Below, piece by piece: positions 1 through 64,000 of a stretch of 64,000 nucleotides of DNA. The notes beneath the pieces were generated by a model. That model worked only from the letters and a program-made list of their open reading frames with translations, had not been told where the DNA came from and did not search any database. The stretch is taken from positions 1 to 64,000 of the forward strand of contig JAVLKG010000004.1 in the NCBI GenBank assembly GCA_032128875.1, given 5' to 3'. The stretch comes from Candidatus Melainabacteria bacterium 17Bon1m (lineage in GTDB: Bacteria; Cyanobacteriota; Vampirovibrionia; Obscuribacterales; Obscuribacteraceae). Position numbers and translations under genes: made by a program. How positions within the stretch are numbered: the first letter of the stretch is position 1; every line of letters starts with the position of its first letter.

Positions 1-50
1 TGATTGGCGTCAAATTAAATTGAACGTCAACGACAATTAGAATTGCGCTT

Positions 51-830
51 TTAGGACTTCCTTTCCTCCTTTGCTGCTTTCTTCTTCGATGCCGCAGACG
101 CCCTGAAGCTCTCCCCGTTCAGTTCCAAGATGGTTGAATGATGAACTAGGCGATCAACAGCAGCCATTGCCGTGATTGGATCTTTGAAGATCGAATCCCA
201 CTTTGAGAAAGGTAGATTGCTTGTCAGGACAACACTTCGTCTTTCGTATCGCTCCGCCAAAAGAACGAAGAGTACGTCAGTCTCTTCTCGCTCTTGCGGA
301 ATGTATGAAAGATCGTCGATGACCAGAGCCTCAAACTTGTCGAACTTCTTTAACAGCGCATTCAGCTTCAAATCCTTCTTGGCCTTTAACAGCTCCTGCA
401 CAAGTGCCGCTGCTGAAGTGAAAAAGATGTGCCGCCCACGAAGGCACCACTCTCGAGATAGTGACGCAGCAAGATGAGTCTTGCCCGTGCCCGGATTTCC
501 AAAAATCAGGACGTTTTCGCACACGTCCAAACACTTGCCAGCTGCAAGTTCGTTGACGCGGCTCGGAGAGAGACCCGGCACATGGCTGAGGTCAAAGTTG
601 TCCAACGATTTACCGGTCGGCAGTTTGGCTGCCTTCAGAAGGCGTTCCGTTCGCCGGTTGTACCGGTCGTCATGCTCTGTTTTGCTTAGTTCGTACAAGT
701 AGGCAACATGGTCGAGTTTTTCAAGCTCAGATTTGCGAGCATAAGTGAGGTAGTGCTTCTTGAATGACGGTAGATGGAAGTTCATCAGCATTCCCTCCAG
801 CTGTTCTTGGCGAGTTGCTTTGTCAGTCAT
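51..830 (-). CDS. istB: IS21 helper ATPase IstB
   Basis: Walker A GNPGTGKT, Walker B LVIDDL, ERYERRS and TSN motifs, DRLVHH; overlaps the istA stop. Confidence 0.95.
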   Translation of the reverse strand: MTDKATRQEQLEGMLMNFHLPSFKKHYLTYARKSELEKLDHVAYLYELSKTEHDDRYNRRTERLLKAAKLPTGKSLDNFDLSHVPGLSPSRVNELAAGKCLDVCENVLIFGNPGTGKTHLAASLSREWCLRGRHIFFTSAAALVQELLKAKKDLKLNALLKKFDKFEALVIDDLSYIPQEREETDVLFVLLAERYERRSVVLTSNLPFSKWDSIFKDPITAMAAVDRLVHHSTILELNGESFRASAASKKKAAKEERKS

Positions 831-2290
831 GAGTGCGCTCCTACCGGCTCGGTCGTAAGCAGCGTGTCGTAAAACGATAGTTCCGGCATTGCAACAGTCA
901 CGTCGGGAATTTTGTGCTTGGTCACAATGAGGTCTTTAACGGCATTCTCACTCGGTAGCAGCTTCATTTCGAATAACAGTGTTAAAGCGGTCTCGACCAG
1001 GTTCTGTCCGTCCATAGCGGCCACGTGCAGTATTTTCAAATACTCTTTGTCCTCTTTGCCGGCAGCTTCCAGCTGGTCATATGCCTTCCGAAACGTGGCT
1101 GTAGGAAACAACTCGTCTCTGTATTGGTAGTTTCTGAATGCAGCAGGTTTCCGAACCAGATGCTTGATGATGTGCCGATAATTGATTGCTACTTCGCCAG
1201 GAGAAATACGGGGCATTTCTTCAACGAGATTCTTTCCAAAGTACAACTCGATTCTGTCGGCATAGGCCAAAGCTCGCAACCTTGTTCCGACAAGCCTGCT
1301 TGGAACTGAGTAAATGCCTCGAAGAATCGAAATAGTGCTCCAAGGTCTAACCGTAACGAAGAGTTCCTGTGGTGCGTTCCAGTCCTTTCTCGGCAGTTGC
1401 TTTAGTAATTTGAGTTCAATCGCCAAGGCCTGTTTTCTGTCCTTGTTTCGACGATAAACAATTGATTGCACAAATTCTTCGTAAGCGTTGATGCTTGAAA
1501 AATCTCGGCTTCCTCTAAGTCTAAGTCGCTGGTCCAGAGCGCTTTTTAACAAGTCATGCGATTTCTCCACTGAGCCATTCTCATTACTTTGATTTGGAAA
1601 ATTTGAAGAGGGAATTGCGCCATAATGACTTAGGAAATCTTTCCATCGCTTCTGAAAAACCTTCCTTTGTCCGATTGGAACAGCGGCAGCCAGATTGTCT
1701 GTACGATGCTCCGGCGCTATTCCACCTAGTTCTCTCACTGCAGCAGAATAACCTTCGGTCAAAGACTGAAAGCTTTCAGAGTACGCGATTGAGACAAATT
1801 CCCATCTGGAATATGGCAGCATAAAGTGAAACAACATATGCTCAAATGGTTGGCCAGCAATCGTGATCTCCAATTTGTTGCACCATGTATAGTCGCTCTG
1901 GCTCTGCATTCCAGGCTGAATATGCTGAGGGAAGAAAACTTCTTTTTCAGCACCATGCAACGCTCTCCATGCTGAAACGCGTCGCTGAAGAGTGCGCAAG
2001 TGAGTAGGTCTAAATTGATCTGGATAACGCTCTAGAAGCCACTGCATCAGAGTTTTTGCTTCCAAACCTTCGTCACGGTTAAGCATCTCCTGAAGCTGCT
2101 CCCAAACGTCGGCAAACGGATCCTTTCTCGTTCTGTAATCTCGATTTTGACTCGGCAATTTTCTGCCTCCTTGCCTGAAATATTTTCTTGCAGTGTTCGG
2201 AGACATGCCGGCCTTGGCCGCTGCAATTTCAAGTGAGTACGTTTTGCGGTATCTCATGAAATTGCGAACCTGTTCACTTGTGCACGCCAT
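827..2290 (-). CDS. istA: IS21 transposase IstA
   Basis: N-terminal HTH (AAAKAGMSPNTARKY), QSDYT / RTDN / ENGSVE DDE core, YSVP motif; ATG at 2290 preferred over the upstream start at 2308. Confidence 0.95.
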   Translation of the reverse strand: MACTSEQVRNFMRYRKTYSLEIAAAKAGMSPNTARKYFRQGGRKLPSQNRDYRTRKDPFADVWEQLQEMLNRDEGLEAKTLMQWLLERYPDQFRPTHLRTLQRRVSAWRALHGAEKEVFFPQHIQPGMQSQSDYTWCNKLEITIAGQPFEHMLFHFMLPYSRWEFVSIAYSESFQSLTEGYSAAVRELGGIAPEHRTDNLAAAVPIGQRKVFQKRWKDFLSHYGAIPSSNFPNQSNENGSVEKSHDLLKSALDQRLRLRGSRDFSSINAYEEFVQSIVYRRNKDRKQALAIELKLLKQLPRKDWNAPQELFVTVRPWSTISILRGIYSVPSRLVGTRLRALAYADRIELYFGKNLVEEMPRISPGEVAINYRHIIKHLVRKPAAFRNYQYRDELFPTATFRKAYDQLEAAGKEDKEYLKILHVAAMDGQNLVETALTLLFEMKLLPSENAVKDLIVTKHKIPDVTVAMPELSFYDTLLTTEPVGAHS

Positions 2291-2372
2291 TTGCCAAACC
2301 CCAGCCAACTATCGAGACGTACTAAAAGTACGCCATTCCGACCTGGTGGGCGTTTGCGGGGCTGTCAACCTG

Positions 2373-2487
2373 CAATTCTAATTGTCGTTGCGAACGATTC
2401 TAATTGTCGCCGGACAATTACACTGGCTACCCCAAAAAGGTTCAATTCTAATTGTCACTGACGTTCAATTTTAATTGTCGTTGATCA
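2373..2487. repeat. Multiple terminal transposase-binding repeats of the IS21
   Basis: Four copies of (A/G)ATT(C/T)TAATTGTC at about 2374, 2396, 2444 and 2467. Confidence 0.85.
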
Positions 2488-2488
2488 A

Positions 2489-2629
2489 CGCCTGGATTAT
2501 TTGAATGGCGTGCTAAACAGAAGTGGCCGGACTGTAGATCAGATTCTTTCGCGCGAAGAACAAGAGAGGCTTAGATTGATTGAGCGTAAGAGTTTTCTAG
2601 AGCGCTTGGGCGCAAAACTCGGTTTGTAA
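2489..2629 (+). pseudogene. 3' remnant of a gene interrupted by the IS21
   Basis: 46-codon open frame without a start (RLDYLNGVLN...LGAKLGL*) beginning right at the IS end. Confidence 0.55.
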
Positions 2630-2647
2630 TCGACGAGTTGCTAGCGT

Positions 2648-3322
2648 CTATCCCTTGAATCTATAACCAACTCGTGGAACTGTTTCGATCCATTCAGTGC
2701 CGGGGTCTGCATCGGCGAGTTTCTTCCTTAGTCGCATGACGCATGTTCTAATGGCATCTTCGGTTGCGCTGGTATCAGCTTTCCAAACCCGCTCAATCAG
2801 CGCATCATTGCTGAAAACCTCAGGCTTATGCCGCATCAGAAACTCCAGGACCGCAAATTCTTTTGGCTGAAGCGCCACTTCTTTACCGTTGATATGGCAT
2901 TGTCGTGCCTGCGTATTTAGGGACATCGCACCATGTTCTAGAGTGTTTGAAACCTGATCTGTCGCGCGTCTCAGAACGGCTCGTACGCGAGCTGAGAGTT
3001 CTCGAAGATTGAATGGTTTCGTCAAATAATCATCAGCTCCGGTGTCAAGACCTTGTTCTCGATGCTCAATTGCTGTGTTGCCGGTGAGCATGATGATCGG
3101 TGTTTTCACCCGCTTGTTGCGCAGTTCATTGCACAATTCAATTCCTGATTTGCCAGGCATTGACCAGTCGAGCAGTATGACGTCATATTTTGAGACCGCC
3201 AGGAAATCCTCGGCTTCCTCGGCGGTAGCGGCAAGCTCGACAGTATGTTGCTCCAATGTCAGCCACTCACGCACTGAGTCGCTCAATTTGGTGTCATCGT
3301 CAACAACTAAAATCTTCGCCAC
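2648..3322 (-). CDS. OmpR/PhoB-family response regulator
   Basis: Receiver domain (VVDDD, LLDWSMP, ADDYLTKPF) plus winged helix (IETVPRVGY). Confidence 0.93.
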   Translation of the reverse strand: MAKILVVDDDTKLSDSVREWLTLEQHTVELAATAEEAEDFLAVSKYDVILLDWSMPGKSGIELCNELRNKRVKTPIIMLTGNTAIEHREQGLDTGADDYLTKPFNLRELSARVRAVLRRATDQVSNTLEHGAMSLNTQARQCHINGKEVALQPKEFAVLEFLMRHKPEVFSNDALIERVWKADTSATEDAIRTCVMRLRKKLADADPGTEWIETVPRVGYRFKG

Positions 3323-3395
3323 ATCCCCGCCCCGATAGTGTGTGCAGGAATTATATCAACTCACTGATGAAAAGAGCGAAGTCATCATGCGTCGT

Positions 3396-4382
3396 CTAGC
3401 GCCAACCGAATAGCGGCTGTTTCTCTGCCATGTACTGAATTACCGACACCGAGCAATGCAGAGACTCTAAGACTTCAATCGGCGTGGAGCTTTTTCGTAT
3501 ACCGAGCTCGTCTCGATTGGAGGATGCTCCCATTACCACAAAGTCTGCATCCCATTCGTTCGCGTTTTCGACAATAGCGGCGGAAGGAACCTCATGCCTT
3601 AGGAGAATAACCTGAAGATTCTTTCTGATTACTTCCGGTAAGCGAAGTTCCATTGTGTTTAGATGAGATTCAATTATTTTGTTGTGCTGTCCTTCTTTTG
3701 TGTACAGCGTGCCGATGCCTCTGTGCCAGTGAGAAATTTCGGCTTTGTGCGGTGGTTCGGCGACTGTAATGAGCCTGAATTGTGAATTCTCTGGCCATGC
3801 TATCGAACCGACCCAATCGATCAATTGCTCGGAAGTTGGCTTTTCATCAATTGCAACCAGAATTTTGGAAGGTGGGCGTGCTATTGCCTGTATCTCTTCG
3901 TCGGTGATTTTGCCTTCTTGCAAAAGGCGTTTGTGCAGTTCTTTATAGCGAACAACCTCTACCGAACATGGCGCGTATCTGATAACCTCCGACGCAACGC
4001 TGCTCAATGCGCAACGATCTTTTAGTCGTCTGTCGTGCGACCCTATCACGATGTAATCAGCGCTCCATTCGTAGGCAACGTCACAAATTCGCTGGACGAC
4101 GTTGCCCCTTTCAATACTCGATTGAGTGTTCGGCAAAACCTTTATGAATGAATCTGTCAGCTCATTGAGCCACATGCGCATTTCATATGTGTATTCTTCC
4201 TGCTCATTTGATAATGCGGTGGAATGTAGAAGTTCATTTGCATACAGCAACGAACTGAAATCTTCTACCACTTTGAGCAAATAGAATTGAGTATCACTTT
4301 CCCACGATCTTGCCATTACAGTTTTAAGTGCCGATACGGTGCACTCTTGATTATCGACAGGAATGAGAATCCGGGCAGCCAT
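3396..4382 (-). CDS. Tandem universal stress protein (two USP domains)
   Basis: RILIPVD...ADYIVIGSH...SSVASEVIRYAPCSV, then KILVAID...ADFVVMG...CSV. Confidence 0.85.
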   Translation of the reverse strand: MAARILIPVDNQECTVSALKTVMARSWESDTQFYLLKVVEDFSSLLYANELLHSTALSNEQEEYTYEMRMWLNELTDSFIKVLPNTQSSIERGNVVQRICDVAYEWSADYIVIGSHDRRLKDRCALSSVASEVIRYAPCSVEVVRYKELHKRLLQEGKITDEEIQAIARPPSKILVAIDEKPTSEQLIDWVGSIAWPENSQFRLITVAEPPHKAEISHWHRGIGTLYTKEGQHNKIIESHLNTMELRLPEVIRKNLQVILLRHEVPSAAIVENANEWDADFVVMGASSNRDELGIRKSSTPIEVLESLHCSVSVIQYMAEKQPLFGWR

Positions 4383-4433
4383 GATAGCGACTCCAACAAT
4401 AGCAGTGTGGACCTTAACTCAACAAGATCAGTC

Positions 4434-5432
4434 TCATCTGCTCATTGAAGGGTGTTTCTCGATAATGGCTGTTGCGCGTCCAAACAATTCTTGTGCTTCG
4501 CTCTCCTTCTCATGCTTATGATATAGAGCGCCGAGATTGTACAAAGATGTTGCCATCTCTTCTGAGAGGTTTTCCGAAGAAGTTTCGCAAATTTCAATCG
4601 CTTGTTTGAGCAAGGACTCTGCGTTCGACCAATCTTCCGTATTTGCGTACACGCCGGCCAGATCGTTTAAACACCTTGAAACAACCGCGCTTCTAGGTCC
4701 CCTCACTCGTTTTAGAACAGCCAGTATGTGCTCATACAGCTCTTTGGCTTCCTCGTCTCTGCCTTCTTTTAAGTATTCACGTGCAATTCTGTTTAAGTCT
4801 TCCTCTTCTGGAAAGTGGGCATTATTGCTACTTTTCTCTGTGTCAGCAGCAAGTGCTTTTTCGTATACCTCTTCAAACTCTGTATACTTTCGCTGCGCGG
4901 ACAAGCACCGTGCCAGATGTCTTAAAACTCTGCACAACAAAGCTTCTGGAACGTTTGACCTTTCCGATTCGAGGAGAAAATTCTTGAAATTTCTTTCTGC
5001 TGCAGCGTAGTCATTTTTTTCGAGTGCCAGCTCACCCAGCATCGATGCGTACATCCAATGCTGCTGAATTTTTTCGGAATTTGACACCTTCCTACTCGTC
5101 ACTGCAACAGCTTCTCCGGCGGCGGGATCTATCATGCGTTCAATAAGTTGTTTGTGCTGCTCCTCTGTGCCAAATTCATGCTCTCTCCGAGGCATGTCTG
5201 TCGTTATCTCGGTCGGATGTTCTCCGGGATAGTAGTAGTGCCAGAAATTAGAAGCATGGTGCTCCAATCTTGATTGACGCTCACCGTTAGGTTGGTGGGT
5301 GTCTAGAAAATCAGGGTGGGCTTCTTTCTTCCGGACTTCCAGTCGTTCGTGCATGTCCTTCAATCTGTTAGCGTCATCGCCCGGGTATAGCTTTTCTCGG
5401 ATTTTATTGAGCAATTGATAAATATGAGACAT
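4434..5432 (-). CDS. Tetratricopeptide-repeat protein
   Basis: TPR motifs LNDLAGVY...AESLLKQA and LYNLGALY...AQELFGRA. Confidence 0.8.
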   Translation of the reverse strand: MSHIYQLLNKIREKLYPGDDANRLKDMHERLEVRKKEAHPDFLDTHQPNGERQSRLEHHASNFWHYYYPGEHPTEITTDMPRREHEFGTEEQHKQLIERMIDPAAGEAVAVTSRKVSNSEKIQQHWMYASMLGELALEKNDYAAAERNFKNFLLESERSNVPEALLCRVLRHLARCLSAQRKYTEFEEVYEKALAADTEKSSNNAHFPEEEDLNRIAREYLKEGRDEEAKELYEHILAVLKRVRGPRSAVVSRCLNDLAGVYANTEDWSNAESLLKQAIEICETSSENLSEEMATSLYNLGALYHKHEKESEAQELFGRATAIIEKHPSMSR

Positions 5433-5577
5433 TACAGGACCCTCCGCCCACCAATCAAGTTTCCACCTTTGAGCGGAAAGTAATATCGTCTATTCAGTCT
5501 AAAGTGCCCGGCCAGTGGTCCTTCAAAAGGATGATAACTTCATAGTTAGTATCGTATCGCTCTCCAACTAATTCAAC

Positions 5578-5925
5578 TTGCTCCGCATACTGTTCGGTAA
5601 TCCCCAACCTTTCTGGAATTTACTTTTTTGTCACGACACTGATGGAGATGGCGAATTTTCGCCTTTCGAATTCTTTGCGCTGACTGATGAAATAAGTGAT
5701 TCCGAAGAGATAATTCTGGCTCGAGAGATGCGAGATCAGCTCAAAGATTTAGCGGGTAATCCGGTGTTGCCTTTGAATTTTAGTAGTGATGAGAAACTCG
5801 ACGCTAAGAGCGTTATGTTTGAGATTTTGGAGACTTTGGATGACGGCGGCAGGCAGCAACGGATTGCAAACTGTGTGGCAATTGAAGCTGCGTTCGAAGC
5901 AGGATTTGGTCCGGAGGGTGAGTGA
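5578..5925 (+). CDS. Hypothetical acidic protein
   Basis: 115-aa ORF, TTG start, no recognised motif. Confidence 0.45.
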   Translation: MLRILFGNPQPFWNLLFCHDTDGDGEFSPFEFFALTDEISDSEEIILAREMRDQLKDLAGNPVLPLNFSSDEKLDAKSVMFEILETLDDGGRQQRIANCVAIEAAFEAGFGPEGE

Positions 5926-5997
5926 AAGGGTACAGGAAGAATGGCAATTCTGGGTCAGTCGTAATTTTGTTAAGATTAGGTCGGTAAGGGAGATGTT

Positions 5998-6108
5998 ATG
6001 GCATCCGAACCGAAAAAACTATCTCTTGAGCAATTGCTCCGCCTTGTTGTTCGCAAGGCGATGGAAAGCGCGCAGGAGCAGATCAAATTGTTTGGTAAGT
6101 TCGAGTGA
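5998..6108 (+). CDS. Small hypothetical protein (36 aa)
   Basis: GGGGAG Shine-Dalgarno before ATG; MASEPKKLSLEQLLRLVVRKAMESAQEQIKLFGKFE; fills the gap before the next gene. Confidence 0.35.
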   Translation: MASEPKKLSLEQLLRLVVRKAMESAQEQIKLFGKFE

Positions 6109-6118
6109 GGTTGCAGGC

Positions 6119-6940
6119 GTGGACCTAGAGGCTTTCTGGCACATAATTGACGAGTCCCGAAGCACGTCTGACACAGACCAGCAGTTAGATTTCATCAAAG
6201 GCTGGTTTCGACATGCAACAGATCCAGAGGTCTTGGATTTCGAACGATTACTCAAGCTTGAATTGATGTCCGAGTCTAATTTGTACTTGCTATCGTTTGC
6301 TCTTGGGGCGGTTTGCATGGATCTCAACTGGACCGACGATACGTTTGACCATCTCAGAGCTTGGTTGGTTTTACAAGGCGAGGAATCTTTCTATTCAGTT
6401 TGTCGAAATCCAGATGAGCTAGCTTCTTTTGAAACAGTCAGGGAGTGTGCAGCACTTCTGGCACTGGGCGATAACGAATGGCGTCGCCGCCACGGGTCTT
6501 CTTCGCCGATCAAAATAGATCATTCACCTCTCAAAGGTGAGCCACAATCACAGGAGCAATTTGAGAAGTTGGTTTTTGATGACTTGGAGCATACTTTTCC
6601 ACGACTATTTCGCACTTGCAGACCAATGAAGGAATTGCAATGGCATCCAAAAGACAGACAACTGCTGCATCTTATCACTGACCAGGGTGGCAAGCTTGAT
6701 CAGATACACGCTGTGGATCATGTTTTTATTTGTCCCAATCGAAAATCGGCGGACCATGTTGCGAGAGAACTAGAGACTGCTGGACACACCGTTAAGGTAA
6801 TTCAAACCGGTTGGAAGAAATGCGAGGTTCATTCCAAAGAAAACACTACTCTATTAGCTCTCACCAGACGCACCCCAAAGTTGATGGATTTAGCTGAGAA
6901 TTACAAAGCCTCTTATGACGGCTGGGGGACAAGTGTATGA
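6119..6940 (+). CDS. DUF4240-like domain fused to an RraB/DUF695-like C-terminal domain
   Basis: GTG start after GAGG; xDLEAFWHIID, DDTFDHLRAWLVLQG and NPDELA; C-terminal HAVDHVF...YDGWGT. Confidence 0.7.
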   Translation: MDLEAFWHIIDESRSTSDTDQQLDFIKGWFRHATDPEVLDFERLLKLELMSESNLYLLSFALGAVCMDLNWTDDTFDHLRAWLVLQGEESFYSVCRNPDELASFETVRECAALLALGDNEWRRRHGSSSPIKIDHSPLKGEPQSQEQFEKLVFDDLEHTFPRLFRTCRPMKELQWHPKDRQLLHLITDQGGKLDQIHAVDHVFICPNRKSADHVARELETAGHTVKVIQTGWKKCEVHSKENTTLLALTRRTPKLMDLAENYKASYDGWGTSV

Positions 6941-7812
6941 GTGACCAAAGCAATAGTGATGACACCCCGAAGAAACAATTAGAGGTTTCCGGCTCTGGAA
7001 CTGGCGGTAGAAAACGCACAGCAGTTGGGGCTGGCGATGGAGGAGAGGGCGACGCTCCTAAGGAATTTCCTGGTGGCTCGGAGTACCCATCATTTGAGAT
7101 CCTTCCGCGCGTAGTAATCTGCGAGCCGAATGAATTAGTACGCGCCGGAATGAGAAGAATGATTCCGTTTTGCAACGTGATTGGCGAGGCTACTGAGGGT
7201 ACGCAAGCGCGGGAATTAATTCGAATGCTGCAACCAGACTTGGTAATTACTGAAATAGAAATTGATGGATTTGACGGAGTTGAGCTATGCAGCCAGATTC
7301 GTGATTTGTCATCGAGGTCTGCAATTTTGATTTCGACGCATTCTTACAATGCGACGAAGTTTTTTCATCGAGTAATGCGAAACGGGGCCAACGGGGTGTA
7401 CCTAAAGCGCACTGGGCGACTGGAGCTGGTTAGGGCGGTTTCTGATGTATTGAATCATCGAGACTATTGCGATGAAACTATTTCGAGACTGCTCAAACAA
7501 CATCCATCTCAAATTAACTCACTTGATGAGGGTTTGACGGAGAGAGAAATTGATGTACTAATTCGCCTGGATTTGCGAAACAGAGAAATTGCTGATGAGT
7601 TAGGGATTCAGCTACAAAAGGTTGAGAACGTGATATTTAGCATTCTGAAAAAGCTCAATACGGAGACGCGGACTCAGGCAGCACTTAAGGCAGTAAATGT
7701 GGGTTTCAAGCTGATTCCAGTGATGCCTAGCCGTAACAATATTACGGGGACCACGGAGGATGAAGAGATGGCATGGGCACATGCAGAGGCTGCACTAAAA
7801 GAAGGTGATTAA
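6937..7812 (+). CDS. NarL/LuxR-type response regulator with atypical receiver
   Basis: Receiver fold with acidic-site substitutions (ICEP, VITEIE); LuxR HTH LTEREIDVL...NREIADELGI. Confidence 0.8.
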   Translation: MSDQSNSDDTPKKQLEVSGSGTGGRKRTAVGAGDGGEGDAPKEFPGGSEYPSFEILPRVVICEPNELVRAGMRRMIPFCNVIGEATEGTQARELIRMLQPDLVITEIEIDGFDGVELCSQIRDLSSRSAILISTHSYNATKFFHRVMRNGANGVYLKRTGRLELVRAVSDVLNHRDYCDETISRLLKQHPSQINSLDEGLTEREIDVLIRLDLRNREIADELGIQLQKVENVIFSILKKLNTETRTQAALKAVNVGFKLIPVMPSRNNITGTTEDEEMAWAHAEAALKEGD

Positions 7813-8125
7813 AAGTCACCGCGTTTGACTCCGATCGCAAGGAGCAGCGTTTGTCCGCTCGTGCTCGAAAGCGCGCCGAAGTTGATAAAATATCGATGTG
7901 CATAGTTCAAAAGTGACTTTGAGATTGAACTATCTCCATTTTCAGGCGCGTGTTGGAGGTACACTCTTTGACTGCGCCTGTCCTTAAATTTGAGCGGCAG
8001 TTGGATAAAGTGATGAGACGCTATTTGCTCACGTTCGGCAGGCGATGTATTGGGCAAATCCGAAATATAAGCTCGAACTGCCGATTGAGGTTGGCCGTGT
8101 AGACGGGCCTAGAGACGTATCGCAT
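7809..8125 (-). pseudogene. Possible frameshifted small gene
   Basis: Strong RBS AAGGAGG plus ATG at 8125 gives only 34 aa; an overlapping frame stays open to 7809. Confidence 0.35.
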
Positions 8126-8197
8126 GGTGGAAATCCTCCTTGGTAGTGGTTCTGCTAGCAAGCTTGGTGCTAGTCAAGCTAAGCTTCGGAATCTTGA

Positions 8198-9226
8198 TCA
8201 AACAGTAAAATAGGGGCCAAGCAACTGTCTTATTAACAGCCAGAAATATCCCTTTTGAACCTTTCCACCTGAAAGTTGAATCCTTGAATGCGTTTTCTTT
8301 TTTTCACTCTGGAAGGCAAAGTCTCGAACGACCATAAAGTTAGCAGCACGTTCTGGATGCTCTGAGTAGTAGGTCCACACTATTTTGTCTCCTTCCTTGT
8401 ATTTCATGGTGAAGCCTAATGCTTTGTCATCAGACCAACACGTTTGTTTATGCAATGGAGAAGAGCCGTCGATATCCTGTGTTCTGTATCTCCTAATGCC
8501 GAACCATTTCTCTCTGCCGAAGATTGGATTGGCAGAACTCATGGCTTTTGCAAGAGTCTTTGGCGTCATTTTGTCGATGAGGTAGTGCAGAATGTTTCGA
8601 TCGGTTGCGTACATCAGTACGCCAGGTCGAGGGGAAAAAATGAAGAAATCTCCGAGGGCGCTAGTTCGCTGATCATAGGTTATGCGCATCATCGTAAACT
8701 CGCCGCTCTTCGAGTATTCGGTCGCGTGCGAACGCATTGCTCGCACGAACTTATCCCATCTTGATTGATTATTATTCGAGAACACCAAAACATGCGCCGA
8801 ATCGTAGGGTGTTTCGAATTGGAGAAACGATGGATTGAGGTATGGAGCTTTCTTCGTAAAGTTCATCTCTATCTCAAGTGCCATCAAGAGCGTCAGCCCA
8901 TCTGCCGCTTCATGAAACCAATCTTCGCCCCATGAAAGCGGTCCGGCACTACGACCTTGAAGTATCTGGAGTAATGACTTTCCTTCCATCCAGTCATTGG
9001 ATTTGCCCAGGCGAACTGGACCTCTGACCCTTGTGACAGTTTGGGCTGAAGGTGGCACCCAGGATAAGGAGCCAGTTCCAAAAGCAGGTAAGGTGTCTTC
9101 TGAATTCTTCGTGCTAAAACAAACAAGAAATGCGACGATTACAGGCAGTGCGGGCGCCGCAAGCCAGCGTGTAGCAATAATCTTTTGCGCAGCTACGAAA
9201 ATTGAAGGCACGATTATTCCTGCCAA
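8198..9226 (-). CDS. Hypothetical membrane-anchored or exported protein
   Basis: 342-aa ORF with hydrophobic N-terminus. Confidence 0.65.
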   Translation of the reverse strand: MAGIIVPSIFVAAQKIIATRWLAAPALPVIVAFLVCFSTKNSEDTLPAFGTGSLSWVPPSAQTVTRVRGPVRLGKSNDWMEGKSLLQILQGRSAGPLSWGEDWFHEAADGLTLLMALEIEMNFTKKAPYLNPSFLQFETPYDSAHVLVFSNNNQSRWDKFVRAMRSHATEYSKSGEFTMMRITYDQRTSALGDFFIFSPRPGVLMYATDRNILHYLIDKMTPKTLAKAMSSANPIFGREKWFGIRRYRTQDIDGSSPLHKQTCWSDDKALGFTMKYKEGDKIVWTYYSEHPERAANFMVVRDFAFQSEKKKTHSRIQLSGGKVQKGYFWLLIRQLLGPYFTV

Positions 9227-9342
9227 ACGAAGGAAAGCGTTGGCATTCTACGGCGTTGGTTTATTATCCAAGCAACAGTAGCAACAGTTCGGCAACTGTA
9301 TGCTCTACTCCCAGCCACAATTGGGCCGGCAAGCTTTTTGCA

Positions 9343-10314
9343 CTAGAGTTTCCAGCAACTTAATAACAACGATTTATCATCTTTGGTACGAGACTCAGTA
9401 AAGATGAGCCCCAGCTGCGCATCCATGAATGAGAACCTGCCATTTTTAGGAATTTTGAACCGTTCAGTTTCCTGCAGTTTCTGATCCGTTGAATACACAT
9501 AAACATCTTTTGCATCGTGAGCTTGTGTCAACCAAAGAAACTGCGCTCCGTTGGATACACTTAGCAAATCAAACTTCATTTTCAATTTGTGCTGAGCCAC
9601 TATCGAACCATCTTTGAGCGACAGTACAGAAACGCGTCCATACGACGGACCTGGGCTGCAAACAGAATATTGAGTGTCTGCATACAGTTCACCTTCTGAG
9701 ACCCAAAGTGTTTTCGTCTTATGGTCGAGTGATGAATCGATGAATCGGGTATCCTCAAGTAACAATGTTGGCTTTCTCAAGTCGTTCTTATTGAATCGCC
9801 AAACTTTGCCATCTTCACCACAACAAGCTAGGAAAGTATCTCGTGATTCGCGTAAAAGCGGTCTGCCCATGCCGACTCGCACTCTCTGCACTTTCATTGT
9901 GTCTAGGTCGTATAGCGTTACTGTGTCTATTCGTCCATTCTTCATCGCAAGAGTGTTACCAATTCTCATGATTGAATGCATGTAGGCAGGCACTTTTCGA
10001 TCCCACCTATCGAGTTCTTCCATATTCTCTGACAGCAGAAAAATTTTCTTGTCGCTATTTGTGAGGATGGTTTTGGTTTCCTCGTCATGGTATGCAGCAT
10101 TAATGCTTGACCTGGGTCTGAAATTGCAAAGCTCCTTGCCGGTTTTTAAATCAAGTCTTCTAAGCCGTATTCCGGCGAAGGCGCACCCCCAGCCATCAGA
10201 CACCAACAGCGATTTTAATTGGGGCACCAAAGTTACAGACCCAGTTGTAACCCATGCCTGAGTAGGCAACTGTGCCGTCCAAATCAATTCAGCCAAGGTA
10301 TACCGCCTCTCCAC
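9343..10314 (-). CDS. Beta-rich (propeller-like) hypothetical protein, paralog 1
   Basis: Shares VPQLKS...AGIRLRRLD and DAQLGLIFT...CWK with 10342-11310 and 15735-16703. Confidence 0.75.
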   Translation of the reverse strand: MERRYTLAELIWTAQLPTQAWVTTGSVTLVPQLKSLLVSDGWGCAFAGIRLRRLDLKTGKELCNFRPRSSINAAYHDEETKTILTNSDKKIFLLSENMEELDRWDRKVPAYMHSIMRIGNTLAMKNGRIDTVTLYDLDTMKVQRVRVGMGRPLLRESRDTFLACCGEDGKVWRFNKNDLRKPTLLLEDTRFIDSSLDHKTKTLWVSEGELYADTQYSVCSPGPSYGRVSVLSLKDGSIVAQHKLKMKFDLLSVSNGAQFLWLTQAHDAKDVYVYSTDQKLQETERFKIPKNGRFSFMDAQLGLIFTESRTKDDKSLLLSCWKL

Positions 10315-10341
10315 GATGTTGGGAATTCAATGAATAGCTGC

Positions 10342-11310
10342 TTATATTTTCCAGCACGTTAGCTTGAAACGCTCTCCTCCCGAGAACCTCCTTTCCGTAA
10401 AAATCAGTCCACTGGGTGCATCCATGTGTCCGAGATCTTCTTCGTCTGGAATCTCGAATTGTTTTACTTGCTTCATTCCCTCTTTGATTGAGAGAACGCA
10501 GACATGAGATCTGTGATAGTTCGAGCAAGTTTCAATGTCGCAGCGAGTTTCTCTTGCTACCCATAGGAAGTTACCGTCTGCGGTGACCGAGATTTTTTTG
10601 AAATGAAAATCCAAAGCGAATTCTTCGATCATGAATGGGTGAACCAAAGAGAGCCTGTGTACCTTATTTGTGAGTTCGTAGAGATTCATGCTTTCTTCGG
10701 ATAACCATAGTGTTTTACTCTCATGATTAATTGCTGAGCCGTCGAAGAACAGCTGTTTTGCTAGCAAATTCTCACTATCATATGTATCTAAATTGATGCG
10801 CCAAACGCTTCCATTCTTGCTGCAACATGCGAGGAAAGTTTCTGGATGGATATCTCTGTAAAGTGGAACTCCTGCTCTCAGCTTGATTCTTTTAACTTGC
10901 TTTGAATTCAAGTCATACATGCTTACTGCTGTTCCAGGAGAAAAACCCTTCATTGCCACCATGCGACCAAGATGGAGCATTGATGTTGTGTTCGCAGGTA
11001 CACGAGTTTCACAACGCAGGATTTCCGAGAGCGTCATTGAAGAAAGTAGGAACAGACGGCGTTCTGTGTTCGCTATCACTTCGGAAAAATCTGTGGAAAA
11101 GGCCAAATCGTAAACATGCGCTCGCGTTAGAAAGTTTGCAAGCTCCTCTCCAGAGTGCATGTCGAGTCTTCTTATCTTCATGCCTGCATACATGTTGGAG
11201 CCGTTGAGATAGAAGACTGACCGCAACTCAGGTACCACAATTACGTGATTACAGAATCGTTCTTTGAACTCTTTTGTCCACAAAAGTTCTGGCAAGATCA
11301 ATTCTCCCAA
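10342..11310 (-). CDS. Beta-rich (propeller-like) hypothetical protein, paralog 2
   Basis: VPELRSVFYLNGSNMYAGMKIRRLD; HMDAPSGLIFTERRFSG. Confidence 0.75.
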   Translation of the reverse strand: MGELILPELLWTKEFKERFCNHVIVVPELRSVFYLNGSNMYAGMKIRRLDMHSGEELANFLTRAHVYDLAFSTDFSEVIANTERRLFLLSSMTLSEILRCETRVPANTTSMLHLGRMVAMKGFSPGTAVSMYDLNSKQVKRIKLRAGVPLYRDIHPETFLACCSKNGSVWRINLDTYDSENLLAKQLFFDGSAINHESKTLWLSEESMNLYELTNKVHRLSLVHPFMIEEFALDFHFKKISVTADGNFLWVARETRCDIETCSNYHRSHVCVLSIKEGMKQVKQFEIPDEEDLGHMDAPSGLIFTERRFSGGERFKLTCWKI

Positions 11311-11631
11311 TTATTGCTCTTGGTTTGGAAACATTACATGGTTGCCACTGCACTCAGGTTTGGGCTTTCGCGGTTTGCCAGTCGGGTATCTAGGATCATC
11401 ATTGTCGGGCTCGTTTCCACCTGGATCTCCCTCAAGCCATCGGATAAGGGTGTCTTTCGCCGTATTTAAGTAGATTGCTGCCTCATTGTCACCGCCCTGC
11501 TCTGGATGAACTCCCGGAGCAGCGATTTGTTTCTTCCATGCAGTCAGAACGGAGTCAACAGTTAGATCATCAGTGCGCACTCCTAGAAGCATGCACGCCT
11601 TACGAATTTCAGGTGGTAGTTTTCTTTGCAC
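11311..11631 (-). CDS. Small J-domain-like protein (HPE instead of HPD)
   Basis: ACMLLGV...AWKKQIA...VHPEQGGD...LNTAKDTL. Confidence 0.65.
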   Translation of the reverse strand: MQRKLPPEIRKACMLLGVRTDDLTVDSVLTAWKKQIAAPGVHPEQGGDNEAAIYLNTAKDTLIRWLEGDPGGNEPDNDDPRYPTGKPRKPKPECSGNHVMFPNQEQ

Positions 11632-11711
11632 TCCGTTCCTCCAATCCTATTATGCGGGATTGGTCTATCTAAATTCTCTACGAATAGTTCAATTTTGGGG
11701 CAGCAATTCCT

Positions 11712-12080
11712 GGTTGATTTCAGTTGCAGACAAAAACAGCATGCATTCCCGCATACATTAGTTGCGATCTAAAATGGTCAATGATCTTGAAAGCGCCATA
11801 TCCAACGCTAATAAGGCGCCCAAAAAAGCTCGAAGTAATTCGCTCAAAATGAGCGCAAAGTTTCCCGGAACCGAAGTAGGATTGCTTCTTGATATTGATT
11901 TCGCAAACGAATTGCGATTTTTGCCACCTGTGCATCGATCCAGGCGAAGTAAATTGCTCATCTTTTAAAAGCGAATTGCGCAAAAGCCATGCAGCACAGC
12001 TATTCCCGGCAAAACGAATTACCTTGTTTCTCCTGCCTCCGTCCTACGGGCTCCACGAAATTCGCCACTTATGGGGGAGC
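11712..12080 (+). repeat. Dispersed ~360 bp non-coding element, copy A1 (oriT-like)
   Basis: Starts GGTTGATTTC; TTATGGGG begins 357 bp later; gap-free homology with 16853-17222; variant core TCTCCTGCC at 12029. Confidence 0.8.
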
Positions 12081-12158
12081 TGGCTAGAGCGTCAAATACT
12101 TAGCACAATTTGCTCGCCAATAATAAGAGGCGGGAAAATCCTCGTGCGAAAGAATGCT

Positions 12159-13070
12159 CTAGTCATTGCCTTCAGCGTTGCTCTTAAGATTTCGTGCAAT
12201 CCACTTACTTTTCCCATTCGAGGAAATCAACAAAGCGTCAAATTCCTGCCCAACCGTTGAGGAACTGGTCTTATGAGTTATTGCAATCATTTTGGATACA
12301 AGTTTCAAAGCTTTTCCTTCTGACCAATCAGCAGTGAAGTCAGCTTTACTTATTGCCTTTGCGACATCACTTTGCGCATTTTTGTTCATATAGTCTGACA
12401 ACGGCTGCGCCTCACCATAGACCCGGGCACCAAGAACATCTTCCCTCAAAGCCTTATTTCGATCGGCGGATTCGGCTCTATAAATTTCTATCTCCACTAC
12501 CTCTGCAGGCTTTCTTGTGATTGGGAAATGGACGATCAAAGTTGTTAAAACTGGTCGTTCAATTGTGTTTAGGAGTTCTAGGTCTCGGCCATTGGGGAGC
12601 AACTGAAGTGCTCTATTGCGTTCATTGAACAAAAGTTGCGCTAAGCTCACAACTTGAGCGTCGCTTAGGTTCTGTGCCTTGTCACGCTGCTGAGTTGAAA
12701 GAAAATTGCTTGCAGTCTTATTAGCGTCAAACAAAATGTCTGAGCTGTCATCAACTTTGTATCCCACTACGCGTGGTGCGCCATGAGACGCTATTGCGAA
12801 GGCCTCATTTGCCAGCAAGACTTTGTCAGCTGTTTGTACTCCGGATCTGGTCTTTGAGGTAAGCAGCCTATCAGCTGCGACGATGACACCTTTGTTGCAC
12901 GGCATTATGACAATGACAGTTCCCAGCAGAAGGTCTCCAGAATTCGTTGATGCAAGTGTGTGAGTGCAAGACATTGTGACCAAAGTGGTAAGGGCGGATA
13001 TCTTGGACAGGTTTTGTTGCTTGACCCAGAGGTTTAGTCTAACCGCTTTTGTCCACCCTAATTTAAACAC
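12159..13070 (-). CDS. Proteasome-beta/Ntn-hydrolase-like protein, possibly exported
   Basis: G|TVIVIMPCNKGVIVAADR pattern after a leader; C-terminal TVG; true start may lie downstream. Confidence 0.55.
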   Translation of the reverse strand: MFKLGWTKAVRLNLWVKQQNLSKISALTTLVTMSCTHTLASTNSGDLLLGTVIVIMPCNKGVIVAADRLLTSKTRSGVQTADKVLLANEAFAIASHGAPRVVGYKVDDSSDILFDANKTASNFLSTQQRDKAQNLSDAQVVSLAQLLFNERNRALQLLPNGRDLELLNTIERPVLTTLIVHFPITRKPAEVVEIEIYRAESADRNKALREDVLGARVYGEAQPLSDYMNKNAQSDVAKAISKADFTADWSEGKALKLVSKMIAITHKTSSSTVGQEFDALLISSNGKSKWIARNLKSNAEGND

Positions 13071-13106
13071 TTGCGAGGTCCTCCAAAAGCAGATCAGCGA
13101 CCTGTT

Positions 13107-15071
13107 TTAGTCCTGATCGCTAGCAGCGAGCACTGCTATGTGTCGCTTGTCGGGACGAAGGCACACAATCCCCAAATCCCACGCGATGTTATAAAACCAT
13201 TTTGATGTCGATGAGAGAGACCACCAACTGCTCTGTTTTACGGCATTAAGAACATCGTCGACGGTGCCGCTCGCTCCAACGCCGGTCAGCGCACCTAAGG
13301 ATTGCCAGGCGGCTAATCGTCCGTACGCGCCACCTTCGCCTCCGGAGTATGCACCGCCGCTCGACGCAACTCCAAACATCATCTCAAAAATCCTGTCTGC
13401 TGGAACGGGTTTGAATTCCACTTCGCGTGGCGTCATGCCAGCTATGCATTCAAGTTGCAGCTTCAACAATTGCTTTGTAGATAGGTCAGTCGGAGAAATT
13501 GCTGAAGAAATTTCGAACAGTTTTGACTCAGACTTTCCATTGGAACGTTTTTTCCATGACTGAACACATCTAACTGCGGCTTCCTCGTTGAACAGAATCG
13601 GCACCGCGGTGAATGGATTTTCTGGAGCAGTTCGTGAGGGCTGCTTGTCTAATGTTCCTTGTACCGAGGTGGACGGTAAGTGTTTGACGCTCCTGCCAGC
13701 GTTGTAGATGGGAAATGAAACTAAACCTTCAATGTCCGTTCTATGAAGCGGAAGCCAAGCAAGCGGGTTGTTCTCTTTCTTGAGTTTTTGCCAAAATGTA
13801 CATATCTGCTCATCCTTGTCGTAGTCAGCACCTCTTACTACTGATTCCTGAACGAGAGGAGTAATCACTTCTGGGAATTTGGCGTCTGCTAAGTGGCTGA
13901 TGATGAATGCTTTTGTTTCCTCTGATGTGTGCGTCGAAGCAATCATTGACGCTGCATGCAATGGGCTGCGTTTTGCTTCGAGTGTTAGCTCAATTCCAGC
14001 ATCGATCTGCTCTACTTTATTCGACTGACAGAGTTCATCGATAACGTCTACGACTGGCACAAAGTGAACGCCATTCGATGCTGGAGCTTCAGCACCTATT
14101 CTCTTCATGTCATAGTTGCGCGACTTTGCGATTTTCTTGACGTTATCCAATTTTGTCTTTTGCAAGAAATCGGTGGGCAGTGAAGGCGGCCTTTGCAGCG
14201 ATTCCACAGGAACTCCCAGTGGTGTACAAGCGAGCAGATGATGCTGCGACGGAAGTTCGACAGAGTATGAAACGAACAATCTCTTTCCTGAAATGCTTGC
14301 CATAGTACCGATTTTTTGGAATAGCATTTCAAACTCATTCAGGAATTTTCCTGGCATCTGCAAATAATAGCCACCATATTCTCTCGGATTTGCGGCGTTT
14401 AGCTGAGGCCAGTTTGCGGGCCATGTGACAGACTTCCTTCCTTCTCCTTCGTTTAGGGTGACATCAAAATATTCTGGGACCCATGGATGCGCGTCCTTGG
14501 GTTCGAAATAGTGTGTTTCATACCAGGCTCCGAGAGCGCTTTGCGGTATTTCACCACTACCATAGAGCGGACTCTGACACTTAACTGCAGGTAAAGAAGT
14601 TGAATATGATGCTGTTTTACCATTGCCAGTTTTCTGGATTGAAACAGGACCGTACATCGCTAGCTGACGCATAACTTTGCCGTCGTCAAAGATGATTTGG
14701 CTGTTGCGTTGATCTTCTGCTTCCGTAAAAGCAAAATTGGTCTTCACGTCAGGCAATTCAGCGACGATTTTTTCGAATGTCTGCCATGCTTCACCATCTA
14801 CGGTGCCAGTAATAAAACCACCAGATTGTTTCTTCCGATCTCTGTAAATGACTGTTCGATTTGAATACAAGGCAAAACGCACAGGAGTGCCTTCTTGCTC
14901 TGAGTAGTCTTCAGACTCAAAAAGCCCGAGTATTGGCTTTGGGTCATTGGACTTCTGGCAATTGGTAGTTAGTTCAGAACTTTGCACGATTGCTCCAACA
15001 TGCCAGCTTAAAATCAGGAGAATTAGGGTGTGTGTGATCTGCTTGTCGCGGCTTCGCTTTCTTATATGCAT
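13107..15071 (-). CDS. Exported protein with C-terminal DUF6183-like domain
   Basis: Signal-like N-terminus; GGAYSGGEGGAYGRLAAWQSL and WDLGIVCLRPD...VLAASDQD. Confidence 0.65.
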   Translation of the reverse strand: MHIRKRSRDKQITHTLILLILSWHVGAIVQSSELTTNCQKSNDPKPILGLFESEDYSEQEGTPVRFALYSNRTVIYRDRKKQSGGFITGTVDGEAWQTFEKIVAELPDVKTNFAFTEAEDQRNSQIIFDDGKVMRQLAMYGPVSIQKTGNGKTASYSTSLPAVKCQSPLYGSGEIPQSALGAWYETHYFEPKDAHPWVPEYFDVTLNEGEGRKSVTWPANWPQLNAANPREYGGYYLQMPGKFLNEFEMLFQKIGTMASISGKRLFVSYSVELPSQHHLLACTPLGVPVESLQRPPSLPTDFLQKTKLDNVKKIAKSRNYDMKRIGAEAPASNGVHFVPVVDVIDELCQSNKVEQIDAGIELTLEAKRSPLHAASMIASTHTSEETKAFIISHLADAKFPEVITPLVQESVVRGADYDKDEQICTFWQKLKKENNPLAWLPLHRTDIEGLVSFPIYNAGRSVKHLPSTSVQGTLDKQPSRTAPENPFTAVPILFNEEAAVRCVQSWKKRSNGKSESKLFEISSAISPTDLSTKQLLKLQLECIAGMTPREVEFKPVPADRIFEMMFGVASSGGAYSGGEGGAYGRLAAWQSLGALTGVGASGTVDDVLNAVKQSSWWSLSSTSKWFYNIAWDLGIVCLRPDKRHIAVLAASDQD

Positions 15072-15130
15072 CTTGATTGACTTGGCTGGATAATAGTTTC
15101 ATTGTTACTGTGCCTGCAAGGAGAAGAAGT

Positions 15131-15670
15131 GGGTGATTTCGGCAAGATTGAGACACATCACTGAAACTAGCATTCGTTAGTAGCCATCTACATTGCCGCA
15201 TGTTCGTCAACAGGACATATTGAGAAACGCTCAGGCGCGCAAAAATGGGTTAATGGGCGCCTGTGAAAATGCAGATGGCCGGATCAGATGTGGCTCATGA
15301 TGCGGATTAACAACCTGATTTTCGAGGGGAATGCCTTAAAGACTCCACTGGTTCTAGAGAATGGACATTGGGCACCCCTTTCCTTTTTTTTGAGAACCCC
15401 TTAAAGGGTACACAGGCGCATCGATACGGGAATTTGGCGCCTGTCGGCCTTTATCCTGCCTCCGGACCTTCGGGCTGAAGCAAAAATAGAGAATTATGGG
15501 GTACTTCCTCAGACATATAAGAATTCCCCCGCCCCCATCTGCCGCTCTGCCCGAATACCGTCGAACAAGGGTCCCGGAGTGAAGGTTGCCGGAGGCATCC
15601 GAAGGACTTGACCTTCGCTCCGGGTGTTCAGCGGTAGGCTGTTCGCCCGGCAGAATTGGCGGGGGCTACC
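15131..15670 (+). repeat. Dispersed non-coding element, copy B1 (oriT-like core plus 140 nt branched hairpin)
   Basis: GGGTGATTTC to TTATGGGG is 363 bp; TATCCTGCC at 15452; hairpin 15526-15665; homologous to 32812-33364. Confidence 0.85.
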
Positions 15671-15734
15671 GTAATTGCCCTGCTCCGGCCATGCACATAT
15701 TTTGAGTGGTAAACGATAAGACTGAAATCTTGTC

Positions 15735-16703
15735 CTACTTGCCGAATTTCCAAGCATTTAGCAGAATTCGACTTTCGCCAGAGAATCTCCCATCAGTGAA
15801 GATAAGTCCAGCCTGAGCGTCTAAATGCAAGTACCAGAAATGTCCAGGCAGTTTGAATTGGTCTACCTCTTTTAGTTTTTCACGCACTGAGAGTATGCAC
15901 ACATGAGTTGGATGATAGAGAGGGCAGGTACCGCAGAGTTTTTCTTTCACCACCCAAAGAAATTCGCCGCTGCTGTCGATGGCAAGGCGTGAGAATAGAA
16001 ATTCAAGATTGAATGTCTGCACATTGGAAGGGTCTTTCACAGATACTGAGCGCAGAATGTTTGTGGACTTACCAAATGCGTAGAAAAAATTTCCATTCAA
16101 TCGCTCTGGTGTTGCTTCCGACAACCACAGCGTTTCCGTCTTGACACACATCGCTGCGTCGTCGAAAAGTAATCCGGTTAGTATGTTCTCTCGCTTTCCC
16201 GAAAGCACATTCAATCTCCAAACACTTCCATCAACTCCGCAACACGCTAGGAGACTATCCGGAAAGATGTCCGGAAATAACGGTTCCCCTCGTCCAAAGT
16301 TGAAGCGTTGGACCTTAGATGTATTCAAGTCGTACAGTATAACTGCATCTTGTACCCCGCCTTTCATCGCCAATATATTGTCGAAACGCAAGGGTGAACC
16401 CATTAACTTTGGAACGCGAGTTTCCCACCGTTTTATTTCGGATAAGGATTTCGACGATAGCAAGAAGATTTTGCGATCAGTATTAGCGATAACCTCAGAG
16501 AAGTCTTTCGAAAAAGCAAGATCGTAAACGTGAGCTCTAGTGAGATAACTGGACCGCTCTTCCCCGGAGTCAATGTCCAATCTTGTAATTTTCATGCCTG
16601 CATACATTTGTGAGCCATTGAGAAAATAGACCGAACCTAATTCCGGTACAACGCGGGCGGTTCCACTTCCCTTGAATTCTTTGGTCCAAAGCGGAGTAGC
16701 CAT
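15735..16703 (-). CDS. Beta-rich (propeller-like) hypothetical protein, paralog 3
   Basis: VPELGSVYFLNGSQMYAGMKITRLD and LTRAHVYDLAFS nearly identical to paralog 2. Confidence 0.75.
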   Translation of the reverse strand: MATPLWTKEFKGSGTARVVPELGSVYFLNGSQMYAGMKITRLDIDSGEERSSYLTRAHVYDLAFSKDFSEVIANTDRKIFLLSSKSLSEIKRWETRVPKLMGSPLRFDNILAMKGGVQDAVILYDLNTSKVQRFNFGRGEPLFPDIFPDSLLACCGVDGSVWRLNVLSGKRENILTGLLFDDAAMCVKTETLWLSEATPERLNGNFFYAFGKSTNILRSVSVKDPSNVQTFNLEFLFSRLAIDSSGEFLWVVKEKLCGTCPLYHPTHVCILSVREKLKEVDQFKLPGHFWYLHLDAQAGLIFTDGRFSGESRILLNAWKFGK

Positions 16704-16852
16704 AGGAATGTAGTCCTCACTAAAACCGAACAGATCTACGAAATTGCACGCAGGGATCTCTAACTCCTATTAGTCCACGACAATCCTCTTCTTGAAACAA
16801 CTATCTGGCACCAGTAACTCGGATCGCTCTGCGATTTGAGATACAAATTTCA

Positions 16853-17222
16853 GGTTGATTTCGGCAAAGTTGAAAGAGGCGACTGGAACTCGCATTCATT
16901 AGTGAATATCCAAACAGGTCAACGGTTCTCAAAGCGCCATATCTGTTGGAAGTCAGGCGCTGAAAAACGTGCGAGGTAATGCGCGGAAGCTATGCGAAAA
17001 ATTTCGCTTAGCAGCAACCAGACTGTATTGAAACTCTGTTTTCGCAAACGAATTGCGATTTTTGCCAACTGTGCACCGATCTGGGCGAAGTAAATTGCGC
17101 TGCTTCAAAAAGCGAATTGCGCAAAAGCTATGCAGCACATGACTTTCCGTCAAGACGAATCACCCACTTTATCCTGCCTTCGTCCTGCGGACAAAGGCAA
17201 AATAGACAATTATGGGGTATCC
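16853..17222 (+). repeat. Dispersed ~360 bp non-coding element, copy A2 (oriT-like)
   Basis: GGTTGATTTC to TTATGGGG is 357 bp; TATCCTGCC at 17170. Confidence 0.8.
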
Positions 17223-17343
17223 TATGTCCACGCAGCTCAGTATCCCAGTTCAACAAGGAGCGCAAACTCTTCTTCCGAGCCGCCCTAAGAAAGTTTTGCG
17301 TTGTAAAAATGACTCAAGGAAACCTCTTTACTTTCACAACACT

Positions 17344-18234
17344 ATGAAAATTTTGTCGATTGATGGTGGAGCCCCCCTAATCCCGTACATTTTTTTGAAT
17401 GAGTTGGAGAAAAGAACTGGCAAGTCAATTCCGGAGCTTTTTCAATTGGTGGTCACAGTATCCACTGGAGCCTTCCCAGCCTTCTTCTTTACGCATCCAT
17501 CTCTGCGAAGCTCTCTTTCAGAAGTACAGCAACTTCAGATTTTGAGAGCCAGTTTTGCCAACAGAAATGCATTTAAAAATGAAGTAGAGAAAAACTTCTC
17601 AACGTATAGACTTAGAGATGTAGGTACGGACCTAGTGGTAGCTTGCTACGACGCGATGTCCCGAGACGAATTTCTCTTTCAAAGTAGAATTGCAAAAAAG
17701 CGAAGTGGATTTGACTACACTGTTAATCAGGTACTAAAGGCCTCGTGCGCGAAGCCGAGTGTTCTTGATCCATTTAAATTGAAACGAACTGACGGAACAG
17801 AGAGTTTGCTTCTGGACGGTGGAGTTTTGGGCAGCAATCCCGCAAACATCGCAAGTCGAGAAGCACGGTCGGTTTATGCCGAAGATAATCCGGTTATTGT
17901 TTCCGTTGGTACCGGATCAGTTGCGCGCGACACCTCAATGGTGAACCTCGAAATCAAAGATCCGCAATCTCTGATGCTTTTTACGCAGGCTGCTTCTGGA
18001 ACAGTAGGGAGTTTCGGTCCGCCAGAGTTTACCGCACTTGGTGCAACCACAGATGTAACTCTTTCAATTTTTCCGAATTCGAAATTTCGTTTTGACACTG
18101 AGTTGACATCACATGGTAAATCATTCTGGTACACGGACGACATTTTCGAAATGCAAAAAAAAGCGGCCAGAGCACTAATTGAACAACAAAGCGTCCGCTT
18201 AGATGAACTTTGTAAGAGTCTTGTCTCTGGATAG
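17344..18234 (+). CDS. Degenerate patatin-like phospholipase
   Basis: MKILSIDGGAP (GGGxRG loop lost), TVSTG, LLDGG, VSVGTG; ATG at 17344 preferred over 17212. Confidence 0.8.
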   Translation: MKILSIDGGAPLIPYIFLNELEKRTGKSIPELFQLVVTVSTGAFPAFFFTHPSLRSSLSEVQQLQILRASFANRNAFKNEVEKNFSTYRLRDVGTDLVVACYDAMSRDEFLFQSRIAKKRSGFDYTVNQVLKASCAKPSVLDPFKLKRTDGTESLLLDGGVLGSNPANIASREARSVYAEDNPVIVSVGTGSVARDTSMVNLEIKDPQSLMLFTQAASGTVGSFGPPEFTALGATTDVTLSIFPNSKFRFDTELTSHGKSFWYTDDIFEMQKKAARALIEQQSVRLDELCKSLVSG

Positions 18235-18239
18235 TAGTC

Positions 18240-19265
18240 ATGCCTGTTAGAAGAATCCTTTCGATAGACGGTGGCGGAGTGAGAGGAATTATTCCGGCAT
18301 TGATCCTTGCTTACATCGAGCAGAGAGCGGCACTTCCCATAACGACCTTGTTCGATACCATAGCCGGAACCTCTACGGGGGGAATAATCGCATTATGTCT
18401 CACCAAACCTAACCCTGATGGTTCACCATGTTATTCAGCTGCTCAGTGCGCTCAACTTTACGAGAAATCTGGACAAAAGATTTTTCCACCCTTTGATTTA
18501 GCACTACGAAAATTCCTTGCAATTCGTGCGTTTAAACCATTTGCATATTGTCCATCAGGTCTCGAAACTGTTGTTGCGGACTATCTGGGTGATACCTTAC
18601 TTAGTCAAGCAAGTTCTGACCTCTTAATTTACAGTGCTAGAGTTTTTCCTCCAGGGATTTTTACTTTTAAACGGTTCGAATCATTAGAGAATGAGGATGC
18701 TAACTTTGCGATGAAAGATATTGCACGTGCAACTTCTGCCGCATCTACATACTTTCCACCTGCCACCATCAAGAATAGATCAAATGCACATGAGTTTAAT
18801 CTGATCGATGGTGGAACTTTAGTCAACAATCCTGCGCTTCGTGCCTATTATGACTCCAAAACTCGATTTCCTGATCATGATGTGTTCGTTTTATCAGTGG
18901 GAACAGGAGCGGTTACACATAAAAATCAAATGAAGGCGCAGGACGGATTCACGTTGGCACCGCTCCTCGCAGCACGAAAATTGATATCGTTCCAAATGGA
19001 CGGGACAAGCAAGCAAGCGCACAGAGACCTTATGTCCATACTTCCAATCCAGCTGCATCAAAACGGCAACCAAGAACACAGACGATATTATCGAATCCAA
19101 TGTCGATTGGAGAGTGACGCGGAAGATTTAGATAACTCAGATCCGAAAAATTTGAAAAAACTTCGCAACTTGGCACAAGAGATGATTGATGACAGTCGCG
19201 ATGTTCTCGATTTTATCGCAATGAAATTGGTCGCTCTCCATTTAGCGCAACAGAACCATGAGTAA
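18240..19265 (+). CDS. Patatin-like phospholipase with intact catalytic motifs
   Basis: DGGGVRG, GTSTG, ATSAA, DGG..NNP, LSVGTG. Confidence 0.92.
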   Translation: MPVRRILSIDGGGVRGIIPALILAYIEQRAALPITTLFDTIAGTSTGGIIALCLTKPNPDGSPCYSAAQCAQLYEKSGQKIFPPFDLALRKFLAIRAFKPFAYCPSGLETVVADYLGDTLLSQASSDLLIYSARVFPPGIFTFKRFESLENEDANFAMKDIARATSAASTYFPPATIKNRSNAHEFNLIDGGTLVNNPALRAYYDSKTRFPDHDVFVLSVGTGAVTHKNQMKAQDGFTLAPLLAARKLISFQMDGTSKQAHRDLMSILPIQLHQNGNQEHRRYYRIQCRLESDAEDLDNSDPKNLKKLRNLAQEMIDDSRDVLDFIAMKLVALHLAQQNHE

Positions 19266-22200
19266 CGATGACGCTAGCGCCACATATCGAGGATATCGGA
19301 GGCAAGCCATTTATGCCTTGTTTCGCCTCTTTAGTGACAGTCTGCCGGACGGATGTGTAATCCAACCTGAGGGGACTGAGGACCTCGCAATTTTTGACAA
19401 TGCAGGTAAGCTAATTGAGATAGTTCAGGTAAAGGATCATACTGATAAACTTGCAGCCTCTAGTTTTAAGCCTTCGTTTTACGAAAGGGTATCGCCCTAT
19501 TGTGCACCTGATTCTTCAACAATTGTTCGCATAGCTACCTTCGGTCCAATTGGGCCAGATCTTCAAGGTGCTATATCCGGTGACCAGGTTGCTCGGTCTC
19601 GTGTTCTGAAAACGATTACCAACTATCTAAGCGAAAGGCACGCAACTGCGAATTTAGGCAAGGCTCAGAAGCGGCCTGATGTGCAAGCCAGTGAAATCAT
19701 TGCTCATATCGATGTGACGCCGGTAGCTGAGGTAGACCTTGTAAATACGATTCTTTCCACTCTTTCTAATACAGTCACAGGAGTCAGTCCGAAACAATCA
19801 TTTGAGTTTTTGATGTGGTGGCTGCTCACAGCGTCAGAAGCAAAATTGAAAATCAGTCGAAACAAAGCCATCGCTAAGATTCAGAGTATCGGGAAATTTT
19901 TGTCTCAACGAGCAGCTTATTATGACGAGTGGTACTCCACAATTGTGCCGATTGTACCCTCTGATGATTCAACGAGACGCGTTAATAATTTTGAAAATGA
20001 GTTTTATCGCGGAGGGCGAGTTAGTTTTGATCATATAGAGCTGGGACTAGATGTTCCACGGAACCGCTTCTTGAAAGATATCCATGACGCATTTAAGGAT
20101 AACAGTGTAGTTGTTATCCATAGTGCGTCTGGGCAAGGAAAGACTACTCTTTCATACAGATACGCAAAGGATTTCGCCGCTTCTGATTTTCGACTTGAGG
20201 TTTTGACTTCATCAGACCTTAGGCAAGCGAGAAGAATCGCACAGGCGTTGATAGGCCATGCAGAAGCAGTGGAAGTACCTACTTTGATATTTTTCGATGT
20301 AAGGCCGGGAGACATTCTATGGCTTGATGTTGTTAGAGAACTTGTATCAGTAGGTGGAATTAGAGTCCTAGTTTCGGTTCGTGAAGAGGATTGGAAGCGC
20401 ACTCGCATAAGCGCCGCCGACTTTTCTTTTGCTGAAGTCTCACTATCTTTGGAACAGGAAGAGGCAAAGGCTATTTATGATCGTTTGACCAAACGAGTTG
20501 CAAATGATCGGCATCTAGACTTTGAAGATGCTTGGAGTCAGTTTGGTGTCCGAAAGACTCTTTTTGAATTCGTGTACTTCATTACTCAAGAAGAATCTCT
20601 AGCGACAAGGATTTCCTCTCAAATCAGGGCGCTTCAAGATGAGGTAACAGTCGGGAAGAGAAGTAAAGGCGAGGTTGACTTGCTTCACCTCGTCGCAGTG
20701 GCGTCAGCTTATGAAGCTAGATTAGATCTGGCGAAACTTGTGGCTCACTGTAATCTGCCTTCTCCACAAAGAACGATTGAGAGATTTGACAATGAATACC
20801 TCATTCGTGTGTCTGTTGATGGAGCTAATGTCGAAGGGTATCATTCAATTCGTAGTGAAATAATTGCGAACAACTTAACCGACAAAGTAATCAGCCCATG
20901 GTCCAATGTTGCATCACAAGTCTTGCCGCTCATCTTAGAAGCTGATTTAAGCGGTTTCTTGCTTTGTGCATTCTCTCGACAACCTGAAGCGGCTAAAGTT
21001 TTAGTTCCTGCGTTGACGCATTTTCAACCATGCACTTGGATAGGTACTCTAAGTGTTGTTACTTCTCTAATGTGGAATGGGCTTAAGCTGTACGCAGAAC
21101 ACAACTCTTCATTACTGGATGAAATCTACGAGCAAGTGGACTCACGCTGGCATTTGACTTTGGACTGGGAATTGGGCCAAGCTCTCGGTAAAGACGGACT
21201 TAAGTTTTACGAGTCTATTGCAGAGGTCTCGGCTAGATTCAAAGGCGCTGTGGAGTATTCTCAAAAGGCTAAAGAGAGGCAGTCTGAAAAATGCAATGTA
21301 TTCGCAGATATGCAAACCTGGTTGGAAGGCTGCTCAAGGCTGCCTTCTGCTCCGAGTAACGCTCAAGATTTCACCGCAATGTCAGAGGTATTCTTTTGGC
21401 TTGGGCATTTAAAGATTAGGTCTACATTACAGGAAGCCATATCGGTAGACATCATTGAGTGTGCGCGTAACAAACTCTCTCTCTATTCATTTGGCGAATT
21501 TATTCGAGGCATTCGGGAATCCGCCAATGATGTTTATGGCGCCTGGCTTAAAGCTAACCGTACGGATTTTATTCACGAGTTAAGAAAGGAATCCGGAGTT
21601 CTCGCTCTGGACGAAACCACGGATGCAATCGTCGCTCATTTCATTATCGACTTCGACCGGCAATTTTCCTTACTTAGTTCTCGTGGAGTTTCGCCGAATA
21701 GTGCCAAAGCTACCATCCATGATTTAACGATTGAAAGAGTTACATTATTGAGCAACCTCTTTTCCAATAAAAAGCAATACGGTGCTGTTGGCTATGGTCA
21801 CAGAATTTCGCTTTTCCCACATTCTTGGGATGAAGCAAATAAGCCTGGTGTCTTATCGCAAAACTTGCATCCAAAATGGCCGTTGCTCTTTAATGCTTTA
21901 GCACGAGGGCGCGTGGAACTCAAATACCGCCCTGCAAATTGGGAACTGTACTTCCAACTACTTCAATTGTTGCGAGAAAATGTATTGAATGCATTCACTG
22001 ATTTGCGGCAATCGATAATGCCTAAGAACTTGGCACTGAACGTCGGCAAATTTCCACTTGCAAAAATTGAGAGTTGGGAGCAGTGCCGAAAGGAAGTAGG
22101 AAAGCAATTGCTGTTACCTAAAGTGTCAGTTGATGAGTGGGGATATGTTACTGAGACCGCTAGAGAAAACAATGAAGATCCTAGACTAGAGCGTTTCTCC

Positions 22201-23535
22201 GGTCTGCACCGCTTCATGCCCGTGCAAAAAGCCGTCGCTGAATACTCAAGATGTATCAGCAACTTCATGTCTCAGGCGAAGGACTCCTTGGTACTTGTTC
22301 CTCTGCTACGAAATGCCAAATCGGACTTAGAAAGAAGCAAGATTATTTCAAATGCATTGGAATATGACATTCATGTCGAGTCAATCAAATTGTCTGTGGT
22401 CAACGGATTTGATGCCTGCCTAGCAATTGAACAATTGCATACGGCAACAAAATATGTTTTTGGAAGTCAGCAAATGCCAGGAGCAGACTTAGATTTCTGT
22501 GAGCGTGAACGGAGAGAATTTACTACTTCAATGACTGCATGGAGTGTTTTCACAGATGCTGATATCAGCAATCAAATTGCAGAAAACTCTAGAAAGAAAA
22601 ACAAGCTACAGTGGAGAATTGCTCACAATGAAGTTGAGTTAGATGATTTACTGATTCCTACAAAGCGCCGTTTGAAAAACGCATTGCAGTCTCTTCGAAA
22701 GGAAGGTATCGATGCAAGTGTGCTTTCGGAAAGGCTTCTTTGGGATGACAAGTCTGCTCTGTGGATTACAGTCGACACTGTTCATCCAATTGCATCGCTA
22801 ATTGCTGCGAAAACCGTCTGGCACAAACTGGTCGAAGCATTTACGCCAGATCGCACTAAACTAATTCGCATGAGAGCCATAGATCTTTCATGGCAATCGA
22901 TAATTTTGATTCCGTTAGTCAAAGGAAAAAGTTTAGAGCGACATGCAATGTCGCGTTTCAAGTGTGTAACGTACTCAGAGCCAGGCGATTACGATCAAAA
23001 TCTATGGCAGTTGTTTCCAGAACGAGTGCCGGACGAGACCTGGCGTCAAATAGGACTGGACCAGTGGGAGTTGCCTCCAAAACGGAACACGTTTGAACAA
23101 CTAAAGGAAGTTTATAGTTCTTTAGTTCTGCATGTTGAACACATGGCAGACCTTTATCGTCTGTCTTCAAGAGAAGATGGGCTGGATGACTTTGGAACAT
23201 CCATTCTTCAAGACTACCTGAACGTTGAGCAAGCGCGTATTCAACCATTGGTTCAAGAGGTTTACGACATTTGGAATTCCTTGCTGAGAGATTTTTCTTC
23301 GCTAGACGAGGAAATACTTGAGAATAGTCCCAATATGTGTATGTGCATACTGGTTTTGGAGCGTCTGAAGGAGGCAATCTTACCTACGCTTGATTTTCAT
23401 GAACAATGTAGACTTTCGCTCGAAGAAATTAGCAACTGGTGTCAAAGGTTGACCGCAGGTCTAAATGATCTTGGGTTAGCATACTATTTGTGGATATCTG
23501 ATTCTCTCGGGTTTTCTGCGCCTCCAGAATACTAG
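19258..23535 (+). CDS. Nuclease-STAND NTPase-sensor protein (Avs-like), 1425 aa
   Basis: N-terminal ASATYRGY..Q...EGTED...QVK (Cap4/PD-(D/E)xK-like); Walker A SASGQGKT; Walker B LIFFD; long helical C-terminus. Confidence 0.75.
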   Translation: MSNDDASATYRGYRRQAIYALFRLFSDSLPDGCVIQPEGTEDLAIFDNAGKLIEIVQVKDHTDKLAASSFKPSFYERVSPYCAPDSSTIVRIATFGPIGPDLQGAISGDQVARSRVLKTITNYLSERHATANLGKAQKRPDVQASEIIAHIDVTPVAEVDLVNTILSTLSNTVTGVSPKQSFEFLMWWLLTASEAKLKISRNKAIAKIQSIGKFLSQRAAYYDEWYSTIVPIVPSDDSTRRVNNFENEFYRGGRVSFDHIELGLDVPRNRFLKDIHDAFKDNSVVVIHSASGQGKTTLSYRYAKDFAASDFRLEVLTSSDLRQARRIAQALIGHAEAVEVPTLIFFDVRPGDILWLDVVRELVSVGGIRVLVSVREEDWKRTRISAADFSFAEVSLSLEQEEAKAIYDRLTKRVANDRHLDFEDAWSQFGVRKTLFEFVYFITQEESLATRISSQIRALQDEVTVGKRSKGEVDLLHLVAVASAYEARLDLAKLVAHCNLPSPQRTIERFDNEYLIRVSVDGANVEGYHSIRSEIIANNLTDKVISPWSNVASQVLPLILEADLSGFLLCAFSRQPEAAKVLVPALTHFQPCTWIGTLSVVTSLMWNGLKLYAEHNSSLLDEIYEQVDSRWHLTLDWELGQALGKDGLKFYESIAEVSARFKGAVEYSQKAKERQSEKCNVFADMQTWLEGCSRLPSAPSNAQDFTAMSEVFFWLGHLKIRSTLQEAISVDIIECARNKLSLYSFGEFIRGIRESANDVYGAWLKANRTDFIHELRKESGVLALDETTDAIVAHFIIDFDRQFSLLSSRGVSPNSAKATIHDLTIERVTLLSNLFSNKKQYGAVGYGHRISLFPHSWDEANKPGVLSQNLHPKWPLLFNALARGRVELKYRPANWELYFQLLQLLRENVLNAFTDLRQSIMPKNLALNVGKFPLAKIESWEQCRKEVGKQLLLPKVSVDEWGYVTETARENNEDPRLERFSGLHRFMPVQKAVAEYSRCISNFMSQAKDSLVLVPLLRNAKSDLERSKIISNALEYDIHVESIKLSVVNGFDACLAIEQLHTATKYVFGSQQMPGADLDFCERERREFTTSMTAWSVFTDADISNQIAENSRKKNKLQWRIAHNEVELDDLLIPTKRRLKNALQSLRKEGIDASVLSERLLWDDKSALWITVDTVHPIASLIAAKTVWHKLVEAFTPDRTKLIRMRAIDLSWQSIILIPLVKGKSLERHAMSRFKCVTYSEPGDYDQNLWQLFPERVPDETWRQIGLDQWELPPKRNTFEQLKEVYSSLVLHVEHMADLYRLSSREDGLDDFGTSILQDYLNVEQARIQPLVQEVYDIWNSLLRDFSSLDEEILENSPNMCMCILVLERLKEAILPTLDFHEQCRLSLEEISNWCQRLTAGLNDLGLAYYLWISDSLGFSAPPEY

Positions 23536-23538
23536 CGT

Positions 23539-24366
23539 CTATGACCTAAGCTTTTGCATCAAGGAATCCCGGGCGGCTTCCATAAAGTGAGTTGCCACCC
23601 CGCTACGTGCTGGAATGTATCCATATGAATTTGTGTTGGGGGCCAAATACCCTCGAGTGTCGTATGCAACTTCATTTAGGAACGCAATCAGCGAGCCGAT
23701 CAAGTATCCCGCATACAATCCAAACTTTACCCAATCGCCTTCCATGAATGGTGTGTATTTAAACTCAGAGTCAGTGGGCAGTACATCCTTGAACAGTCGA
23801 AACATGATCCCATATTGATATTTTACCGAGACGTCTACCCTATGATGGATAATTCTATCCCTGGTATCTACAAGAATGTCGTACCATTCAGCTCCTCGAA
23901 TTTGATGAAGTATCGGAACTCCGAGAAGTCGGCGAGCACGGTCTTCCTTTTTGCACCAATTGCGTAATTGAGTGAAACTGTCTGGAGACTGTCCTGCTCC
24001 CCCAGTTAGTCTTAAGAGAAGTGCGATGCTATCACAAAGAGATCTCAGTTCAACATGAAGGGAATGGATGTCGGCTTGAATATATGCCTTCCAATCGAGT
24101 GCATTCAAGAAGCCGTCGTACCAAAATTCAGTAATCTTGGCAATTTTTTCAATGATGGAAAACACAATGTCCAGTTCTGACATGATTGAGTAGACTCTTC
24201 TAAATACACGTTGATCAAACTCCAATTCACCCCCTGATCCAGTGGAAATGAATTCTAGTGATCTTCCTGCTAGGGCGCAGAACGGACCATTATAAAAAGG
24301 CTTGCCAGAAGTAGGAACGACATCTATAAGGCGTGCGAGCACAAGTCTTTCAAGCCCTATAATCAA
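23539..24366 (-). CDS. HEPN-like putative RNase
   Basis: All-helical ORF with Rx4H motif RDRIIH. Confidence 0.6.
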   Translation of the reverse strand: MIIGLERLVLARLIDVVPTSGKPFYNGPFCALAGRSLEFISTGSGGELEFDQRVFRRVYSIMSELDIVFSIIEKIAKITEFWYDGFLNALDWKAYIQADIHSLHVELRSLCDSIALLLRLTGGAGQSPDSFTQLRNWCKKEDRARRLLGVPILHQIRGAEWYDILVDTRDRIIHHRVDVSVKYQYGIMFRLFKDVLPTDSEFKYTPFMEGDWVKFGLYAGYLIGSLIAFLNEVAYDTRGYLAPNTNSYGYIPARSGVATHFMEAARDSLMQKLRS

Positions 24367-24420
24367 TGTTCTTTCCTCACTGCCTTCTTTGATGAATACT
24401 TTAGAATAGTTTGACTCTCA

Positions 24421-26031
24421 TCATATTTCGCCTTGGGTTTTAATACCTCGATACTTGCCATCGGGATCTAAAAGTGTTGCCCAGTTTTTCTTCTCATGCT
24501 CAAAACGCTGTTGAAATTTTTCAAGCTCTTTAGACCAAGTATCTATATCAAAGTTTGTATTTGCTTGGTGTATCGCTTTTCCAAGTCCTTCTAGAATTTC
24601 CGCATGAGCTTTCACCGACCAAAATAGAGCATAGGCAATAAGTTTTTGTTGGTCCTCACTCTTATGCTCAAAGTAATCAAACGTATGGATAAGTTCAGAA
24701 GGTCGATTTTCGACTTTGGATTGGCCGACTACTGAGAACGAGCTAGGATGAACCTGCTTTGATAGTTCCTCGTACATTTTGTAGAGGTTTGGTGTCAGAT
24801 CGCCGGTCAGTCTAAGAGCTTTCATAATATCGAAATTTGATCTGTACTTAGCAAAAGCGTTGTTGCTGTTTGCCGCCTCAATCCAGATCTCAGCCATTGT
24901 TTTTGAAGGTTTTTTTTCTTGAATCTCTTTTTGTGGGGTTGGCCTTTCTTTCCCTGTTTTCTGCTGAGAAATGTCTGTGCCTTCACCTTTAGAAGCTGGG
25001 GTGTTCCGCGCCATGATTATTGCGAAAGACGAGTATTCAATTGCCTTTCGGACATATGCCGCGAAGTCAGTCCGGTGTCCTCTGCACAATGTTAGTGTGC
25101 CAATCAGAAGCTGGTATCTACATCCATGCAGGCAGCACGTGAACGCATAAAGAAGCTGCCATGTCCAATCGAGATCCTTGATTTCGCCGAGAAGTATGCC
25201 AAGCCGATCATAAAGTTCGGACAAACTTTGGACGAGCCAAACTGCCTCACCGAGGAATTCTCTATTTTTCTTGTAGGCCGCTTGCTCTTGAATATGCAGG
25301 ACGTCGAGTACATCTAACTTGGTAAAAAGCCAACTATGGTGCTCGTCCTCAGGTGTAACATTTTTCGCTTTGATTTCCTCTATTTTTTTGATTCGTTCCA
25401 AAAGCAGTGCACTATCTGGAGCGTTAATTCTTAAACTTAGGGTATAGATCCGATTGAGTATGCCAATGATGTTAGGGTCTTCTTTTCCGTAGATTTCTTC
25501 ACGCAACGCCAAAGCTCGTCGCAGAATGTCCAAGGCGCGCTCTATTTCTCCAGTTTTAACTTTGTATGAGGCGAGGGCAACTTGATAGTTGGACAGTCTT
25601 AATTTGTCATTGGAAGTAATCTCGCCCTTCCTCTCTTCCAGCATAGCGACCGCTTTTTCAAGATCTAGAAGTGCTTCTGCTTCGTTATCCAATGTGGAGT
25701 TCACTGTTGAGCGAAAAACCAAAGCAAATGCATGATTTTCCTTTGGAGCATCTATGGCATTGGAAATAATTTCGATTGCGTCATTACTTAGTGAGAGGGA
25801 GCCAAGCGCATCTCCAGTTTTGAGTGCAACCATAGCCATTTGCAGTTTTACTTGACCGACTCGGTGATTCTCTTTTCCAAAGCAAAGAGCCTCGCCAAGA
25901 GCGTAACCCAAAAGTCCTCTGGCTTCCTCGTAGTCCTCACGATCGAGCGCAGCATGCGCCTTCATCGCTTCTGCATACCAGCGTTCAGTCTGATCTGATT
26001 CTTCGTACATTTTGCATTCCGTAACTTTCAA
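24421..26031 (-). CDS. TPR repeats fused to a DUF5677/HEPN-like C-terminal domain
   Basis: TPRs (ALDILRRALALREEIYG); C-terminal VRKAIE and YEELSKQVHPS. Confidence 0.6.
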   Translation of the reverse strand: MKVTECKMYEESDQTERWYAEAMKAHAALDREDYEEARGLLGYALGEALCFGKENHRVGQVKLQMAMVALKTGDALGSLSLSNDAIEIISNAIDAPKENHAFALVFRSTVNSTLDNEAEALLDLEKAVAMLEERKGEITSNDKLRLSNYQVALASYKVKTGEIERALDILRRALALREEIYGKEDPNIIGILNRIYTLSLRINAPDSALLLERIKKIEEIKAKNVTPEDEHHSWLFTKLDVLDVLHIQEQAAYKKNREFLGEAVWLVQSLSELYDRLGILLGEIKDLDWTWQLLYAFTCCLHGCRYQLLIGTLTLCRGHRTDFAAYVRKAIEYSSFAIIMARNTPASKGEGTDISQQKTGKERPTPQKEIQEKKPSKTMAEIWIEAANSNNAFAKYRSNFDIMKALRLTGDLTPNLYKMYEELSKQVHPSSFSVVGQSKVENRPSELIHTFDYFEHKSEDQQKLIAYALFWSVKAHAEILEGLGKAIHQANTNFDIDTWSKELEKFQQRFEHEKKNWATLLDPDGKYRGIKTQGEI

Positions 26032-26240
26032 TAAGTTGAATGATGATGAGCAATGTAACTCGTTGTTGCTTCAACTGCATCGTATGTGATACCACTATCC
26101 TAGTTATGAACCAATTGATTTTTCGATGTATCAAAAAATAATGAGAGATAAGCATCTCTCTTTCTGATTCTTCTTGATTAACCTTCGCTAAATTTGACGC
26201 CAAGAAGGCCATCATTAGGCCATCTGGAAAAAGCGAAAGT

Positions 26241-27542
26241 TGACTGGCCCGAGACATAGGTTACACATTGTTCCGGACACATAGGTTACACATTTGGGCC
26301 AAACGGGTTGTCGAGGGGCTGCAATGTTTTTTTCCTCTAAGTCAACGTAGCCAAGATCATACTGCATAAAACTGACCAGCCATACGCCGTCATCAACCTC
26401 TTTGACGCCTACAGCTTGTCCAGCAAGGCTTCTAGTTAGATTGATTTTCTTTCGGTAAAGGCAGAGGCGGCCGCAATTTGTGACGTTTACTGTTTTGTCG
26501 TGAAACGGATAGTCGGGTTCAGGAAGACCGTTGTAGACCCGCGTGGATGGCTGATAGATTTCCGCTGGAAACTTCATTTCGATCCCTGCGTGTGGACGTT
26601 CGTTGTTGAACTCATCAATGAAAAGGTCAAACGTTGTTTGCTGTTGAAAAATGTTTGCACCAGCGGGTCTTGTAGTTTCCTTCTTGAGCGTTAAGTGCAT
26701 GCGTTCATGTCGGCCGTTTTGCTGTGGATGTCCAGGTTTGATTCGCTCAATACTGATGCCGAGTCTAAGCCACCAAACAGATAGTTTTGATAAATTGAAC
26801 AATCCGTTTGGAGAAGCGAATGGAACGCCATTGTCTGATCGAATCGCAGTCGGCATGCCTCTTTCTTTGAACAGTCTTTCAAAGGCGGTTAATGCAAATT
26901 GTTCTTTAGTCGATTCTTGTGCTTCGCAAAGTAAGAGATATCGTGAGGCGTAATCCGTGACGGTGAGCGGATAACAGTATTGCTTGTTTCCTAGTTGGAA
27001 TTCACTTTTGTAGTCAGTGCACCAGAGATCATTTGGGCGAATGCCATCAGACAAGGGCGTGCCCTGTGCACGTTGTCTCCGCTTTCGTCCTTTTGAAACT
27101 AGATCATGTCTGTCAAGAACAGTATGAATAGTGCTGATGGCTGGAATTTTGATTTCGTGTGGAAGTGCGCGAAGAAGTTTCTCTCGAATCTTTCTTGCAC
27201 CCCAATTCGGTTTTTCCTTTTTTGCGGCAACAATTGCAGCCTCAACTTGAGGAGGCATCGCATTTGCGTATCGAACAGGTCTTCGGCTTCTATCGCTCAA
27301 TCCTTCGAAGCCGCATTCTTCGTAGCGCTCGACAATCTTGTAGCCGGTCTTGCGCGAAATTCCGAATTCACGGCACAAAGAACTCATGTCTTCGTCGTCC
27401 TTGTGGCGAATGACAAAGCGTATTCTTTCGTCCAAAACAGAACACTCCTTCCACGGCATCCACTCTCGCCTCCCGCTGGAAAGCGCAAAAGTGTATACCT
27501 TGTGTCCGGAACGTTCTGTAACCCATCTGTCAGGGCCAGACA
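26241..27542 (-). mobile_element. IS481-family insertion sequence
   Basis: Imperfect inverted repeats TGACTGGCCC...GGTTACA...TTCCGGACAC versus the reverse complement of 27490-27542; GT on both flanks. Confidence 0.88.
26286..27459 (-). CDS. IS481 transposase with a +1 slip near the C-terminus
   Basis: HTH (LCREFGISRKTGYK), WCTDYK / RSDNG / NGRHER DDE core; with A6 instead of A7 at 26327-26333 it ends EEKTLQPLDNPFGPNV* at 26286. Confidence 0.9.
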
Positions 27543-27600
27543 GTCTGAAAACCTAGCCGACAGCGGGATTTGAACCCGCGACCTACGGTTTACGAATCCG
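27543..27600 (-). repeat. att core: duplicated 3' half of tRNA-Thr plus flank
   Basis: GTCTGAAAACCTAGCCGACAG.GGGATTTGAACCC.CGACCTACGGTTTACGAA matches 39886-39939. Confidence 0.92.
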
Positions 27601-27815
27601 CTCACAGAGCCAGTTTTCCTCCTTTGAAGATGTTGCGCGGTTGTTGGTCGTGCTATACAATGCCTGATGAGGACTGCGTCTTCGCGTGTTGTGTTTGTTG
27701 ATCAAAGTTGATCGAAGTTTACGCGAATTGATGCTAAAAAGGCCTCCATTAGGCTTCCACAATTTTACACCAGACCTACGGTTAATCGCACCAAAGGTCG
27801 GAGAACCAACATCAA

Positions 27816-29021
27816 ATGAAAGCGGAGAAGGTCAATTTTAATAAGCGAAAGATAGAGTCCATGACTATTCCGGAAGGAGTGGCAAAGAAGGAGTTCTATG
27901 ATTCCATCCAACGGGGTCTCATTTTGAGATTGTCGAAGGGCGGCAGTAAGAGTTTTTACTTTAGAAAGACTGTCCAATACAAAATCGAGCGAGTTTTCCT
28001 CGGGCGCTTCCCTGAGATGAGTGTCGAGCAAGCCCGTGATGCCGCTGCTGCGATTTTGGCAGACGTGGGTAAGGGAATTAGCCCTCAAGCTGAAAAACTC
28101 GCCTCCAAGGACGAGCCAACCCTCGGAGAATTGTTCGAGAACTATCTTGAAGGTCACGCCCGCATACGCTGCGTTCGAGTGGCTGATATGGAGAAGGATT
28201 TCGTCCGATATGTTACTGATTGGCGTGACCGTAAATGGTCATCAATAAAGAGAGCTGATGTTCAAAACAGAGTCAATCATGTACGACAAAACAATGGACC
28301 TGCCGCAGCTAATCACATCATCATTTTAATGAAAGCAATGACGAGTTGGAATATTCGGAATGGATATATCGAAGGCGATAATCCCTGGCTGCCCATTAAG
28401 CAGTTCAAGATTCAATCCCGAGAGCGATTTCTCAGGCCGAACGAGATGGCAAATTTCTTTGCTGCTTTGAAAAAGGTCCCTGACGAAATGATGCGAGACT
28501 ACTTTGAGATTAGTCTCTATACCGGCGCTCGTAAATCAAACGTTCTTGCAATGCGCTGGGAAGATGTTGATCTGGAACTTGCAATCTGGCGAATTCCAAT
28601 GACTAAAAACAAGGAGTCGCATCTTGTTCCGCTTACCGGACCTGCTGTTGAAATTCTTCGCCGGCGCTCGGAATCCAGTAAGACTGGCTGGGTTTTTCCT
28701 GGTCGAATAAAGGACAGTCATCTCGTAGAACCTAAGAGAGTTTGGTACAAGCTGATCAAAGATGCTGGAGTAGAAGATCTCAGGGTTCATGATCTCCGTC
28801 GGACTCTGGCGAGCTACATGGCGATAACCAATCACAGCTTGCCGATCATTGCGAGAGCGCTTGGGCACAAGTCCACCCAAGCAACGCAAATCTATTCACG
28901 CTTGACGCAAGATCCCGTCAGAAACGCCATGGATTTGGCGATTGCGCAAATTCACCTCCTGGCAGAAAGCAAGGAAGAAGCAATTGCTGTAGATGCTGAA
29001 GTTAGCGATTCCTGTGCTTAG
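27816..29021 (+). CDS. Tyrosine integrase (P4-like, with arm-binding domain)
   Basis: TGAR, HDLRRT, LGH and TQIY catalytic motifs; N-terminal GLILRLSKGGSKSF...LGRFPEMSVEQAR. Confidence 0.95.
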   Translation: MKAEKVNFNKRKIESMTIPEGVAKKEFYDSIQRGLILRLSKGGSKSFYFRKTVQYKIERVFLGRFPEMSVEQARDAAAAILADVGKGISPQAEKLASKDEPTLGELFENYLEGHARIRCVRVADMEKDFVRYVTDWRDRKWSSIKRADVQNRVNHVRQNNGPAAANHIIILMKAMTSWNIRNGYIEGDNPWLPIKQFKIQSRERFLRPNEMANFFAALKKVPDEMMRDYFEISLYTGARKSNVLAMRWEDVDLELAIWRIPMTKNKESHLVPLTGPAVEILRRRSESSKTGWVFPGRIKDSHLVEPKRVWYKLIKDAGVEDLRVHDLRRTLASYMAITNHSLPIIARALGHKSTQATQIYSRLTQDPVRNAMDLAIAQIHLLAESKEEAIAVDAEVSDSCA

Positions 29022-29066
29022 CCTAGTACAATTGAGCTTACTGTCTCTTCGTATCAGACCGCACCA

Positions 29067-29861
29067 ATGGCAAAAATTCAAAACTCACCAGAGCTAAGCG
29101 AGATCAAGGAACTTGCGTTTGCAAGGGAGACGCGTAGATGCGACGTTGAGTTGATGCTGCTTGCGTTGGCGCAAATGGATGATTCAGTGGCGGCCGGTCT
29201 TTTGAGAGATAGTGGATTTGAACCCGCTGTCGCAAAAGAGCGGATCGATGCAATGATGTTGCAACGCCACGAGCCACCATACAGCAATGGTTACTTTATC
29301 CTTGGCACAGTTGCACGCAGAGTGGCTCATACTTTTCATTCAAAGTGCATAAATTCGGAGCACTTGTTGTTTGCGCTTCTTTGTAGACATCGAGACGGTG
29401 CATATAGTCTACTTGGAGAGCTTGGAGTTAACCGTGAGCGGCTTAGGAACAAAGTCATTGCGATTTTAGAAGAGCGTATGCATGAAGAAATCAGAGACCG
29501 TCTGATTGAAAAGCAAAACGACATCAGATTTGTTCTTGCCCAGTATGGTGCACAGAATGTACGAATTTGTGGATCCGGCGAAAGCGAGTCGGCCTCGGAA
29601 CCAGACGTTGATGTAATTATTGTCTTTGAAAGGCAAGGAAATGTGCCCCCGGTATTGGTATGTCATCGGAATAGTTATCTGCGAAGAATGAAGGGGCAAA
29701 ATAGTTGGGACCGTAGCGGTTATTTGTTGTGTAATTGCTTGCGCAAGGTCATAGGCTACCCGGTCAATGTGGCGTGGGAAAGCGCTGTGAAAAACTTCTA
29801 TCCAAAAACATACAAGCGAACGCTCGCGACGCACAATTGGAGTTCCGAGAATCCGTTCTAG
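29067..29861 (+). CDS. Clp N-terminal domain fused to a minimal nucleotidyltransferase-like domain
   Basis: ClpN motifs (ELMLLAL, INSEHLLFALL...LLGELGV), then YGAQNVRICGS...DVDVII. Confidence 0.65.
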   Translation: MAKIQNSPELSEIKELAFARETRRCDVELMLLALAQMDDSVAAGLLRDSGFEPAVAKERIDAMMLQRHEPPYSNGYFILGTVARRVAHTFHSKCINSEHLLFALLCRHRDGAYSLLGELGVNRERLRNKVIAILEERMHEEIRDRLIEKQNDIRFVLAQYGAQNVRICGSGESESASEPDVDVIIVFERQGNVPPVLVCHRNSYLRRMKGQNSWDRSGYLLCNCLRKVIGYPVNVAWESAVKNFYPKTYKRTLATHNWSSENPF

Positions 29862-29935
29862 AGATGGTTTGAAAAATTCTGAGGAATTCGTCCTAAAGTT
29901 TCAGTAGCAATGATTGTGTTCGAGCTTATGAGGAA

Positions 29936-30634
29936 TTGAGATCAATGACGAAAAATGTGGCGGCACCACGACGTATTTCAATGAAAAAGCTCCATGGCGA
30001 TCCAGATGCTTTGATAATGACGAGACTAAGCTGGGCTCTGAATGACATGAGCAAAGTCCAGTATTTGCATGAACTGAGGTCAGATAACACCCCGCTCTCC
30101 GAAAAGCAAAAGTCATTGAATTACTTCACAGGCAGTTATCTATCGATGCTTCTTATTTCTCATTTAGTCGAAGGCGTGACCATTTTAAACGACATACAAG
30201 ATTCGAAAACACTTCAGGAACTGATTGCGGGCAACAGCCATTTGGAAAAGTTATGGACTGGTGCAAAGCGACTACTTCCTAAGGGCGATTTGTCTACAAT
30301 TGTCAAGATTTATGCAAGGCTGCGCGGTAACATCGTCTTTCATTATTCAGAAGGTGCAGAGTTGAAGAAGGGTTTTGATAAAAGCCTAGAAGACCAACCG
30401 CATTGGGCCAGCGAATACTATACGGCAACAAGCGAAGAGCCAACTGCGTATTATAAATTCGGCGACGATTTATTGGATGCCTGTTTTCTTAGGGCCTATC
30501 AAGAAGATTATCCAGGCGAAACCTATCAACAGTTGGCTGAAAAGCTTGCGCTTCAGAGAGATGAGATCTTGAGCCTATTTTGTCAATTTGGCTGTGCACT
30601 CTCTGAGATTTATCTTTCTCATTTTGAATGTTAA
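29936..30634 (+). CDS. HEPN-like (AbiU2-type) protein
   Basis: Helical ORF with RGNIVFHY. Confidence 0.55.
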   Translation: MRSMTKNVAAPRRISMKKLHGDPDALIMTRLSWALNDMSKVQYLHELRSDNTPLSEKQKSLNYFTGSYLSMLLISHLVEGVTILNDIQDSKTLQELIAGNSHLEKLWTGAKRLLPKGDLSTIVKIYARLRGNIVFHYSEGAELKKGFDKSLEDQPHWASEYYTATSEEPTAYYKFGDDLLDACFLRAYQEDYPGETYQQLAEKLALQRDEILSLFCQFGCALSEIYLSHFEC

Positions 30635-30711
30635 AGCATTGATACGCATGCTACATGCAATGTCCAATTGGCTCCAGCAAAATGTATGCTGCGAGCGCTA
30701 AAGAGCAAAAC

Positions 30712-31800
30712 TCACAGAAACATTTCCTGCGGATCAAGTTGCCTGCTCAAGCTCAGGAGATACTTGGAGAAACTCTCCCGAACAATTTCCACCTCACCGC
30801 GCGAACATTGTGTGTGCAATTTCTCGCAAAACCTTCTATAGGATTCAAACGAGAGGAATTGCTCCAAATTAGTGCTGAGAAAGTCTGGAAACTCTGACGT
30901 AAGCGATTTCAGATAAAGGTCCCACTCCGTGTTGGAAGCTTCATAGAGTAAGTCAAAGCGATCATCATAAGTGCAGGCATCGACTGCTTTCCAAATTTCG
31001 CCCAGCTTCTCCTGTAAATCTTTGGCGATGTCTAATTCTACTTCGTAGTCGTTTGCAATGCTCACCAGAAGCATTGTAAAGAATCCGAGAGCTTCTTCTA
31101 AAGCACGTTCGTTAGTTAGTACTTTGTAAATGACCGTCTCTTCAAAAGTACATCTCTCATCTTGTTTGAAAAGAAGCAATAGGAGAGTATAAGTTTCCGC
31201 GATTCGTTCTTCCGAAAAGGAAGTCAAATAATAGTCGCGATTATCACCTGCTGCTTCAACAATCTGTTTCAAGATTGAGCGGCTACCCATCTGAATGCGT
31301 TGCTTGGTCTCATCTCCAAAGTTGAGATCGAGCATTCCCCATAGATCGAAAAAGAAGTCAGAACTCAACAGAAAAACGAAGTTGTCTGTCAAGGAGCCAT
31401 TGATTTTCAACGGTCTCTCTTTCCACGGCTTTCTATGTGTTAATTCCAGGCGAGTCCATATTCTATTGGAAATCTCTGCCTTCCATTCCGGTGGCAGTAT
31501 ATGGTGAAATCGCCCATCCCGCCCTCTGAGGTCTTCTATGCGATCAATGAAGGCGTCTCTGTGATTTTTGTGCAATTCCTTCATTGGTCCATTGGCTAGC
31601 TGTGATGAGACACGAGTGGAAAATGGTCCGACGTATGCGGCTTGAATGAAGATCCACAGATCCTCAGGATGATCTGATAATGCCGAAACCTTTTCAATCG
31701 ACCACTTATTCTTTTCATATTTACGGGAGTTGACGTCAGCTGTGATCGCTGTACGCCAGGCTTCTATCAAAGTATCTAGTTCTCTCTCTTCCATCATCAC
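30712..31800 (-). CDS. Hypothetical protein with DUF6869-like N-terminus
   Basis: HPEDLW...LANGPMKEL...FIDRIE. Confidence 0.55.
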   Translation of the reverse strand: MMMEERELDTLIEAWRTAITADVNSRKYEKNKWSIEKVSALSDHPEDLWIFIQAAYVGPFSTRVSSQLANGPMKELHKNHRDAFIDRIEDLRGRDGRFHHILPPEWKAEISNRIWTRLELTHRKPWKERPLKINGSLTDNFVFLLSSDFFFDLWGMLDLNFGDETKQRIQMGSRSILKQIVEAAGDNRDYYLTSFSEERIAETYTLLLLLFKQDERCTFEETVIYKVLTNERALEEALGFFTMLLVSIANDYEVELDIAKDLQEKLGEIWKAVDACTYDDRFDLLYEASNTEWDLYLKSLTSEFPDFLSTNLEQFLSFESYRRFCEKLHTQCSRGEVEIVRESFSKYLLSLSRQLDPQEMFL

Positions 31801-31858
31801 TTCCTGCGTAGCTGTCGCAAGCGCCGTCCAAAACCAATGCAGATAACCTCAGCTGTCT

Positions 31859-32734
31859 TTACCATTGAAGTGCCTCGGCGGTCGGCGCCATTTCTTTGAA
31901 TGTCGAGTCTCTAAAATCGTAGAGTAAGCGCGCCTTTTCTATTTCATACGGCGGTTCATTCTTCGAATTCGGAGTACATCTGAAAATTTGTCCCTCTCGC
32001 GCAAAGAGCAAATCACCGGATTTATCGACGTTTGCCCAATCGAAACGACCTAGAAAAGAGTCATCGCCCGTTTTGCTCTCGTGGAGATAGTAGTCTGTCG
32101 TAGTGGCACTTCCGCCGTTTTCAACGAAACCTAGAATGCGCATTTCCAATTCATAACGACCAAGAGATTCAATTGGTTTGCGGTAGATTTGCGGTGATGC
32201 GAACTTCTGGTACCCACTAGAAATGCCCTTATCCACAAGAGACCACCCATCTAATGTGAGCGCTTTGTGTTCGTGAAACTCTTCATCCTTTGATAAGGGA
32301 ACTACTCTGATATGTCCAGGCAAGGGATTTTTTGGTCCCAAAATCCAGGAATGATAGGAGATCTTTATCTGTGATTCAGATGCAAAGTAACCGCCGCCGT
32401 CAGAGCATCCGCAAACTCTCCACAAATTTATAGCGGTCAAGAATGGTGGCTTGCTAACAATGAGAAAAGAGCCCTTATTCTCGCTTTTGTACTGGTGCTT
32501 TTCACCTATGTAAATGAGCTTTTCCCCATTTGGAGAAAGTGCCGCCATGCGCTCATAAATACGTCCCTTAAGCCATTGACCGGGCTCAAAGGTATCATTC
32601 CAGGTATCCCATCTATAAATCTGAACTAGCTTTGATGGACCCCGCCTAAAAACAACACCCCATGGCCCCTCACTTGCGAGCAGCGCATACAGCCTTACAG
32701 ATGGTTGCGGGTTAGCGACTTTTGCGGCGCCCAT
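31859..32734 (-). CDS. Hypothetical protein, beta-rich
   Basis: RBS GAGGAGG; VFRRGPSK...GQWLKGRIYER...LSPNG. Confidence 0.75.
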   Translation of the reverse strand: MGAAKVANPQPSVRLYALLASEGPWGVVFRRGPSKLVQIYRWDTWNDTFEPGQWLKGRIYERMAALSPNGEKLIYIGEKHQYKSENKGSFLIVSKPPFLTAINLWRVCGCSDGGGYFASESQIKISYHSWILGPKNPLPGHIRVVPLSKDEEFHEHKALTLDGWSLVDKGISSGYQKFASPQIYRKPIESLGRYELEMRILGFVENGGSATTTDYYLHESKTGDDSFLGRFDWANVDKSGDLLFAREGQIFRCTPNSKNEPPYEIEKARLLYDFRDSTFKEMAPTAEALQW

Positions 32735-32811
32735 TTTTTCACCTCCTCACCTTCCAGCTTACAAGAGCCCTGGTCGAAACATCAGAATGGATTGAACTTA
32801 TCCGCGTTGCG

Positions 32812-33364
32812 GGTTGATTTCGGCAGAATTTAGGTTCACCATTGAGACAAGCATTCGTTAGTAGCAATCCAGATTCGTGCAGGTACATCAATGCGCCATA
32901 TTGAAGAACCGACAGGTGCGCAAAAATTGCCAATGGGCACCTGTAAAAAAGCAATTTTGGAGATCAAAAGTGGCTCGTGATGCTGATTCATGACATGATT
33001 TTGGAAGGGAATGCCTTTAAGCTGCCACTGGGCCCGATTGATTCGTATTCGGCGCCCCTCTCCTTTTTTTTGAGCACCCCTATTAAGAGCCATGGGCGCA
33101 CCGATACGAGAAATCGGCGCCTTTGGCCTTTATCCTGCCTCCGGACCTACGGGCAAAGGCAAAAATGGATAATTATGGGGTACCTGCTCAAATTTTCGCT
33201 CCGAAATCATATGAGAAATCCCCCGCCCCCATCTGCCGCTCTGCCCGAATACCGTCGAGCATGGGTCCCGGAGTGAAGGTTGCCGGAGGCATCCGAAGGA
33301 CTCGACCTTCGCTCTGGGTGTTCGGCGGTAGGCTGTTTGCCCGGCAGAATTAGCGGGGGCTACC
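32812..33364 (+). repeat. Dispersed non-coding element, copy B2 (oriT-like core plus 140 nt branched hairpin)
   Basis: GGTTGATTTC to TTATGGGG is 361 bp; TATCCTGCC at 33131; hairpin 33220-33359. Confidence 0.85.
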
Positions 33365-33429
33365 TTTCGGATTTTGCGCCTGAGTTATGATGCATTTGGT
33401 GGGAAGCAAGGCGATTGGCTTTAGTGAGT

Positions 33430-35667
33430 ATGTTTCTAAAATCGTTAGTTCTGTCGCTTCTTGTTGCGTCTGCCAGTACTTCTGCGAGCGCGACTGATGC
33501 GAGTAACCTGCCATCTGAGCAGGCGACAGATTCACGAATCAAAGCGACGGCAAGAAGTGTTAACGACCTTTCATTGCGAATTATGCAGAGGCTAGTTTCA
33601 GAGAAAACTCCGCGCACGATTGTAATCTCTCCAATTGGTTTGGCGAACTGCTTGAATGCTGTTGCTCTCGGTGCGGGAGGAGATACTCGGAGCGAACTGC
33701 GAAAGGTGTTTTTGAATTCAGAGCTAAATGAGCAAGACTTTGGAACGCTTCAAAAATTTGTTTTGACACCGACAAATGGTGTTGATGTCTCATCTGCAAG
33801 TGCCATGGTGACAGCGAGGGATGTAAAGCTTAAGCCATTGTTTCTAAAGAGCTTTGAAAGCAGTTATGGGGGAACAGCTATCTCCGCTTCAAGCGCCGAG
33901 AATATTAACCAGCGACTCAACGATTGGATTCGAGTCAAAGCTCACGGCATGTTCGATGGTGCCTATCCCCCTATGAAGCCTCACGAGATTAGACTTCTGA
34001 ATGCACTCTACTTTAATGGCAAATGGATTGACCAGTTTGAAGGTAAGGCAACGAAGATCGAGAAGTTTTTTGAGACGGAAAGCTCTCCAATCTCGGTTGA
34101 GATGATGCACAAATCGCTTGAAATGGCGATGTTCTATGGAGAATCCGATGGTAGCCAAATTGTGCGGATGCCGTATGGACCTCCGCACTCAAACCCATTA
34201 ATGCCATTTGCAATGTATGTGGTTCTGCCAAGAAAAGGGCAGTCGCCAGAACAGCTGCTAAGCATGATCTCAGTAGAAAAACTTGAGAGCCAAATCTCTT
34301 CAATGCGTCCACGTGTTGGCGAGCTTTCATTACCGCGTTTTTCACTGCTTGCGAAAAACTCATTTAAGGAACCATTGGCGCAACTTGGCATACGACAAGC
34401 CTTTTCCGCTCCTAAAGCAAACTTTTCTGAAATTACTGACAGTAAACCTCTGTGGCTAGGTGATCTAAACCAAAACATCAGCCTCCTAGTAAACGAACAA
34501 GGAACAGAAGCTGCTGTTTTAACAGATGCGGTCTATTTCCTCGGACCAAATCCATCAAAGCGCTTTGAAATGAATGTGAATCGACCGTTCGTTTTTTTCG
34601 TAAGGGATGATCGAAGTGGAACAATCGTACTGCTTGGAGTTGTACATAAACCACTGATGGAACGCGCTGTCACGGAAGCGGCAGAAACGGAGTTGTTGCG
34701 AAATCTAGATGAGGACGAATCGAAGTGGGCTGTTCTCACTGGTGACGAAAAAAAGGAAGCACACTGGAAACTTGAGAGAGAATTGCGTGGGGCTCGCGAT
34801 TATTTCGTTTCCAAAAGCGACTTTCGGCAAGCAATCCAAATATCTAATCGGTTGATGCACATAGAAAAGCCACATTGCTCTGCACTTTATCAACACGCAT
34901 TCATCCAACTTGCGCTTGGAAATACGGCTGCCGCTGAGTCCACATTTAAAGACATTTTGAAACTCTATGCAGAGGCAAAGGGTAGCTTCGAAAAGACGCG
35001 ACCAGAATGGCTTGAGGCATTTGATAAATACGATGCGATGCTATCGAGCAAGAATCCGAAGGACCCTGAGCGCGCCCCAGTGTTGGCAGCTAAGGAGAGC
35101 TTCTTGATTCAGGACGTAAAGGACGATGTGTTCGTGAAGGAAGGGGTTGTTGGTGCATGGAGGCGTGATCTCTCAACCATCGGAGTTCCAGATGAAGTCA
35201 GCAAAATTACTTTCGATCAATTCATTGAGCGTTTTGACAAGGACACTGCATTGCTTTCAAAAGACATTGTTTCTTTACGTCTGGCGCTGAAGGAAGATAA
35301 GAGCGCGCTTCAATGGAAACCTAGTATGTGTCAGGGCGATCGCATATCCCGTCTTGGGCAATCTCAATCCGCTTTGGCACATTTCTACAGTGAACATGGA
35401 AGTGCCCATACAGCAATTCAGTTGTTTGAACTTTGTGTAATCAATAACATTGAAGATGATTATGTTGAAGGTGTGGAACGCGATCTATCAGACTTGATTG
35501 AAATTCTGAATGCGAACGGCTTCAAAAGTGAAGCGAAGATGGTTTCGCAGCGCCAGTCCCAATTGATGCCAATTGTGCATGAGTACTTGGAACTTCATCT
35601 TAAATGGGAAGAGCTCAAAAAAGAAGAGCAAAGGCGATGGCATGAAACTCCGCACACCAGCAATTAG
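33430..35667 (+). CDS. Secreted serpin with C-terminal TPR-like extension
   Basis: Signal peptide; VISP, LLNALYFNGKW, VNEQGTEAA hinge, VNRPFVFFVRD; about 335 aa helical tail. Confidence 0.88.
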   Translation: MFLKSLVLSLLVASASTSASATDASNLPSEQATDSRIKATARSVNDLSLRIMQRLVSEKTPRTIVISPIGLANCLNAVALGAGGDTRSELRKVFLNSELNEQDFGTLQKFVLTPTNGVDVSSASAMVTARDVKLKPLFLKSFESSYGGTAISASSAENINQRLNDWIRVKAHGMFDGAYPPMKPHEIRLLNALYFNGKWIDQFEGKATKIEKFFETESSPISVEMMHKSLEMAMFYGESDGSQIVRMPYGPPHSNPLMPFAMYVVLPRKGQSPEQLLSMISVEKLESQISSMRPRVGELSLPRFSLLAKNSFKEPLAQLGIRQAFSAPKANFSEITDSKPLWLGDLNQNISLLVNEQGTEAAVLTDAVYFLGPNPSKRFEMNVNRPFVFFVRDDRSGTIVLLGVVHKPLMERAVTEAAETELLRNLDEDESKWAVLTGDEKKEAHWKLERELRGARDYFVSKSDFRQAIQISNRLMHIEKPHCSALYQHAFIQLALGNTAAAESTFKDILKLYAEAKGSFEKTRPEWLEAFDKYDAMLSSKNPKDPERAPVLAAKESFLIQDVKDDVFVKEGVVGAWRRDLSTIGVPDEVSKITFDQFIERFDKDTALLSKDIVSLRLALKEDKSALQWKPSMCQGDRISRLGQSQSALAHFYSEHGSAHTAIQLFELCVINNIEDDYVEGVERDLSDLIEILNANGFKSEAKMVSQRQSQLMPIVHEYLELHLKWEELKKEEQRRWHETPHTSN

Positions 35668-36436
35668 TACGGCACTGATTCTCTTTTGCACATTTGCAAC
35701 TCCCAGTGTTGTGCTTGCAGGAGAAACTTCTTCAACTGGCAACCAGATTCATCGGTTGCCTCAAAAAAAGGATGGCTCTGAGATCGAATGGTACCAGGCG
35801 GTCCAGTCATTCCTGAAGTACAAGGATTGTTCCGTTGACGATTGGAAGATGTTTCTCTCTGACTTTGGATGTGAGATAAACGAATATAATCCTGAAAGGA
35901 GAGAACTTTACCTGGAACTCGCTCTAAGAATCCTTAGCAAGACAGGATTTCGTTTTGGCGCGCATAGCATGGAAAGCAGAATGGCTCACTTGAATTATGC
36001 CAGTGCGTTAGCTTTGTCAGAGCAATGCCGAAAGGCTTGGGATGAGTACGATGCAGTTGCTCCCGATCTCAAAGTGGAAAATGTAGATTATCTTGTTGCA
36101 TCACTGTGTTCATTAGGCCTTGCGTTTCGAGCAAATTGCCGAAGTAGTGACGTGATCTATGCATTCCGGCTTGGCGATGAGATCATTAGCAGCAGTAAGG
36201 TGACTGAGGATGTTCAAGCGAGGTTTTACAATTCCGCAAGCGAGGCGGTTTACGTCTCAGATCGTTGTAAGGACGATAACATCAAGCCTTTTTATAGGTA
36301 TGCAGAGAAAGCGATTCAACTCGATGAAAAGCTAGGCAAAGCATACTTCAATCAACTGAGAGAGGTCATACGGCTTAGGAACATTCAATTGCAAAGTGAC
36401 GAAGAACACCGAAAGTGGGCTGAAAAGCATAAGTAA
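35642..36436 (+). CDS. Secreted helical hypothetical protein
   Basis: Signal peptide MKLRTPAISTALILF...VLA; overlaps the serpin end. Confidence 0.65.
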   Translation: MKLRTPAISTALILFCTFATPSVVLAGETSSTGNQIHRLPQKKDGSEIEWYQAVQSFLKYKDCSVDDWKMFLSDFGCEINEYNPERRELYLELALRILSKTGFRFGAHSMESRMAHLNYASALALSEQCRKAWDEYDAVAPDLKVENVDYLVASLCSLGLAFRANCRSSDVIYAFRLGDEIISSSKVTEDVQARFYNSASEAVYVSDRCKDDNIKPFYRYAEKAIQLDEKLGKAYFNQLREVIRLRNIQLQSDEEHRKWAEKHK

Positions 36437-36510
36437 TGGAAAAGCTGAAACTCTTTCCGATCTCAGTGAGAGATACGACAATGAGGGAACGGAGACAATT
36501 GTAATTTCGT

Positions 36511-37209
36511 TCATTCGCCTTTGGGTGGTAGGGGTGGAGGTTCTTTTGGTGTAAGTCTAGCTACGTTTAAAAATTCCTTTTCGCAGGCTTGTAAAATTGG
36601 TTCAAACACTTCTGCATCGGTATGAGAGCCAGTATTAAAATCATAGACCAGCAGTCGTATCAAACTCTCAATTGTTGGGCGCGCGATTGGAAAGTGAACC
36701 CTCTCCATGTCCTTTGGCCGTGTTGCAGAACCGTTCTTCCAAACTCCGTTTACATGCAAATGTGACTGAGGATAATGTGTTTTTGGAACTCGATTCATTT
36801 CTATTCTGAAAAATTGATCTATTCCGAGATTATCGCTTTGGTAAACCATTCTGGAAGATTCAGTTTTTAGATAGCTGTGGTCTGATTTGTCCAGAAAAAG
36901 GCTGTATTGAAGGTCCAGAAAAAATCCATTCTTCAGTTTCAAGCAAGAGTAGATTTCGCTCCCTTCCGCGGCAGCTTCGAATTCACTACTGTTTCTACGA
37001 TGTGGAGCAATTACAAATGAATCAGTCCAATTGACAGAATGAATCGTCAGAAATGCCTTTGCATCCAAAACAGTATTGCCCAGCAAAAGCATGAGCAGTT
37101 CGTGAAAACTGTAAATGGCATTTTCCCCACCTTGGAGTGTCTCTCGGGTGAGCCTTATTGCTTGTGACTTAAATTCTTCAGGCTGCAACGCTTTCGGTGC
37201 AAATTCCAA
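36511..37209 (-). CDS. Hypothetical protein, candidate toxin (His-rich motif)
   Basis: HYPQSHLHV...HFPIARPTIE; overlaps the small upstream ORF. Confidence 0.6.
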   Translation of the reverse strand: MEFAPKALQPEEFKSQAIRLTRETLQGGENAIYSFHELLMLLLGNTVLDAKAFLTIHSVNWTDSFVIAPHRRNSSEFEAAAEGSEIYSCLKLKNGFFLDLQYSLFLDKSDHSYLKTESSRMVYQSDNLGIDQFFRIEMNRVPKTHYPQSHLHVNGVWKNGSATRPKDMERVHFPIARPTIESLIRLLVYDFNTGSHTDAEVFEPILQACEKEFLNVARLTPKEPPPLPPKGE

Positions 37210-37378
37210 TCAGCTTAAGAAGTCCGATAATGTCACTGTCCTTGCAGCGATCAACTTCGTTTTCTTTCAGCTTTTGAATGTAACTGTCAAAAGCTATGCC
37301 GTAACGCTTGTAGGCCAAAACAGTCACGATTTCAGTGACTTCTTCTTTTGTCCATTGATGTTTTGCGACTTCTGCCAT
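37178..37378 (-). CDS. Small protein, candidate antitoxin
   Basis: 66 aa (KRYGIAFDSYI); lies directly downstream of a consensus promoter. Confidence 0.55.
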   Translation of the reverse strand: MAEVAKHQWTKEEVTEIVTVLAYKRYGIAFDSYIQKLKENEVDRCKDSDIIGLLKLIGICTESVAA

Positions 37379-37402
37379 AGCTAGATCCTTCAAGTATTTC
37401 TC

Positions 37403-37431
37403 ATTGTACTTCGCCGCCTTTCCCTTTGCAA
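37403..37431 (-). promoter_or_regulatory. Sigma70-type promoter
   Basis: TTGCAA-17 nt-TACAAT on the minus strand. Confidence 0.65.
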
Positions 37432-37479
37432 CAGGATGTTAAGCGAACTGATTAAATCCAGCATTGCGCCTAGGAAAGC

Positions 37480-38550
37480 CTATGTGATTTCACTTGAATC
37501 CTGATCATTGCCCCAGAAAAGGAAATATTTCGGCTCGTATGATTCCTGAAAGAGCTTGTTGATACCATCTGCGAACGGTCCCGATGCTTGAAGTCGAGGG
37601 GTATTCCGCTTCCTCCAACTCGGGTTTTTTGCAAGTAGTTCTCTTGCCCAGTCGAACTCATTTGTTGGTGAGTACAGATAGCGGTTTGAATGATAAAGGT
37701 GCATCCGATTGAAGTAGTCCACACCCTCCTCTCTAAGGCGCATGCACTTTCCGTCGATTTTTTCAAATTCTCGAAAGAAAGATCTTTCGAGGAGGGATAA
37801 GTGAACATTCGGCGACAAGTTAATCATCAATTGAGATCCCTTGGAGAGAATGCCTTGCCCTCCATTCTCATCTTCTGCTCGCGGTACAAACAAGACAGGT
37901 GTGTCGCAGGTGATAAGTTTCCTGCTGTTGGTTGCACTGAACATCCAAACAAATTTATGGAGTTCAGGACCCGCAGCAATTCCTGAATTGAACGTAGACA
38001 AAACATGATGGCCTGCTTTAGCCTCTTTGCTGAGCTGTACATCAAAATCTTGTTCATCAGTGATCTCAACACCATTAGCTTGCAGCTCAGCAATGTACTG
38101 TGCTTTGAGCGATGCTCTAGCAAATGCGATTGATTCTTCCTTCTTGTCTGGAGTCCTTAGATACTGAACGGCTAGAAAGAAACCGAGTTTGATGCGCTCT
38201 TTTTTGTGTAACAGTCGCTCAGACGTGTATGGCAAAGTCTTTTTTCCAATAAATGCATTGACTTTACTTATGAGCATGTCGATAATCGGCTGTCCAAGGT
38301 CTTCTACTTCCTTAAAAGCTCTTTCGCTAATCTGATAGTTCTCTGGCTTACTGGGATCTCTGTCGACGCTTTTCATGTCGTAGAAATACTGAACACACGC
38401 AGTCTTGCTGATAGCGTTTTCAAAACTTCGATCATCCCATTTGTCAAAGACAAAAATTTTCCCCGGTTTGCTTGAAAATCTTTCCAAGCTTTTTTGAGGA
38501 ACAAAGTGTTGCTTTTTTGCTGTCTGTGGCAAAGGAGAATTTTGAAGCAT
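37480..38550 (-). CDS. DUF4238-domain protein
   Basis: KKQHFVPQ...F, FLAVQYLRTP, LITCDTPV. Confidence 0.8.
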   Translation of the reverse strand: MLQNSPLPQTAKKQHFVPQKSLERFSSKPGKIFVFDKWDDRSFENAISKTACVQYFYDMKSVDRDPSKPENYQISERAFKEVEDLGQPIIDMLISKVNAFIGKKTLPYTSERLLHKKERIKLGFFLAVQYLRTPDKKEESIAFARASLKAQYIAELQANGVEITDEQDFDVQLSKEAKAGHHVLSTFNSGIAAGPELHKFVWMFSATNSRKLITCDTPVLFVPRAEDENGGQGILSKGSQLMINLSPNVHLSLLERSFFREFEKIDGKCMRLREEGVDYFNRMHLYHSNRYLYSPTNEFDWARELLAKNPSWRKRNTPRLQASGPFADGINKLFQESYEPKYFLFWGNDQDSSEIT

Positions 38551-38556
38551 TTGAGA

Positions 38557-39612
38557 CTACATCGGTATGCCGTTAAGGTTATTGAAAAGGCTATAGTTTG
38601 ATGCTGTGTCGAGGACAAACCGCCCTTGAGCAAGCTGGGTCATTTTTCTCTCCATCGTGTCAAATTGATGCCCAATTCCAAACGATCCTCGGTTCCCTGT
38701 GCGAAATGGATATGGTCCGATGAGTACTTCATAACGGCAGTGTGCAAACAACGAAAGTTCAACCTTAATCTTATTCAGCTTCTCGAACACGCGCAAAAGA
38801 TGGAAGGGGATATAGTCCCTTCCTTCATATCCAGGCACTGTAAATCCATGTGGGGTAACAATGACCGGAGACTTTCCTTGAGCACGTATAGCGAAGTCCC
38901 TTATCTTGTCGAATGCTTCTTCATACAAAATGTCTCTAAATCCAGACTCTATCGCGCAGAAAGAAAAGTAATTGAAGGCGATTTTCGCTATTACTCTCTG
39001 CAAGTCGCGATCTATTCTTGAGTCGAACTCTATCTCAAGATTGCCATTGTAATTTAGTGTTTCACTATCACTTGCATTGAACTTCCTGTCGATGCCCCGC
39101 TTCCTAAGTTCACCTATGACTTCGCCGATTCCATCCTCTCCCTGTCCAAAGGCAGTAATTGAAAACTCACGTGAGCCAAGCCATTTGAACCTATTGCTAA
39201 AGCCTTTGTCATCCCTTAGTCCTTCAAGGAAAATTATTTGCTGCTTACCGTCCTTCCTTTCAAAGATAACCTGAGGAAGTAGTTGAACTTCGCCAGTGAC
39301 CGGATTCACTGTAGGAAAAACTCTTCCCAGCAGCGTTTGCACGCCAGTGAGTTTATTTGTCATTTTCATGCGCGTCTTACGAAGGCAAACTGATCGATCT
39401 TGTCGGACTCGAAACAGTGCTGCGATGAATCCTTCAATGCTGTCTTCCTTGAAGACAGTCTCCAACTTGCTGAAGATTCTGTTGCAGACATCGCAAACGT
39501 CTCTAAGAATCAATGACTCCCCCGAGAACGTTCCAAGAAACTGCGGGATTACATGCTCTCTGCCGTTAAAAGGGACATCTGTTTTTAAACAATATATGCA
39601 ACGCATAATCAA
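38557..39612 (-). CDS. HNH endonuclease-domain protein
   Basis: CIYC...EHVIPQFLG...VCDVCN; RVIAKIAFNY. Confidence 0.8.
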   Translation of the reverse strand: MIMRCIYCLKTDVPFNGREHVIPQFLGTFSGESLILRDVCDVCNRIFSKLETVFKEDSIEGFIAALFRVRQDRSVCLRKTRMKMTNKLTGVQTLLGRVFPTVNPVTGEVQLLPQVIFERKDGKQQIIFLEGLRDDKGFSNRFKWLGSREFSITAFGQGEDGIGEVIGELRKRGIDRKFNASDSETLNYNGNLEIEFDSRIDRDLQRVIAKIAFNYFSFCAIESGFRDILYEEAFDKIRDFAIRAQGKSPVIVTPHGFTVPGYEGRDYIPFHLLRVFEKLNKIKVELSLFAHCRYEVLIGPYPFRTGNRGSFGIGHQFDTMERKMTQLAQGRFVLDTASNYSLFNNLNGIPM

Positions 39613-39897
39613 GACTCGCTGCCAGAGTTGTAGCTTCTAAGCTATTTGGTATGCTCTCAAGATAACATTTCCGCATTTGCCACCGCCAGCGTGTCCAATT
39701 TTAGTGGTATCGCACTCGATATCACTTTTGCTGTGGATTGGATATCTGACGCGGATTTCTGGAAACGTATATATACGGAAGTTGGTGGCGTCACCTCTTC
39801 CAGTAGCTGTGCTTTCTAATTGATTAACCTTCACTCAATTTGACGTCAAAAAGGCCTCCATTAGGCCTCCGTGAATAAGAGCAAAGTCTGAAAACCT

Positions 39898-39969
<72 letters not shown>

Positions 39970-40069
39970 ACAGGCTATTCATTATATATGTATGTCCGCA
40001 GAACGAGAACTGACGGCAGCCGGATTTGTAACGCCCGGTTGGCCTGGAAAGCGGGCGCATTGCGGGTGC

Positions 40070-40940
40070 CTTAGACAGAAATATAACTAGAGATTGTCTT
40101 CTGCAAACTGTTTTGATCTCTTGGTAACCGGGTATAAAGTCTAAGCATAATAAGGTTGGAATTTACCGCGAGCGTCAGCAAGTGGTAACCGACCGCCTCA
40201 AATCCAGAAAGCTGGGGCCGGACTGCGAAGGCTTGCTGATGGGACGAGGGAGCAGATGTAGCGTTTAGTCGTTGCGTCGAGCTCTTGTATCCGTGGCAAA
40301 AAGCAGCGATGCGGATTGAGAACGAAGTATATGCAATTGATATTGCGTGTATCTCTTTCTTGTCTTGCGCGTCCGACGGGGCTTTGAATCCCCTGATAAC
40401 ATCAGGGTTTTCAGAACCTGTGCAGCACTCCAGCTCTTGAATTGGCCGAGCGCACTTCCTAGTCAAGTGCGTGTCCTTCGGCTGGCCATCAGCATCCTAC
40501 GTGTCTATGCGTAGGATGCTTTGTGGTGTATATAATTTATCGGCAATGCATATACAATCGCTAGATCCGCGTGTTGAGCCAGTTTTCATGGCTTGTTCAA
40601 ACGATCGGATCGATCATGTGATCGCAGTTTTTCAATACCAGCTTAGCGCTGCGCCTTCGGAAAACCGCATGATTAAAAGAAAAACGGGGTACTTCACACC
40701 GTTGGATGTGCTTGGTATATTGAAAGAGTAAACGGTGAGCGGTTAAGCGAAGTAACCGCTTTGAGCCGAGGGACACTACGGAAACGGCAGATCGGCGCCG
40801 ATCGGAAACGACAGTAGGTGGTTCGCCCCGAGTGAAGGACTGACTGAATCTCGAGGAAATACTGAGCCCACAGCAATGGGCAGTCAGGCAGTAGCTTAAA
40901 CATCGCAGCGGAGCAATCCTTGCGATGTTTTTGTTTTTGC
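40070..40940 (+). ncRNA. Large highly structured ncRNA candidate (GOLLD/ROOL-like size and context)
   Basis: No credible ORF; more than 12 helices with G-U pairs and GAAA/GCAA loops; ends in a hairpin plus U-tract; boundaries approximate. Confidence 0.65.
40898..40938 (+). terminator. Intrinsic terminator-like hairpin
   Basis: AAACATCGCA...TGCGATGTTT followed by TTGTTTTT. Confidence 0.6.
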
Positions 40941-40983
40941 AGGTTTTTCGAAAAGGTTGTGTGTAACACGCCCAAAGAAACAC

Positions 40984-41011
40984 GGTCGACGCATGGCGTC
41001 GACCCTACAAT
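40984..41011. repeat. GTAG-type REP palindrome
   Basis: GGTCGACGCATGGCGTCGACCCTACA; related copies at about 42025, 44257 and 63338. Confidence 0.75.
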
Positions 41012-41546
41012 AGAGACGTGCAAACCTCGCAGCGCCACTGAATATGGTGGCACGGTGAAAACACGTCAAAAAATGACCGGCATATACTTTGGCCGCATCA
41101 AGGCTTGTCGAATATTCGTATATATCTAGATTCGAACTTGTGAATGTTCAAACTTTTCAAAGTTCAAATTTTCCACAAGTTCTATAGATAAACAGTCGAA
41201 TTCTTTAGACTTTTGCTATCTTGAGCGAGCCTGAAAGTGGCTGCCAGTCAAAGACTTAGTTAATTTCATTAATACGAATGAAAAATCCAAACATATTTAC
41301 TCTTATGCCATCAAGGCATCTTTTGATTTCTGATCTTTTATAGATCGAGTATATGTTCGGATCCAGCCAATGTCAAGGAAATCAGACGCCGCGAAAACGC
41401 ATCGTTTCAATGTGTTTTTCGCAGTCAAATCTCATGCACGCGAGCCGGTTTCCTAGTACTTTTTCTCTGTGCACACACTACGTGTGAATTTTTCCAGGAC
41501 TCAGTTGCTGCGCGTATCTGAGTGATATTTGTTGGGAGTGCAAAGC

Positions 41547-42017
41547 ATGAACGTTACTTTGAAAGTGAAGCGTCTTCCTCACTGCAAAAATTTGCCCGCC
41601 TACGCGACAAGCGGTTCTGCTGGTATGGATTTGACTGCGGCCATCGAACAACCGGTAACAGTCGAGCCCAACAAGCGCGCGCAAATTCCAACTGGCATTC
41701 AAGTCGAGATTCCCGAAGGTTTTGAAGGGCAAGTGCGTCCCCGCTCCGGATTGGCTCACAAAGCCGGTATCAGCCTGACCAATTGTGTCGGAACCATCGA
41801 CAGCGATTATCGCGGCGAAGTCTGCGTGCTCATCATCAATCATGGCGAGCAAGCTTACACTTTCCAGCCCGGTGAAAAGATCGCGCAATTGCTCATCACG
41901 CCTGTTCCGCGCGTTGAGATTGTGGAAGTGGAAGAGCTTGCCGCGAGCCACGAACGCGGTGAGGGTGGCTTCGGATCTACGGGAAAGTTGATTCAAGCCG
42001 CAGGAGCTAGGGCTTAG
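41547..42017 (+). CDS. dut: dUTPase
   Basis: GSAGMDL, QVRPRSG, GTIDSDYRGE, RGEGGFGSTG. Confidence 0.97.
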   Translation: MNVTLKVKRLPHCKNLPAYATSGSAGMDLTAAIEQPVTVEPNKRAQIPTGIQVEIPEGFEGQVRPRSGLAHKAGISLTNCVGTIDSDYRGEVCVLIINHGEQAYTFQPGEKIAQLLITPVPRVEIVEVEELAASHERGEGGFGSTGKLIQAAGARA

Positions 42018-42228
42018 ATACCGGGCGACGCATGGCGTCGACGCATCAACTCAATCAAGACGTCGCTAGAGTCTAAAACAGCGCCTGCTGACACTGAAGA
42101 ATTGAACGTAACAAAGGGCTCGGGATAACCGAGTCCTTACGTTATATGGGGGATCTTGAAGGCTCTGGCCAGGTAAAATACCCCTTAACTCGTGTTTATT
42201 TCCTCCCGAAATGCCTGTATTTGGAGGC

Positions 42229-43080
42229 ATGGTGACTTCATCAGCCACATCAAAACCCATTAAAGTCGCGGTAGCCGGCATCAGCGGGCGCATGGGAAAA
42301 GCCTTTGTTCAGGCGTTTTTCAATGATCCCGTCATCAAAATCGTTGGAGCCTGGGGGCGCGAAAACGCCGAATATGTCGGACTTGACATAGGACAGGTCG
42401 CGGAAGTAGCCGGAGGGGCACGGACTGGTATACTTGTCAGCAGTGGATTTATCGAGTGTACAGCCGCCTGCTCGCCAGATGTCATTCTGGACGTAACCCA
42501 GGCGGAAGCAGCCTGGAGGACGGCAACATCCGCCATCGGCAAAGGCATTCGCCCTGTCATCGGTACTTCCGGACTGAGCCAAACGCATCTCAAGGAGCTT
42601 GCTAGCCTGGCTGAGAAGAACAGTGTTGGAGCAATGGTAGTGCCGAATTTTTCAGTCGGTGCTGTTTTGATGATGGAATTTGCGCGTCAGGCAGGGCGTT
42701 TCATTCCCAACGTTGAAATCGTCGAAATGCATCACACTCAGAAGATCGACGCTCCATCGGGCACAGCGATGCACACAGCTAATAAGCTCGCCGACAGTCG
42801 CAGTCATTACAACGCCAAGCGCGTGGAAGAGAAGGAGTTGATGCCGAGCGCTAGAGGCGCCGTTCATGCAAGCGGTGTGCGAGTGCATTCGCTGCGTTTG
42901 CCGGGCATGATCTCGCACCAGGAGGTTTTATTCGGATCGGAGGGAGAGTTGCTCTCAATCCGGCATGACAGCTTTAATACCAAGTGTTTCATCGAGGGTG
43001 AACGCATGGCTATTCAGCATGTTATGACACAAAACAAGCTCGTTGTCGGGCTTGATCAGATTTTATTTGGAAACGCATAG
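42229..43080 (+). CDS. dapB: 4-hydroxy-tetrahydrodipicolinate reductase
   Basis: GISGRMG, VIGTSG, EMHHTQKIDAPSGTA. Confidence 0.96.
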   Translation: MVTSSATSKPIKVAVAGISGRMGKAFVQAFFNDPVIKIVGAWGRENAEYVGLDIGQVAEVAGGARTGILVSSGFIECTAACSPDVILDVTQAEAAWRTATSAIGKGIRPVIGTSGLSQTHLKELASLAEKNSVGAMVVPNFSVGAVLMMEFARQAGRFIPNVEIVEMHHTQKIDAPSGTAMHTANKLADSRSHYNAKRVEEKELMPSARGAVHASGVRVHSLRLPGMISHQEVLFGSEGELLSIRHDSFNTKCFIEGERMAIQHVMTQNKLVVGLDQILFGNA

Positions 43081-43103
43081 TACAGACGGAGGTTAGAGGA
43101 GAA

Positions 43104-44150
43104 ATGGCAGGCAATTCGAAGCGACCAGTGAATGTTGCGATTCTAGGAGCTACCGGACGTGTAGGTACCGAGCTGCTCAAGGTTTTGGAAGAACGCAAAT
43201 TCCCAATCGGTGAGCTCAAACTTCTTGCCAGCGCCCGCTCTAAAGACATGACCATCGAGTTCTGCGGCAAGCAGTACCCGATTATCGAACCGTCCGCCGA
43301 AGCATTCAAAGGCGTGGATATTGTTCTGGCATCAGCAGGTGCAGATCGCAGCCTCGAGTTTGCACCACTGGCAGTGCAAGCGGGCGCCGTCGTAATTGAT
43401 AACACCAGCGCCTACCGCATGGAAAAGGATGTTCCGCTGGTAGTGCCGGAAGTTAACGGCGAAGCCATCAAGGGTCACAAAGGGATCATCGCCAACCCCA
43501 ATTGCTCGACGGCACAGCTAGTTCCTGTGCTCAAAGTTCTCCACGAAATTGGTGGCTTGAAGCGCGTTATCGTATCCACCTACCAGTCCGTTAGCGGTGC
43601 CGGGAAGGAGGCGATGGACGAACTCCAAGCGCAGACGATGGCAATCGTCAACAACGAAGAGTATCCGCCGCAAGTTTTGCAAAAGCAAATCGCATTCAAC
43701 TTGATACCGCATATCGATAAATTCCTCGATAACGGCTATACAAAAGAAGAGTGGAAGGTGATTGAAGAAACCCGCAAGATTTTGAGCTTGCCGGATTTGC
43801 CTGTCACTTGCACCGCGGTTCGCGTGCCGGTCGCCATCAGCCACAGTGAAGCTGTAACGGTCGATCTCGAAAGAGAAGTAAGCCCCGCTCAAGCGCGCGA
43901 GGCTCTGGCTAACGAGCCGATTATCGAGGTTTGGGACGATCCTTCGAAGAACATCTACCCGACGCCGCTCGATGCAGCAGGACAAGATCCTGTATATGTC
44001 GGTCGTATTCGCCGCGATGCTTCGACGGAGAAAGGTCTCAGCTTGTGGGTTGTCGCCGACAACCTGCGCATCGGTGCCGCGCTCAATGCTGTTCGTATCG
44101 CAGAGTATTTGGTAGAGCACAACCTGCTCAAACAAGCAGTAGCAAGCTAA
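43104..44150 (+). CDS. asd: Aspartate-semialdehyde dehydrogenase
   Basis: GATGRVG, IIANPNCST, STYQSVSGAG, DNLRIGAALNA. Confidence 0.97.
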   Translation: MAGNSKRPVNVAILGATGRVGTELLKVLEERKFPIGELKLLASARSKDMTIEFCGKQYPIIEPSAEAFKGVDIVLASAGADRSLEFAPLAVQAGAVVIDNTSAYRMEKDVPLVVPEVNGEAIKGHKGIIANPNCSTAQLVPVLKVLHEIGGLKRVIVSTYQSVSGAGKEAMDELQAQTMAIVNNEEYPPQVLQKQIAFNLIPHIDKFLDNGYTKEEWKVIEETRKILSLPDLPVTCTAVRVPVAISHSEAVTVDLEREVSPAQAREALANEPIIEVWDDPSKNIYPTPLDAAGQDPVYVGRIRRDASTEKGLSLWVVADNLRIGAALNAVRIAEYLVEHNLLKQAVAS

Positions 44151-44154
44151 GTTA

Positions 44155-44285
44155 TCGCCGGGCGGCATATATGTCGCCCCTACTCAGGAGATGGGCTAGT
44201 CACCCGCAATTCGACAAGTGAGAAGCGTAGTGGCGATGCCATGCATCGCCCGCTAATGTAGGGTCGACGCCATGCGTCGACCGAA
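44155..44285. repeat. Cluster of REP palindromes
   Basis: GGGCGGCATATATGTCGCCCCTAC; GGCGATGCCATGCATCGCC; GTAGGGTCGACGCCATGCGTCGACC. Confidence 0.75.
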
Positions 44286-44326
44286 GCCGGCGAGCCGCCG
44301 GCGCTCCCAGGGAAAAGGAGAGGAAA

Positions 44327-45238
44327 GTGATAGGCACAGACGCACCACTGTTCGGCAGAGTCATCACCGCGATGGTAACGCCCTTTGACGATTCTGACAA
44401 AATCGATTTCAAAGCAGTTGAGAAGCTGGTCAATCACCTGATCCAAACTGGCACCAGTTCAATCGTCGTGTCGGGCACCACGGGTGAAAGTCCGACACTC
44501 GACACGCACGAAAAGAAAGACCTTCTGAAGGCTGTTCTCGAAGTTTCAGGCAGCCGCGCTAAGGTCATCATGGGTAGTGGCTCCAATGACACGCGCAAGT
44601 CTGTGGAGGCGTCGCAAGAAGCTGAAAAGCTCGGCGCACAAGGTTTGCTCGTGGTGGCACCTTATTACAACAAACCGAGCCAAGCCGGTTTGCTCGCACA
44701 CTTCGGCGAAGTTGCTAACAACACTAGTCTGCCGATTTTGGTGTACAACATTCCGGGACGCACAGGTATAAACATCACCAGCGAGACAATGATCAAGCTC
44801 GCCGACAAGCACAAAAACATCCACGCTTTGAAAGACTCCACAGGCAGTGTCGATCAATCGGGCGAGATCGCTGGCGATGCGCGCAAGGATTTCCGCATTT
44901 ATTCCGGCGATGATTACCTGACTTTGCCTTTCCTCTCGGTCGGAGCTGCTGGTGTGGTGAGTGTTGCCAGTCATGTGGTCGGCAATCCGATCAAAGAAAT
45001 GTGCGATGCGTTTTTCGATGGCAAGCTAGATAAAGCTCGTGAGTTGCATTACAAGTATTTGCCGCTTTTCAAAGGTTTGTTCGCCGCACCCAACCCAACT
45101 TGCGTCAAATACGCGCTTAGCAAAATGGGTATTTGCAAGGAAAACTTGCGATTGCCGCTAGTTCCGCTCGATGCTCAACAAAAGGCTGTGCTCGACAAAC
45201 TCTTGGAACAGTCGGCGCCTTCTGCGTCTCCTGTATAG
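44327..45238 (+). CDS. dapA: 4-hydroxy-tetrahydrodipicolinate synthase
   Basis: GTTGES, PYYNKP, YNIPGRTG, ALKDS. Confidence 0.97.
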   Translation: MIGTDAPLFGRVITAMVTPFDDSDKIDFKAVEKLVNHLIQTGTSSIVVSGTTGESPTLDTHEKKDLLKAVLEVSGSRAKVIMGSGSNDTRKSVEASQEAEKLGAQGLLVVAPYYNKPSQAGLLAHFGEVANNTSLPILVYNIPGRTGINITSETMIKLADKHKNIHALKDSTGSVDQSGEIAGDARKDFRIYSGDDYLTLPFLSVGAAGVVSVASHVVGNPIKEMCDAFFDGKLDKARELHYKYLPLFKGLFAAPNPTCVKYALSKMGICKENLRLPLVPLDAQQKAVLDKLLEQSAPSASPV

Positions 45239-45244
45239 CCTTAT

Positions 45245-45332
45245 CTAGACCGAGCTAGACCGACCTAATGCGGTCCAGACCAATACAGACCGAGATAGAC
45301 CGATGGAGACCGAGCGAGACTAATTTAGACCT
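45245..45332 (+). repeat. 10-bp-periodic AGAC array
   Basis: AGAC at 45247, 45257, 45277, 45287, 45297, 45307, 45317 and 45327. Confidence 0.8.
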
Positions 45333-45379
45333 GTCCAACGTGTCCAAACCCTAACCGAGCTTCTAAAGGTACTAATTCG

Positions 45380-47164
45380 ATGGCAAAACCGAGCGATTCT
45401 TACACCGAAGATGATGCGCCCAAGGCAAGCAAATCGAAAGTGGATACCAGCTCCAATACGATCAAGGTAATACCGCTGGGCGGGCTTGGTGAGATTGGGA
45501 AGAACACAATGGCAATAATGTGCGGCAACGACATTATGCTCGTTGACGCTGGGCTCGCTTTTCCTACTGAAGAACAGTTGGGCGTTGATCTTGTTTTGCC
45601 GGACATCACTTTTTTACGCGAAAACCAAGACAAAATTCGCGGGTTAGCCATTACCCACGGACACGAAGATCACATCGGCGGAATTCCATTTATTCTTCGC
45701 GACGTGACCATTCCTGTTATTTACGGACCGGCTCTGGCACTTGGTTTGCTTGAAGGGAAATTAAAAGAGAATGGGTTGGAAGAAACAACTGTTCTGCGCA
45801 AAGTAAAACCACGCCAGCAAGTAAAAATCGGTTGCTTCCAGGTTGAATTCATTCGCTGCACGCACTCAATTGCAGATTCGTTTAGTTTGATCATCAGAAC
45901 ACCGGTTGGAACGATCGTTCATACCGGCGATTTCAAGTTCGATTTCACTCCTGTTGATGGCGAGCAATTTGACATCGCTAGTCTTTCGCGAGCAGGAGAC
46001 GAAGGTGTTCTTCTCTTGATGAGCGACAGCACCAATACAGAGCGCGATGGATATAGCCCGTCAGAGCGTACTGTGTGGGCTAAGATCAATGAAGTCTTCT
46101 CGACTGCACCACATCGTATTATTGTCACGACATTCGCAAGCAACGTGCACCGAATTCGTCAGGTGTTGCAGGCTGCAATTAAGTACGAGCGCAAAGTCGC
46201 TATTCTTGGTCGGTCTATGCTCAATCTCGCCGGCATTGCGCGCGAACTCGGATATATGACTTTCCCGGATGGATTGCTGGTTCCTGTCGATCAGTTGAAG
46301 CAGTTGCCGCTTGATCAAGTTGTTATTCTCACAACTGGCAGTCAGGGCGAACCTCTTTCTGCGCTGAGTCGAATTGCAAACAACGAACACAAACAGATAA
46401 AAATCATTCCGGGCGATACGGTTGTAATTTCTGCAACACCAATTCCGGGCAACGAACGGTCTGTTGCAAACACCATCAATGCGCTGTTCTTGCGCGGTGC
46501 AAACGTCGTCTATGGGCGCGGTGCCGGTGTGCACGTAAGTGGACACGCTTGTCGTGAAGAACAGAAGCTGATGATCAATTTGTGCAAACCCAAATTTTTC
46601 ATGCCTCTGCATGGAGAATTTAGAATGTTGGTGCGTCACGCAGAACTCGCGGTCGAATGCAACGTAGATCCAGAAAACACTTTCGTGTTGGAAAACGGCG
46701 AAATTCTCGAAGTTTCTAAAGACAAAGCTCAGGTGACAGGCAGAGTTGATTCCGGCGTCATCTTGATTGATTCATCGCGGGCATTCGAGATTGACGAAAG
46801 CATTGTCGACCAAAGGCGTCACATTGCTGAAGATGGACTTGTGATGGTGGCAATGTCGGTTGACTCTACTTATAAGCTAGTAGCAGGACCGGATGTTTCA
46901 CTGCGCGGACTGATTCTTCCAAGAGGTTTGCCTGCTGAAGAATTTGTATTGAAAGTGCAAGAAGAATCGAAGCGCTTGCTGGAAGAAGTCGCGTCTAATC
47001 AGCAGATTCCGAAGGAAGCGATGAAACAGCAACTGGCAATGGGTCTTTCTGAATACTTCGAAGAGAACGTGAAAGCAAGTCCGCTAGTTCAGATCATTCT
47101 CAACGAAGTATCTTCCACGAAGTCACGCACGAGACAATCAACGAGCACCCGCGAAATTTCGTAG
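45380..47164 (+). CDS. rnj: Ribonuclease J
   Basis: LGGLGEIGKN, THGHEDHIG, HTGDFK, SDSTN, HVSGH. Confidence 0.97.
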   Translation: MAKPSDSYTEDDAPKASKSKVDTSSNTIKVIPLGGLGEIGKNTMAIMCGNDIMLVDAGLAFPTEEQLGVDLVLPDITFLRENQDKIRGLAITHGHEDHIGGIPFILRDVTIPVIYGPALALGLLEGKLKENGLEETTVLRKVKPRQQVKIGCFQVEFIRCTHSIADSFSLIIRTPVGTIVHTGDFKFDFTPVDGEQFDIASLSRAGDEGVLLLMSDSTNTERDGYSPSERTVWAKINEVFSTAPHRIIVTTFASNVHRIRQVLQAAIKYERKVAILGRSMLNLAGIARELGYMTFPDGLLVPVDQLKQLPLDQVVILTTGSQGEPLSALSRIANNEHKQIKIIPGDTVVISATPIPGNERSVANTINALFLRGANVVYGRGAGVHVSGHACREEQKLMINLCKPKFFMPLHGEFRMLVRHAELAVECNVDPENTFVLENGEILEVSKDKAQVTGRVDSGVILIDSSRAFEIDESIVDQRRHIAEDGLVMVAMSVDSTYKLVAGPDVSLRGLILPRGLPAEEFVLKVQEESKRLLEEVASNQQIPKEAMKQQLAMGLSEYFEENVKASPLVQIILNEVSSTKSRTRQSTSTREIS

Positions 47165-47177
47165 TATTACCTGTTTT

Positions 47178-47272
47178 TGTGGGGGCGTGTTGCACACGCC
47201 CGTTAATGTAGGGTCGTGGGGGCGTGTTGCACACGCCCAATTTTTTTAGGTCGCATGTAATGCGACCCCACG
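47178..47272. repeat. REP cluster between convergent genes
   Basis: GTGGGGGCGTGTTGCACACGCCC twice; GGTCGCATGTAATGCGACCCCAC. Confidence 0.75.
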
Positions 47273-47299
47273 CTCTGAAGACAACGCAAAGCGTCGAAA

Positions 47300-50200
47300 T
47301 TAATAAGACCGGTATGCGCGGCGGCTGGGGCTGACTTCTACTTCAACATAGCCACCACCTGCTGGTGCAGCCGGAGCTTTGTGTGCGACAGGAGCGCGTT
47401 TCGGTTTCTTTTTCTTCTTCGGTCTCGGTGGCGCTGCAGGCTTGACCGCCTCTTCATTTGCAGTAACAGCCGCTTTCTTCTCCTCTTCCTTGTTTTGATT
47501 AAAGGAAGGGAAACCGAACCAACCGCCAGTCGAATGTTCTTCTTTCTTCGGTGCCGGGTTTGGCGGTGCTTTTGCTGCTACAGGAGGCTTGGGTGCTGGC
47601 TTTGGTGGAGCGGGTTTTGGAGCCGCTGCCGGTGTCTTCGCTGTCTCTGGTGGCGTCGACGCAGTATTATCACCAGGGGTGGTGCCTTCGTCCGTGACAC
47701 CAGCAGCAGTAGCATTATTTGTAGTGCCTGAAGTTGCAGCTGTTGTGTCGCTCGAGTTAGGCGCAGTAGTCGAATCAGTTGAATTCGCGGTCGAACTGTT
47801 CGCGTTATTTGTGTCTGTGCTCGGAGCAGTCGCAGACTGCGCACTTTCAGTCGATTGTTGATTGTTTGAATTAACGTTGGTCAACAACCAAGTTGCAATA
47901 CCAATTCCAGCGAAAATAAATACAGCAACTGCGACACCGGCGATGAGCAATCCCTTTCCGCCTTTCTTCGCTTGCGGCGCAGAACCATCGAAGTTATCCG
48001 TGCCTTCGTCCGGAGCGTATTCTTTGTCAACAAACGTGGGCAAGCGTCCGCGTTTTTTCGCGCCTTTTGGTGGAGCAGAATGTTCTGATGAAACAGAAAG
48101 GCTGGCAGAGCTTGCTGTTGGTGATGCAACTTCGGTTCCACCTATGTTGTCCGGCATGCCGGTACCAGTAGGCATACTCGCCGAAATCCCCAGGTCGTTC
48201 ACCAAGGTGTTGTTGTCGTTGAACATCTTGCCAAAGTCGACCGGCGCAGAAGAACTCATATTTGTCCAAGGCACCTCCCCTGGTGCATCTGCATTGGGCG
48301 ACGGACTGCCAGGCAACACTGGCGAAATGCGCGAGCTGGATACTTTTGATGCATCTTGAGACTGCGGGTCTGGCGCACCAACATGCGAAATTCCGGGCGG
48401 TGCCTGACCAAACACCGGACCTGTTTGCGGTGCCCAAGCGTTTGCTCCGAATGATGGAGCTGCAGAACCATCTGGTTTTCCAGCACTCGGTGGTGCCGCA
48501 CCAGGCGCACCAAAACCTCCACTCGACGGTCCACTTGAAGCGCTTTGAGCCGCTGGTCCACCTGGCGCACCAGTCATGCCACCTGGCGCACCAGTCATGC
48601 CACCTGGACCACCTGTCCCACCACCTGGTGTAAATGGCGGTGCTGTGCCGGGCGCACCAAAGTCGGCTGCTGCCGATTGTCCAGCAGATCCAAAATCTGC
48701 GCGAGGCTTGAAGTCATCCGGGTTCGAGATCCACGGTACTTCCTGCTTTGCATTCCAATCTGAAGGAACAGGCTGATTTGGTCTTTCTGGCACGACAGCT
48801 TGCTTTGCACTCCAATCAGCAAAAAGCTGCTGGTCAGGCGTTTTTGCAGTAGGTGCAGATGTTGCCGGAGATGGTGGCGGTGTTGTCGGAGCTGGAGCCG
48901 GAACCGGTTTTGGCGGTTGTGCGGGAGCATTCAATGCACCAGGATTAACCGGCGTTGTTGGCTTGGCACCAAATGGTTTCGACCCAGGGTTGAGACTTTG
49001 ATTCAAGTCGGGCGCCGGCCATGTCGATACAGGAAGCGAATCGTGTTCGTCGCTCGAACCATCACTTTGCTTGTTTTGACGACGATCTACAACCGGAACA
49101 ACCTTCGGACCAGGTTGGGGAACGGTCGATTGAGTTGCGGGCGGGGGCATCGACTTAAAGTCGAGCTTGGTCGTTTCTTCCTTCGGCGCTCTACCAAGTT
49201 CTTCTTCGAGCTCCGGCGTAATTTCGATTGATTTCGCATCATCGCCCAGACTGTCACCAAGCGTTTTCGCGATCGCTTGAATGTATGCAACGTCCATTTT
49301 TGTTAGCGATGCACGAGGATTTGGTTTGGGAATCTTCGCGAGCGCTTCCGGCGAAAGCGGATGCGAATTGATATCAACCGCGACGTATCCTTTCGGCGCG
49401 TCCTTTCCAACGGGAGCCGCTTGCTGTGCCGTTGCGTCGCCGGTGGGCAAAGATGCGGAGTCATCAAACGGAGGCTTCGGCTGATTATTTGGCAACGTTG
49501 TCGCCGCATCGAATTGTTTTGGTGTGGCTGATTGTCCAACACCCGGCGGTGGAGTGAAATTTCCTTGTTGAATTGCTTGGTCTGGAGCCGCCTGTGCAGC
49601 TGCACTCTGTCCTGGTGCACTTTGTCCCGCTGCAGTCGGTCCCGCCGAAGTTTGTACAGCTCCGGCACCAGCCCCCGCACCATTTTGCGGCATTGCAGGT
49701 TGTCCCTGCATAGACTTTGTCGGCTTCGGACCGACATTCTTTGCCCACTGCGCGATTTCTGCATCGTCGCTATTCGGCGCCCAGAGCTTGATCGCGTTGT
49801 GGAAATCTTTCATCGTCTGATAACGAAGATCTGGATCCTTCGCCATTGCAATCGCCAAAATCTGGTGCGCGAGATTGTCATCTTTCAGAGAAGGGACAAG
49901 GTCACCGAGTTTTGGTGGCTCTTGCGAAACGTGCATGTTGCGAAGTTCTTCCAGCGATGACGCTTTGAAAGGTAACTGACCGGTCAACCCCTGGAACATA
50001 ACAACTGCCAGCGAATAGATGTCTGATCTCGCGTCCAGCTCTTTTCCGTTCCAGCGCTCCGGACTTATATATGCAGGGCTGCCGCAGAGAGTGCCTGAAA
50101 GAGTGAGTCTTTCCATGTCGCCTTGCAGCAATGCAAAGCCGAAGTCCAGCAAGCGCACGCGTTCATCGGTCTTTTCACGCGGTAGAAGAATAATGTTGTC

Positions 50201-50653
50201 CGGCTTGATGTCGCGGTGCAAAACCCCGCTCTGGTGCGCGTGTGCCAATCCGGCAGACGCTTGAAAGATAATCGCCCGCATCAATTTAGGAGGAATGGCG
50301 CCGCGGTCGTTGAGCAACTCCTCGAGAGTATGTCCATCTAGGTAGTCCATCACGAGGAATGGCTGCCCGTTTGTATGAACAAAGCAGTCGTAGACCGAGA
50401 CTATATTCGGGTGCCGCAATTTGCTGAGCGCGACTGCTTCTTTCTCGAAGCGCTTGATGATCGTTTGGTCTTCAACAAGATTGGACTGCAGCGTCTTCAT
50501 TGCTACAGACCGGTCCATAAAAAGGTGTTGACCCTTATAGACGATGCTAAATCTGCCCGCGCCCACCAGTTCGGTGATACGGTAGCGCTCGGCGAGAATT
50601 TTGCCGATTAATGGGTCGTTTGTTGTTGGGGTAAAAGTCATGTCAGCTCGCAA
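47300..50653 (-). CDS. Hanks-type Ser/Thr kinase with long Pro/Gly-rich linker and TM helix
   Basis: VAMK, HRDIKPDN, LLDFG, GSPAYISPE, SDIYS; TM LLIAGVAVAVFIFAGIGIATWLL. Confidence 0.93.
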   Translation of the reverse strand: MRADMTFTPTTNDPLIGKILAERYRITELVGAGRFSIVYKGQHLFMDRSVAMKTLQSNLVEDQTIIKRFEKEAVALSKLRHPNIVSVYDCFVHTNGQPFLVMDYLDGHTLEELLNDRGAIPPKLMRAIIFQASAGLAHAHQSGVLHRDIKPDNIILLPREKTDERVRLLDFGFALLQGDMERLTLSGTLCGSPAYISPERWNGKELDARSDIYSLAVVMFQGLTGQLPFKASSLEELRNMHVSQEPPKLGDLVPSLKDDNLAHQILAIAMAKDPDLRYQTMKDFHNAIKLWAPNSDDAEIAQWAKNVGPKPTKSMQGQPAMPQNGAGAGAGAVQTSAGPTAAGQSAPGQSAAAQAAPDQAIQQGNFTPPPGVGQSATPKQFDAATTLPNNQPKPPFDDSASLPTGDATAQQAAPVGKDAPKGYVAVDINSHPLSPEALAKIPKPNPRASLTKMDVAYIQAIAKTLGDSLGDDAKSIEITPELEEELGRAPKEETTKLDFKSMPPPATQSTVPQPGPKVVPVVDRRQNKQSDGSSDEHDSLPVSTWPAPDLNQSLNPGSKPFGAKPTTPVNPGALNAPAQPPKPVPAPAPTTPPPSPATSAPTAKTPDQQLFADWSAKQAVVPERPNQPVPSDWNAKQEVPWISNPDDFKPRADFGSAGQSAAADFGAPGTAPPFTPGGGTGGPGGMTGAPGGMTGAPGGPAAQSASSGPSSGGFGAPGAAPPSAGKPDGSAAPSFGANAWAPQTGPVFGQAPPGISHVGAPDPQSQDASKVSSSRISPVLPGSPSPNADAPGEVPWTNMSSSAPVDFGKMFNDNNTLVNDLGISASMPTGTGMPDNIGGTEVASPTASSASLSVSSEHSAPPKGAKKRGRLPTFVDKEYAPDEGTDNFDGSAPQAKKGGKGLLIAGVAVAVFIFAGIGIATWLLTNVNSNNQQSTESAQSATAPSTDTNNANSSTANSTDSTTAPNSSDTTAATSGTTNNATAAGVTDEGTTPGDNTASTPPETAKTPAAAPKPAPPKPAPKPPVAAKAPPNPAPKKEEHSTGGWFGFPSFNQNKEEEKKAAVTANEEAVKPAAPPRPKKKKKPKRAPVAHKAPAAPAGGGYVEVEVSPSRRAYRSY

Positions 50654-51115
50654 TCGCTGGGCTTGTCGCTAGGATCCCATCGTACAAAAATCGCCTGTAG
50701 AAAGCTCTGCATAGTAAAACTGTCTGATATTAGATCCAGGTATGTATTAAGGCCTTATATCTGCCCTTTCCAATGGCGATATACCACCTGGGCCGACTAA
50801 ACCCGCAAAATAGAGCTGTCCAACCTGCAAAAAGGGGATTTTGACAAGCCCGTTCGGACTTTTACTCCCCCTGAAGGGATATCGACCCGATATTTAGTGC
50901 ATACGAAGAAGACTTCCCTCCCCGAGGAAATCTGGGAGGGAAGAACTTGTTTGTGGTGGATTAGGTAAGGAGGAAACACTGCACCTGATGGGCTTTCCAT
51001 CAATTGCATTGTCCATCAATGATAGCAGCGGACTTAAAAGGCAGCTGTTAATAAACTTGAAGAGCTGCGAATCAAACACCCAGCAAGCGCTTGATGAAAA
51101 TTCATTAATCCAGGG

Positions 51116-51628
51116 CTACGCGTTTGGCCAGGGTGAGCTGCTGGTTGAAAACGGATTAGAGCCGGCCGGAGAATACAAGAAGTCAAGCGCTGTCCCGGTA
51201 TCGAAACCAGGAGTACCTGCGGCTGTTGCTGCTGCTTTTCCGGGCACTGTGATTTTGATATTGCTCGGGCAGAAGATGTAGACCTGTTCGCTGAGCTTGT
51301 GGAAATCACCATCAAGTGCGGCAGAAGCGCCGGCAACGAAATCTACCAATCTGTTGGCATCAATCTTCTTCATGTTACCCAGCGAAATTGTTGTCGCTGC
51401 GCGGGAGCGCAGGCATTCGACAATTTCTACTGCTTCGTCAAACGAAACAGGCTCGAACATTGAAATCTGGGTGCCGAGTCGCTCTGGTGCTGATGAGCGC
51501 ATTGAGGTCATAGGCACGAGTCTCTTTTCGGCAATTGCCGGAAACAAGTCGACTTCCTTTCTGGCACCACGTCCGCTTCCAGAAGGCAGCGGGATTTCGT
51601 TCATCGTATCTTGGGTGTCGTCAGCCAT
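51116..51628 (-). CDS. sepF: Cell division protein SepF
   Basis: EPVSFDEA...RLVDFVAGA..ALDG...YIFCP. Confidence 0.9.
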   Translation of the reverse strand: MADDTQDTMNEIPLPSGSGRGARKEVDLFPAIAEKRLVPMTSMRSSAPERLGTQISMFEPVSFDEAVEIVECLRSRAATTISLGNMKKIDANRLVDFVAGASAALDGDFHKLSEQVYIFCPSNIKITVPGKAAATAAGTPGFDTGTALDFLYSPAGSNPFSTSSSPWPNA

Positions 51629-51865
51629 AGTAGTCCTTCTTCGATTTTTATCGTTGTAGGTATATTTTGTTGATAAGAGACCGACTATCTACCGTCTTGC
51701 ACAATATCGGTTGGAGCATCTATCGAATATGCCACCTGTGATGGTGTCTTATCTTTGCTCTTATCATAGCTACAATTCTAGTTCATTCCAGGTTTTTCGC
51801 AAGTAGAAAAAGGTGCCATCGCAGACGGTAGCACTCTTGAAACCCGCATGATACCTGGCTTTTGG

Positions 51866-52579
51866 TCAACGATTAATTGCGGCCGCAAGTGCTTCGCATA
51901 TGCGTAAGTCTTCTTTTGTAGTGATTTTGATGTTCCATCTTGTACTCAAGACCACACTCACTTTATATCCCGCCATCTCCATGATTGCGGCATCGTCGGT
52001 GGTGACCCAACCATCAGCTTCTGCGCGTTGATGCGCTTTAAAAAGTTCTGAAAAACGTGCTGCTTGCGGCGTTTGGACTGCGACCAAGTTGGTCCTGTCA
52101 ACTGTCTCGCCGATTATATTGTCATCTACGCGCTTCACCGTATCCGATACCGGACTGCCGACGGTGCATGCTGGTTCTTTTTCTACGCACTTGATGACGT
52201 CATCAAGGATGGTGGCAGTGATTAGCGGTCGAGCTGCATCATGTACCAGAACCGCGTCTGGCTGAGATGCTTGCTGGGAGAGGAATTTCAGACCATTGAA
52301 AACGGAGGCTTGTCTGGTTGCACCTCCCGTGGTGACCGATAACTTCTCCAGTCCTCTGGTAATCCACTTACTCACGTCGGCTTTAACTTCGGCTTCCATA
52401 TCGGCGGCAACCACAATTACTACCCGATCGATTCTCGGGTGTTCGAGAAGACACTTCAGCCCCCATGTATATACGGGAGAGCCGTTCAAAAGCTGGTATT
52501 GCTTTGGTGATTCCTCTCCAAAGCGCTGACCACTGCCGGCGCAGACCAAAACTGCGGCAATTGAGTTAAGAGGGCTCAC
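51866..52579 (-). CDS. ispD: 2-C-methyl-D-erythritol 4-phosphate cytidylyltransferase
   Basis: AGSGQRF..PKQY, GGATRQ, VHDAARP, QTPQ, TDD, NIKITT. Confidence 0.96.
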   Translation of the reverse strand: MSPLNSIAAVLVCAGSGQRFGEESPKQYQLLNGSPVYTWGLKCLLEHPRIDRVVIVVAADMEAEVKADVSKWITRGLEKLSVTTGGATRQASVFNGLKFLSQQASQPDAVLVHDAARPLITATILDDVIKCVEKEPACTVGSPVSDTVKRVDDNIIGETVDRTNLVAVQTPQAARFSELFKAHQRAEADGWVTTDDAAIMEMAGYKVSVVLSTRWNIKITTKEDLRICEALAAAINR

Positions 52580-52583
52580 CTAG

Positions 52584-53396
52584 TTAACCGAGGTCACCAG
52601 AACCGTCTGACATACTTTCCATCGCCGCTTCAACTGCAGCTGGGGCAATCGTTACCGCGGGAGTGTCGCTATCAACTCGTGTATCTGCAAATGAGCTGAC
52701 TTCATCTTTTGCTGATTCAGCTGATGTTTCGCGGATTTCTGAATCCATAAAAGAACCGGAGTCAGCACCGGAATCTGCGCCGGAATCTGTTCCAGTTCCG
52801 TTTGCTTCATCATCAAGCGTGAGTTGGACGACCATGCGGTCAGCCTCGCTATCTTCGCCTGGAGTGGCATCAAATGTAGTGCCGTCGTCTTCCCCTTCTT
52901 TGGCTTTCTTTCTGTCGCTCTTACGCAACTCTGTACGCAATGACTTGGCGTCCTGCGTTAGCCTGAAATAGTCTTGGAACTGCTTTGTTGTTGTCAGCAG
53001 TGGCGAGCGACCATCTTCTTTCTTATTAATAAGTTCGCGCTGCAGCAATTCCTTAATATGGTCGTAAGCACCAGCGCCGCGAATCTTGATGATGTCCGCT
53101 TGAGCAACTGGCTGCTTAATAGCGATTGCAGACAAAGTACGCAACAAAGCGAGAGGCAATTCCATCGGAAGGAATTCATCGATAATCGAAGAATATTGAT
53201 CCTTGACCTGAATGATATATCCGTCGTCATCGGCAATCTCCAGGGCACCATCTCTGGTTTCATAATCCTGGATCAGGTCCAATATAGCTTTTCGCACCAA
53301 TTGCACATCTTCATTGACGATACGTGCAATGGCCTGAGCTCTGACCGGTTTTTCGGTCAAAAATAGAACTGATTCAATTTTTGCTTTTAGACTCAT
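52584..53396 (-). CDS. scpB: SMC complex subunit ScpB
   Basis: IESVLF, TLSAIAIKQPV...IRG, TTKQFQDYF; acidic tail. Confidence 0.93.
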   Translation of the reverse strand: MSLKAKIESVLFLTEKPVRAQAIARIVNEDVQLVRKAILDLIQDYETRDGALEIADDDGYIIQVKDQYSSIIDEFLPMELPLALLRTLSAIAIKQPVAQADIIKIRGAGAYDHIKELLQRELINKKEDGRSPLLTTTKQFQDYFRLTQDAKSLRTELRKSDRKKAKEGEDDGTTFDATPGEDSEADRMVVQLTLDDEANGTGTDSGADSGADSGSFMDSEIRETSAESAKDEVSSFADTRVDSDTPAVTIAPAAVEAAMESMSDGSGDLG

Positions 53397-54835
53397 GGCT
53401 GCATCTCAATTGGTGTTCCGGTCACCTTAAAAGCCTGTCCCAGAGCGGGCGGTTCGGCTCGTACGATATGTACAGGTCCGTAAAACTCTTCTTGTTCTAA
53501 TACTATTTTACCTGCATTTGACAAGAATAGGATCGCCAAAAACGCGTCAACCCAATCTGATTTTGGTCCGAGCATCTTAATTAACTTCAGCAGGGTGAGC
53601 GCGTCTCCAATCTTGATCGACTCTTCCAATAAGCGATCGACACGCGCAATAGTTACTTCGATATCCTCATCGTGCGCCAATTCGAGTATGTCTTCGACAT
53701 CTCGCACATCGATGTAACCATCTGTCTGAATGCGCTGACGAGGTTTTTTCTCTAGGCGCTCCTTCTCGAGCTTTTCAGCGTCTTTCAGGGCGTCGATGAG
53801 TTGTTGGAGTGTAACTTTACGTTGACGATTTTGTTTGTTGTTGGTGCGGCGAACCAGCGCTTTCTCAAGATCTTTTAGTGTGATCTGTCTGGGCTGGTCG
53901 GTATCCATCGCGAGCAAATCTTCATCGAAGTCGATGAAATCATCACCGCCGACATCCAATTCAGCGGAAGCTGCTGCAAGCAGTGCCTCTGCTTTCATCC
54001 TGAGAAGAACGGAAGCGTGGAAAATGATTCTTCCGCTTTGACGTAAGTTTTCTTTTGGTGCGGCGGCAATTGCCTTCAAGAATTTGTCGGTGACGTCGAT
54101 AATATCGATGTTCTTTGGATCGATGTCGCCGGACTCGGCGAGCTTGATCAAGATTTCGATACCGTCGACAGGCTTTTCTGTAACGCTAGCTTCGATGCCG
54201 GTTGATGGATTGCCACTCTGACCGTCTGTCAGAGCGCCCACAGCCGCCGAAGATTCTATTGAACTTTCTATAGAAACAACTGTTGAAGTAGTTTCTATAG
54301 AAACAGTTTCCGTCAAAACCATTTCAGTCGAAACCGCTTCCGTCGAACCTACACTTACGTTTTTTGCTTGTAACGCATTCTCAATCGCACTTTCGATTGT
54401 TATTTGTTCAAATGGCGTGTCGCCAAAAATTGGAATGTCGAACTTTACCGATCTCGAAGTGCCTTTTGATTTCGAAGTGCTGGCTTTAGCAGTTGCCCCC
54501 TTCACGGTGGCTCCCTTCGTGGTCGCGCCTCTGGAAGCTTTCTCTTTCGCCACAACGGAGACATCAAAGTCTTCCAGGATTACGCCGTCATTCAAATCCA
54601 TTGAAGCTGGTTCGATTGAAACATCAACCGAGCGCTCAATAGAGACCTCTACGGATCTATCGAATGAAACATCAACCGAACTTTCGATCGATACTTCGAC
54701 TTGTGTTTGGTTTGCACTGTTTTCCGCGACAACCGTCTTCAGACCTTCCACCGCTTGGGCAGCCGGATCTACCGCCTGCGCGATAGCAGGGGCTGGACTC
54801 GGGTTTACTGTTGTAGGGTCATGACCGTCCATCAA
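53393..54835 (-). CDS. scpA: Kleisin ScpA with long N-terminal extension
   Basis: GDIDPKNIDIIDVTDKFL, ASVLLRMKAEAL, FLAILFL...LEQEEFYG; start uncertain. Confidence 0.9.
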   Translation of the reverse strand: MMDGHDPTTVNPSPAPAIAQAVDPAAQAVEGLKTVVAENSANQTQVEVSIESSVDVSFDRSVEVSIERSVDVSIEPASMDLNDGVILEDFDVSVVAKEKASRGATTKGATVKGATAKASTSKSKGTSRSVKFDIPIFGDTPFEQITIESAIENALQAKNVSVGSTEAVSTEMVLTETVSIETTSTVVSIESSIESSAAVGALTDGQSGNPSTGIEASVTEKPVDGIEILIKLAESGDIDPKNIDIIDVTDKFLKAIAAAPKENLRQSGRIIFHASVLLRMKAEALLAAASAELDVGGDDFIDFDEDLLAMDTDQPRQITLKDLEKALVRRTNNKQNRQRKVTLQQLIDALKDAEKLEKERLEKKPRQRIQTDGYIDVRDVEDILELAHDEDIEVTIARVDRLLEESIKIGDALTLLKLIKMLGPKSDWVDAFLAILFLSNAGKIVLEQEEFYGPVHIVRAEPPALGQAFKVTGTPIEMQP

Positions 54836-54839
54836 TTCC

Positions 54840-57800
54840 TCAAGCGCTTATAGCGGCTGCATGCTGTTCTTCATCAGGAATGTGAATTTCCTTGATGCCG
54901 ACAGTTCTGGAGAAACCGTCTGCGCGGAGTGAAACTCCAATAGCGTGATCGGAATTTTCGATCATCGGGCGACGGAGGCTAACCACAACGAATTGTGCTT
55001 GCTCCGATTGAGCTTTGACCATACGAGCCAAACGCTCGGCGTTCGAGCCGTCCAACATCATGTCGACTTCGTCGAATGCGTAGAACGGAGCCGGTGCATA
55101 TCTCTGGAACGCGAACACGAAGGAAAGCGCCGTCAGTGACTTTTCTCCACCAGAGAGAGCCTCGATGCGTTGCATCTTCTTCTCTCTTGGTTGAGCGCGA
55201 ATAATAAGACCGCCGCTGAAGGGATCTTCCGGATTCTCCAGTTCCAAGCGACCGGAACCATGTGAGAGTTCAGCGAAGATGGTCTGGAAGTTGGCGTTGA
55301 TAGCGTCGAAGGCTTCCATAAAGGTCCGCTTCTTCAGCTCGTCGTAGCCGGCGATACGTTGGAGAATCTCGTCGTGCTCGACCGTGAGTACATTGAGGTG
55401 GTCGTCCAATTCTTTCTTGCGCTGATCTGTTTGGTTGTAGTCTTCCAGCGCCTTCATGTTGACCGGTTCTAACGCACGCATGCGTTTTTCCAATCTTTCG
55501 ACCTGATGTTTGAGCTGGTCGACCGTACCTTGATTTGGTGGCTCGTATCCAGGGTTTTCTTCCAGGACGCGTTCAATCTCGGCCTTGAGTTGGACCAATT
55601 GATTCTGCAAATCAAAGTGCGCAAGCTTTCTTTCCTTGCGCTGCTCTGCAATATGGATTTGTTCTTGCTCGACTTTGGTTCTGTCTACTTCAAGACCTGT
55701 GAGCTTCTCGTGAATGTTGTCTTTAGCGGCTCTGAGCCCTTCGAGTTCCTCTGAAAGAACGGTAATTTGTTGTTCTTTCTGTTGAATAGATTCGCGCAGT
55801 TCGCTAATAACCTTGTCGAACTGTGGCTTCTGCGCTTCCAGCTCTGCCATTTCGGACGTCGAGGTGGTGAGCTGTTGCGACAGTTGCTCGCGGTTGTTTG
55901 TCTCTAGTCTTTCTTCCGTCTCAAGCGTGTCGGTAAGACGCTGAATGTCTTTCAGTTCTTTCTCGACAGCTTCCAAACCTTCACGCAAGTCTTCGGATTC
56001 AGTGATGAGCTCTTCGATTCGAGTCTTCTTGCCGACATCACGTACTTCATTGAGCGAGTCTTCCAACTTGGCGATCTGCTTGCCGAGATCCTTCAATGAG
56101 GCATCGAGACCGGACATCTCTTGATCGATCTTGTCGATTTCGTCGCCGTGCTCTCTCAATTTAGGTTTGACGCCTTCAATATCATTTTCCAAATCGATCT
56201 GGGCTTTGCGCTTCGCTTCAACTTCTACGAGTCTTTGGGAAAGCTCAGCACGCAAGTTATTTGCCTTAGCGCGCTCATCTGTAAGCGCCGCTTCTGTTTC
56301 TTTGAGCGACTCTTGAGCCCATTTGATCTGATCTCTGAGGTTTTTTGTTGTCTGTTTTAAAACAGCAAGGTCGGTCTCACCACGTGATGAGAAGTGCAGT
56401 TTGGCTTTGTTGTCCATACCGCCGGAAATAGAACCGGACTTGTCGAACAATTCGCCTTCGAGCGTGACCATGCGCGCCTGGTTGATCAGTTTGCGACCAA
56501 CTTCCATATCTTCAACGATGATGGTTTGTCCGCAAGCGTACTGAAAGGCGCGGGCAAAGCGCGGGTTGAAATCAATAAGGTTATAGGCAAAATCAATAAC
56601 ACCCGGGCGATTTGGCAGGAGACCCGGAGGTTGGGTTTGAATCTTATTAAGAGGAACGAAAGTTGCACGACCTGCTTGGTGCTTCTTCAAATAATTGATG
56701 CACTCTTGAGCAATTTGATCGTCGTCGACAACTACGTGACCGAGGCGCGGTCCGATAGCGATTTCCAATGCATTTGTATATTCATCGGAAACATTACCGA
56801 GTTGGCCGATTGTTCCATGAACACCAGGAATATTCGCATTGAGAATAGCTTCGACAGCACGTCCATAGCCGCTTTCGCCGACTACTTCTTTGGTCGTCTC
56901 CAACTCAATCAAGCGCTTTTGCATTGATTCCAATGCCGAACGCTTGCCTTCGATTTCTTCTCTTGTCGATTGCATTTCCGCTTCGAGCTGATGGATTGTC
57001 CTATCCACGCCCGTTACGAGTGCTTCGTGATCTTGATACTTCCGCTCGAACTGAGCGACGGTCGTCTTCGATGCTGACAAAAGTCCAATCGAATTGGTTG
57101 CCTTATCGCGCAAAACGACCAACTCTTTTTCAAGATTGGTCTTGGTAGTTGTAAGCTCTGTCTTTCTAACTTCCAGCTTGTGCCGGTCATCTCGAAGCGC
57201 TTGCAAGTCTGTGTGCAAGCTTGCGACTTTCTCGGAAGAAGAGTCTTTCTCCTGACGCATCACTTCGATTTCGGCCATGACGGCGCTGTAAGCACCTTGC
57301 TTCTCCATCAATCCAAGCTGCACAGCCTGCATATCTTCGCCGTGCTGTTTCTTTTGCTTGGTGATGTCGTTGAGGTGTTTGTCGATCGCTTTGATCTGTT
57401 GTTGAACCGATTTGATCAGCTTCGCTTTTTCGCCAATGACACCGGCGAGGTTGCTGGCTTTGTTTTCTTCCCGGGTCAATTCCCCTCTTTGGTTTTCCAA
57501 TTCTTGTCTGAGGAGAAGCTGCTCGTTGCCGCCCTTCTCGCGGATTTCTTGCTCGAGTGCGCCGAGTTCTGCACGCAACTTCACGAGATTGATTTCAACC
57601 TCTTCGAGTTTTGCTTGCAGTTCTTCTTCTTTCTTGTCGAGTTTTTCCAGCTCTTTGCGTTCGGTTTCGAGCTTGGCTTCAGTCTCGGAATGCCTTACGA
57701 ATACAAGGTCTTTCTCGAGGGTTTCTTTCTGGGTTTTTAGTTCGAGATATTTGAGAGCGTGATCTCTATCCGATCTAAGTTGTTCCAGGCGAACCGCAAT

Positions 57801-58370
57801 TTCTGCCAACACGATGCGCTGGTGGTCTATTTTTTCGGCTACAGCAGCCAGTTCGTTCTTTGCTTGATCGATACGGCGATCGAATTCGGCGACGCCGGCA
57901 AGTTCGTCGATGATTTTGCGACGCTCTGAACCGCTCATGGTCACGATGCCTGTGACGTCACCTTGCATGATGACGTTGTAGCCGGTTGGGCTGACGTTGT
58001 ACTTCGTCAGCTCGTCGTGAATCTCGGAAAGTGTGGCATTACGCCCATTCAGCATATAAGTGCTGGTATAACCGTTATCCTTTACACGGATACGGCGAGA
58101 TACTTCAATCTCCTTTTCCTTATCGTCAGTGAAGCGCACAGTGACTTTCGCTTCGTTTTTGCCGGAGAGATTGTTCAAAAGATCAGGTAGTCTTTCCGCT
58201 CGCATTGTTCGAGTGGACGAAAGACCTAGGGCAAATAGTAGGCTGTCGATGATATTCGACTTGCCCGATCCGTTTGGACCGGAGATGGTCGTAAACCCGT
58301 CTAGAAGCGGAACTCGAGTTACCTTACCGAACGACTTGAAGTTGTCAAGTTCGATTTCCTTGATTCTCAA
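54840..58370 (-). CDS. smc: Chromosome segregation protein SMC
   Basis: NFKSF, GPNGSGKSN, hinge GRATFVPL and GSISGG, LSGGEKS, FDEVD. Confidence 0.98.
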   Translation of the reverse strand: MRIKEIELDNFKSFGKVTRVPLLDGFTTISGPNGSGKSNIIDSLLFALGLSSTRTMRAERLPDLLNNLSGKNEAKVTVRFTDDKEKEIEVSRRIRVKDNGYTSTYMLNGRNATLSEIHDELTKYNVSPTGYNVIMQGDVTGIVTMSGSERRKIIDELAGVAEFDRRIDQAKNELAAVAEKIDHQRIVLAEIAVRLEQLRSDRDHALKYLELKTQKETLEKDLVFVRHSETEAKLETERKELEKLDKKEEELQAKLEEVEINLVKLRAELGALEQEIREKGGNEQLLLRQELENQRGELTREENKASNLAGVIGEKAKLIKSVQQQIKAIDKHLNDITKQKKQHGEDMQAVQLGLMEKQGAYSAVMAEIEVMRQEKDSSSEKVASLHTDLQALRDDRHKLEVRKTELTTTKTNLEKELVVLRDKATNSIGLLSASKTTVAQFERKYQDHEALVTGVDRTIHQLEAEMQSTREEIEGKRSALESMQKRLIELETTKEVVGESGYGRAVEAILNANIPGVHGTIGQLGNVSDEYTNALEIAIGPRLGHVVVDDDQIAQECINYLKKHQAGRATFVPLNKIQTQPPGLLPNRPGVIDFAYNLIDFNPRFARAFQYACGQTIIVEDMEVGRKLINQARMVTLEGELFDKSGSISGGMDNKAKLHFSSRGETDLAVLKQTTKNLRDQIKWAQESLKETEAALTDERAKANNLRAELSQRLVEVEAKRKAQIDLENDIEGVKPKLREHGDEIDKIDQEMSGLDASLKDLGKQIAKLEDSLNEVRDVGKKTRIEELITESEDLREGLEAVEKELKDIQRLTDTLETEERLETNNREQLSQQLTTSTSEMAELEAQKPQFDKVISELRESIQQKEQQITVLSEELEGLRAAKDNIHEKLTGLEVDRTKVEQEQIHIAEQRKERKLAHFDLQNQLVQLKAEIERVLEENPGYEPPNQGTVDQLKHQVERLEKRMRALEPVNMKALEDYNQTDQRKKELDDHLNVLTVEHDEILQRIAGYDELKKRTFMEAFDAINANFQTIFAELSHGSGRLELENPEDPFSGGLIIRAQPREKKMQRIEALSGGEKSLTALSFVFAFQRYAPAPFYAFDEVDMMLDGSNAERLARMVKAQSEQAQFVVVSLRRPMIENSDHAIGVSLRADGFSRTVGIKEIHIPDEEQHAAAISA

Positions 58371-58788
58371 AAGAGTCCCCCACTAACGCAATTTTTCACG
58401 CTTTCTTCAGCCGCATTAGACTATACACTGCATCTGGTGTCAAGAAATATTCTGATCTGCGGCGATTTTCTCACAAGATTTTGACACGTTCGAGCAGATG
58501 GGCAGCCGTATTTTAGCCCTTCTGATTTCGACTTGTCACCACTATTGGTTTCACCTTCGTGCCACCACCGGTGATCCTGGCAGACTACTATCGGTAATCT
58601 TAGGTATATCCGCACGATCTCATGACAACACTGTTGATTATATGTCGCTAGACCTGATGGTTGGTGGGAACATATACAAAAGGAGTCCTTTCTTGAAGAT
58701 ATGTTCTTTTCTTTTGTTTGGTGTGGAACATAAAAAAGTGTACTCGGCCTCCACCAGGGAGAGCCGTTAGCGTTAAACCGATTGCCTA

Positions 58789-60372
58789 ATGACTATGCAA
58801 AAGCCATCTCCTAAAGGTCCTACTATTCAGCGGCTACAAAGCCGCCCGCTTTTGAGCGACCTGCAGAAGAACCTGGCCCAGGCTGAATCAAAACCGGGAA
58901 ATAAGGTCGTGGTCTCCTGGGGCGACTCCCAGACAGGCGCCGAATATACGCTCAGCGTCGAGGCCAATAATATTGGGGACGATCCTGAATGGCGCATGCA
59001 TATCTTCAATGAAGCGGTCGCCAAAATCTTGTGGATGTACGTGTCCTCCGACCCTGTGGTCGTCTACAACCTCGTCACCTCGTCGCTTCCGGAGGATGAA
59101 AGGCAGCCTCGTAAGTATGATGGCAGTCTGGTCGAAGGCATTCCGCGCGAGCAGGAAGTCACCTCCAGGCAAACCCGCGATAACCAACCAGTTGACGGTT
59201 ACAACGGTTCGGGCGAGCCCAAGGAAACACCAAAGAAGGCCGGATTAGCCGGCGATCTTTCTCTTGTTCAGGTCACCAATTTGCTTCCATCCATGCAGAT
59301 GGCACGGATGACCGGAAAGCTTACTTTCGAAAACGCGCATTGCCGCACCCACGTGTACTTTGAGGACGGAGCGCCCGTCCACGCATACTCGGAGGAGGAA
59401 GAGGGGCAGGATGCTTTGCTCGAGGTTTTGACCTGGAAAGAAGGTCATTTCAAATTTCACCCCAAAGAAGCTGCACCTAAGAAAACTGTCGATCAGCCTC
59501 TCGATACGCTGATGCTTAAGGGCGTCAAGATCATCGATTGCGCCACTTTTCTCTCTAGCGCCGGTATCGATGCGGATTCGCTGCTGGACAAAAAGCAGAC
59601 GAGTCTCACGAAAGAAGAATTCGACGAGATAGTCAACTCATCCAAACTAGATACAACATCGCTCAAGAAGCTATACGATCGCTTCAATTCGACGACGACA
59701 CTGGCAGAAGCCGCCCGGGGATTGGGCTTGCCCCGGAGCAAATGGGCTGGTCTCGTGGCACAACTTTTGCGCCTCGACTTGATCAAAAAGTGCGAGCCCA
59801 AAATGGCAAGCAGCGTATTGATGCCGAAAATGATCGACTCTGACGCCATAGCCGCCATTGCAAATAGCCTCCGCAACCGGGAATCCGGTATGTACACTTA
59901 TGAGGCTTTTCTATATTTCCTCGAACAAGAATACGTGCGTCGCTTCAGAACCGAGAGCGATATCTCGGTGATTGTCTTTGAGATGAAAACCATCAGACAG
60001 GGCTCGGTGACTGTCAGAGAGCCACTCAGCATGGAGAATATCAGCGCAGCATGCAAGCGGCTCGATCTCATGAAGCGACCTACTGATCTCTGCTGTCACT
60101 ATGAAGGTACTGATTTTGCCTTCCTCTTGCCGAACACAAAAGCGCAAGGCGCGTCGATTTTTGCTCAGCGTATATTAGACAACTTCAGGAAAGAACCCCT
60201 AGAAACCGCCAATGGCAGCGAGCTTGCGCTCTCCATGGGCATAGCCGGCATGCCTGACGATTTCCTCGATCCGCCGTTTTTGCTTGCTGGTGCCGAAGCC
60301 GCGAAAAACGAATCTGTAAGAAGCAACGTCAACATCGTCAAGTTCAAAGACTTGCCCGACATGATGATGTAG
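58789..60372 (+). CDS. DUF4388 (PATAN-like) plus degenerate GGDEF-domain protein
   Basis: LAGDLS...MTGKL...VYFEDG.PVHA...WKEGHFKF; C-terminal RPTD...YEGTDF...LSMGIA. Confidence 0.8.
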   Translation: MTMQKPSPKGPTIQRLQSRPLLSDLQKNLAQAESKPGNKVVVSWGDSQTGAEYTLSVEANNIGDDPEWRMHIFNEAVAKILWMYVSSDPVVVYNLVTSSLPEDERQPRKYDGSLVEGIPREQEVTSRQTRDNQPVDGYNGSGEPKETPKKAGLAGDLSLVQVTNLLPSMQMARMTGKLTFENAHCRTHVYFEDGAPVHAYSEEEEGQDALLEVLTWKEGHFKFHPKEAAPKKTVDQPLDTLMLKGVKIIDCATFLSSAGIDADSLLDKKQTSLTKEEFDEIVNSSKLDTTSLKKLYDRFNSTTTLAEAARGLGLPRSKWAGLVAQLLRLDLIKKCEPKMASSVLMPKMIDSDAIAAIANSLRNRESGMYTYEAFLYFLEQEYVRRFRTESDISVIVFEMKTIRQGSVTVREPLSMENISAACKRLDLMKRPTDLCCHYEGTDFAFLLPNTKAQGASIFAQRILDNFRKEPLETANGSELALSMGIAGMPDDFLDPPFLLAGAEAAKNESVRSNVNIVKFKDLPDMMM

Positions 60373-60377
60373 GCAAT

Positions 60378-60460
60378 CGTGGGGGCGCGTTGCACGCGCC
60401 CGTTTTTGTAGGGGTGATGCCATGCATCGCCCTCGGGCGGCATGTATGCCGCTCCTGCAG
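60378..60460. repeat. REP cluster between convergent genes
   Basis: GTGGGGGCGCGTTGCACGCGCCC; GTAGGGGTGATGCCATGCATCGCCC; GGGCGGCATGTATGCCGCTC. Confidence 0.75.
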
Positions 60461-60470
60461 CGGAGCTTGG

Positions 60471-61991
60471 CTATTCTGTCTTCGTTTCTATGTTCTGTTC
60501 TTTACTCGTTTCCGTTGCCTTCTCTGTTGTCTCCGTCGCTTCGCCTGACTGCAATTTCGCCAGCAGCGATTTCGCATTGGCGTGGTCCGGGTCGTTGGGA
60601 GCCAGCTCGATAAATAGCTTCAACTCAGACGCGGCGCGCTCTTTGTCGCCAGTCTTCATCGATAGAAGTGCGAGATTGTAATGCGTTTGCTTCAGTCCAG
60701 GATCCAATTTCAGCGCCATGTCGTATTCCTGCAGCGCTTCCTTTATATGTGAATCTTCGGTCCCTTGCGATAGGAGCCAGGCTCGATTGTAGTGAGCTCT
60801 CGAAGACTTCGGAAATTCGCGGGTAATTTTGTCGGTCCATTCTTCTGCAAGTTTGAACTCATTGCAGTGAATTAGCAGTTTCAGCAGAGAGCTTTCCACC
60901 GACAATGCCTTCTGCTGCCGTTCTTTAGGATCCCACTCTTTCAAAAATTCCAGCGCCGCCATGTACTGAACTGCTGCTGCTCGTTCGTCTCCACTTTTCT
61001 CTAGATATCTTCCAGCTATCTCATGTACTGACGGACTTTTCGGGCAGAGCTGCAAAGCCTGTTTGGCGCGCCCTATTGCCTCCAACAGATTACCTTCCAT
61101 ATCGCATACATATGCGAGCTGCAGAATCGCATCAGCATCATTGCTATTGATCATCATCAACTTTCGCAGCGCCAATCGTGCACTTTTATAGTCTTTGTTG
61201 GCAATGAATGTTTCCGCTTTCAATTTCAAGGACTGTGTATCGTTTTTCTGCATCAGCCCTGTGTCTGCAATGATATTGGCCGCGTCTTCTTTCTTGCCTT
61301 GTTCGAGTTTAGATCTGACCAGACATTGTTTTGCCGGGTTCAGATTCGGATCTGCTTTCAATGCTGCCTTTGCATCGGCGACAGCAAGTGACGGCGTTTG
61401 CATCTCGATGGAAAGCCAGGCTCTGTTGCAATAAGCCGCAGCGCAATTGGCGTTTAGTCGTATCGCTTCACCAAATTCTTTCTTCGCATCCTCTTTTGAC
61501 TTGCCCGTAAGAATTAGTAAAACGCCACGATTGTTGTGAAGCCTGTAGCTATTGGGAGCTTCAGCCACAGCGTGGTCTATAAGTTTTAGTGCTTCCTTAT
61601 ATTGACCTTCTATCGTTTTGTCGAAAGACTGAATTGCGAAAAGATCGCCTTTGTTGAAGCCCTCGCGCCCTGGAAGGCGGTTGGGCATTGGCATGCGCTC
61701 TCCGAACTCATCGACGATTTTTGATTCTCCTGCCTCGGTGGTTTGGACGCTGAAGTTACCCAGTGAAAGTACATAAGGATGAATGTGGTTTTTCAGCGTC
61801 ATGTAAACGTGCACGCTGGGCTCGCTTTCGCCCGGCAGGCTCTGCACGCTTGCAGAGAATGCGTGGTTTTTTGCATTGCGAAATTTGACAGCATCGAATT
61901 GCATGACCTGTTCGGTCAGTGATTCCTCGGCGCTGAAGCCGGCTGTCTGTGCGAGAAGCAACAATGCTCCTAGAATGTAGGTGAGCCGCAT
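60471..61991 (-). CDS. Exported TPR protein
   Basis: Signal peptide MRLTYILGALLLLAQTAGFS; multiple TPRs (AYCNRA, AHYNRA, THYNLA). Confidence 0.82.
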   Translation of the reverse strand: MRLTYILGALLLLAQTAGFSAEESLTEQVMQFDAVKFRNAKNHAFSASVQSLPGESEPSVHVYMTLKNHIHPYVLSLGNFSVQTTEAGESKIVDEFGERMPMPNRLPGREGFNKGDLFAIQSFDKTIEGQYKEALKLIDHAVAEAPNSYRLHNNRGVLLILTGKSKEDAKKEFGEAIRLNANCAAAYCNRAWLSIEMQTPSLAVADAKAALKADPNLNPAKQCLVRSKLEQGKKEDAANIIADTGLMQKNDTQSLKLKAETFIANKDYKSARLALRKLMMINSNDADAILQLAYVCDMEGNLLEAIGRAKQALQLCPKSPSVHEIAGRYLEKSGDERAAAVQYMAALEFLKEWDPKERQQKALSVESSLLKLLIHCNEFKLAEEWTDKITREFPKSSRAHYNRAWLLSQGTEDSHIKEALQEYDMALKLDPGLKQTHYNLALLSMKTGDKERAASELKLFIELAPNDPDHANAKSLLAKLQSGEATETTEKATETSKEQNIETKTE

Positions 61992-62040
61992 GCGGCTCCA
62001 TGTCAGGGAGGCACATGTGCCTCCCCTACGAACCTGATAA

Positions 62041-63300
<1,260 letters not shown>

Positions 63301-63302
63301 TA

Positions 63303-63365
63303 ATGTAGGGGCAACGCCTCGCCCGTCTAAATAATGTGGTCGACGCATGGCGTCGACCCTACAAT
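63303..63365. repeat. REP cluster
   Basis: TGTAGGGGC...; GGTCGACGCATGGCGTCGACCCTACA. Confidence 0.7.
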
Positions 63366-63390
63366 AAGTGCGCGTGCAAAGCGTCCAGGT

Positions 63391-63999
63391 CTAATTTTCT
63401 AGTTCTTTTACTTCTTGCGCGTCGACTGAATCGCTGTCTTTGACTTCGATGAGCACAGGCTCTTTGACCGAGAGCTTGGGGGTTTCGGTTGCCTTGCCCA
63501 TGCTGCCTTTGAGTGCGAGCAATTCCATTTCGATATCCGTCTTGCCTTCGAAGTTCTTGAACTGTTTGTCGAGTTGGTCGGTGCCCAACTCAGCAAGCGC
63601 AGCTGCACGTGCTTCGCGCTCCTGGACTTTGGTTTCCATTTTCTCGATCACATTCATAGCACCCGAAGCTGTCGTCTTCGAGAGAATTTCGTTGGCTTTG
63701 CTGGTCGCTTGAGCCGCTTTGTCGCGAGCGATGAGAACTTGCTTTTTCGTATATGCCTTCTGTACTTCGGCTTCCAAATCCGTGAGGCGCTGTCTGAGAG
63801 TATTTGTGGTTTCTTTTTGAACCTTTAACTGCGCTTCGAGATCTGTGGCAGCTTGTTGGTACTGCTGTTTACGCTGCAGCGCCTGTTTTGCCAGATCGTC
63901 GTTGTTCTGCTGAACAGCCATCGCCGCGCGGTTGTGCCACGTCTCGGCTTGTTCTTTATTCTTCTGGAGTTGCTGCTCGAGTTGCTTTTCTGTCGCAAT
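63391..63999 (-). CDS. pspA: PspA/Vipp1 (IM30) family protein, 5' end outside the window
   Basis: Frame open to the window edge: W..RA..A...DDLAKQAL.RK, KQVLIAR..AA, EKME.KV, ELLALK. Confidence 0.9.
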   Translation of the reverse strand: MATEKQLEQQLQKNKEQAETWHNRAAMAVQQNNDDLAKQALQRKQQYQQAATDLEAQLKVQKETTNTLRQRLTDLEAEVQKAYTKKQVLIARDKAAQATSKANEILSKTTASGAMNVIEKMETKVQEREARAAALAELGTDQLDKQFKNFEGKTDIEMELLALKGSMGKATETPKLSVKEPVLIEVKDSDSVDAQEVKELEN

Positions 64000-64000
64000 C

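What the first reader, a model, noticed from the sequence alone, without database searches (positions are those of the whole stretch)
11712..33364. Four co-oriented ~360 bp non-coding elements with a P-type nic-like core: candidate relaxase-less oriT-mimic system
Seen: copies at 11712, 15131, 16853 and 32812 all begin GG(T/G)TGATTTC. They keep short motifs in identical register (CAT(T/A)C(A/G)TTAG at +40, ATC(C/T)A at +55, CATAT at +85, then AGG(C/T)GC..AAAAA), separated by variable bases. TTATGGGG begins 357, 363, 357 and 361 bp after the start. About 40 bp before it sits TTTATCCTG|CCT (15452, 17170, 33131; variant TCTCCTG at 12029). Known: YATCCTG|Y is the nick-site consensus of RP4-type (MOBP) oriT and of Agrobacterium T-DNA borders, and some genomic islands are mobilised in trans through oriT mimics. 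Inference: these tRNA-Thr islands show no relaxase in the window and may hijack a helper conjugative element. Direct-repeat nic sites could also delimit sub-segments that transfer separately, as T-DNA borders do.
Basis: partly seen in the sequence, partly recalled or inferred. Interest (0 to 1): 0.88.

Follow-up and report, generated by a model that had tools for sequence, protein, structure and literature searches.

The report
Orphan conjugation origins in genomic islands
Four repeated 365-base non-coding stretches in the tRNA-Thr islands of an uncultured Melainabacteria (Obscuribacterales) genome most likely are relaxase-less transfer origins, which would let the islands ride on conjugative elements found elsewhere in the same genome.

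Summary
There are four co-oriented ~365-nt non-coding copies in two subtypes (A: c1, c3; B: c2, c4). They are the only full copies in the 7.55-Mb genome; a fifth, shorter one lies on contig C1.

The 8-mer YATCCTGY alone is no more frequent than chance. However, TTATCCTGCC is the most conserved block in a 17-copy alignment. The same extended motif (CTTTATCCTGCCT) lies upstream of both MobA/VirD2-type relaxase operons of this genome (C27, C17). It also lies upstream of 15 of 30 relaxase loci from 8 genera, always on the strand opposite the relaxase.

Full-length homologues sit about 280 bp upstream of a ~130-aa accessory gene in 5 of 6 loci; in one, a relaxase gene follows directly.

A second module, D3, follows the element. 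D3 is a 150-nt hairpin with strong covariation that is specific to the nick-motif strand. It also occurs in the leading region of C27.

The 365-nt element has no consensus RNA structure and no Rfam match.

Best reading (~0.7): these are orphan origins of transfer, acted on in trans. This is a known kind (oriT-only islands), but a new oriT family in a new lineage. Nicking, transfer and T-DNA-like sub-segment transfer remain untested.

The parts
11712..12078 (+). Element copy c1 (subtype A). Its nick-like core is degenerate: TTCTCCTGCC at 12028-12037.
15131..15503 (+). Element copy c2 (subtype B). Nick-like core TTATCCTGCC at 15451-15460.
15514..15671 (+). D3 module. A ~150-nt branched hairpin formed by the + (nick-motif) strand, 11 nt after c2.
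16853..17219 (+). Element copy c3 (subtype A). Nick-like core TTATCCTGCC at 17169-17178.
32812..33182 (+). Element copy c4 (subtype B), inside the att-bounded island. Nick-like core TTATCCTGCC at 33130-33139.
33208..33366 (+). D3 module, second copy, 26 nt after c4.
11311..11631 (-). Divergent cargo gene, 80 bp from the c1 start (106 aa, no Pfam family). It is 79% identical to the gene beside a subtype-B copy in G007.
13107..15071 (-). Divergent cargo gene, 60 bp from the c2 start (654 aa, DUF6183).
15735..16703 (-). Divergent cargo gene, 150 bp from the c3 start (322 aa, no family; paralogue of 10342-11310).
31859..32734 (-). Divergent cargo gene, 78 bp from the c4 start (291 aa, no family).
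27542..27600 (.). Copy of the 3' half of tRNA-Thr (95% identical). Left att junction of the island that holds c4.
27816..29021 (+). Tyrosine integrase (Phage_integrase + Arm-DNA-bind_3) at the left end of the c4 island.
39898..39969 (-). tRNA-Thr(CGT). Its 3' half (39885-39943) is the right att junction.
26168..26238 (.). 71-nt island-end repeat (79% identical to 39814-39884). It is separated from the tRNA half-copy only by an IS481-like insertion (26248-27534). This marks the right end of a second, tandem island that holds c1-c3.

Best explanation
The four elements are orphan origins of conjugative transfer (oriT) of a long (~365 bp) type native to Obscuribacterales mobilisation modules. In this genome they are retained in tRNA-Thr islands without their accessory and relaxase genes.

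Shown:
- The copies are homologous.
- Their best-conserved block is CTTTATCCTGCCT. It contains the MOBP nick core ATCCTG.
- The same block lies upstream of, and on the strand opposite to, MobA/VirD2-type relaxase operons in this genome and in 8 genera of the family.
- Full-length homologues lie beside an accessory gene, and in one case beside a relaxase gene.
- A second module (D3) is folded only on the nick-motif strand. It follows both the orphan copies and the relaxase-linked motif of contig C27.

Inferred:
- A relaxase encoded elsewhere (C27 or C17) nicks the + strand after ...ATCCTG.
- The + strand leaves 5'->3' to the right, through a coupling protein and mating pore supplied in trans.
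- For c4, the 12.3-kb integrase/att-bounded island would first excise, making it a typical oriT-only mobilisable island.
- D3 enters the recipient early as single-stranded DNA. It would then act as a priming site or single-strand promoter.
- The conserved but unstructured 5' module would be the binding region for relaxosome accessory proteins.
For: Conservation:
- TTATCCTGCC is the top-scoring 10-column window (1.85 bits per column) of 17 aligned copies, and 14 of 17 are intact.

Link to relaxases:
- G000 has PF03432 relaxases followed by PF02534 coupling proteins on C27 and C17, each preceded by a small ORF that is NikA-like on C17.
- C27:8978(+) reads GCCTTTATCCTGCCT, which is 15 nt identical to c2 and c4. 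C17:66000(-) reads TTTTATCCTGCCTTAC.
- The 13-mer CTTTATCCTGCCT occurs 4 times in 7.55 Mb (0.23 expected): c2, c3, c4 and C27.
- All 6 occurrences of the 11-mer TTATCCTGCCT are element copies or relaxase-upstream sites.
- Fifteen of 30 relaxase loci (8 genera) carry TTTATCCTGC upstream on the opposite strand, 11 of them 555-593 nt from the relaxase start. None carries TTATCCTG in the other orientation; the C17 locus has a TTATCCGG there.

Relaxase identity:
- The relaxases keep an N-terminal Tyr motif and an HxH histidine cluster.
- Their nearest named relatives are MOBP-type: NCBIfam RlxS, MobP3 and MobP1, all below cut-off, and a VirD2-family relaxase on a plasmid typed MOBP/MPF_T.
- The MOBP nick consensus (C/T)ATCCTG(C/T), and cleavage dependent on ATCCTG, come from PMC3772185 (passages).

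Native context:
- The order is element, about 280 bp, then a divergent accessory gene in L086, L088, L093, L094 and L095. A relaxase gene follows in L086.
- Distant accessory homologues lie next to relaxases in three other genera.

D3:
- It lies within about 10-220 nt downstream of 12 element copies, always on the same strand.
- It also lies 1.1 kb after the C27 motif and in 3 of 13 further relaxase-linked leading regions, again on the same strand.
- 96.4% of cells are paired and 17 of 46 pairs show compensatory change; 0 of 500 shuffles reach this.
- The + strand has 45 wobble pairs and 23 mismatches, against 4 and 64 on the other strand.

Other:
- The 365-nt element has no consensus structure on either strand and no Rfam match.
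- No relaxase was found in the window.
- The c4 island has an integrase and att repeats.
Against: - Nothing shows nicking or transfer.
- Beyond the 13-15-nt core and D3, the orphan copies share no detectable similarity with the C27 and C17 upstream regions (nhmmer). Recognition by those relaxases is therefore inferred.
- No close homologue of the 775-aa relaxase that sits beside a full-length element was found in G000.
- The only G000 homologue of the accessory protein (C2:804224-804493) lacks the conserved N-terminal ~35 residues and diverges at its C-terminus.
- The c1 core is changed in the ATCCTG hexamer (CTCCTG). L012 and L013 have ATCCGG.
- No uniform inverted repeat lies 5' of the motif as in RP4. 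Hairpins just 3' of it are only weakly better than shuffles (mean z -0.8; 9 of 31 below -1.5).
- A mating-pore ATPase is uncertain. PF03135 was not found. There are two AAA_10 matches, one over the family cut-off and one below it.
- Co-occurrence is unremarkable. In genus g1, 5 of 6 element-bearing genomes have relaxase homologues, against 4 of 7 without elements.
- No att or integrase was found for the segment holding c1-c3.
- The same geometry (motif upstream of, and pointing away from, a divergent gene) would also fit a promoter or leader reading.
Confidence: 0.7

Rival explanations
1. The element is a shared promoter, operator or long leader cassette for the divergent gene. The conserved block (read on the other strand, GGCAGGATAAAG) would be a promoter or repressor-binding element. 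It would be inherited from mobilisation operons and now drive cargo genes, with no role in DNA transfer.
For: - All four window copies lie 60-150 bp from the start of a divergent gene.
- About 10 of 13 copies in all have such a gene.
- In relaxase loci the motif is also upstream of the accessory/relaxase operon at a fixed distance.
- The ~130-aa neighbour has an N-terminal pattern that, from my own knowledge, resembles ribbon-helix-helix repressors (not confirmed by a fold).
Against: - No sigma-70-like site falls at the same register in the four copies.
- A 10-13-nt invariant block that matches the MOBP nick consensus beside MOBP-like relaxases is more simply a nick region.
- The leader would be 400-600 nt long and lacks conserved structure.
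- This reading does not explain D3 or its fold on the nick-motif strand.
- L021 has two copies head to head and L022 has no divergent gene.
Confidence: 0.13
2. The element plus D3 is a + sense non-coding RNA gene of about 550 nt. It would be transcribed away from the divergent gene and have a function of its own.
For: - D3 has strong covariation specific to the + strand.
- The copies are co-oriented and non-coding.
- Subtype A contains a terminator-like hairpin followed by a T run on the + strand (11901-11917 and 17042-17058).
Against: - The 365-nt part has no consensus structure on either strand. Zero to 5 pairs are shared by the 17 copies.
- There is no Rfam match at E<=1.
- No conserved promoter precedes GGTTGATTTC.
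- D3 also occurs 1.1-2.3 kb from the motif in relaxase loci without the long element.
- G-T wobble pairs are equally compatible with a fold of the transferred DNA strand.
Confidence: 0.1
3. The copies are inert remnants. They would be decayed mobilisation modules left by repeated integration and gene replacement at the tRNA-Thr hotspot, no longer used for anything.
For: - The c1 core is mutated.
- The G000 accessory homologue looks truncated.
- IS481-like and IS21-like elements interrupt the region.
- L010 and L011 are truncated or chimeric copies.
Against: - Block-wise conservation of the core and 5' module persists across copies that are only 61-80% identical overall.
- It holds across species and across unrelated cargo.
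- D3 keeps its pairing through compensatory changes.
- Both facts indicate continuing selection.
Confidence: 0.07

Closest known systems
oriT-only integrative mobilisable elements. These include 'iOriT' genomic islands (Ares-Arroyo et al., bioRxiv 10.64898/2026.01.13.699239; abstract and passages seen). They also include Vibrio mobilisable genomic islands that copy the SXT oriT, and staphylococcal oriT mimics (PMC5397120 and PMC4993578: search listing only; details recalled).
   Same: An island at a tRNA gene with integrase and att sites. It has an oriT-like site but no relaxase or mating-pore genes. Relaxase-bearing elements with the same nick core reside in the same genome. The islands are integrated in tandem. 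Defence-like and toxin genes lie next to the origin.
   Different: The lineage is different (uncultured Obscuribacterales/Melainabacteria). The oriT family is new and about 365 bp long, with its own 5' module. Three further co-oriented copies lie in one adjacent segment without a recognisable att or integrase. Similarity to the putative helpers is limited to 13-15 nt plus D3. I could not see the preprint's supplements (its list of 52 new oriT families), so overlap with them cannot be excluded.
MOBP-type oriT nick regions (RP4 TraI, Ti-plasmid VirD2 and T-DNA borders, H. pylori Tfs4 VirD2). The consensus is (C/T)ATCCTG(C/T) (PMC3772185, passages).
   Same: The core TATCCTGC is conserved. It lies upstream of MobA/VirD2-domain relaxase operons, on the strand that would make the mob genes enter last. 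An accessory gene precedes the relaxase gene.
   Different: The relaxases are only distantly related (24-32% identity over the N-terminal ~190-240 aa, and below the NCBIfam MobP cut-offs). No uniform inverted repeat lies 5' of the core. The exact nick position and strand are not determined.
Frpo/ssi single-strand promoters and priming sites in plasmid leading regions (PMC11541004, passages; Masai & Arai 1997 as cited there).
   Same: D3 is a long imperfect hairpin on the strand predicted to be transferred. It lies just after the nick motif on the side away from the mob genes. It is conserved by pairing rather than by sequence alone.
   Different: No -35/-10 consensus was recognised in its stem. 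There is no sequence comparison with known Frpo (none at hand). Its tip is branched, with invariant unpaired stretches. Activity is untested. It could instead be an RNA.
T-DNA borders, or two directly repeated oriT copies that delimit a transferred or deleted segment. Relaxase-mediated integration into an oriT copy is reported in PMC3264647 (listing and start of abstract only). Termination at a second oriT is recalled.
   Same: Several nick motifs in direct orientation bracket 1.7-, 3.4- and 16-kb segments of cargo.
   Different: There is no evidence here that segments move separately. The c1-c2 and c2-c3 cargo was not found in 12 other genomes of the genus.

Membership tests
MOBP-type origin of transfer | Conserved nick core (C/T)ATCCTG(C/T). 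| tested here: met
   TATCCTGC is present in c2, c3 and c4, and in 14 of 17 aligned copies. It is the most conserved block. c1 has TCTCCTGC.
MOBP-type origin of transfer | Lies beside its cognate relaxase or accessory genes. | tested here: not met
   The window copies have neither gene. Homologous copies do: 5 of 6 accessory loci, one of them with a relaxase. The core alone lies upstream of 15 of 30 relaxase loci.
MOBP-type origin of transfer | Inverted repeat just 5' of the nick region. | tested here: inconclusive
   Subtype B has an imperfect GC-rich repeat ending about 16 nt before the putative nick. Subtype A has none that is obvious. Short hairpins 3' of the core have mean z -0.8.
MOBP-type origin of transfer | Site-specific cleavage by a relaxase, and cis-acting transfer function. 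| not testable with these tools
   This needs a nicking or mobilisation assay.
HUH relaxase (MobA/VirD2 nuclease domain), for the putative helpers on C27 and C17 | PF03432 domain, N-terminal catalytic Tyr motif and histidine cluster. | tested here: met
   PF03432 scores are above the cut-off. The H.NY.., H.LILSPG and H.NT....H.H motifs are conserved in 17 sequences. MOBP subclass membership is only sub-threshold.
oriT-only mobilisable island (iOriT-like) | No relaxase or mating-pore genes in the island. | tested here: met
   None of PF03432, PF08751, PF03389, PF01076 or PF03135 matches inside the window. tblastn with three relaxases hits only C27 and C17.
oriT-only mobilisable island (iOriT-like) | Integrase and att sites bound the island. 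| tested here: met
   This holds for the c4 island only: att repeats at 27542-27600 and 39885-39943, and an integrase at 27816-29021. It is not shown for c1-c3.
oriT-only mobilisable island (iOriT-like) | A co-resident helper with a matching oriT, a coupling protein and a mating pore. | tested here: inconclusive
   Matching core and D3 on C27; matching core on C17; coupling proteins present. The evidence for a VirB4-type ATPase is weak. The genome is 93% complete.
Frpo/ssi single-strand element (for D3) | Extended hairpin on the transferred strand in the leading region. | tested here: met
   Covariation and wobble asymmetry favour the nick-motif strand. The position is after the motif, away from the mob genes. 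That this is the transferred strand is itself an inference.
Frpo/ssi single-strand element (for D3) | -35/-10 promoter elements in the stem; priming or transcription from ssDNA. | tested here: inconclusive
   No consensus site falls in D3 in the scans. Activity is not testable here.
Described structured RNA families (Rfam 15) | Match to a covariance model. | tested here: not met
   No match for the element or D3 at E<=1, apart from two chance-level rows.

The most novel reading that the evidence does not exclude
The co-oriented orphan origins and D3 together form a relaxase-driven cassette system. Transfer started at one nick site and ended at the next would release each inter-origin segment as a single-stranded circle. 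Such a circle could re-insert at any resident copy, building arrays of strain-specific cargo in the way an integron does, but with an HUH relaxase. D3 would be a new class of transferred-strand hairpin. From incoming single-stranded DNA it would prime synthesis or switch on transcription back through the origin into the gene that always lies just upstream of it.
Probability: 0.12. Interest if true: 0.85.

Novelty: new member of a known kind. Interest (0 to 1): 0.6.

Why it matters
No origin of transfer or nick site has, to my knowledge, been described for Obscuribacterales/Melainabacteria. One literature search listed only a cyanobacterial plasmid survey and the Vampirovibrio genome paper; I read the listing only.

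This analysis gives three things:
- A candidate nick consensus (CTTTATCCTG/CCTTAC) for a relaxase family spread over at least 8 genera.
- A long oriT type that persists without its relaxase.
- A strongly covarying, strand-specific module that marks the leading side.

Together they make island mobility in an uncultured, non-photosynthetic sister lineage of cyanobacteria testable with oligonucleotide nicking assays and read-level searches for excision junctions. They also extend the recently proposed idea that many genomic islands are oriT-only hitchers well beyond clinical Proteobacteria.

Tried and rejected
- **RNA evidence.** Four runs labelled RNA-Seq held the whole stretch. When laid, they proved to be genome-like contigs of 13-148 kb with flat depth, breaking only at the D3 repeat. 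They say nothing about transcription.
- **Metagenome pattern scan.** Nineteen stretches matched, but only 2 (L026, L032) were confirmed as elements by nhmmer. The rest are chance matches.
- **Genome-collection scan.** There were 5 matches, of which 3 are the same places as L009, L012 and L013.
- **Weak nhmmer hit at C2:801434-801496** (E 0.0067). Not followed. It lies 3 kb from the accessory remnant but not in the usual geometry.
- **Fold of the accessory protein.** Mean pLDDT was 54.8 from a 7-sequence alignment. This is too poor for a fold search, so the ribbon-helix-helix idea rests on the sequence pattern only.
- **Hairpin next to the nick motif.** It is present in most sites but barely better than shuffles, so it is not used as support.
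- **Cassette re-use.** The cargo between c1-c2 and c2-c3 was not found in the other 12 genomes of the genus, apart from a 113-nt match. This gives no evidence for or against separate mobility.
- **Third att copy or second integrase for the c1-c3 segment.** None found. The window starts at the contig end.
- **Rejected alternatives.** A coding reading fails because there is no consistent ORF. A transposon/MITE reading has no support: by eye I saw no terminal inverted repeats and no target duplications at the copy ends. An IS110 link rests on one transposase beside one copy (L021). A replication-origin reading lacks any Rep gene nearby.
- **YATCCTGY upstream of a MOBP plasmid relaxase (L116).** The only match lies inside the gene, which is uninformative.
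- **Earlier scan notes.** Nothing was on record.
Full report
**Observation.** The window is contig C4:1-64000 of a 7.55-Mb, 35-contig assembly that is 93% complete. Titles of homologous loci place it in Candidatus Obscuribacterales/Melainabacteria.

They are clearly homologous:
- c4 vs c2: E 3.9e-64, 76% identity.
- c3 vs c1: E 1.1e-46, 74% identity.

They fall into two subtypes. These share a 5' module (GGTTGATTTCGGCA..GCATTCRTTAGT..GCGCCATAT..AGGCGC..AAAAA) and a 3' module (CTTTATCCTGCCT..hairpin..AAAAT..AATTATGGGGTA), but have unrelated middles.

A profile search of the whole genome finds only these four full copies. It also finds a shorter, divergent fifth copy at C1:581414-581720. No consistent ORF covers the copies.

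The bare 8-mer YATCCTGY is not enriched: 6 in the window against 6.45 expected.

**Surroundings.**
- Each window copy starts 60-150 bp from the start codon of a minus-strand gene. These genes are unrelated or only partly related to each other: a 106-aa protein, a DUF6183 protein, and 322- and 291-aa proteins without a family.
- On the other side the neighbours vary. For c1 and c2 they are convergent genes. For c3 they are two patatin-like phospholipases and a STAND NTPase. For c4 it is a serpin-TPR protein.
- c4 lies in a 12.3-kb island. The island is bounded by a 59-nt copy of the tRNA-Thr 3' half (27542-27600) and by the tRNA itself, with a tyrosine integrase at its left end.
- A 71-nt island-end repeat lies next to both att junctions. 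One of them is split by an IS481-like element. This shows a second, tandem island to the left that carries c1-c3. Its left end was not found.

**Relatives.** Copies occur in at least five other genomes of the genus and in one long metagenome contig. Cargo on both sides differs between loci: Kelch, VWA, WD40, HEAT, Sel1, Hsp70-like, an AbiEii-like ATPase and an IS110 transposase.

A homologue of the c1 neighbour (79% identity) sits beside a subtype-B copy in another genome. So the elements and their cargo reassort.

**The link to conjugation.** The genome has two loci outside the window with a MobA/VirD2-domain relaxase, a preceding ~140-aa ORF (NikA-like on C17) and a coupling protein. They are C27:5048-8828 and C17:68256-72866. 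TrwC, MobA/MobL and Mob_Pre relaxases were not found.

- About 150 bp upstream of the C27 operon, on the opposite strand, the sequence reads GCCTTTATCCTGCCTTAC. This is 15 bases identical to c2 and c4.
- C17 has TTTTATCCTGCCTTAC 2.7 kb upstream in the same geometry.
- In the whole genome the 13-mer CTTTATCCTGCCT occurs four times (0.23 expected): c2, c3, c4 and C27. All six TTATCCTGCCT sites are element copies or these two loci.
- I examined 30 relaxase loci from 61 genomes. Fifteen, from 8 genera, carry TTTATCCTGC upstream on the opposite strand. Eleven of these lie 555-593 nt from the relaxase start. None carries TTATCCTG in the other orientation; the C17 locus has a TTATCCGG there.
- In a 17-copy alignment of the long element, TTATCCTGCC is the best-conserved 10-column window. 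It is intact in 14 copies.
- ATCCTG is the core that RP4 TraI and VirD2 need for cleavage, within the consensus (C/T)ATCCTG(C/T) (PMC3772185, passages).
- The relaxases keep a Tyr motif and a histidine cluster. Their nearest named relatives are MOBP-type, though only below family cut-offs.

**Native context of the long element.** A divergent copy in G003:C196 lies 275 bp upstream of a 139-aa ORF. A 775-aa protein follows directly, and its N-terminus is homologous to the C27 and C17 relaxase domains.

Searching with the 139-aa protein gave six close homologue loci. Five have a full-length element about 280 bp upstream and divergent. More distant homologues lie next to relaxases in three other genera.

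So the element is the region upstream of a mobilisation operon, where origins of transfer normally lie. The window copies are versions that have lost that operon.

The only homologue of the accessory protein in this genome (C2) lacks the conserved N-terminal part.

**A second module.** A ~150-nt repeat, D3 (15514-15671 and 33208-33366), follows c2 and c4. It also follows the C1 copy and nine further copies elsewhere, within about 10-220 nt and always on the same strand. It occurs 1.1 kb beyond the motif on C27, on the side away from the mob genes. It also occurs in 3 of 13 other relaxase-linked loci that I extended, again on the same strand.

Fourteen copies support a long branched hairpin:
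- 96.4% of cells are paired.
- 17 of 46 pairs show compensatory change.
- 0 of 500 shuffles reach this, and slid controls reach 32-50%.
- The fold belongs to the strand that carries the nick motif: 45 wobble pairs and 23 mismatches there, against 4 and 64 on the complement.

By contrast, the 365-nt element has no consensus structure on either strand, and neither part matches Rfam.

**Mechanism proposed.** A relaxase supplied in trans nicks the + strand in the core. The + strand is transferred rightwards, so the divergent gene side enters last. This is the orientation seen for mob genes in the native loci, and it matches the published definition of the leading region (10.64898/2026.01.13.699239, passages).

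D3 then enters early as single-stranded DNA. There it could act like the Frpo/ssi elements of plasmid leading regions (PMC11541004, passages).

The following are shown: homology, motif sharing, geometry, the accessory and relaxase linkage of homologues, and the D3 fold and its strand. The following are inferred: cleavage, the identity of the helper, the transferred strand, and any role of D3 or of the 5' module.

**Weak points.**
- The resident C27 and C17 origins resemble the orphan copies only in the core and D3.
- The c1 core is altered.
- No mating-pore ATPase is clear.
- Co-occurrence with relaxases across the genus is unremarkable.

**Rivals.**
- A promoter, operator or leader cassette for the divergent gene fits the geometry. 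It does not fit the absence of a promoter site at a common register, the match to the nick consensus, or D3.
- A + sense RNA fits D3 but not the unstructured element.
- Inert remnants do not fit the block-wise conservation and the compensatory changes.

**Comparison and novelty.** Islands that carry only an oriT and depend on co-resident elements are known. They have recently been proposed to be common, under the name iOriT (abstract and passages). I therefore file this as a new member of that kind. It has a new oriT family, a new lineage, an unusual array of four direct copies and a conserved leading-strand hairpin.

Supplements of the cited papers were not available, so overlap with their oriT families cannot be excluded. 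The inter-copy cargo is strain-specific, which neither supports nor excludes separate transfer.

Noticed in passing
window 40760-40898 (+): A full-length poplar-1 RNA (Rfam RF03041, 134.7 bits; gathering score 110.5). It lies just outside the islands, beyond the tRNA-Thr gene.
   Followed up: no
G000:C1:581414-581913 (locus L053 3415-3915): A fifth, shorter element copy plus D3. The predicted leading side holds five co-directional minus-strand genes, the first a RES-domain toxin homologue. With the + strand transferred, that strand would be their template.
   Followed up: partly
G000:C4:414946-415086: A further D3 copy with no element and no TTATCC(T/G)G motif in the roughly 6 kb upstream that I scanned (from C4:409000).
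   Followed up: partly
window 17212-23535 (+): Two patatin-like phospholipases (PADLOC effector models, E down to 1e-56) are followed by a 1425-aa STAND NTPase with an LmuA-like N-terminus. This is a defence-like operon starting at the end of c3.
   Followed up: partly
L021 1850-3876: Two element copies lie head to head, about 90 bp apart. One loses similarity right after TTATCCTGCCTT, and an IS110-family transposase gene lies 180 bp further on. This may be insertion or recombination at the nick core.
   Followed up: no
window 1-2487 and 26248-27534: An IS21-like element (IstA/IstB, 52-nt inverted repeats) sits at the contig end. An IS481-like element (52-nt inverted repeats) is inserted exactly between the island-end repeat and the tRNA half-copy.
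   Followed up: partly
window 47179-47252 and 60379-60415: 37-nt GC-rich palindromic repeats (GTGGGGGCGTGTTGCACACGCCC...), two in tandem and one 13 kb away. They look like REP elements.
   Followed up: no
runs X1-X4 on window 11000-18000: Four runs labelled transcriptomic RNA-Seq assemble into 13-148-kb contigs with flat depth across genes and spacers. They behave like genomic DNA.
   Followed up: yes
G000:C2:804224-804493 (L089 1396-1797): The genome's only homologue of the element-linked accessory protein lacks the conserved N-terminal ~35 residues and has a divergent tail. It is probably a remnant.
   Followed up: partly
window 11901-11917 and 17042-17058 (+): Subtype-A copies contain a conserved terminator-like hairpin followed by TTTTTGCCA. 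At the matching place, subtype-B copies have a run of eight T. The role of either is unknown.
   Followed up: no

Follow-up and report, generated by a model that had tools for sequence, protein, structure and literature searches.

A covarying branched hairpin beside oriT-like sites in mobile DNA of Melainabacteria, a candidate single-strand initiation signal

Repeated units and a tRNA-bordered island in the window

The window, which is the whole stretch of DNA that was analysed, comprises the first 64,000 nucleotides of contig JAVLKG010000004.1 from Candidatus Melainabacteria bacterium 17Bon1m. It carries two copies of a branched hairpin, hereafter the rod, on the plus strand at 15526-15672 (copy A) and 33220-33366 (copy B), each of 147 nt. 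An earlier note on this DNA had described a 140 nt hairpin conserved at 95% between two islands, within elements whose upstream part was far more diverged. The pairwise alignment bore out both points, as 15526-15665 and 33220-33359 differ at 7 of 140 nt (95% identity), whereas the 316 nt 5' of the rods are 77% identical; the nick-proximal 66 nt (repeat family D8) are 88% identical between the copies. The rod is however 147 nt long rather than 140, with a sharp 3' end at GGGGCTACC.

Rod A and the oriT-like module upstream of it, named U (15131-15510, plus strand; repeat families D1, D5 and D8), which contains three hairpins, form a single repeated unit of 542 nt at 15131-15672, and homology between the repeated units stops abruptly at both ends. 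The U module of copy B, delimited by alignment and repeat families, is located at 32812-33190 on the plus strand. Two further U modules on the same strand have no rod; the third (16853-17219, from repeat families and a motif scan) has an exact nick motif at 17168-17178, and the fourth (11700-12075, repeat family D2) is degenerate and has TTTCTCCTGCC at 12027-12037. A patatin ORF directly follows the third module.

A 12.3 kb island carries copy B, and the 3' half of tRNA-Thr is repeated at its borders. The left border is a copy of this half at 27542-27600 (minus strand; family D9, 95% identical to 39885-39943), and the right border is the annotated tRNA-Thr (CGT) at 39898-39969 (minus strand), the site of integration. 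The island encodes a P4-type tyrosine integrase at 27816-29021 on the plus strand (PF00589, E 7.4e-27; PF13356, E 2.9e-14). The earlier description of two islands is borne out in part, with borders mapped for copy B and none found around copy A.

Structure and folded strand of the rod

All of the helices named in the earlier note, which had read the element as a long rod, were found in the folds made with RNA and with DNA parameters. The plus strand of copy A folds at -76.8 kcal/mol with RNA parameters (z -5.05; equalled by 0 of 200 shuffles) and at -42.3 kcal/mol with DNA parameters (z -5.46), and the DNA-parameter fold of copy B is -40.2 kcal/mol on the plus strand against -34.3 on the minus strand. 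The consensus structure over 15526-15672 (plus strand) consists of helix 1 (CCCC/GGGG), helix 2 (TCTGCC/GGCAGA), a three-way junction, a small hairpin, a long arm and two apical mini-hairpins. The junction arises from the small hairpin, GGC-N5-GCC, which was added by the consensus fold; for helix 2 this fold takes the second of two TCTGCC repeats, and the single-sequence MFE takes the first. Unpaired GAATA and T[A/T]GGCT are conserved at the junction.

The differences between the two copies had been read as three substitutions to G-T pairs and one repaired mismatch. The repair, from C.A to C:G at rod position 105, was confirmed, but there are two switches to G.T (positions 40 and 96) and not three. 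At position 133, at the base of helix 1, C:G is changed to C.A, and three of the seven differences fall at unpaired positions.

Across 51 homologues 96.4% of cells are paired, whereas shuffles reach 81.0% and slid controls give 33-47%, and changes on both sides of the pair (compensatory) were seen for 37 of 45 pairs; 0 of 500 shuffles match any of these measures. The proposed fold therefore does covary among additional homologues. Read on the plus strand, the alignment has 162 G.T cells and 9 A.C cells, and in 48 of the 51 homologues the plus strand is the more stable, whether RNA or DNA parameters are used. The covariance model scores 120-160 bits on the plus strand against 22-40 bits on the minus strand (model R1 gives 160.2 against 29.2 for copy A, and 161.5 against 22 for copy B). 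Selection for folding thus acts on the plus strand only, and the earlier assignment of the folded strand holds. No match was obtained at the gathering score of Rfam 15 for the window rod or 10 other loci, and the search down to E<=10 gave chance-level matches only (E 3-9), so the Rfam search suggested earlier links the rod to no known family.

Covariation and a G.U bias are typical of structured RNA, and they are not decisive for DNA as RNA would fit them equally well. The rod could then be a plus-strand non-coding RNA of mobile elements, either antisense to the 3' end of the leading genes (primase, ssb) or acting in trans in copy control, incompatibility or anti-defence, an alternative that we take seriously and think unlikely. 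The conservation of the junction nucleotides fits such an RNA, and so does an A-rich box (ATAAAAGAAT-like) ahead of the rod in one subfamily; the 5' flank differs however between subfamilies, with GTTCTAAG in another, so there is no promoter conserved throughout the family, and the scans of the two window copies gave no sigma-70-like promoter and no intrinsic terminator at either. Three RNA-labelled runs from the same sample as a DNA run were inspected. Contigs of 13,097 and 17,670 bases, with identical breakpoints, are common to all four, and the RNA-labelled runs are therefore uninformative on transcription, transcript ends or strand.

The loops of the rod bear on the same question. The twin apical mini-hairpins, TGCC-GGA-GGCA and TCC-GAA-GGA (15587-15606, plus strand), are both C(GNA)G triloops, and in copy A the second includes CCGAAGG at 15599-15605. 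Of the 51 homologues, 40 have C[GNA]G at the tip of hairpin 5 and 35 have it at the tip of hairpin 6, with all four bases occurring at N, and the terminal loops in the homologue table are GNA triloops and a T-rich pentaloop. According to parts of PMC13037366, the stability of GNA mini-hairpins is far greater in DNA than in RNA, and they are poor binders of SSB; mini-hairpins of this type are present at the complementary-strand origin of phage G4, and CCGAAGG is contained in ssiA of RSF1010, the site of the AEP primase RepB'. The presence of C(GNA)G triloops in both apical loops, rather than the GNRA or UNCG tetraloops usual in RNA (PMC13037366, in part), argues against the non-coding RNA.

A predicted nick site 5' of the rod

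The earlier note had placed TATCCTG|C 70-85 nt upstream of the rod. The motif is present on the plus strand, and the measured distances are 67-74 nt before rod A and 82-89 nt before rod B. In copy A it forms part of TTTATCCTGCC at 15450-15460 (plus strand), which fits the MOBP consensus (C/T)ATCCTG(C/T) with a predicted nick between G15458 and C15459, and the motif scan located the same TTTATCCTGCC in copy B at 33129-33139 (plus strand). The nick core TATCCTGC fits this consensus at 15452-15459, 33131-33138 and 17170-17177. Reading of the sequence showed an inverted repeat, CAGGCGC-N16-GGCGCCTG, 6 nt 5' of the nick motif of copy A at 15413-15443 (plus strand), where it would be the proximal oriT repeat, and in copy B GGGCGC..GGCGCC at about 33094-33121 on the same strand.

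Exactly three occurrences of TTATCCTGCC were found in the window, all on the plus strand. When one mismatch was allowed the count rose to 7, where 2.97 were expected, and a count this high was also given by 4 of 100 shuffles; by itself it is not significant, and the weight therefore rests on the fixed position of the motif. At 26 of 50 loci the nick motif precedes the rod on the same strand; no locus has it downstream, and two have it on the opposite strand. An inverted repeat is located directly 5' of the motif, and its sequence varies between loci (L014, L070 and L075). No recognisable nick motif was seen within 1.5 kb in 24 of the 50 loci, which counts against a single-strand initiation signal (ssi/sso), the reading preferred below; these loci may have a variant of the motif, a greater distance or short contigs. 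One subfamily has TTTCATCTTGCC in place of the nick core.

The layout resembles MOBP-type oriTs (RP4, the Ti border and H. pylori tfs4) in the core TATCCTGC and in the inverted repeat immediately 5' of it. As described in parts of PMC3772185, the MOBP nick region is (C/T)ATCCTG(C/T) with a 5'-proximal inverted repeat, the relaxase binds the 5' end that is cleaved, and the site is upstream of accessory and relaxase genes reading away from it, which is a further likeness. From this polarity we infer that the plus strand would be the transferred strand (PMC3772185, in part). A relaxase and an accessory gene are found beside the motif on contig C27 of the source genome and at five other loci (L014, L017, L064, L067 and L070). 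Unlike these oriTs, the window copies, at which nicking is predicted, have no relaxase nearby; the relaxase matches of this genome are on contigs C27 and C17 only. The window copies are therefore orphan oriT-like sites.

The rod is the best conserved part of these orphan repeats, which suggests that it is under selection in the orphan copies. A non-coding RNA is harder to reconcile with this, as the orphan copies have no adjoining antisense target, and as the position of the rod is fixed relative to the nick motif and not to any single gene.

Distribution and mobile context

Among 107 genomes of the order, 73 contain the element according to the covariance model, and these 73 all belong to one family, with relatives named Candidatus Obscuribacter or Melainabacteria. 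Beyond the order there was one weak match (30 bits) among 150 other genomes sampled from the phylum. The source genome contains six rod copies, scoring 60-161 bits. The context counts given here rest on the 58 best-scoring places out of more than 250 matches, and at these the rod, judged from the sequence around it, is always located in mobile DNA, with the qualification that the BLAST queries used identified no mobile-element gene at L094. A blastn search of PLSDB with the whole unit gave no match.

Eight of these places came from genomes in which the model matched once and with a lower score. Here L091 and L097 have a relaxase 5' of the rod, L096 has the primase, L093 (where the rod immediately follows it) and L095 have an integrase, and SSB/RadC is present in L091, L092, L097 and L098. 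A housekeeping RNA gene serving as an integration target was considered for the rod and rejected, as there is no conserved chromosomal synteny at these eight places and several have mobile-element genes. An IS110 bridge or seek RNA was also rejected. An IS110-family transposase stops about 100 nt short of the rod in L012, but comparison with L030 shows the IS to be an insertion into the nick motif, with the rod outside it.

At three loci (L080, L081 and L084) a divergent P4-type integrase has its 5' end next to the rod, and no relaxase is in view. This counts against the ssi/sso reading, and together with the integrase in L093, the tandem pair of rods in L023, the second of which is without its 5' strand, and the sharp ends of homology, it would fit a recombination or protein-binding site of islands (a folded attachment site or an insertion target) instead of a replication signal. 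We regard such a site as quite improbable. The only island mapped in the window recombines at tRNA-Thr, and the rod is internal to that island; furthermore, no integrase is located within 1.5 kb in the 18 loci where the neighbour of the rod is the primase or in the five where it is SSB.

In genome G037 the rod is part of a 1.54 kb IS256-like element with 14 near-identical copies, where it is located in sense, directly past the stop codon of the transposase. This position in the 3' region favours the non-coding RNA, and it counts against ssi/sso since a single-stranded stage is not expected of an IS256-like element.

Genes of the leading region

An intact element is present in the same genome on contig C27 (14.5 kb), in the order coupling protein, relaxase, mobC-like ORF, CCTTTATCCTGCC, 1.1 kb, rod, primase-polymerase and excisionase-like HTH. 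The coupling protein matches PF02534 (E 5e-55), and the relaxase matches PF03432 at 27.8 bits, which is over the cut-off, with weak matches to RlxS, MobP1 and MobP3. The mobC-like ORF (140 aa) has no family match and is named from its position only. Coupling-protein matches were found at four places in the source genome, and VirB4 (PF03135) was not found in this genome, which is 93% complete.

The leading-region genes on the 3' side of the rod are always antisense, so that the plus strand is the template for them, and they encode either an AEP primase-polymerase or SSB and RadC. Of 50 loci, 17 have the primase gene immediately 3' of the rod, 0 have the two in any other arrangement, and 33 have no primase adjoining the rod; among the eight further loci the gene has this position in one. 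In the second type of element, with SSB and RadC 3' of the rod, Pfam identifies both proteins in L091 and SSB in L055, and homologues in L092, L097 and L098 were recognised by BLAST clustering.

The assignment of the putative primase-polymerase is based on a predicted model (pLDDT 80), for which Foldseek returned the CAPP Prim-Pol domain 7p9j (E 1.6e-7, TM 0.65-0.69) and also LigD polymerase and RepB' (3h20, E 1.2e-3). Residues D81 and D83 (DxD) and H120 are invariant in 43 sequences. Sequence profiles gave below-threshold matches only (PF22548, E 1.5e-4; NF040561, E 3e-5). The product of the gene adjoining the rod in intact elements has, on this model, the AEP fold together with the catalytic DxD and H residues.

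The primase ORF remains open across the rod in several loci in differing frames, and this counts against ssi/sso. A coding explanation for the conservation was nevertheless rejected; long minus-strand ORFs cross the rod in L014, L015, L016 and L032 with frames that differ (...CPANSQPS... against ...LLPGSEPTS...), and it is therefore the nucleic acid and not a protein that is conserved.

The rod follows the primase gene, counted from its conserved end, by 75-360 nt and ssb by 280 nt, as might be expected of a terminator or 3' UTR of these mRNAs in which the minus strand is functional, and several copies per genome might be expected of a functionless, MITE-like selfish repeat. That it is either of these is very improbable indeed. 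The minus strand would have 162 A.C mismatches, it folds worse in 48 of 51 homologues, and there is no T-run. A MITE had been named in the earlier note as a possible identity, and no terminal inverted repeats are present on 15131-15672, where they would be expected; the copies within a genome are 60-95% alike, and their structure is kept by compensatory change, which makes a recent repeat burst unlikely, the single IS256-like case being the exception.

The rod could also act as a single-strand promoter of the Frpo type, in which the folded strand mimics a duplex promoter and host RNA polymerase transcribes early genes or a primer RNA. Like the Frpo/ssi promoters of F and IncI plasmids, it is a long folded element on the (predicted) transferred strand, in a leading region with ssb and other genes that are templated there, and its 3' arm has TTGnnn and T[A/T]GGCT boxes. 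These boxes are however 21 nt apart instead of 16-18, and the second base of the '-10' is T and not A in several homologues (e.g. L013, L014, L032, L033 and L034), so that the rod, unlike Frpo, is without a properly spaced -35/-10 pair. The promoter scan returned 0 sites in 15050-15800 and one in 32750-33450, at 33415-33442, which is past rod B; there is no sigma-70-type hexamer pair in or just before either rod. A transcript from this template would run back to the nick, 75 nt away in the window copies and 75-1100 nt overall, and the leading genes are on the other side of the rod. Being nick-proximal and on the 3' side of these genes, again unlike Frpo, the rod cannot drive them. The promoter is thus a decidedly unlikely identity for the rod.

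Interpretation as a probable single-strand initiation signal

The earlier note had suggested a single-strand DNA signal that enters the recipient first. The oriT layout, the same-strand motif, the leading genes and the fold of the plus strand make this the best-supported reading, with the exception of its Frpo-like variant, which is not supported. The rod is, on these comparisons, probably, and by no means certainly, a cis-acting single-strand initiation signal (ssi/sso) on the transferred strand of conjugative or mobilisable elements. In the mechanism that we propose, a MOBP-type relaxase would nick TATCCTG|C and the plus strand would exit 5' first, with the rod, 75-1100 nt past the nick, among the first DNA to be single-stranded in the recipient. 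There the three-way-junction rod would fold, and SSB would be kept off by the twin C(GNA)G mini-hairpins together with the long stems. Complementary-strand synthesis would then be primed at the rod, by the AEP primase-polymerase of the element where this is encoded beside it, and otherwise by an enzyme supplied in trans or by a host enzyme. Synthesis would be blocked at oriT until the transferred strand had been recircularised, as it could not cross oriT earlier from a rod placed just 3' of the nick, which is the argument made for sso1 of ICEBs1. The window copies would be orphan 'oriT + rod' units, located within integrase islands, that could be mobilised in trans by elements like that on C27. 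Counting against such a signal is that a primer just 3' of the nick turns the leading genes duplex last, which is not obviously efficient.

A tentative and somewhat doubtful extension of the ssi/sso reading is that nick motif and rod are the two parts of a portable cis cassette, ie a transfer origin with a priming site dedicated to the primase-polymerase of a conjugative element, which has been captured by integrase-only islands and at least once by an IS, and which allows these to hitch-hike on elements with relaxase and primase. If this were true, the uncharacterised PrimPol family would gain in the rod its first described natural recognition site, and Melainabacteria and Cyanobacteriota their first known ssi/sso, in which the twin apical C(GNA)G mini-hairpins would be the SSB-excluding feature.

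To our knowledge, the way in which a recipient converts the transferred strand to duplex has been worked out for no more than a few plasmids and one Firmicutes ICE, and the biology of conjugation is nearly unexplored in this phylum. The rod is a well-defined candidate, with strong covariation, a clear gene context and an uncharacterised primase-polymerase family as its putative partner. It opens to test the mobilisation of islands by orphan 'oriT + rod' units, recognition by a bacterial conjugative PrimPol, and GNA mini-hairpins as general marks of priming sites on single-stranded DNA. Furthermore, in metagenome-assembled genomes the covariance model can serve to mark where the leading end of these elements lies.

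Comparison with known single-strand signals

The landmarks of described sso types include RSB and CS-6, TAGCGT in a terminal loop. Such landmarks are absent from the tabulated rod loops, none of which has TAGCGT, and this counts against the ssi/sso reading; compared by these landmarks, the rod shows no sequence likeness to known sso types. It does resemble sso1 of ICEBs1 and the sso of rolling-circle plasmids (ssoA, ssoT, ssoU and ssoW) in size and form, as these are imperfect stem-loops of about 150-200 nt, and in that an sso is orientation- and strand-specific. Known sso have three separate stem-loops, whereas here a three-way junction and two triloop tips are combined in one rod; the rod is hosted by a family of Melainabacteria, and it is often paired with an element-encoded primase-polymerase, whereas sso relies on host RNA polymerase. 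The sso1 of ICEBs1, as described in parts of PMC4595007, is about 200 bp with several stem-loops, is orientation-specific and matters for the establishment of mini-ICE. Its location downstream of oriT in an integrative element is shared by the rod, and mini-elements with oriT and sso depend on the sso (PMC4595007, in part).

The ssiA/ssiB and RepB' system of RSF1010 (IncQ) is similar in that an AEP-fold primase with a helical C-terminal domain is found beside a hairpin signal in a mobilisable element, and ssiA has the same CCGAAGG mini-hairpin as the rod (PMC13037366, in part). The ssiA signal differs in that it measures 40 nt, has one hairpin and is located in oriV, paired with its counterpart so that both strands are served, whereas the rod is 147 nt, single and beside oriT. 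The best fold matches of the rod-adjacent protein are moreover the CAPP Prim-Pol and LigD polymerase rather than RepB'. The complementary-strand origin of phage G4 is alike by description, as its GNA/GNNA mini-hairpins are free of SSB and mark the start site of primase (PMC13037366, in part). It belongs however to a phage and not to a conjugative element, and it has three separate hairpins.

A cyanobacterial replicon of the CyRepA type was considered and rejected as a different system. CyRepA is a protein with DUF3854 and DEXDc (PMC10079941, in part), and the origin region of pSYSA is described as an RNA pair upstream of rep (PMC9978351, in part). The protein encoded beside the rod shares 27-37% identity, over some 160 aa, with proteins of cyanobacterial plasmids, and its match on pSYSG is an unannotated hypothetical protein.

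Structure of the rod in the window and in relatives

The two copies of the rod, a 147-nt branched hairpin at 15526-15672 (+) and 33220-33366 (+), lie within one repeated unit (15131-15672 and 32812-33366 in pairwise alignment), the homology of which stops sharply right after GGGGCTACC. As had been noticed earlier, their first 140 nt (15526-15665 and 33220-33359) are 95% identical, with 7 differences in alignment, and the upstream part is more diverged, the 316 nt preceding the two stretches being only 77% identical. The proposed folding of the + strand was borne out using both RNA parameters (-76.8 kcal/mol, z -5.05) and DNA parameters (-42.3 kcal/mol, z -5.46). Three of the seven differences are at unpaired positions, one swaps C.A for C:G and one, at the base of helix 1, changes C:G to C.A; two substitutions that convert a pair to G.T were counted, where the earlier note had given three. 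On the 5' side of the rod (15538-15552) TCTGCC occurs twice in succession and either can pair with GGCAGA, the first copy being used in the MFE fold and the second in the family consensus; as both copies are conserved, a register switch is possible in this helix.

BLAST identified a third rod copy in this genome and one to five copies in relatives. A consensus fold of 45 pairs was derived from 22 full copies and formed the basis of a covariance model, R1. The fold consists of helix 1 (CCCC/GGGG), helix 2 after an unpaired stretch that includes the second TCTGCC, a three-way junction in which GAATA and T[A/T]GGCT stay unpaired and hardly vary, a short GGC-N5-GCC hairpin, a long arm and two apical mini-hairpins. 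Covariation was examined in 51 homologues aligned to R1, and 96.4% of cells were paired, compared to 81.0% after shuffling of columns and 33-47% with slid partners, with both-sided changes at 37 of the 45 pairs (290 cells) and none of 500 shuffles attaining any of the pairing measures, figures that are biased towards structure by a model-fitted alignment and related sequences. A MAFFT-based count (16/45 compensatory pairs, 22 sequences) agrees with them, as do the slid controls.

Selection for folding acts on the + strand only. This strand had been proposed as the folded one, and the homologues contain 162 G.T cells against 9 A.C cells; it is the more stable strand in 48 of 51, with RNA and DNA parameters alike, and R1, applied to both strands of the same places, scores 120-161 bits on + and 22-40 bits on the reverse.

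With R1, six copies were detected in the window's genome, all on the + strand, and 73 of 107 genomes of the Obscuribacterales gave matches, at most 16 in any one genome. Matches were present in 72 of 103 genomes of the Obscuribacteraceae and in none of three from the other family; outside the order, a sample of 150 other genomes from the phylum gave one weak match. Source names for homologues of the protein encoded beside the rod include Candidatus Obscuribacter and Melainabacteria. Folded single-strand signals in leading regions are a known kind of element. Rfam has no family matching the rod, nor does it hold its structure, host group or pairing with an uncharacterised primase-polymerase, and searches of an open-access collection of main texts on CyRepA, leading regions and single-stranded promoters, sso/ICEBs1 and cyanobacteria/relaxase/oriT returned none of these three features.

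Nick motif and gene context

The 50 best-scoring places from the BLAST and R1 searches were examined for the nick motif, as TT[TC]ATC[CT]TGCC or TTATCCTGC. It is upstream of the rod on the same strand at 26 loci, downstream at none and on the opposite strand at two. The distance to the rod is 76-104 nt at 12 loci, including both window copies, and otherwise 172 nt, ~281 nt (3 loci), 563-732 nt (6 loci) or >950 nt. An inverted repeat abuts the 5' side of the motif, its position being kept while its sequence varies by locus. The layout is that of the MOBP nick region in passages of PMC3772185, where an inverted repeat is proximal to 5'-(C/T)ATCCTG(C/T)-3' and the 5'-cleaved end is joined to the relaxase. 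Because the layouts match and that relaxase is 5'-end-linked, the + strand DNA 3' of the motif, rod included, should enter the recipient first.

A primase gene lies antisense, immediately 3' of the rod, at 17/50 loci (other arrangements, 0/50), and a relaxase or mobC antisense, 5' of it, at six. Eight further places, taken from genomes with a single match, add a relaxase 5' of the rod (L091 and L097), a primase (L096) and an integrase (L093 and L095). Elements of a second type have genes for SSB and a RadC-like JAB protein antisense, directly 3' of the rod; Pfam identified both in L091 and SSB in L055 (the copy on contig C17 of the window's genome), and BLAST clustering placed SSB/RadC-type homologues in L092, L097 and L098. 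The primase, SSB and RadC genes 3' of the rod are typical leading-region genes, and the + strand is their template in every case.

Transposable elements were also observed at these loci. In L012 (G089:C3) an IS110-family element sits within the nick motif, ~1.24 kb before the rod, and its junctions (left CTTATCCTGC/TATCTTGC, right GATATC/TGCCTCCGG) indicate the oriT nick core as its target; L009 and L072 also have IS110-family genes close to the rod. Interval 4430-8052 of L037 (G084:C17) holds a Tn7-like set, tnsB (rve + Mu-transposase C), tniB and tniQ, and then a 543-aa protein without a family; it is 1.6 kb from a rod and adjoins a truncated integrase.

The primase-like protein and an apparently intact unit

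Named homologues of the neighbouring protein are all 'hypothetical protein', and its sequence profiles gave sub-threshold matches to AEP-TOTE (E 1.5e-4) and PrimPol_Msp (E 3e-5). An AlphaFold model built from 43 sequences (pLDDT 80.3) matched the CAPP Prim-Pol domain (E 1.6e-7, TM 0.65-0.69 on target), LigD polymerase domains, RSF1010 RepB' (E 1.2e-3) and other PrimPols. D81, D83 and H120 are invariant, and the C-terminal half is helical.

Contig C27 (14.5 kb) of the same genome appears to hold an intact unit with a rod. It encodes, on the - strand, a coupling protein (5048-7012), a MobA/VirD2-type relaxase (7016-8422) and a small accessory ORF (8406-8828), which has no family match and is therefore termed mobC-like by position only. 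The nick motif CCTTTATCCTGCC (~8970-8982, +) is followed after 1.1 kb by the rod (10076-10225, +), the primase-like gene (conserved part 10334-11695, -) and an excisionase-like HTH gene. Between motif and rod, a 20-codon ORF (~9676-9738, -), preceded by GGAGGT, encodes a very hydrophobic peptide resembling a small membrane toxin or leader peptide.

DNA signal or RNA

Four indirect points, namely loops, transcription signals, position and orphan conservation, favour a DNA signal. C(GNA)G triloops close the apical hairpins in 40/51 and 35/51 homologues, and all four middle bases occur. According to passages of PMC13037366, GCGNAGC-type mini-hairpins have exceptional stability in DNA form, far beyond that of their RNA counterparts, are poor SSB binders and are found at the G4 complementary-strand origin; RSF1010 ssiA, recognised by the AEP primase RepB', contains CCGAAGG (same source), which the rod also has at 15599-15605. 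Both window copies are without a flanking sigma-70-type promoter or intrinsic terminator, the 5' flank is not the same between rod subfamilies, the rod keeps a fixed position relative to the nick motif and its strand and not to one gene, and, within the repeat, conservation is highest in orphan rods, which have no antisense target. For window 14000-18000, runs X2-X4 (same sample, on record as RNA-Seq) and the DNA run share contigs of 13,097 and 17,670 bases; runs X2-X4 behave like DNA for this interval. ICEBs1 sso1 provides a precedent for the rod: according to passages of PMC4595007 it forms orientation-specific stem-loops of ~200 bp downstream of oriT and is required for stable acquisition of a mini-ICE, and its authors argue that this position postpones conversion of the attachment site to duplex until the strand has recircularised.

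Against an ssi/sso, covariation involving G.U is equally compatible with an RNA, 24 of the 50 loci lack a nick motif within 1.5 kb of the rod, its loops are without the landmarks of known sso types, and a primer this near the nick means that leading genes are converted last. The rod also adjoins a divergent P4-type integrase in L080, L081 and L084, and in L023 (G091:C399, 1500-1809) two rods are in tandem 14 nt apart, the first divergent but complete (65 bits) and the second of the window type with the helix 1 5' strand replaced by unrelated sequence. In genome G037 (L085-L088) it lies in sense orientation inside a 1.54 kb IS256-like element (e.g. L085 2714-4251; 14 near-identical copies, frameshifted mutator-type transposase), as a 74-bit homologue between the transposase stop and the right end. 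Due to these points we lean only modestly towards an ssi/sso acting on single-stranded DNA; a + strand ncRNA appears unlikely, and the remaining readings still more so.

Modules and islands in the window

The oriT-like module (~370 nt) is present four times (11700-12075, 15131-15510, 16853-17219 and 32812-33190), always with leftward genes on its left, and just two copies, the second and fourth, have a rod after them. There is no relaxase or primase within the window, the genome's only matches being on C27 and C17, and the window copies are orphan 'oriT + rod' units, which, if the rod is an ssi/sso, could be mobilised and established in trans. The copy at 33220 is within a 12.3 kb island (27542-39969) at tRNA-Thr(CGT), with the tRNA 3' half repeated at 27542-27600 (95% identical) and a P4-type integrase at 27816-29021; the rod copy on contig C1 has an integrase 7 kb off. 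A 51-nt repeat at 26174, 27708 and 39820 suggests tandem or decayed islands further left. GC content is 44-47% over 1-40 kb and ~50% beyond.

Three paralogues of ~322 aa (9343-10314, 10342-11310 and 15735-16703, all -; 34-50% identity) belong to no Pfam family, and two abut the left side of an oriT-like module, as if their promoter were part of that module too. A defence-like operon (17212-23535, +) encodes two patatin-like phospholipases and a STAND NTPase of 1425 aa; it begins within the third module, and the ATG in the conserved AATTATGGGGTA box is its start codon. The interval 40760-40898 (+), just beyond the tRNA-Thr island, matches poplar-1 RNA, an orphan Rfam family, over its full length (134.7 bits; gathering score 110.5). 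Short palindromic repeats of the GGTCGACGCATGGCGTCGACC and GTGGGGGCGTGTTGCACACGCCC types (40984-41012, 63338-63366, 47179-47252 and 60379-60432) are found repeatedly in the part of the window outside the islands and resemble a REP-type family.

Follow-up and report, generated by a model that had tools for sequence, protein, structure and literature searches.

Three closely packed genes on a bacterial contig, here called A, B and C, encode two patatin-like proteins and one very large protein that joins a nuclease-like domain to a STAND NTPase and a long C-terminal region. Avs/AVAST proteins are effector-STAND-sensor fusions, and patatins serve as CapV effectors in CBASS, which needs a CD-NTase. 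The locus thus raises the question of whether its three genes form one defence system or two units that share an operon. An earlier note on this DNA proposed the former, in which a single NLR-like sensor would control a DNase together with a lipase. The reading preferred here is that the locus probably holds two modules in one operon, with C acting as an Avs-like receptor and A and B as a patatin heterodimer. The window referred to below is the whole stretch of 64,000 nucleotides that was analysed.

Layout of the locus

The main features are as follows.

about 17040..17220, forward strand: intergenic repeat of ~180 bp, immediately 5' of gene A
17344..18234, forward strand: gene A, 296 aa, candidate patatin pseudoenzyme; ORF open from 17212
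18240..19265, forward strand: gene B, 341 aa, intact patatin-like phospholipase
19258..23535, forward strand: gene C, 1425 aa, nuclease-STAND-sensor protein
19258..19905, forward strand: C residues 1-216, Cap4/DUF4297/LmuA-type PD-(D/E)xK nuclease
19909..20925, forward strand: C residues 218-556, STAND NTPase module with Walker A SASGQGKT
20926..23535, forward strand: C residues 557-1425 and stop codon, predicted sensor (~870 residues)
39898-39969: tRNA-Thr

The tight coupling of the three genes described in the earlier note can be read directly from the sequence: all are co-directional, with a 5-bp gap followed by an 8-bp overlap. Five bases (TAGTC) separate the TAG of A (18232-18234) from the start codon of B, an ATG at 18240; C begins with an ATG at 19258, within the final codons of B (ATGAGTAA). 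The start of A is placed at 17344 rather than at 17212 because its closest relative, P0153, begins opposite residue 45 of the long ORF. Contigs from a DNA run of another study (X10) span 17983-18374 and 18993-19374 with no differences; they bridge both junctions, so the gene arrangement is not an assembly artefact. The three genes have similar base composition (GC 0.436-0.443, GC3 0.37-0.40), in both measures below the core genes of the window. A sequence scan found no terminator-like sites between A, B and C beyond chance, and the promoter and terminator scans gave counts at or below chance. One run labelled RNA (X2) yielded a single 17,670-base contig over 15579-27000, which spans genes on either strand at uniform depth and therefore cannot show transcription or co-transcription. 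None of the ten ORFs neighbouring the trio matches a PADLOC model.

The repeat upstream of A bears three boxes that include AATTGCG, and it ends at the ATG of 17212. Its other copy, with 84% identity, lies at about 11896-12075; X7 and X11 contigs break at 17040 and 17139, and their loose ends match the flank of this second copy. Rfam has no match over 11700-17400, and the repeat may be a shared promoter/operator cassette. It is this two-copy repeat that the earlier note took for an oriT-like element, a label that finds no support in a relaxase or T4SS family among the scanned ORFs. The island location claimed with it is plausible for the trio nonetheless, given the low GC (0.43-0.48 in the window up to about 40 kb, 0.48-0.55 beyond), the IS21, IS481 and integrase genes, and the tRNA-Thr. 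The three genes are classed as accessory: neither A nor C turned up in 12 congeneric species. Their absence there and the shared composition of the trio fit joint arrival, and possibly joint function.

Gene C

The N-terminal domain of C carries the nuclease motif EGTEDL...EIVQVK, in which E38, D42, Q57 and K59 are invariant across 58 aligned family members, as are A290-K295. Residues 2-277 match the PADLOC LmuA model PDLC03848 (E 6.5e-11). The domain is modelled with a pLDDT of 90, and in VIA-align the model aligns with HerA-DUF4297 9c1m_G (Z 16.2, rmsd 3.5, 181 aligned, model residues 7-216) and with LmuA 9hr5_A (Z 13.9, rmsd 4.2, 196 aligned). The central module scores 25.2 bits against Pfam nSTAND_NTPase5 (PF25199), where the cut-off is 34, and the copy at locus L060 scores 33.7 bits; PF25199.2 is also the precomputed domain for C and most of its 26 relatives. 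The second Pfam match is nSTAND3, the Avs5 module. Foldseek ranks SeAvs3 (8dgc_A, E 2.7e-11) first for the N-terminal half, and VIA-align matches the NTPase to SAMD9 9zjs_A (Z 19.3, rmsd 4.0, 292 aligned), NLRC4 (Z 14.5), EfAvs5 (Z 14.3) and Apaf-1 (Z 13.7).

The predicted sensor was modelled as residues 496-1425 (pLDDT 87.8, pTM 0.82). The earlier note had described a ~900-aa helical tail, and the model is indeed mostly helical, ending in a four-helix bundle, but it is not purely so, since it also contains two beta-sheet subdomains. Foldseek against the PDB, with the beta subdomains queried within the whole sensor, gave a best E of 0.022 and nothing at or below 0.001; the best match of a wide VIA-align search (Z 9.8) covers residues 778-925 only and is a generic helical bundle, and the ESM Atlas held no usable match. 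The sensor evolves faster than the N-terminal half, with family members 17-51% identical to the window copy as against 28-66%.

Profile, model and fold matches together bear out the effector-STAND-sensor architecture that had been proposed for C. By analogy with Avs proteins, C is likely to be an antiviral sensor-nuclease of the STAND class, complete in one protein. Its mechanism and antiviral role are, we infer, those of Avs3 and Avs7, with SeAvs3 and SeAvs7 as the model (in the accessible part of bioRxiv 10.64898/2026.01.04.697583). The sensor of ~870 residues would bind a phage-made protein and so release autoinhibition; the ATP-bound NTPase would then oligomerise and gather the N-terminal Cap4/LmuA-type domains into an active DNase, whose destruction of DNA would abort the infection.

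Relatives of C and their neighbours

Species-representative genomes yielded 141 relatives of C. The 80 best loci were fetched and come from more than 15 phyla; the range of the family is more than 15 phyla plus one archaeal MAG, and the nearest relatives, P0004-P0012, share 53-57% identity with C. No patatin lies within about 8 kb of the relatives at any of these best 80 of 141 loci (phmmer, E<=1e-3), nor do HMMs of A2 and A7 find one there at E<=1e-2, though the same HMMs detect 80 of 80 positive-control patatin loci. The largest cluster of neighbours within 4 kb recurs at 3 of the 80 loci. The conservation of the trio that was to be checked is not seen, with no neighbour conserved around C relatives. 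The ORFs of window positions 8198-30634 likewise have no match (E<=1e-3) in these 80 loci, and there is no synteny.

A tightly coupled, co-directional ORF does precede C relatives at 18 of the 65 loci that have at least 1 kb upstream, which is no more than ordinary operon frequency. The Pfam matches of these ORFs are diverse: Mrr_cat (L001), NERD (L011), REase-ARP (L041), YqaJ (L066), MBL (L050), WYL, HTH, TPR, HEAT, FMO-like and HsdM_N, together with one weak Y_phosphatase3 (tyrosine-phosphatase) match and seven ORFs that have no significant Pfam match. Some neighbours in other genomes are restriction-modification or nuclease genes. At L050 the STAND gene itself bears a trypsin-like N-terminus and is preceded by the MBL gene, and the C relatives at L036, L060 and L073 have no nuclease domain. 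Judged by domain content, the effector position in the C family is modular.

Genes A and B

The earlier note was right in naming one degenerate and one intact patatin beside a nuclease-STAND-sensor protein, and all the motifs it listed are found in A, B and C. B has GGGVRG, GTSTG and DGG, the full motif set of an active patatin (PF01734). It scores 71 bits against Pfam Patatin and matches the PADLOC CBASS phospholipase effector model PDLC00758 (E 9.6e-57); against NCBIfam CBASS_lipase (NF041079) it reaches 155.1 bits, below the equivalog cut-off of 200. Among solved structures it is closest to plant patatin-17, with CapV ranking lower, and its closest relative overall is P0035, at 59% identity. 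Both B and P0035 lack WGxxxW, which is near-invariant in the wider B family. A tryptophan, W255, lies in the CapV dimer interface (as given in the accessible part of PMC12480259), and we infer that the missing motif is the one that holds it.

A, by comparison, fails the same motif set, with the fold present and both loop and elbow changed. DGGA--PLIP replaces GGGxRG, giving a shortened loop (GGA--P) with no Arg, and TVSTG replaces GxSxG; the Ser and the Asp of DGG are retained, while the lid region has a deletion of about 30 residues. A scores 29.3 bits against Pfam Patatin (cut-off 27.7) and 35.5 bits against the CapV equivalog NF041079 (cut-off 200), and matches a PADLOC phospholipase effector model at E 4.5e-21. 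Its relatives are rare: 2 of 1824 matches reach E<=1e-30, the closest being P0153 at 47% identity. The shortened Gly loop is common to all five A-type proteins, one of which, P0162, has lost both Ser and Asp. P0162, accession HEY9755939.1, comes from an Oculatellaceae MAG; another A-type protein is P0157, accession HIA53762.1. A is accordingly described here as a candidate member of a rare family of patatin pseudoenzymes without the GGGxRG loop.

The scarcity of A-type genes holds at every depth that was searched. A search of 107 genomes of the order found none in the 12 congeners nor in any of the 106 other genomes, the four best matches of A being ordinary single patatins. A class sample (401 genomes) and a phylum sample searched with P0001 (401 genomes; best non-self E 9.8e-13) likewise yielded only ordinary patatins. 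There is no A-type gene anywhere in the genomes of L001, L002, L008 and L013, whose C proteins are the closest fetched relatives (52-56% identity), and the order around L013 (57 genomes) has ordinary patatins only.

The relatives of B are for the most part stand-alone genes in non-defence contexts. Those at 33-46% identity adjoin housekeeping-type genes (Vut_1, LssY_C, trypsin/CvpA) and not defence genes, and neither a second patatin nor a C-like STAND gene occurs at any of 80 loci with B relatives, which are often short (at least 1.5 kb upstream in 49 and downstream in 42). In the whole genome, which is 93% complete, there are 18 matches to Pfam Patatin. Pfam SMODS has no match in it, nor any among the scanned ORFs of the window, in agreement with the earlier remark that no CD-NTase is visible.

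Structure prediction pairs A with B. Three runs scored 0.82, 0.82 and 0.79, against 0.01 for the best of three controls, with a partner pLDDT of at least 81 and no less than 60% of contacts shared between runs. Of 80 solved complexes, 58 attain the mark used, as do 2 of 110 mismatched pairs. A and B are thus predicted to form a heterodimer, though the prediction may echo the solved CapV and iPLA2 homodimers instead of real binding. P0153 and P0035, the closest homologues of A and B, each stand on a Logan contig of 12,148 bases, and they probably share this one other metagenomic contig. In such a pair B would be a catalytically competent lipase and A a partner without the phosphate/oxyanion loop, which probably regulates or scaffolds B. 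A search of the openly accessible literature found no description of a patatin pair with a Cap4-STAND gene.

One system or two modules

If the locus were a single three-gene system, a triggered C would fire its own nuclease and also license the A-B lipase heterodimer, so that both DNA and membrane were attacked. The close packing, the base composition common to all three genes, the lack of A and C in the 12 congeners and the similar identities to nearest relatives (A 47%, B 59%, C 57%) are all consistent with this, as are the varied effector-like genes tightly upstream of C at other loci in the family, among which the protease and MBL of L050 match a known functional Avs pairing. The neighbourhoods of relatives weigh on the other side. 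With no patatin at any of the 80 C-relative loci, the very outcome that the earlier note had named as refuting its proposal, and no C-like gene at any of the 80 B-relative loci, the idea of one sensor driving both outputs is not borne out. Moreover, A-type genes are missing from the genomes whose C proteins are 52-56% identical, a complete effector domain is already present in C, and A and B both lack any adaptor or additional domain with which to dock on it. The single system is therefore considered unlikely. A broader form of the idea, in which the C family has a swappable upstream slot for a second effector, filled here by a patatin heterodimer, and the sensor fires both its fused DNase and a trans-acting lipase, is similarly doubtful; tight upstream genes stand at only 18 of the 65 loci and belong to no common family.

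The patatin pair might instead be a conflict module that works on its own and simply happens to lie next to C in a mobile island. Two variants can be imagined: the lipase is kept in check by the pseudo-patatin until a trigger appears, or the pair is an orphan effector of the CBASS type that responds to a nucleotide signal from another source. CapV offers a precedent, being held inactive as dimers or tetramers until ligand at the protomer interfaces switches it on (as far as the available text of PMC12480259 describes it). The predicted heterodimer, the nearby mobile-element genes and the match of B, and more weakly of A, to CBASS phospholipase models point the same way. That said, the genome has no SMODS CD-NTase, B falls under the CBASS_lipase cut-off and resembles plant patatin more than CapV, and its relatives do not adjoin defence genes. 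To our knowledge, no defence phenotype has been described for a patatin/pseudo-patatin pair, which also speaks against this explanation, and we hold it to be quite improbable. Least of all would we expect A and B to be an ordinary lipid-metabolism pair that has no role in conflict and came to stand beside C by chance. Patatins are numerous in the genome and most relatives of B stand alone outside defence contexts, as such a pair would have it, yet the pair is accessory, with A not found in congeners, sits in an island of low GC that carries IS and integrase genes, and overlaps the start of a defence-type gene.

On present evidence, then, the two-module reading describes A-B and C as two co-transcribed units and not as one obligate three-part machine, and their joining appears specific to the island of this species. 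The operon-tight packing, the shared GC and GC3, the lack of A and C in congeners, and the existence of Avs systems with separate effector genes count against it.

Implications

If C is an active Avs-type receptor, a widespread family is added whose sensor fold is unlike any solved, and its phage trigger could be identified by standard co-expression screens. A-B would be the first patatin lipase partnered with a patatin pseudoenzyme, and bears on how CapV-like lipases may be silenced without a nucleotide signal. Should the two modules communicate, the locus would show bacterial NLR-like sensors gaining a second, membrane-directed output, in a dual-output Avs whose lipase is gated by a dead paralogue and not by a cyclic nucleotide. 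If they are independent, it serves as a warning that a start-stop overlap within an island is no evidence of one system.

Comparison with known systems

The N-terminal domain of C resembles the Lamassu nuclease LmuA in both profile and fold and that of HerA-DUF4297 in fold; unlike these, it is fused to a STAND NTPase. Since none of the ten scanned neighbours matches PADLOC, no LmuB/SMC or HerA partner is seen beside C, and the sole SMC of the window (54840-58370) is full-length and hinge-bearing and lies 31 kb away.

The single-gene plan of C, a Cap4-type nuclease followed by a STAND NTPase and a large sensor, is that of Avs3 and Avs7 (SeAvs3, PDB 8DGC). There is no sequence-level match between C and solved Avs proteins by phmmer or family profile, with only P-loop noise among PDB sequences, and none at E<=0.1 to the Avs1-5 models of PADLOC-DB 2.0.0, a comparison outside which the later-named families fall; the other PADLOC matches of C are LmuA, in the N-terminal domain, and a weak P-loop match to PDC-S73 (E 0.0091). 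The Avs7-21 families and the 589 clades of bioRxiv 10.64898/2026.01.04.697583 were named after 2023; the classification given there also distinguishes 684 sensor clusters. The sensor of C has no solved relative and, to judge by Foldseek and VIA-align, differs from the terminase sensor fold of Avs3. The best structural likeness of the NTPase module is to SAMD9 and Avs5-type proteins (PDB 9ZJS, 9JAP, 9NC9), whereas the Avs5-type effector is a SIR2 and that of C a Cap4-type nuclease, and the sensor of C does not match these entries.

B shares with the CapV proteins of Vibrio cholerae and Acinetobacter (PDB 9KH6, 8ZR9) a common fold and the GGGxRG, GxSxG and DG[A/G] motifs. CapV acts as dimers or tetramers (PMC12480259, in its accessible part), and the predicted A:B interface occupies the same region as the CapV oligomer interface. 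The partner of CapV is a second copy of itself, while that of B is a degenerate paralogue, and CapV in CBASS depends on a CD-NTase, whereas SMODS was not found in this 93% complete genome. Finally, Avs2-trypsin-MBL is an Avs with a separate effector gene (as presented in the accessible part of bioRxiv 10.64898/2026.08.25.746987). Its accessory gene is conserved with the sensor, in contrast to the patatin pair, which was found beside C in this genome only; it nevertheless provides a precedent for an upstream gene that serves an Avs sensor, and L050, within the C family, has exactly such a form.

The three genes probably make up two modules in one transcription unit, an Avs-like sensor-nuclease (C) and a pseudo-patatin/patatin pair (A and B).

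Gene arrangement

17212/17344..18234, + strand, ORF A, degenerate patatin, co-directional with B and C
18240..19265, + strand, ORF B, intact patatin
19258..23535, + strand, ORF C, nuclease-STAND-sensor

The TAG stop codon of A (18232-18234) is followed by 5 bases and then the ATG of B, while the ATG of C sits inside ATGAGTAA at the 3' end of B, giving an 8-bp overlap. A likely starts at 17344, since residue 1 of its closest relative, the 297-aa protein P0153, aligns with residue 45 of the long ORF. All of the motifs quoted in the earlier note are present in the translations. The A-B-C arrangement exists beyond this assembly; a lake-water DNA run (X10) has contigs that span the two junctions with 0 differences, 11 public runs contain half or more of the words sampled from 17100-23600, and some part of that stretch is found in 20 runs from 9 studies.

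The sensor-nuclease

From fold matches and family scans of its parts, C follows the effector-STAND-sensor plan of Avs proteins, and the Avs-type architecture first proposed for it held up, with nuclease and STAND NTPase parts recognised by these scans and matches and a predicted sensor part behind them. Residues 2-277 match the PADLOC model of LmuA, a Cap4-type nuclease (E 6.5e-11); no Avs model was matched in the PADLOC scan of C, and Pfam gave nSTAND3 as well as nSTAND_NTPase5, the latter scoring 25.2 bits against a cut-off of 34. An AlphaFold2 model of residues 1-560, made with 58 family sequences (pLDDT 90), has SeAvs3 (8dgc_A) as its top Foldseek match in the PDB (E 2.7e-11), followed by SAMD9, HerA-DUF4297, EfAvs5, LmuA, and Avs4. 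VIA-align divides this model into two parts. The first, residues 7-216, aligns with the DUF4297 nuclease (Z 16.2, rmsd 3.5, 181 aligned) and with LmuA (Z 13.9); for the second, residues 218-556, the matches are SAMD9 (Z 19.3, rmsd 4.0, 292 aligned), NLRC4, EfAvs5, and Apaf-1. E38, D42, Q57, K59, and the Walker A stretch A290-K295 are invariant in the 58 sequences.

A model of residues 496-1425 (pLDDT 87.8, pTM 0.82) agrees in part with the helical tail originally described, being mostly helical but containing two beta-sheet subdomains besides. Foldseek with this model returned nothing at E<=0.001, VIA-align against 48,161 representative chains gave only generic four-helix-bundle matches in the last 150 residues (Z<=9.8), and C searched against PDB sequences, by itself or as a family profile, gave P-loop noise only. 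The modelled sensor appears to have no solved relative.

The best structural match of the NTPase module (19909-20925, residues 218-556) is human SAMD9, which outranks the Avs structures from bacteria. A likeness of SAMD9 to Avs5 has been reported before; here the SAMD9-like module lies within a Cap4-nuclease protein.

Relatives of C and their neighbors

A search of 5.8 billion proteins found 26 near-full-length relatives of C (26-57% identity), mostly from planctomycetes. Species-representative genomes hold 141, and the best 80 of these loci were used for neighborhood analysis. Represented among them are Planctomycetota, Cyanobacteriota, an Obscuribacterales MAG, Chloroflexota, Desulfobacterota, Nitrospirota, Acidobacteriota, Verrucomicrobiota, Gamma- and Zetaproteobacteria, Bacillota, Myxococcota, Bacteroidota, Campylobacterota, Spirochaetota, others, and one Thorarchaeota MAG. 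The full-length family member on the contig binned as Thorarchaeota (L042, ~28% identity) was either acquired by an archaeon through transfer or misbinned.

Neither phmmer with A and B on every ORF of 80 aa or longer nor profile HMMs of the two families found a match in any of the 80 loci, and the same HMMs matched 80 of 80 control patatin loci. The earlier note had proposed a three-gene patatin-STAND system, and STAND homologues without patatin neighbors, the finding it named as refuting that proposal, are what these loci hold. The whole genomes of the closest fetched relatives, L002 and L008 (both 56%) and L001 (52%), contain no A-type match at E<=1e-5. When the 870 ORFs within 4 kb of C relatives were clustered, no family occurred in more than 3 of the 80 loci, and none of the window ORFs flanking the trio recurs there.

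A co-directional ORF ends within 60 bp of the start of the C relative in 18 of the 65 loci having at least 1 kb of upstream sequence, and in one more locus with a shorter flank. All 19 were scanned with Pfam.

Pfam matches of the 19 tight upstream ORFs
Nuclease kind: Mrr_cat (L001), NERD (L011), REase-ARP (L041), YqaJ (L066), MBL (L050); 5
Regulator: WYL, HTH; 2
Repeat protein: TPR, HEAT; 2
Oxidoreductase: FMO-like; 1
RM fragment: HsdM_N; 1
Phosphatase, weak match: Y_phosphatase3; 1
No significant Pfam match; 7

The effector itself also varies. In L050:5994-10082 a trypsin-like protease N-terminus (AGHC motif) replaces the nuclease, and the STAND gene is preceded, 18 bp away, by an MBL-fold gene; protease plus MBL is a known Avs form, which therefore occurs within the C family. 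The nuclease domain is absent altogether from the cyanobacterial members L036:7575-10073, L060:7457-11579, and L073:7572-11576, each preceded by a small helical ORF (133-146 aa, no significant Pfam match) that might serve as an effector or adaptor in its own right. Through these variants and the upstream ORFs, the C family shows the effector modularity and defence-type neighbors usual for Avs. No partner gene is constant across the family, whose members are often tightly coupled to unrelated genes upstream.

The patatin pair

B, an intact patatin that scores 71 bits in Pfam, matches the PADLOC model for the CBASS phospholipase effector at E 9.6e-57 and NCBIfam CBASS_lipase at 155 bits, under the cut-off of 200. 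It has more than 6,000 relatives, with P0035 at 59% and all others at or below 43%. None of 80 metagenome loci with B relatives at 33-46% contains a second patatin or a C-like gene, a weaker test than that for C because flanks reach 1.5 kb or more upstream in only 49 of the 80 and downstream in only 42. The recurrent neighbors are Vut_1, LssY_C, and trypsin/CvpA proteins.

A is 26% identical to B and retains Ser and Asp; it has a deletion of ~30 residues, a GGA--P loop in place of GGGxRG, and a TVSTG elbow in place of GxSxG. A word-indexed search with A found 4 weak relatives only. An exhaustive HMMER search gave 1,824 patatins at E<=1e-3, just two of them at E<=1e-30, P0153 (47%) and P0154 (36%); the next full-length matches are P0157 (31%, Melainabacteria MAG) and P0162 (28%, Oculatellaceae MAG). 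Because the shortened loop is common to all five A-type proteins and P0162 has lost both Ser and Asp as well, we read the type as a putative pseudoenzyme family. The four best matches to A within the order are single ordinary patatins with no STAND neighbor.

P0153 and P0035 lie on one Logan contig each; both contigs are of 12,148 bases and almost certainly the same, which makes at least one recurrence of the A-B pair. Complex prediction of B with A (residues 45-340) gave 0.82, 0.82, and 0.79 (best of three controls, 0.01), a pass that may reflect likeness to solved dimers, as the predicted interface is the region used by CapV and iPLA2-beta for homodimers. Partner pLDDT was at least 81, and runs agreed in at least 60% of contacts; 58 of 80 solved complexes reach the tool's mark, as do 2 of 110 mismatched pairs. 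The WGxxxW motif, which we infer holds the CapV interface Trp W255, is missing from B and P0035 alone, a loss that would fit a switch from homo- to heterodimer.

Genomic surroundings

No SMODS match turned up in the genome (7.55 Mb, 35 contigs, 93% complete), extending genome-wide the lack of a CD-NTase remarked on earlier. Its 18 Pfam Patatin matches are an unusually large repertoire for a bacterium. Which relatives turned up in the order, class, and phylum searches, taken with their names, tentatively points to an Obscuribacterales-like bacterium within the Vampirovibrionia. Over its first 40 kb the window is lower in GC; this part contains IS21, IS481, and a tyrosine integrase, with tRNA-Thr at its end. 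PADLOC matched no model in 10 ORFs neighboring the trio. The IS21 element (51-2308; IstB 51-830, IstA-like gene 827-2308) lies at the start of both contig and window and is probably the cause of the assembly break.

An intergenic repeat of ~180 bp occurs at 11896-12075 and, directly upstream of A, at 17040-17220 (84% identity over 154 bp). Each copy has three AATTGCG-containing boxes and ends at TTATGGGG; between them is a 5-kb block of four minus-strand genes, including DUF6183. The repeat may be a shared promoter/operator or cassette ends. Around an 82-aa ORF (15509-15757), several contigs of public run X2 break or diverge at 15367-15670 and depth is raised, which suggests another repeated or variable element. 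Farther along are a 750-aa protein with a serpin domain (33415-35667) and, adjoining tRNA-Thr, a DUF4238 protein beside an HNH_5 protein (37480-39612), neither of which matched a PADLOC model.

Two modules or one system

The three genes could instead be functionally coupled, forming a dual-output system in which the patatin pair fills a variable effector position upstream. Operon packing speaks for such coupling, as do the shared base composition (GC 0.436-0.443 and GC3 0.37-0.40 in A, B, and C; GC3 0.47-0.62 in five window core genes) and the lack of A and C in congeners: neither was found in 12 other species of the genus, and the order's remaining 94 genomes gave no A-type gene. That said, co-occurrence of A-B with C is completely lacking elsewhere, and we consider coupling unlikely. 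The remaining probability falls to A-B as an autonomous conflict module or as ordinary lipid enzymes. Under the two-module reading that we favor, C would act alone as a self-sufficient Avs-like sensor-nuclease, next to a pseudo-patatin/patatin pair.

In open-access text we came across no account of a patatin pseudoenzyme acting as a partner, nor of a Cap4-STAND gene preceded by two patatins. B resembles CapV structures less than plant patatin-17, its best solved relative. CapV holds lipid phosphate through the Arg of GGGxRG, according to PMC12480259, and this Arg is missing in A, where GGA--P takes the place of the motif. C has in common with Avs3 and Avs7 the Cap4-type nuclease that bioRxiv 10.64898/2026.01.04.697583 ascribes to them, and is an uncharacterised protein of an already known Avs-like kind.

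Follow-up and report, generated by a model that had tools for sequence, protein, structure and literature searches.

Layout of the locus

The region studied here lies in a window of 64,000 nt from Candidatus Melainabacteria bacterium 17Bon1m (contig JAVLKG010000004.1, positions 1 to 64,000), adjacent to a tRNA-Thr gene. A preliminary description of this DNA had proposed that positions 40070-40940 specify one RNA of ~870 nt, divergent from the tRNA. We find that the helix-rich stretch does exist, but as a composite of a gene for the small RNA poplar-1 with its own promoter and a distinct element upstream of it. On balance, we take the plus strand of this Obscuribacterales (Melainabacteria) chromosome to carry two linked units at the locus, both non-coding, with the following features.

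39898-39969, minus strand: tRNA-Thr (anticodon CGT), from ARAGORN and the Rfam tRNA model (71.2 bits)
39970-40119, unstranded: divergent spacer, from the alignment of 10 orthologues
40110-40151, plus strand: candidate promoter of the upstream element, with TATAAA (40133-40138) or CATAAT (40146-40151), in a block conserved within the genus
40145-40530, plus strand: upstream structured non-coding RNA candidate of ~385 nt, from conservation, alignment-fold z and covariation
40148-40228, plus strand: 5′ domain of the element, a nested hairpin followed by a conserved single-stranded run (alignment A2, model R1)
40444-40483, plus strand: hairpin with the best covariation, 40444-40450/40476-40483 around 40451-40457/40465-40471
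40485-40527, plus strand: 17-bp hairpin where the structure signal ends on its 3′ side, followed by a short U run
40550-40730, plus strand: control region and promoter of the window's poplar-1 copy, from a promoter scan and homologous boxes
40737-40761, plus strand: 5′ hairpin of poplar-1 RNA, immediately ahead of the Rfam model (GAGCGGTTA/TAACCGCTT), from the 8 paralogues
40760-40898, plus strand: core of the poplar-1 RNA, matching positions 1-141 of Rfam RF03041, with compensatory pairs among orthologues
40898-40938, plus strand: intrinsic terminator as read from the sequence, with stem 40898-40907/40921-40930 and a T run to 40938

To the left of the tRNA gene, an island (27597-39884) is bounded by two copies of a 55-nt direct repeat (27542-27596 and 39885-39939; 96.4% identity over 55 nt), and its integration site is the 3′ end of tRNA-Thr. 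The structured plus-strand element lies on the chromosomal side of this site, as originally proposed. Immediately beyond the tRNA gene, nucleotides 39970-39998 are invariant across the 10 aligned orthologues and likely hold the tRNA promoter (minus-strand TATAAT, 39981-39986). Positions 40032-40119 vary and carry indels among orthologues, and fall outside the conserved element. The orthologous block extends over 39883-40936 and was seen in 9 of 12 same-genus genomes, with the DNA beyond it, leftward from the tRNA and rightward from 40940, unalignable among orthologues. The preliminary description was right that a non-coding, helix-dense stretch diverges from tRNA-Thr(CGT) and that it ends at the terminator, but conservation starts near 40120-40145 rather than at 40070.

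The poplar-1 gene and its control region

The 3′ 139 nt of the stretch constitute a full-length poplar-1 sRNA. This core scores 134.7 bits against a gathering cut-off of 110.5 (E 5.2e-30), and the match covers positions 1-141 of the 141 in the model, with two non-canonical pairs flagged. Its helices are maintained among orthologues by changes from A-U to G-C (3 sequences) and from G-C to A-U (5 sequences), and among paralogues the stem sequences differ, yet the alignment stays in register. The previously noted GCCCA/TGGGC helix belongs to the Rfam model. In the Rfam consensus, the two CG-GAAA-CG segments taken for GNRA hairpin loops form strands of internal loops. CTGACTG and CAGTCAG are unpaired in that consensus with both arms invariant, and their pairing as a pseudoknot is possible.

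The genome contains eight poplar-1 copies, among which that in the window has the lowest score, and 40758-40946 is the only part of the intergenic region repeated elsewhere in the genome. The ~385-nt element precedes the window's copy alone, and comparison of the seven other loci with Rfam returned nothing but poplar-1. All eight paralogues carry the hairpin at 40737-40761, each with a different sequence, in agreement with the earlier prediction of this helix. Homologous terminators lie 3′ of all eight copies, and in the window the terminator-like end that had been recognized at the outset shows compensatory change in its stem among orthologues, whose conservation ends at this terminator.

Across the lineage, poplar-1 was found in 24 of 24 and 3 of 3 genomes examined from two Obscuribacterales families; 13 genomes of the class outside these families and 150 across the phylum gave none. 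A description of the family, based on metagenomic data, is reported to be in the supplement to Weinberg et al. 2017. Poplar-1 goes unmentioned in the main text of PMC5737381. Literature searches on RF03041, or on Obscuribacter with small RNA, found nothing; in the literature found, poplar-1 is only listed among detected RNAs, and we found no account of its lineage or multi-copy architecture.

A control region of ~200 nt, a sigma-70-like promoter and a terminator are common to all eight copies. In the window, the boxes shared among copies occupy 40550-40563 and 40574-40602, and the promoter consists of a −35 element TTCACA (40693-40698) and a −10 element TATATT (40716-40721) with TG ahead of it, scoring 10 of 12 matches in the scan. 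This promoter is diverged, and among orthologues its hexamers are invariant and its spacer is variable. A further 28 distinct poplar-1 copies are likewise preceded by homologous boxes and −35/−10 sites. From about 40550 to 40737 there is no conserved-structure signal (column-shuffle z 0.03 and 1.58), and the 3′ arm of one helix proposed previously, TTCAATACCA/TGGTATATTGAA, proves to be the −10 region.

Library X17, an independent one made from wastewater RNA, has window-identical contigs that cover 40741-40884 at a depth of 629, with related poplar-1 copies at 781-1412. The X17 poplar-1 contigs begin at 40741, immediately preceded by adaptor letters. In the RNA-library contigs, poplar-1 thus shows up as a discrete, very abundant small RNA. 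Transcription of its gene (~40730-40938) would proceed from its own sigma-70-type promoter (40693-40721) to the intrinsic terminator, which would give an abundant RNA of about 200 nt. Because the eight paralogues have a common upstream control region, they are probably co-regulated by one DNA-binding factor, and the RNAs probably act in trans through their invariant loops.

Qrr of Vibrio and RsmX/Y/Z of Pseudomonas are multi-copy families of regulatory sRNAs with shared upstream control sequences, and they offer a working analogy for the poplar-1 part of the locus. As in those systems, there are several paralogous small-RNA genes per genome, and each poplar-1 gene likewise has its own promoter, upstream boxes, invariant loop motifs and terminator. 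The likeness has limits, in that the poplar-1 promoter is sigma-70-like rather than sigma-54-like and neither a CsrA nor an Hfq homologue was found in this 93%-complete genome. A role for the poplar-1 GGA motifs as a CsrA sponge was rejected on the latter ground.

The upstream element

The upstream element is a single-copy sequence without a match to any described family, and searches recovered it from only two genera of Obscuribacter-like bacteria. When 39800-41600 and 40135-40545 were compared with all 4227 families of Rfam 15 at E up to 10, no family matched the element. The matches in the region were poplar-1, tRNA and chance-level ones only, and the large RNA families were not among them. 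The proposal of a GOLLD-like RNA thus finds no covariance-model match; a search of the whole genome for ROOL (RF03087) at E up to 1 gave none either, as did control genomes, and RF01998 (group-II-D1D4-1) was without a match. A divergent RNase P RNA, 6S RNA or tmRNA was also considered and rejected, since all three are present elsewhere in the genome above their cut-offs (C7:85766, 256 bits; C7:122687, 48.4 bits; C1:953859, 119.5 bits).

GOLLD and ROOL RNAs often occur near tRNAs and in phages or prophages. The upstream stretch resembles them in being long, non-coding and rich in helices, and in lying beside a tRNA gene. It differs in its position outside the repeat-flanked island, in the occurrence of its 5′-domain pattern in 0 viral contigs, and in having a unique part of only ~385 nt, found in no more than two genera. 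Nor is there a single RNA family of ~870 nt, as had been supposed: poplar-1 accounts for 139 of those nucleotides, and the ~180 nt before it are promoter and control region.

The element is conserved above the neutral level. Over 40120-40573, identity to 9 of 12 same-genus genomes is 80.8-91.2%, against 60-79% at the third codon positions of dut; in the same four species the paired values are 91.2/78.5, 87.2/60.9, 80.8/66.0 and 80.8/59.7. In the explanation that we favor, the element is under purifying selection. It is also non-coding. Substitutions show no codon periodicity (36/34/42 by position), orthologues contain in-frame stops and 1-nt indels, no conserved ORF of at least 12 codons was found in the element across 40120-40600, and a Pfam search returned no match at E ≤ 0.1. 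The sole frame of at least 12 codons that is conserved in at least nine species has 21 codons, lies inside the invariant promoter region and changes radically in its variable half.

In all 11 genomes with the element, including one from another genus (G015), a poplar-1 copy lies directly downstream of it, and it is the same copy at a conserved distance. Searches for further orthologues yielded 5 loci from a metagenome scan and 10 from a genome-collection scan, nearly all at least 99% identical to sequences already in the set; the one exception is a partial sequence, 95.6% identical to G003.

The consensus structure comprises 118 pairs. From 5′ to 3′ it consists of a hairpin, a multi-branch domain whose closing helix is 40211-40217/40428-40434, and further hairpins. 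In a column-shuffle test, all eight plus-strand windows spanning 40110-40617 gave z-scores of −2.1 to −6.3, and the minus strand, with the exception of one palindromic hairpin, gave −0.9 to +2.4. In a dut coding control, all 7 windows stayed between −0.57 and +0.64 on either strand, and with the same five species as in that control the element gave −2.2 to −8.3. The calibration of this test is uncertain because poplar-1, a known structured RNA, goes unflagged (z −0.39, −1.13 and 0.23). Strand asymmetry is also evident in the consensus itself: 98.0% of its cells can pair on the plus strand versus 80.6% when mirrored to the minus strand, and 206 cells are G-U versus 1 A-C, bearing out the suggestion that G-U pairs favor the plus strand. 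These observations show a conserved-structure signal in the element that is specific to the plus strand within the genus.

Variation is distributed in keeping with pairing, with 52 of 236 paired columns varying versus 82 of 161 unpaired ones. Among the 13 pairs in which both columns vary, five are fully compatible with double changes, against a background of 1.06% of 20206 column pairs. Seven double-change pairs were seen, a number equaled in 44 of 500 shuffles, and 17 double-change cells, a number reached in 0 of 500. These covariation tests draw on only 10 related, close sequences, and they lean towards structure because RNAalifold, which chose the structure, rewards covariation. The best-supported hairpin, 40444-40483, has undergone changes from A-U to U-A (3 sequences) and, twice, from G-C to A-U (2 sequences each).

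Several helices named in the preliminary description survive alignment. That at 40327-40352 is maintained through G-U transitions in the 10 orthologues, GCGCACTT/AAGTGCGT (40450-40472) changes from G-C to A-U in two sequences with a G-U intermediate, and that at 40491-40520, within the 17-bp hairpin, changes from U-A to C-G in four. CTTAGAC/GTCTAAG, TCAGCAAG/CTTGCTGA and GATCCG/CGGATC fail among orthologues, as does the helix overlapping the poplar-1 −10 region, in each case because one strand changes without compensation or an arm lies in variable or promoter DNA. The low folding energy anticipated for the stretch was obtained (single-sequence z −5.09 for the plus and −3.36 for the minus strand), but the unconserved neighbor at 40945-41525 scores −5.83; we therefore consider this measure unspecific, unlike the tests based on alignments, and do not use it as evidence. 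Base-pairing between the element and poplar-1 was rejected, as 14 of 200 shuffles were equally good and the unrestricted duplex is meaningless.

Beyond the genus, sequence conservation is confined to the 5′ domain, whose nested hairpin is formed by 40155-40159/40189-40193 and 40163-40173/40178-40188. The corresponding model (R1) detects it at 70-106 bits in the source genome, in G015 (70.5 bits) and in 9 of the 12 further genomes from the genus, and all other matches among 104 genomes of the family reach at most 23 bits. Of those outside the two genera (19-23 bits), 0 of 4 checked lay near a poplar-1 copy. In G015, which has a 421-codon ORF between the element and the tRNA, identity over 40120-40573 falls to 48.8%. 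A covariance model of the 3′ part (R2, 40380-40532) found nothing at the G015 locus (best 6.8 bits, E 0.15), and single-sequence folding of that orthologue gave a z of −1.70, so that structure conservation beyond the genus is limited to the 5′ domain. The length from the 5′ domain to poplar-1 is maintained, at 607 versus 619 nt.

Transcription and interpretation of the locus

Transcription of the upstream element is weakly shown. X17 contains a single upstream contig, identical to the window over 40223-40485, with a depth of 2.1 and about 300-fold below the poplar-1 part, and contigs of relatives span 40116-40276 at depths of 6-10.5; such contigs carry neither strand nor end information and are no proof of an RNA origin. 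A lake RNA library (X18) has a window-identical contig, 40668-40850, that crosses the poplar-1 promoter. In library X4, the contig with the element is ~1.9 times deeper than the flank (47.7 vs 25.3), with one depth figure per contig. The ratios from X2 and X4 are hints only, because these libraries, with contigs of 147 kb, represent the genome broadly and may include DNA. Uncovered parts, namely most of 40945-42400 (X17, X18) and 40486-40740 (X17), were left out of the evidence.

The explanation that we consider probable is that a poplar-1 gene with its own promoter is accompanied by a separate structured RNA of ~385 nt, partly read through. Our best guess is that the element (~40145-40530) would be made from a weak promoter near 40110-40151; the promoter scan listed none there, and the sequence makes such a promoter possible. 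The hairpin at 40485-40527 is a possible 3′ end of the element, although the scan calls no terminator at it. The scan's one listing between 40150 and 40898 is a 5-bp terminator-like site. With no strong terminator ahead of 40898, part of the upstream transcription probably continues through poplar-1, and the locus would then yield a rare long isoform of ~790 nt alongside the abundant short poplar-1 RNA.

The strongest competitor, although an unlikely one, is the single giant RNA of the preliminary description, ~800-870 nt long (~40145-40938) with poplar-1 as its 3′ domain. Such a molecule would account for the invariable linkage of element and poplar-1 copy at a conserved distance, for the lack of a strong terminator between them and for the X18 contig. 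It is harder to reconcile with the seven further poplar-1 copies that lack the element, with −35/−10 sites and boxes conserved before every copy, the window's included, with the absence of a conserved-structure signal across 40558-40737, or with the disparity in X17 depth and the start of those contigs at 40741 after adaptor letters.

Slightly less likely again is that only the 5′ domain (~40148-40228) functions, as a small RNA or leader, with the other 300 nt serving as spacer under weaker or lineage-specific constraint. The restriction of second-genus sequence conservation to this domain, the low overall identity in G015 and the failure of R2 there are what such an arrangement would produce. 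Within the genus, however, the 3′ 300 nt are conserved equally to the 5′ domain, they hold the strongest structure z-scores and all of the compensatory pairs, and the spacing to poplar-1 is kept.

An element acting as DNA, with no RNA made, seems improbable. It might be a regulatory region for the tRNA-Thr or poplar-1 promoter or contribute to chromosome organization, and it draws some plausibility from the unproven transcription of the element and from the adjoining 40550-40730, which is conserved as DNA-level control sequence. Neither the strand asymmetry of the structure nor the ratio of G-U to A-C cells is expected of a DNA site, and 385 nt far exceeds the needs of known promoter-proximal control regions. 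An origin of replication was considered and rejected: DnaA-box-like matches number 27 in the window against 24.25 expected, with one in the region, and in the absence of both a DnaA-box cluster and a GC-skew switch the region is not oriC. A protein-coding gene, small-protein gene or pseudogene can be set aside, since the frames of 86-131 codons that are open in the window alone contain stops or frameshifts in orthologues, and the lack of codon periodicity, the Pfam result and the character of the sole conserved frame all argue against coding.

Returning to the reading of a poplar-1 gene with a separate upstream RNA, we tentatively raise a further possibility. The element may represent a new class of large structured RNA, ~385 nt with a dozen helices and a 5′ domain shared across genera, specific to Obscuribacteraceae and welded to one diverged poplar-1 paralogue. 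The two would form a non-coding "operon" with two promoters and one terminator, in which the rare long isoform tethers the domain to the poplar-1 module. If this is true, the tethered domain could, for example, deliver, sequester or sense the poplar-1 sRNA pool or a partner.

The bacterial non-coding RNAs that combine a length above ~300 nt with conserved structure are few in number, and several of these have unusual biochemistry. The candidate described here adds one from the little-studied, mostly uncultured Melainabacteria, and existing metatranscriptomes allow it to be tested directly. Poplar-1 itself can now be placed in a lineage, two families of the Obscuribacterales, as a multi-copy, highly expressed sRNA family whose common promoter architecture offers a way to look for its regulator.

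Layout of the locus

A search of the whole window (positions 1-64000 of contig C4 from the 17Bon1m genome, an assembly of 7.55 Mb and 93% completeness) against Rfam at gathering thresholds returned two matches, a tRNA and poplar-1 (RF03041). Together with the sequence that we term the upstream element and the next plausible gene rightward, they define the following arrangement:

39898-39969, minus strand: tRNA-Thr(CGT)
about 40145-40530, plus strand: upstream element, a ~385-nt candidate structured RNA
40760-40898, plus strand: poplar-1, 134.7 bits (cut-off 110.5), model positions 1-141
41529-42017, plus strand: dut

A 55-nt direct repeat (96.4% identity), made up of the 3′ portion of tRNA-Thr and 13 additional nt, occurs at 27542-27596 and 39885-39939. 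The ~12.3 kb enclosed by the two copies (27597-39884) fit an island integrated into the tRNA gene. The T-stem version found in most orthologues is that of the distal repeat copy; the intact tRNA has a compensated variant instead. The upstream element resides outside this island, and its preliminary placement on the chromosomal side of the att site therefore holds. The G+C content is 0.43-0.48 left of the tRNA (1-40000) versus 0.49-0.55 to its right (42000-64000), with the low-GC part of the window extending beyond the repeat-flanked island. To the right of poplar-1, a ~30-nt REP-type palindrome (40983-41012, core around 40984-41004) has about 40 matches across many contigs of the genome, and contigs assembled from RNA libraries break at this site.

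A self-contained poplar-1 gene

The genome contains eight poplar-1 sites. A comparison of the intergenic region against the genome as a whole showed, apart from a short palindrome, a single repeated part, 40758-40946, which comprises poplar-1 and its terminator; 40070-40757 is unique. Alignment of the eight copies with their flanks, and then of 29 distinct copies from several genomes, revealed that all copies share upstream boxes extending about 210-240 nt upstream, a -35/-10 pair, a 5′ hairpin immediately ahead of the Rfam model, and a terminator. In most copies the pair is TTGAAC or TTGATC followed, after 16-17 nt, by TAAACT. In the window copy the homologous control region spans about 40550-40730 and lacks a signal of conserved structure (z 0.03 and 1.58); a promoter scan identifies TTCACA-17-TATATT with an upstream TG at 40693-40721 (10/12 matches), and among orthologues of this copy the hexamers are invariant and the spacer is variable. 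The 3′ part of the region is an ordinary, self-contained poplar-1 gene, a member of a known family, and so the preliminary description of 40070-40940 as one ~870-nt RNA divergent from tRNA-Thr gives way to this gene with its own promoter and the ~385-nt upstream element. Poplar-1 copies located 3′ of the element make up a sub-lineage of their own with low scores (131-136 bits).

In gene organization only, poplar-1 resembles the Qrr and Rsm sRNAs, whose genes likewise occur in several copies with upstream sequences in common; neither CsrA nor Hfq was found in the 93% complete genome. Poplar-1 copies often occur in tandem arrays with a spacing of 0.5-2.3 kb (C1:139142-142611 and C10:81793-84214 in this genome, and loci in relatives), and the C1 array intersperses three copies with paralogous ~350-codon genes whose products have a hydrophobic N-terminus.

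Among the genomes searched, poplar-1 is present in 24/24 and 3/3 members of two families in the order, and was found in none of 13 genomes representing six further families in the class and in none of 150 across the phylum. Its core motif also occurs at 98-129 of one 2.6-kb contig classed as viral (L093). We found no statement of its taxonomic range in print, and nothing on "RF03041" or on "Obscuribacter" with "small RNA". A preprint passage reports that, in drinking-water metatranscriptomes, the RNAs enriched in the intracellular fraction include poplar-1; a term search did not find the name in the main text of Weinberg et al. 2017 (PMC5737381), although the supplement may cover it.

Conservation and structure of the upstream element

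Of 12 other genomes in the same genus, nine gave near-full-length matches (81-91% identity) in a DNA search with 40000-40760; the three genomes without a match are 64-79% complete. In other genera, matches are limited to the last ~90 nt of the query, which is the promoter region. The same distribution was observed among 104 genomes of the family, with additional partial matches in a genome of a second genus (G015). The orthologous block extends from 39883, just past the tRNA, to the terminator at 40936-40952; beyond these limits, left of the tRNA as well as right of the terminator, the orthologues cannot be aligned. Because 40032-40119 is variable inside this block, the conserved element starts near 40120-40145; the helix-rich, non-coding stretch noted initially thus contains a constrained element and poplar-1, but its conserved part does not begin at 40070. 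Identity to the window across 40120-40573 is 80.8-91.2% in the nine genomes, versus 59.7-78.5% at third codon positions of dut in the four species with an alignable copy.

The element shows no sign of coding for protein. Open frames differ among species, 8/9 orthologues interrupt the longest recurrent frame with in-frame stops, substitutions are distributed 36/34/42 by codon position, several 1-nt indels occur, and a Pfam search gave no match; the sole frame of at least 12 codons conserved in at least nine species lies within the invariant promoter region. The element is not ROOL, nor GOLLD, to which a likeness was proposed earlier: at E values up to 10, Rfam searches of 39800-41600 yielded, beyond the tRNA and poplar-1, only chance-level matches and none to a large RNA family, searches of 40135-40545 alone yielded only chance-level matches, the 5′-domain pattern is absent from viral contigs, and the element is outside the island. 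RNase P RNA, 6S RNA, and tmRNA are all encoded elsewhere in the genome.

Folding of the single sequence yields -218.5 kcal/mol, with z-scores of -5.09 (plus strand) and -3.36 (minus strand); this measure, suggested in the preliminary description, was set aside because unconserved neighboring spacer gives z -5.83. RNAalifold applied to 40145-40540 from ten sequences of the genus predicts a consensus of 118 pairs. It begins with a nested hairpin at the 5′ end, continues with a multi-branch domain in which the helix 40211-40217/40428-40434 encloses three hairpins, and finishes with two 3′ hairpins. In a column-shuffle test with 120-column windows, z is -2.1 to -6.3 in 8/8 plus-strand windows across 40110-40617, versus -0.9 to +2.4 on the minus strand with the exception of the palindromic hairpin at 40485-40527. 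A dut coding control from five species gives -0.57 to +0.64 in 7/7 windows on both strands, versus -2.2 to -8.3 for the element in the same species. The test does not flag poplar-1 itself (z -0.39, -1.13, 0.23).

The consensus structure includes 949 Watson-Crick, 206 G-U, 1 A-C, and 22 other cells, with 98.0% paired on the plus strand versus 80.6% when mirrored to the minus strand, and variable columns amount to 52/236 paired versus 82/161 unpaired. Compensatory changes are few, all within helices:

40388/40410: A-U to G-C, three sequences
40444-40483: A-U to U-A, three sequences
40444-40483: G-C to A-U, two sequences
40452/40470: G-C to A-U, two sequences
40498/40513: U-A to C-G, four sequences

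Among predicted pairs with both columns variable, 5/13 are fully compatible with double changes versus 1.06% of 20206 background pairs (3/8 versus 1.55% for a shorter structure), in a structure chosen from only ten close sequences by a program that rewards covariation. In a shuffle control, 44/500 replicates reach the observed seven double-change pairs and 0/500 reach 17 double-change cells.

In G015, a covariance model of the 5′ domain (R1, 40148-40228) scores 70.5 bits, and a poplar-1 copy (135.8 bits) lies about 620 nt past this domain. The tRNA-Thr is 1.6 kb upstream, with a 421-codon ORF between it and the element. From the 5′ domain to the promoter region, identity with the window is ~49% and folding gives z -1.70; a model of 40380-40532 (R2) found nothing in this stretch (6.8 bits, E 0.15). 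Judged by eye, the long-range helix 40211-40217/40428-40434 appears to be kept through a U-A to C-G change and a bulge. Outside the two genera, R1 yields only 19-23-bit matches, and none of four checked is beside poplar-1. On a G015 contig (L066, 4560-5810), a 416-codon ORF directly adjoining tRNA-Thr looks by eye like a putative tyrosine recombinase, which would fit repeated use of tRNA-Thr as an integration site.

Transcripts and linkage

Transcript evidence consists of assembled contigs, which show neither strand nor ends. In a wastewater metatranscriptome (X17), a window-identical contig covers 40741-40884 at depth 629, related poplar-1 copies reach 781-1412, and the sole upstream contig (40223-40485, window-identical) has depth 2.1. 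Adaptor letters immediately precede 40741, which is ~12 nt downstream of the start predicted from the -10 element, an offset reflecting either processing or start-site choice. A 41-nt segment from the invariant poplar-1 core reaches depth 1714-2041 in libraries X2 and X4, where the flanking contig has 25-33. The poplar-1 contig depths and the edge at 40741 point to a short abundant product, an RNA of about 150-200 nt rather than 870 nt. One X4 contig ends at 40498 with adaptor letters and eight unmatched letters, where depth changes from 47.7 to 155; either an artefact or an RNA end within the 40485-40527 hairpin could explain this.

A poplar-1 copy lies directly 3′ of the element in 11/11 element-bearing genomes, a terminator scan of 40150-40898 found no strong terminator (only a 5-bp site at 40611-40624), and a window-identical contig from a lake RNA library (X18) spans 40668-40850. 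These observations favor two nested units, in which an upstream RNA would be weakly made, with at least part of its transcription continuing as far as the poplar-1 terminator, and the short poplar-1 RNA would come from a strong internal promoter. We infer a promoter for the element at its conserved block 40120-40151, where the promoter scan called none.

The preliminary observation is thus partly confirmed and its interpretation partly supported. The element is conserved, non-coding, structured in a strand-specific manner, and linked to poplar-1, and the locus comprises, besides the known sRNA gene and its promoter, a ~385-nt candidate new structured RNA of narrow range.
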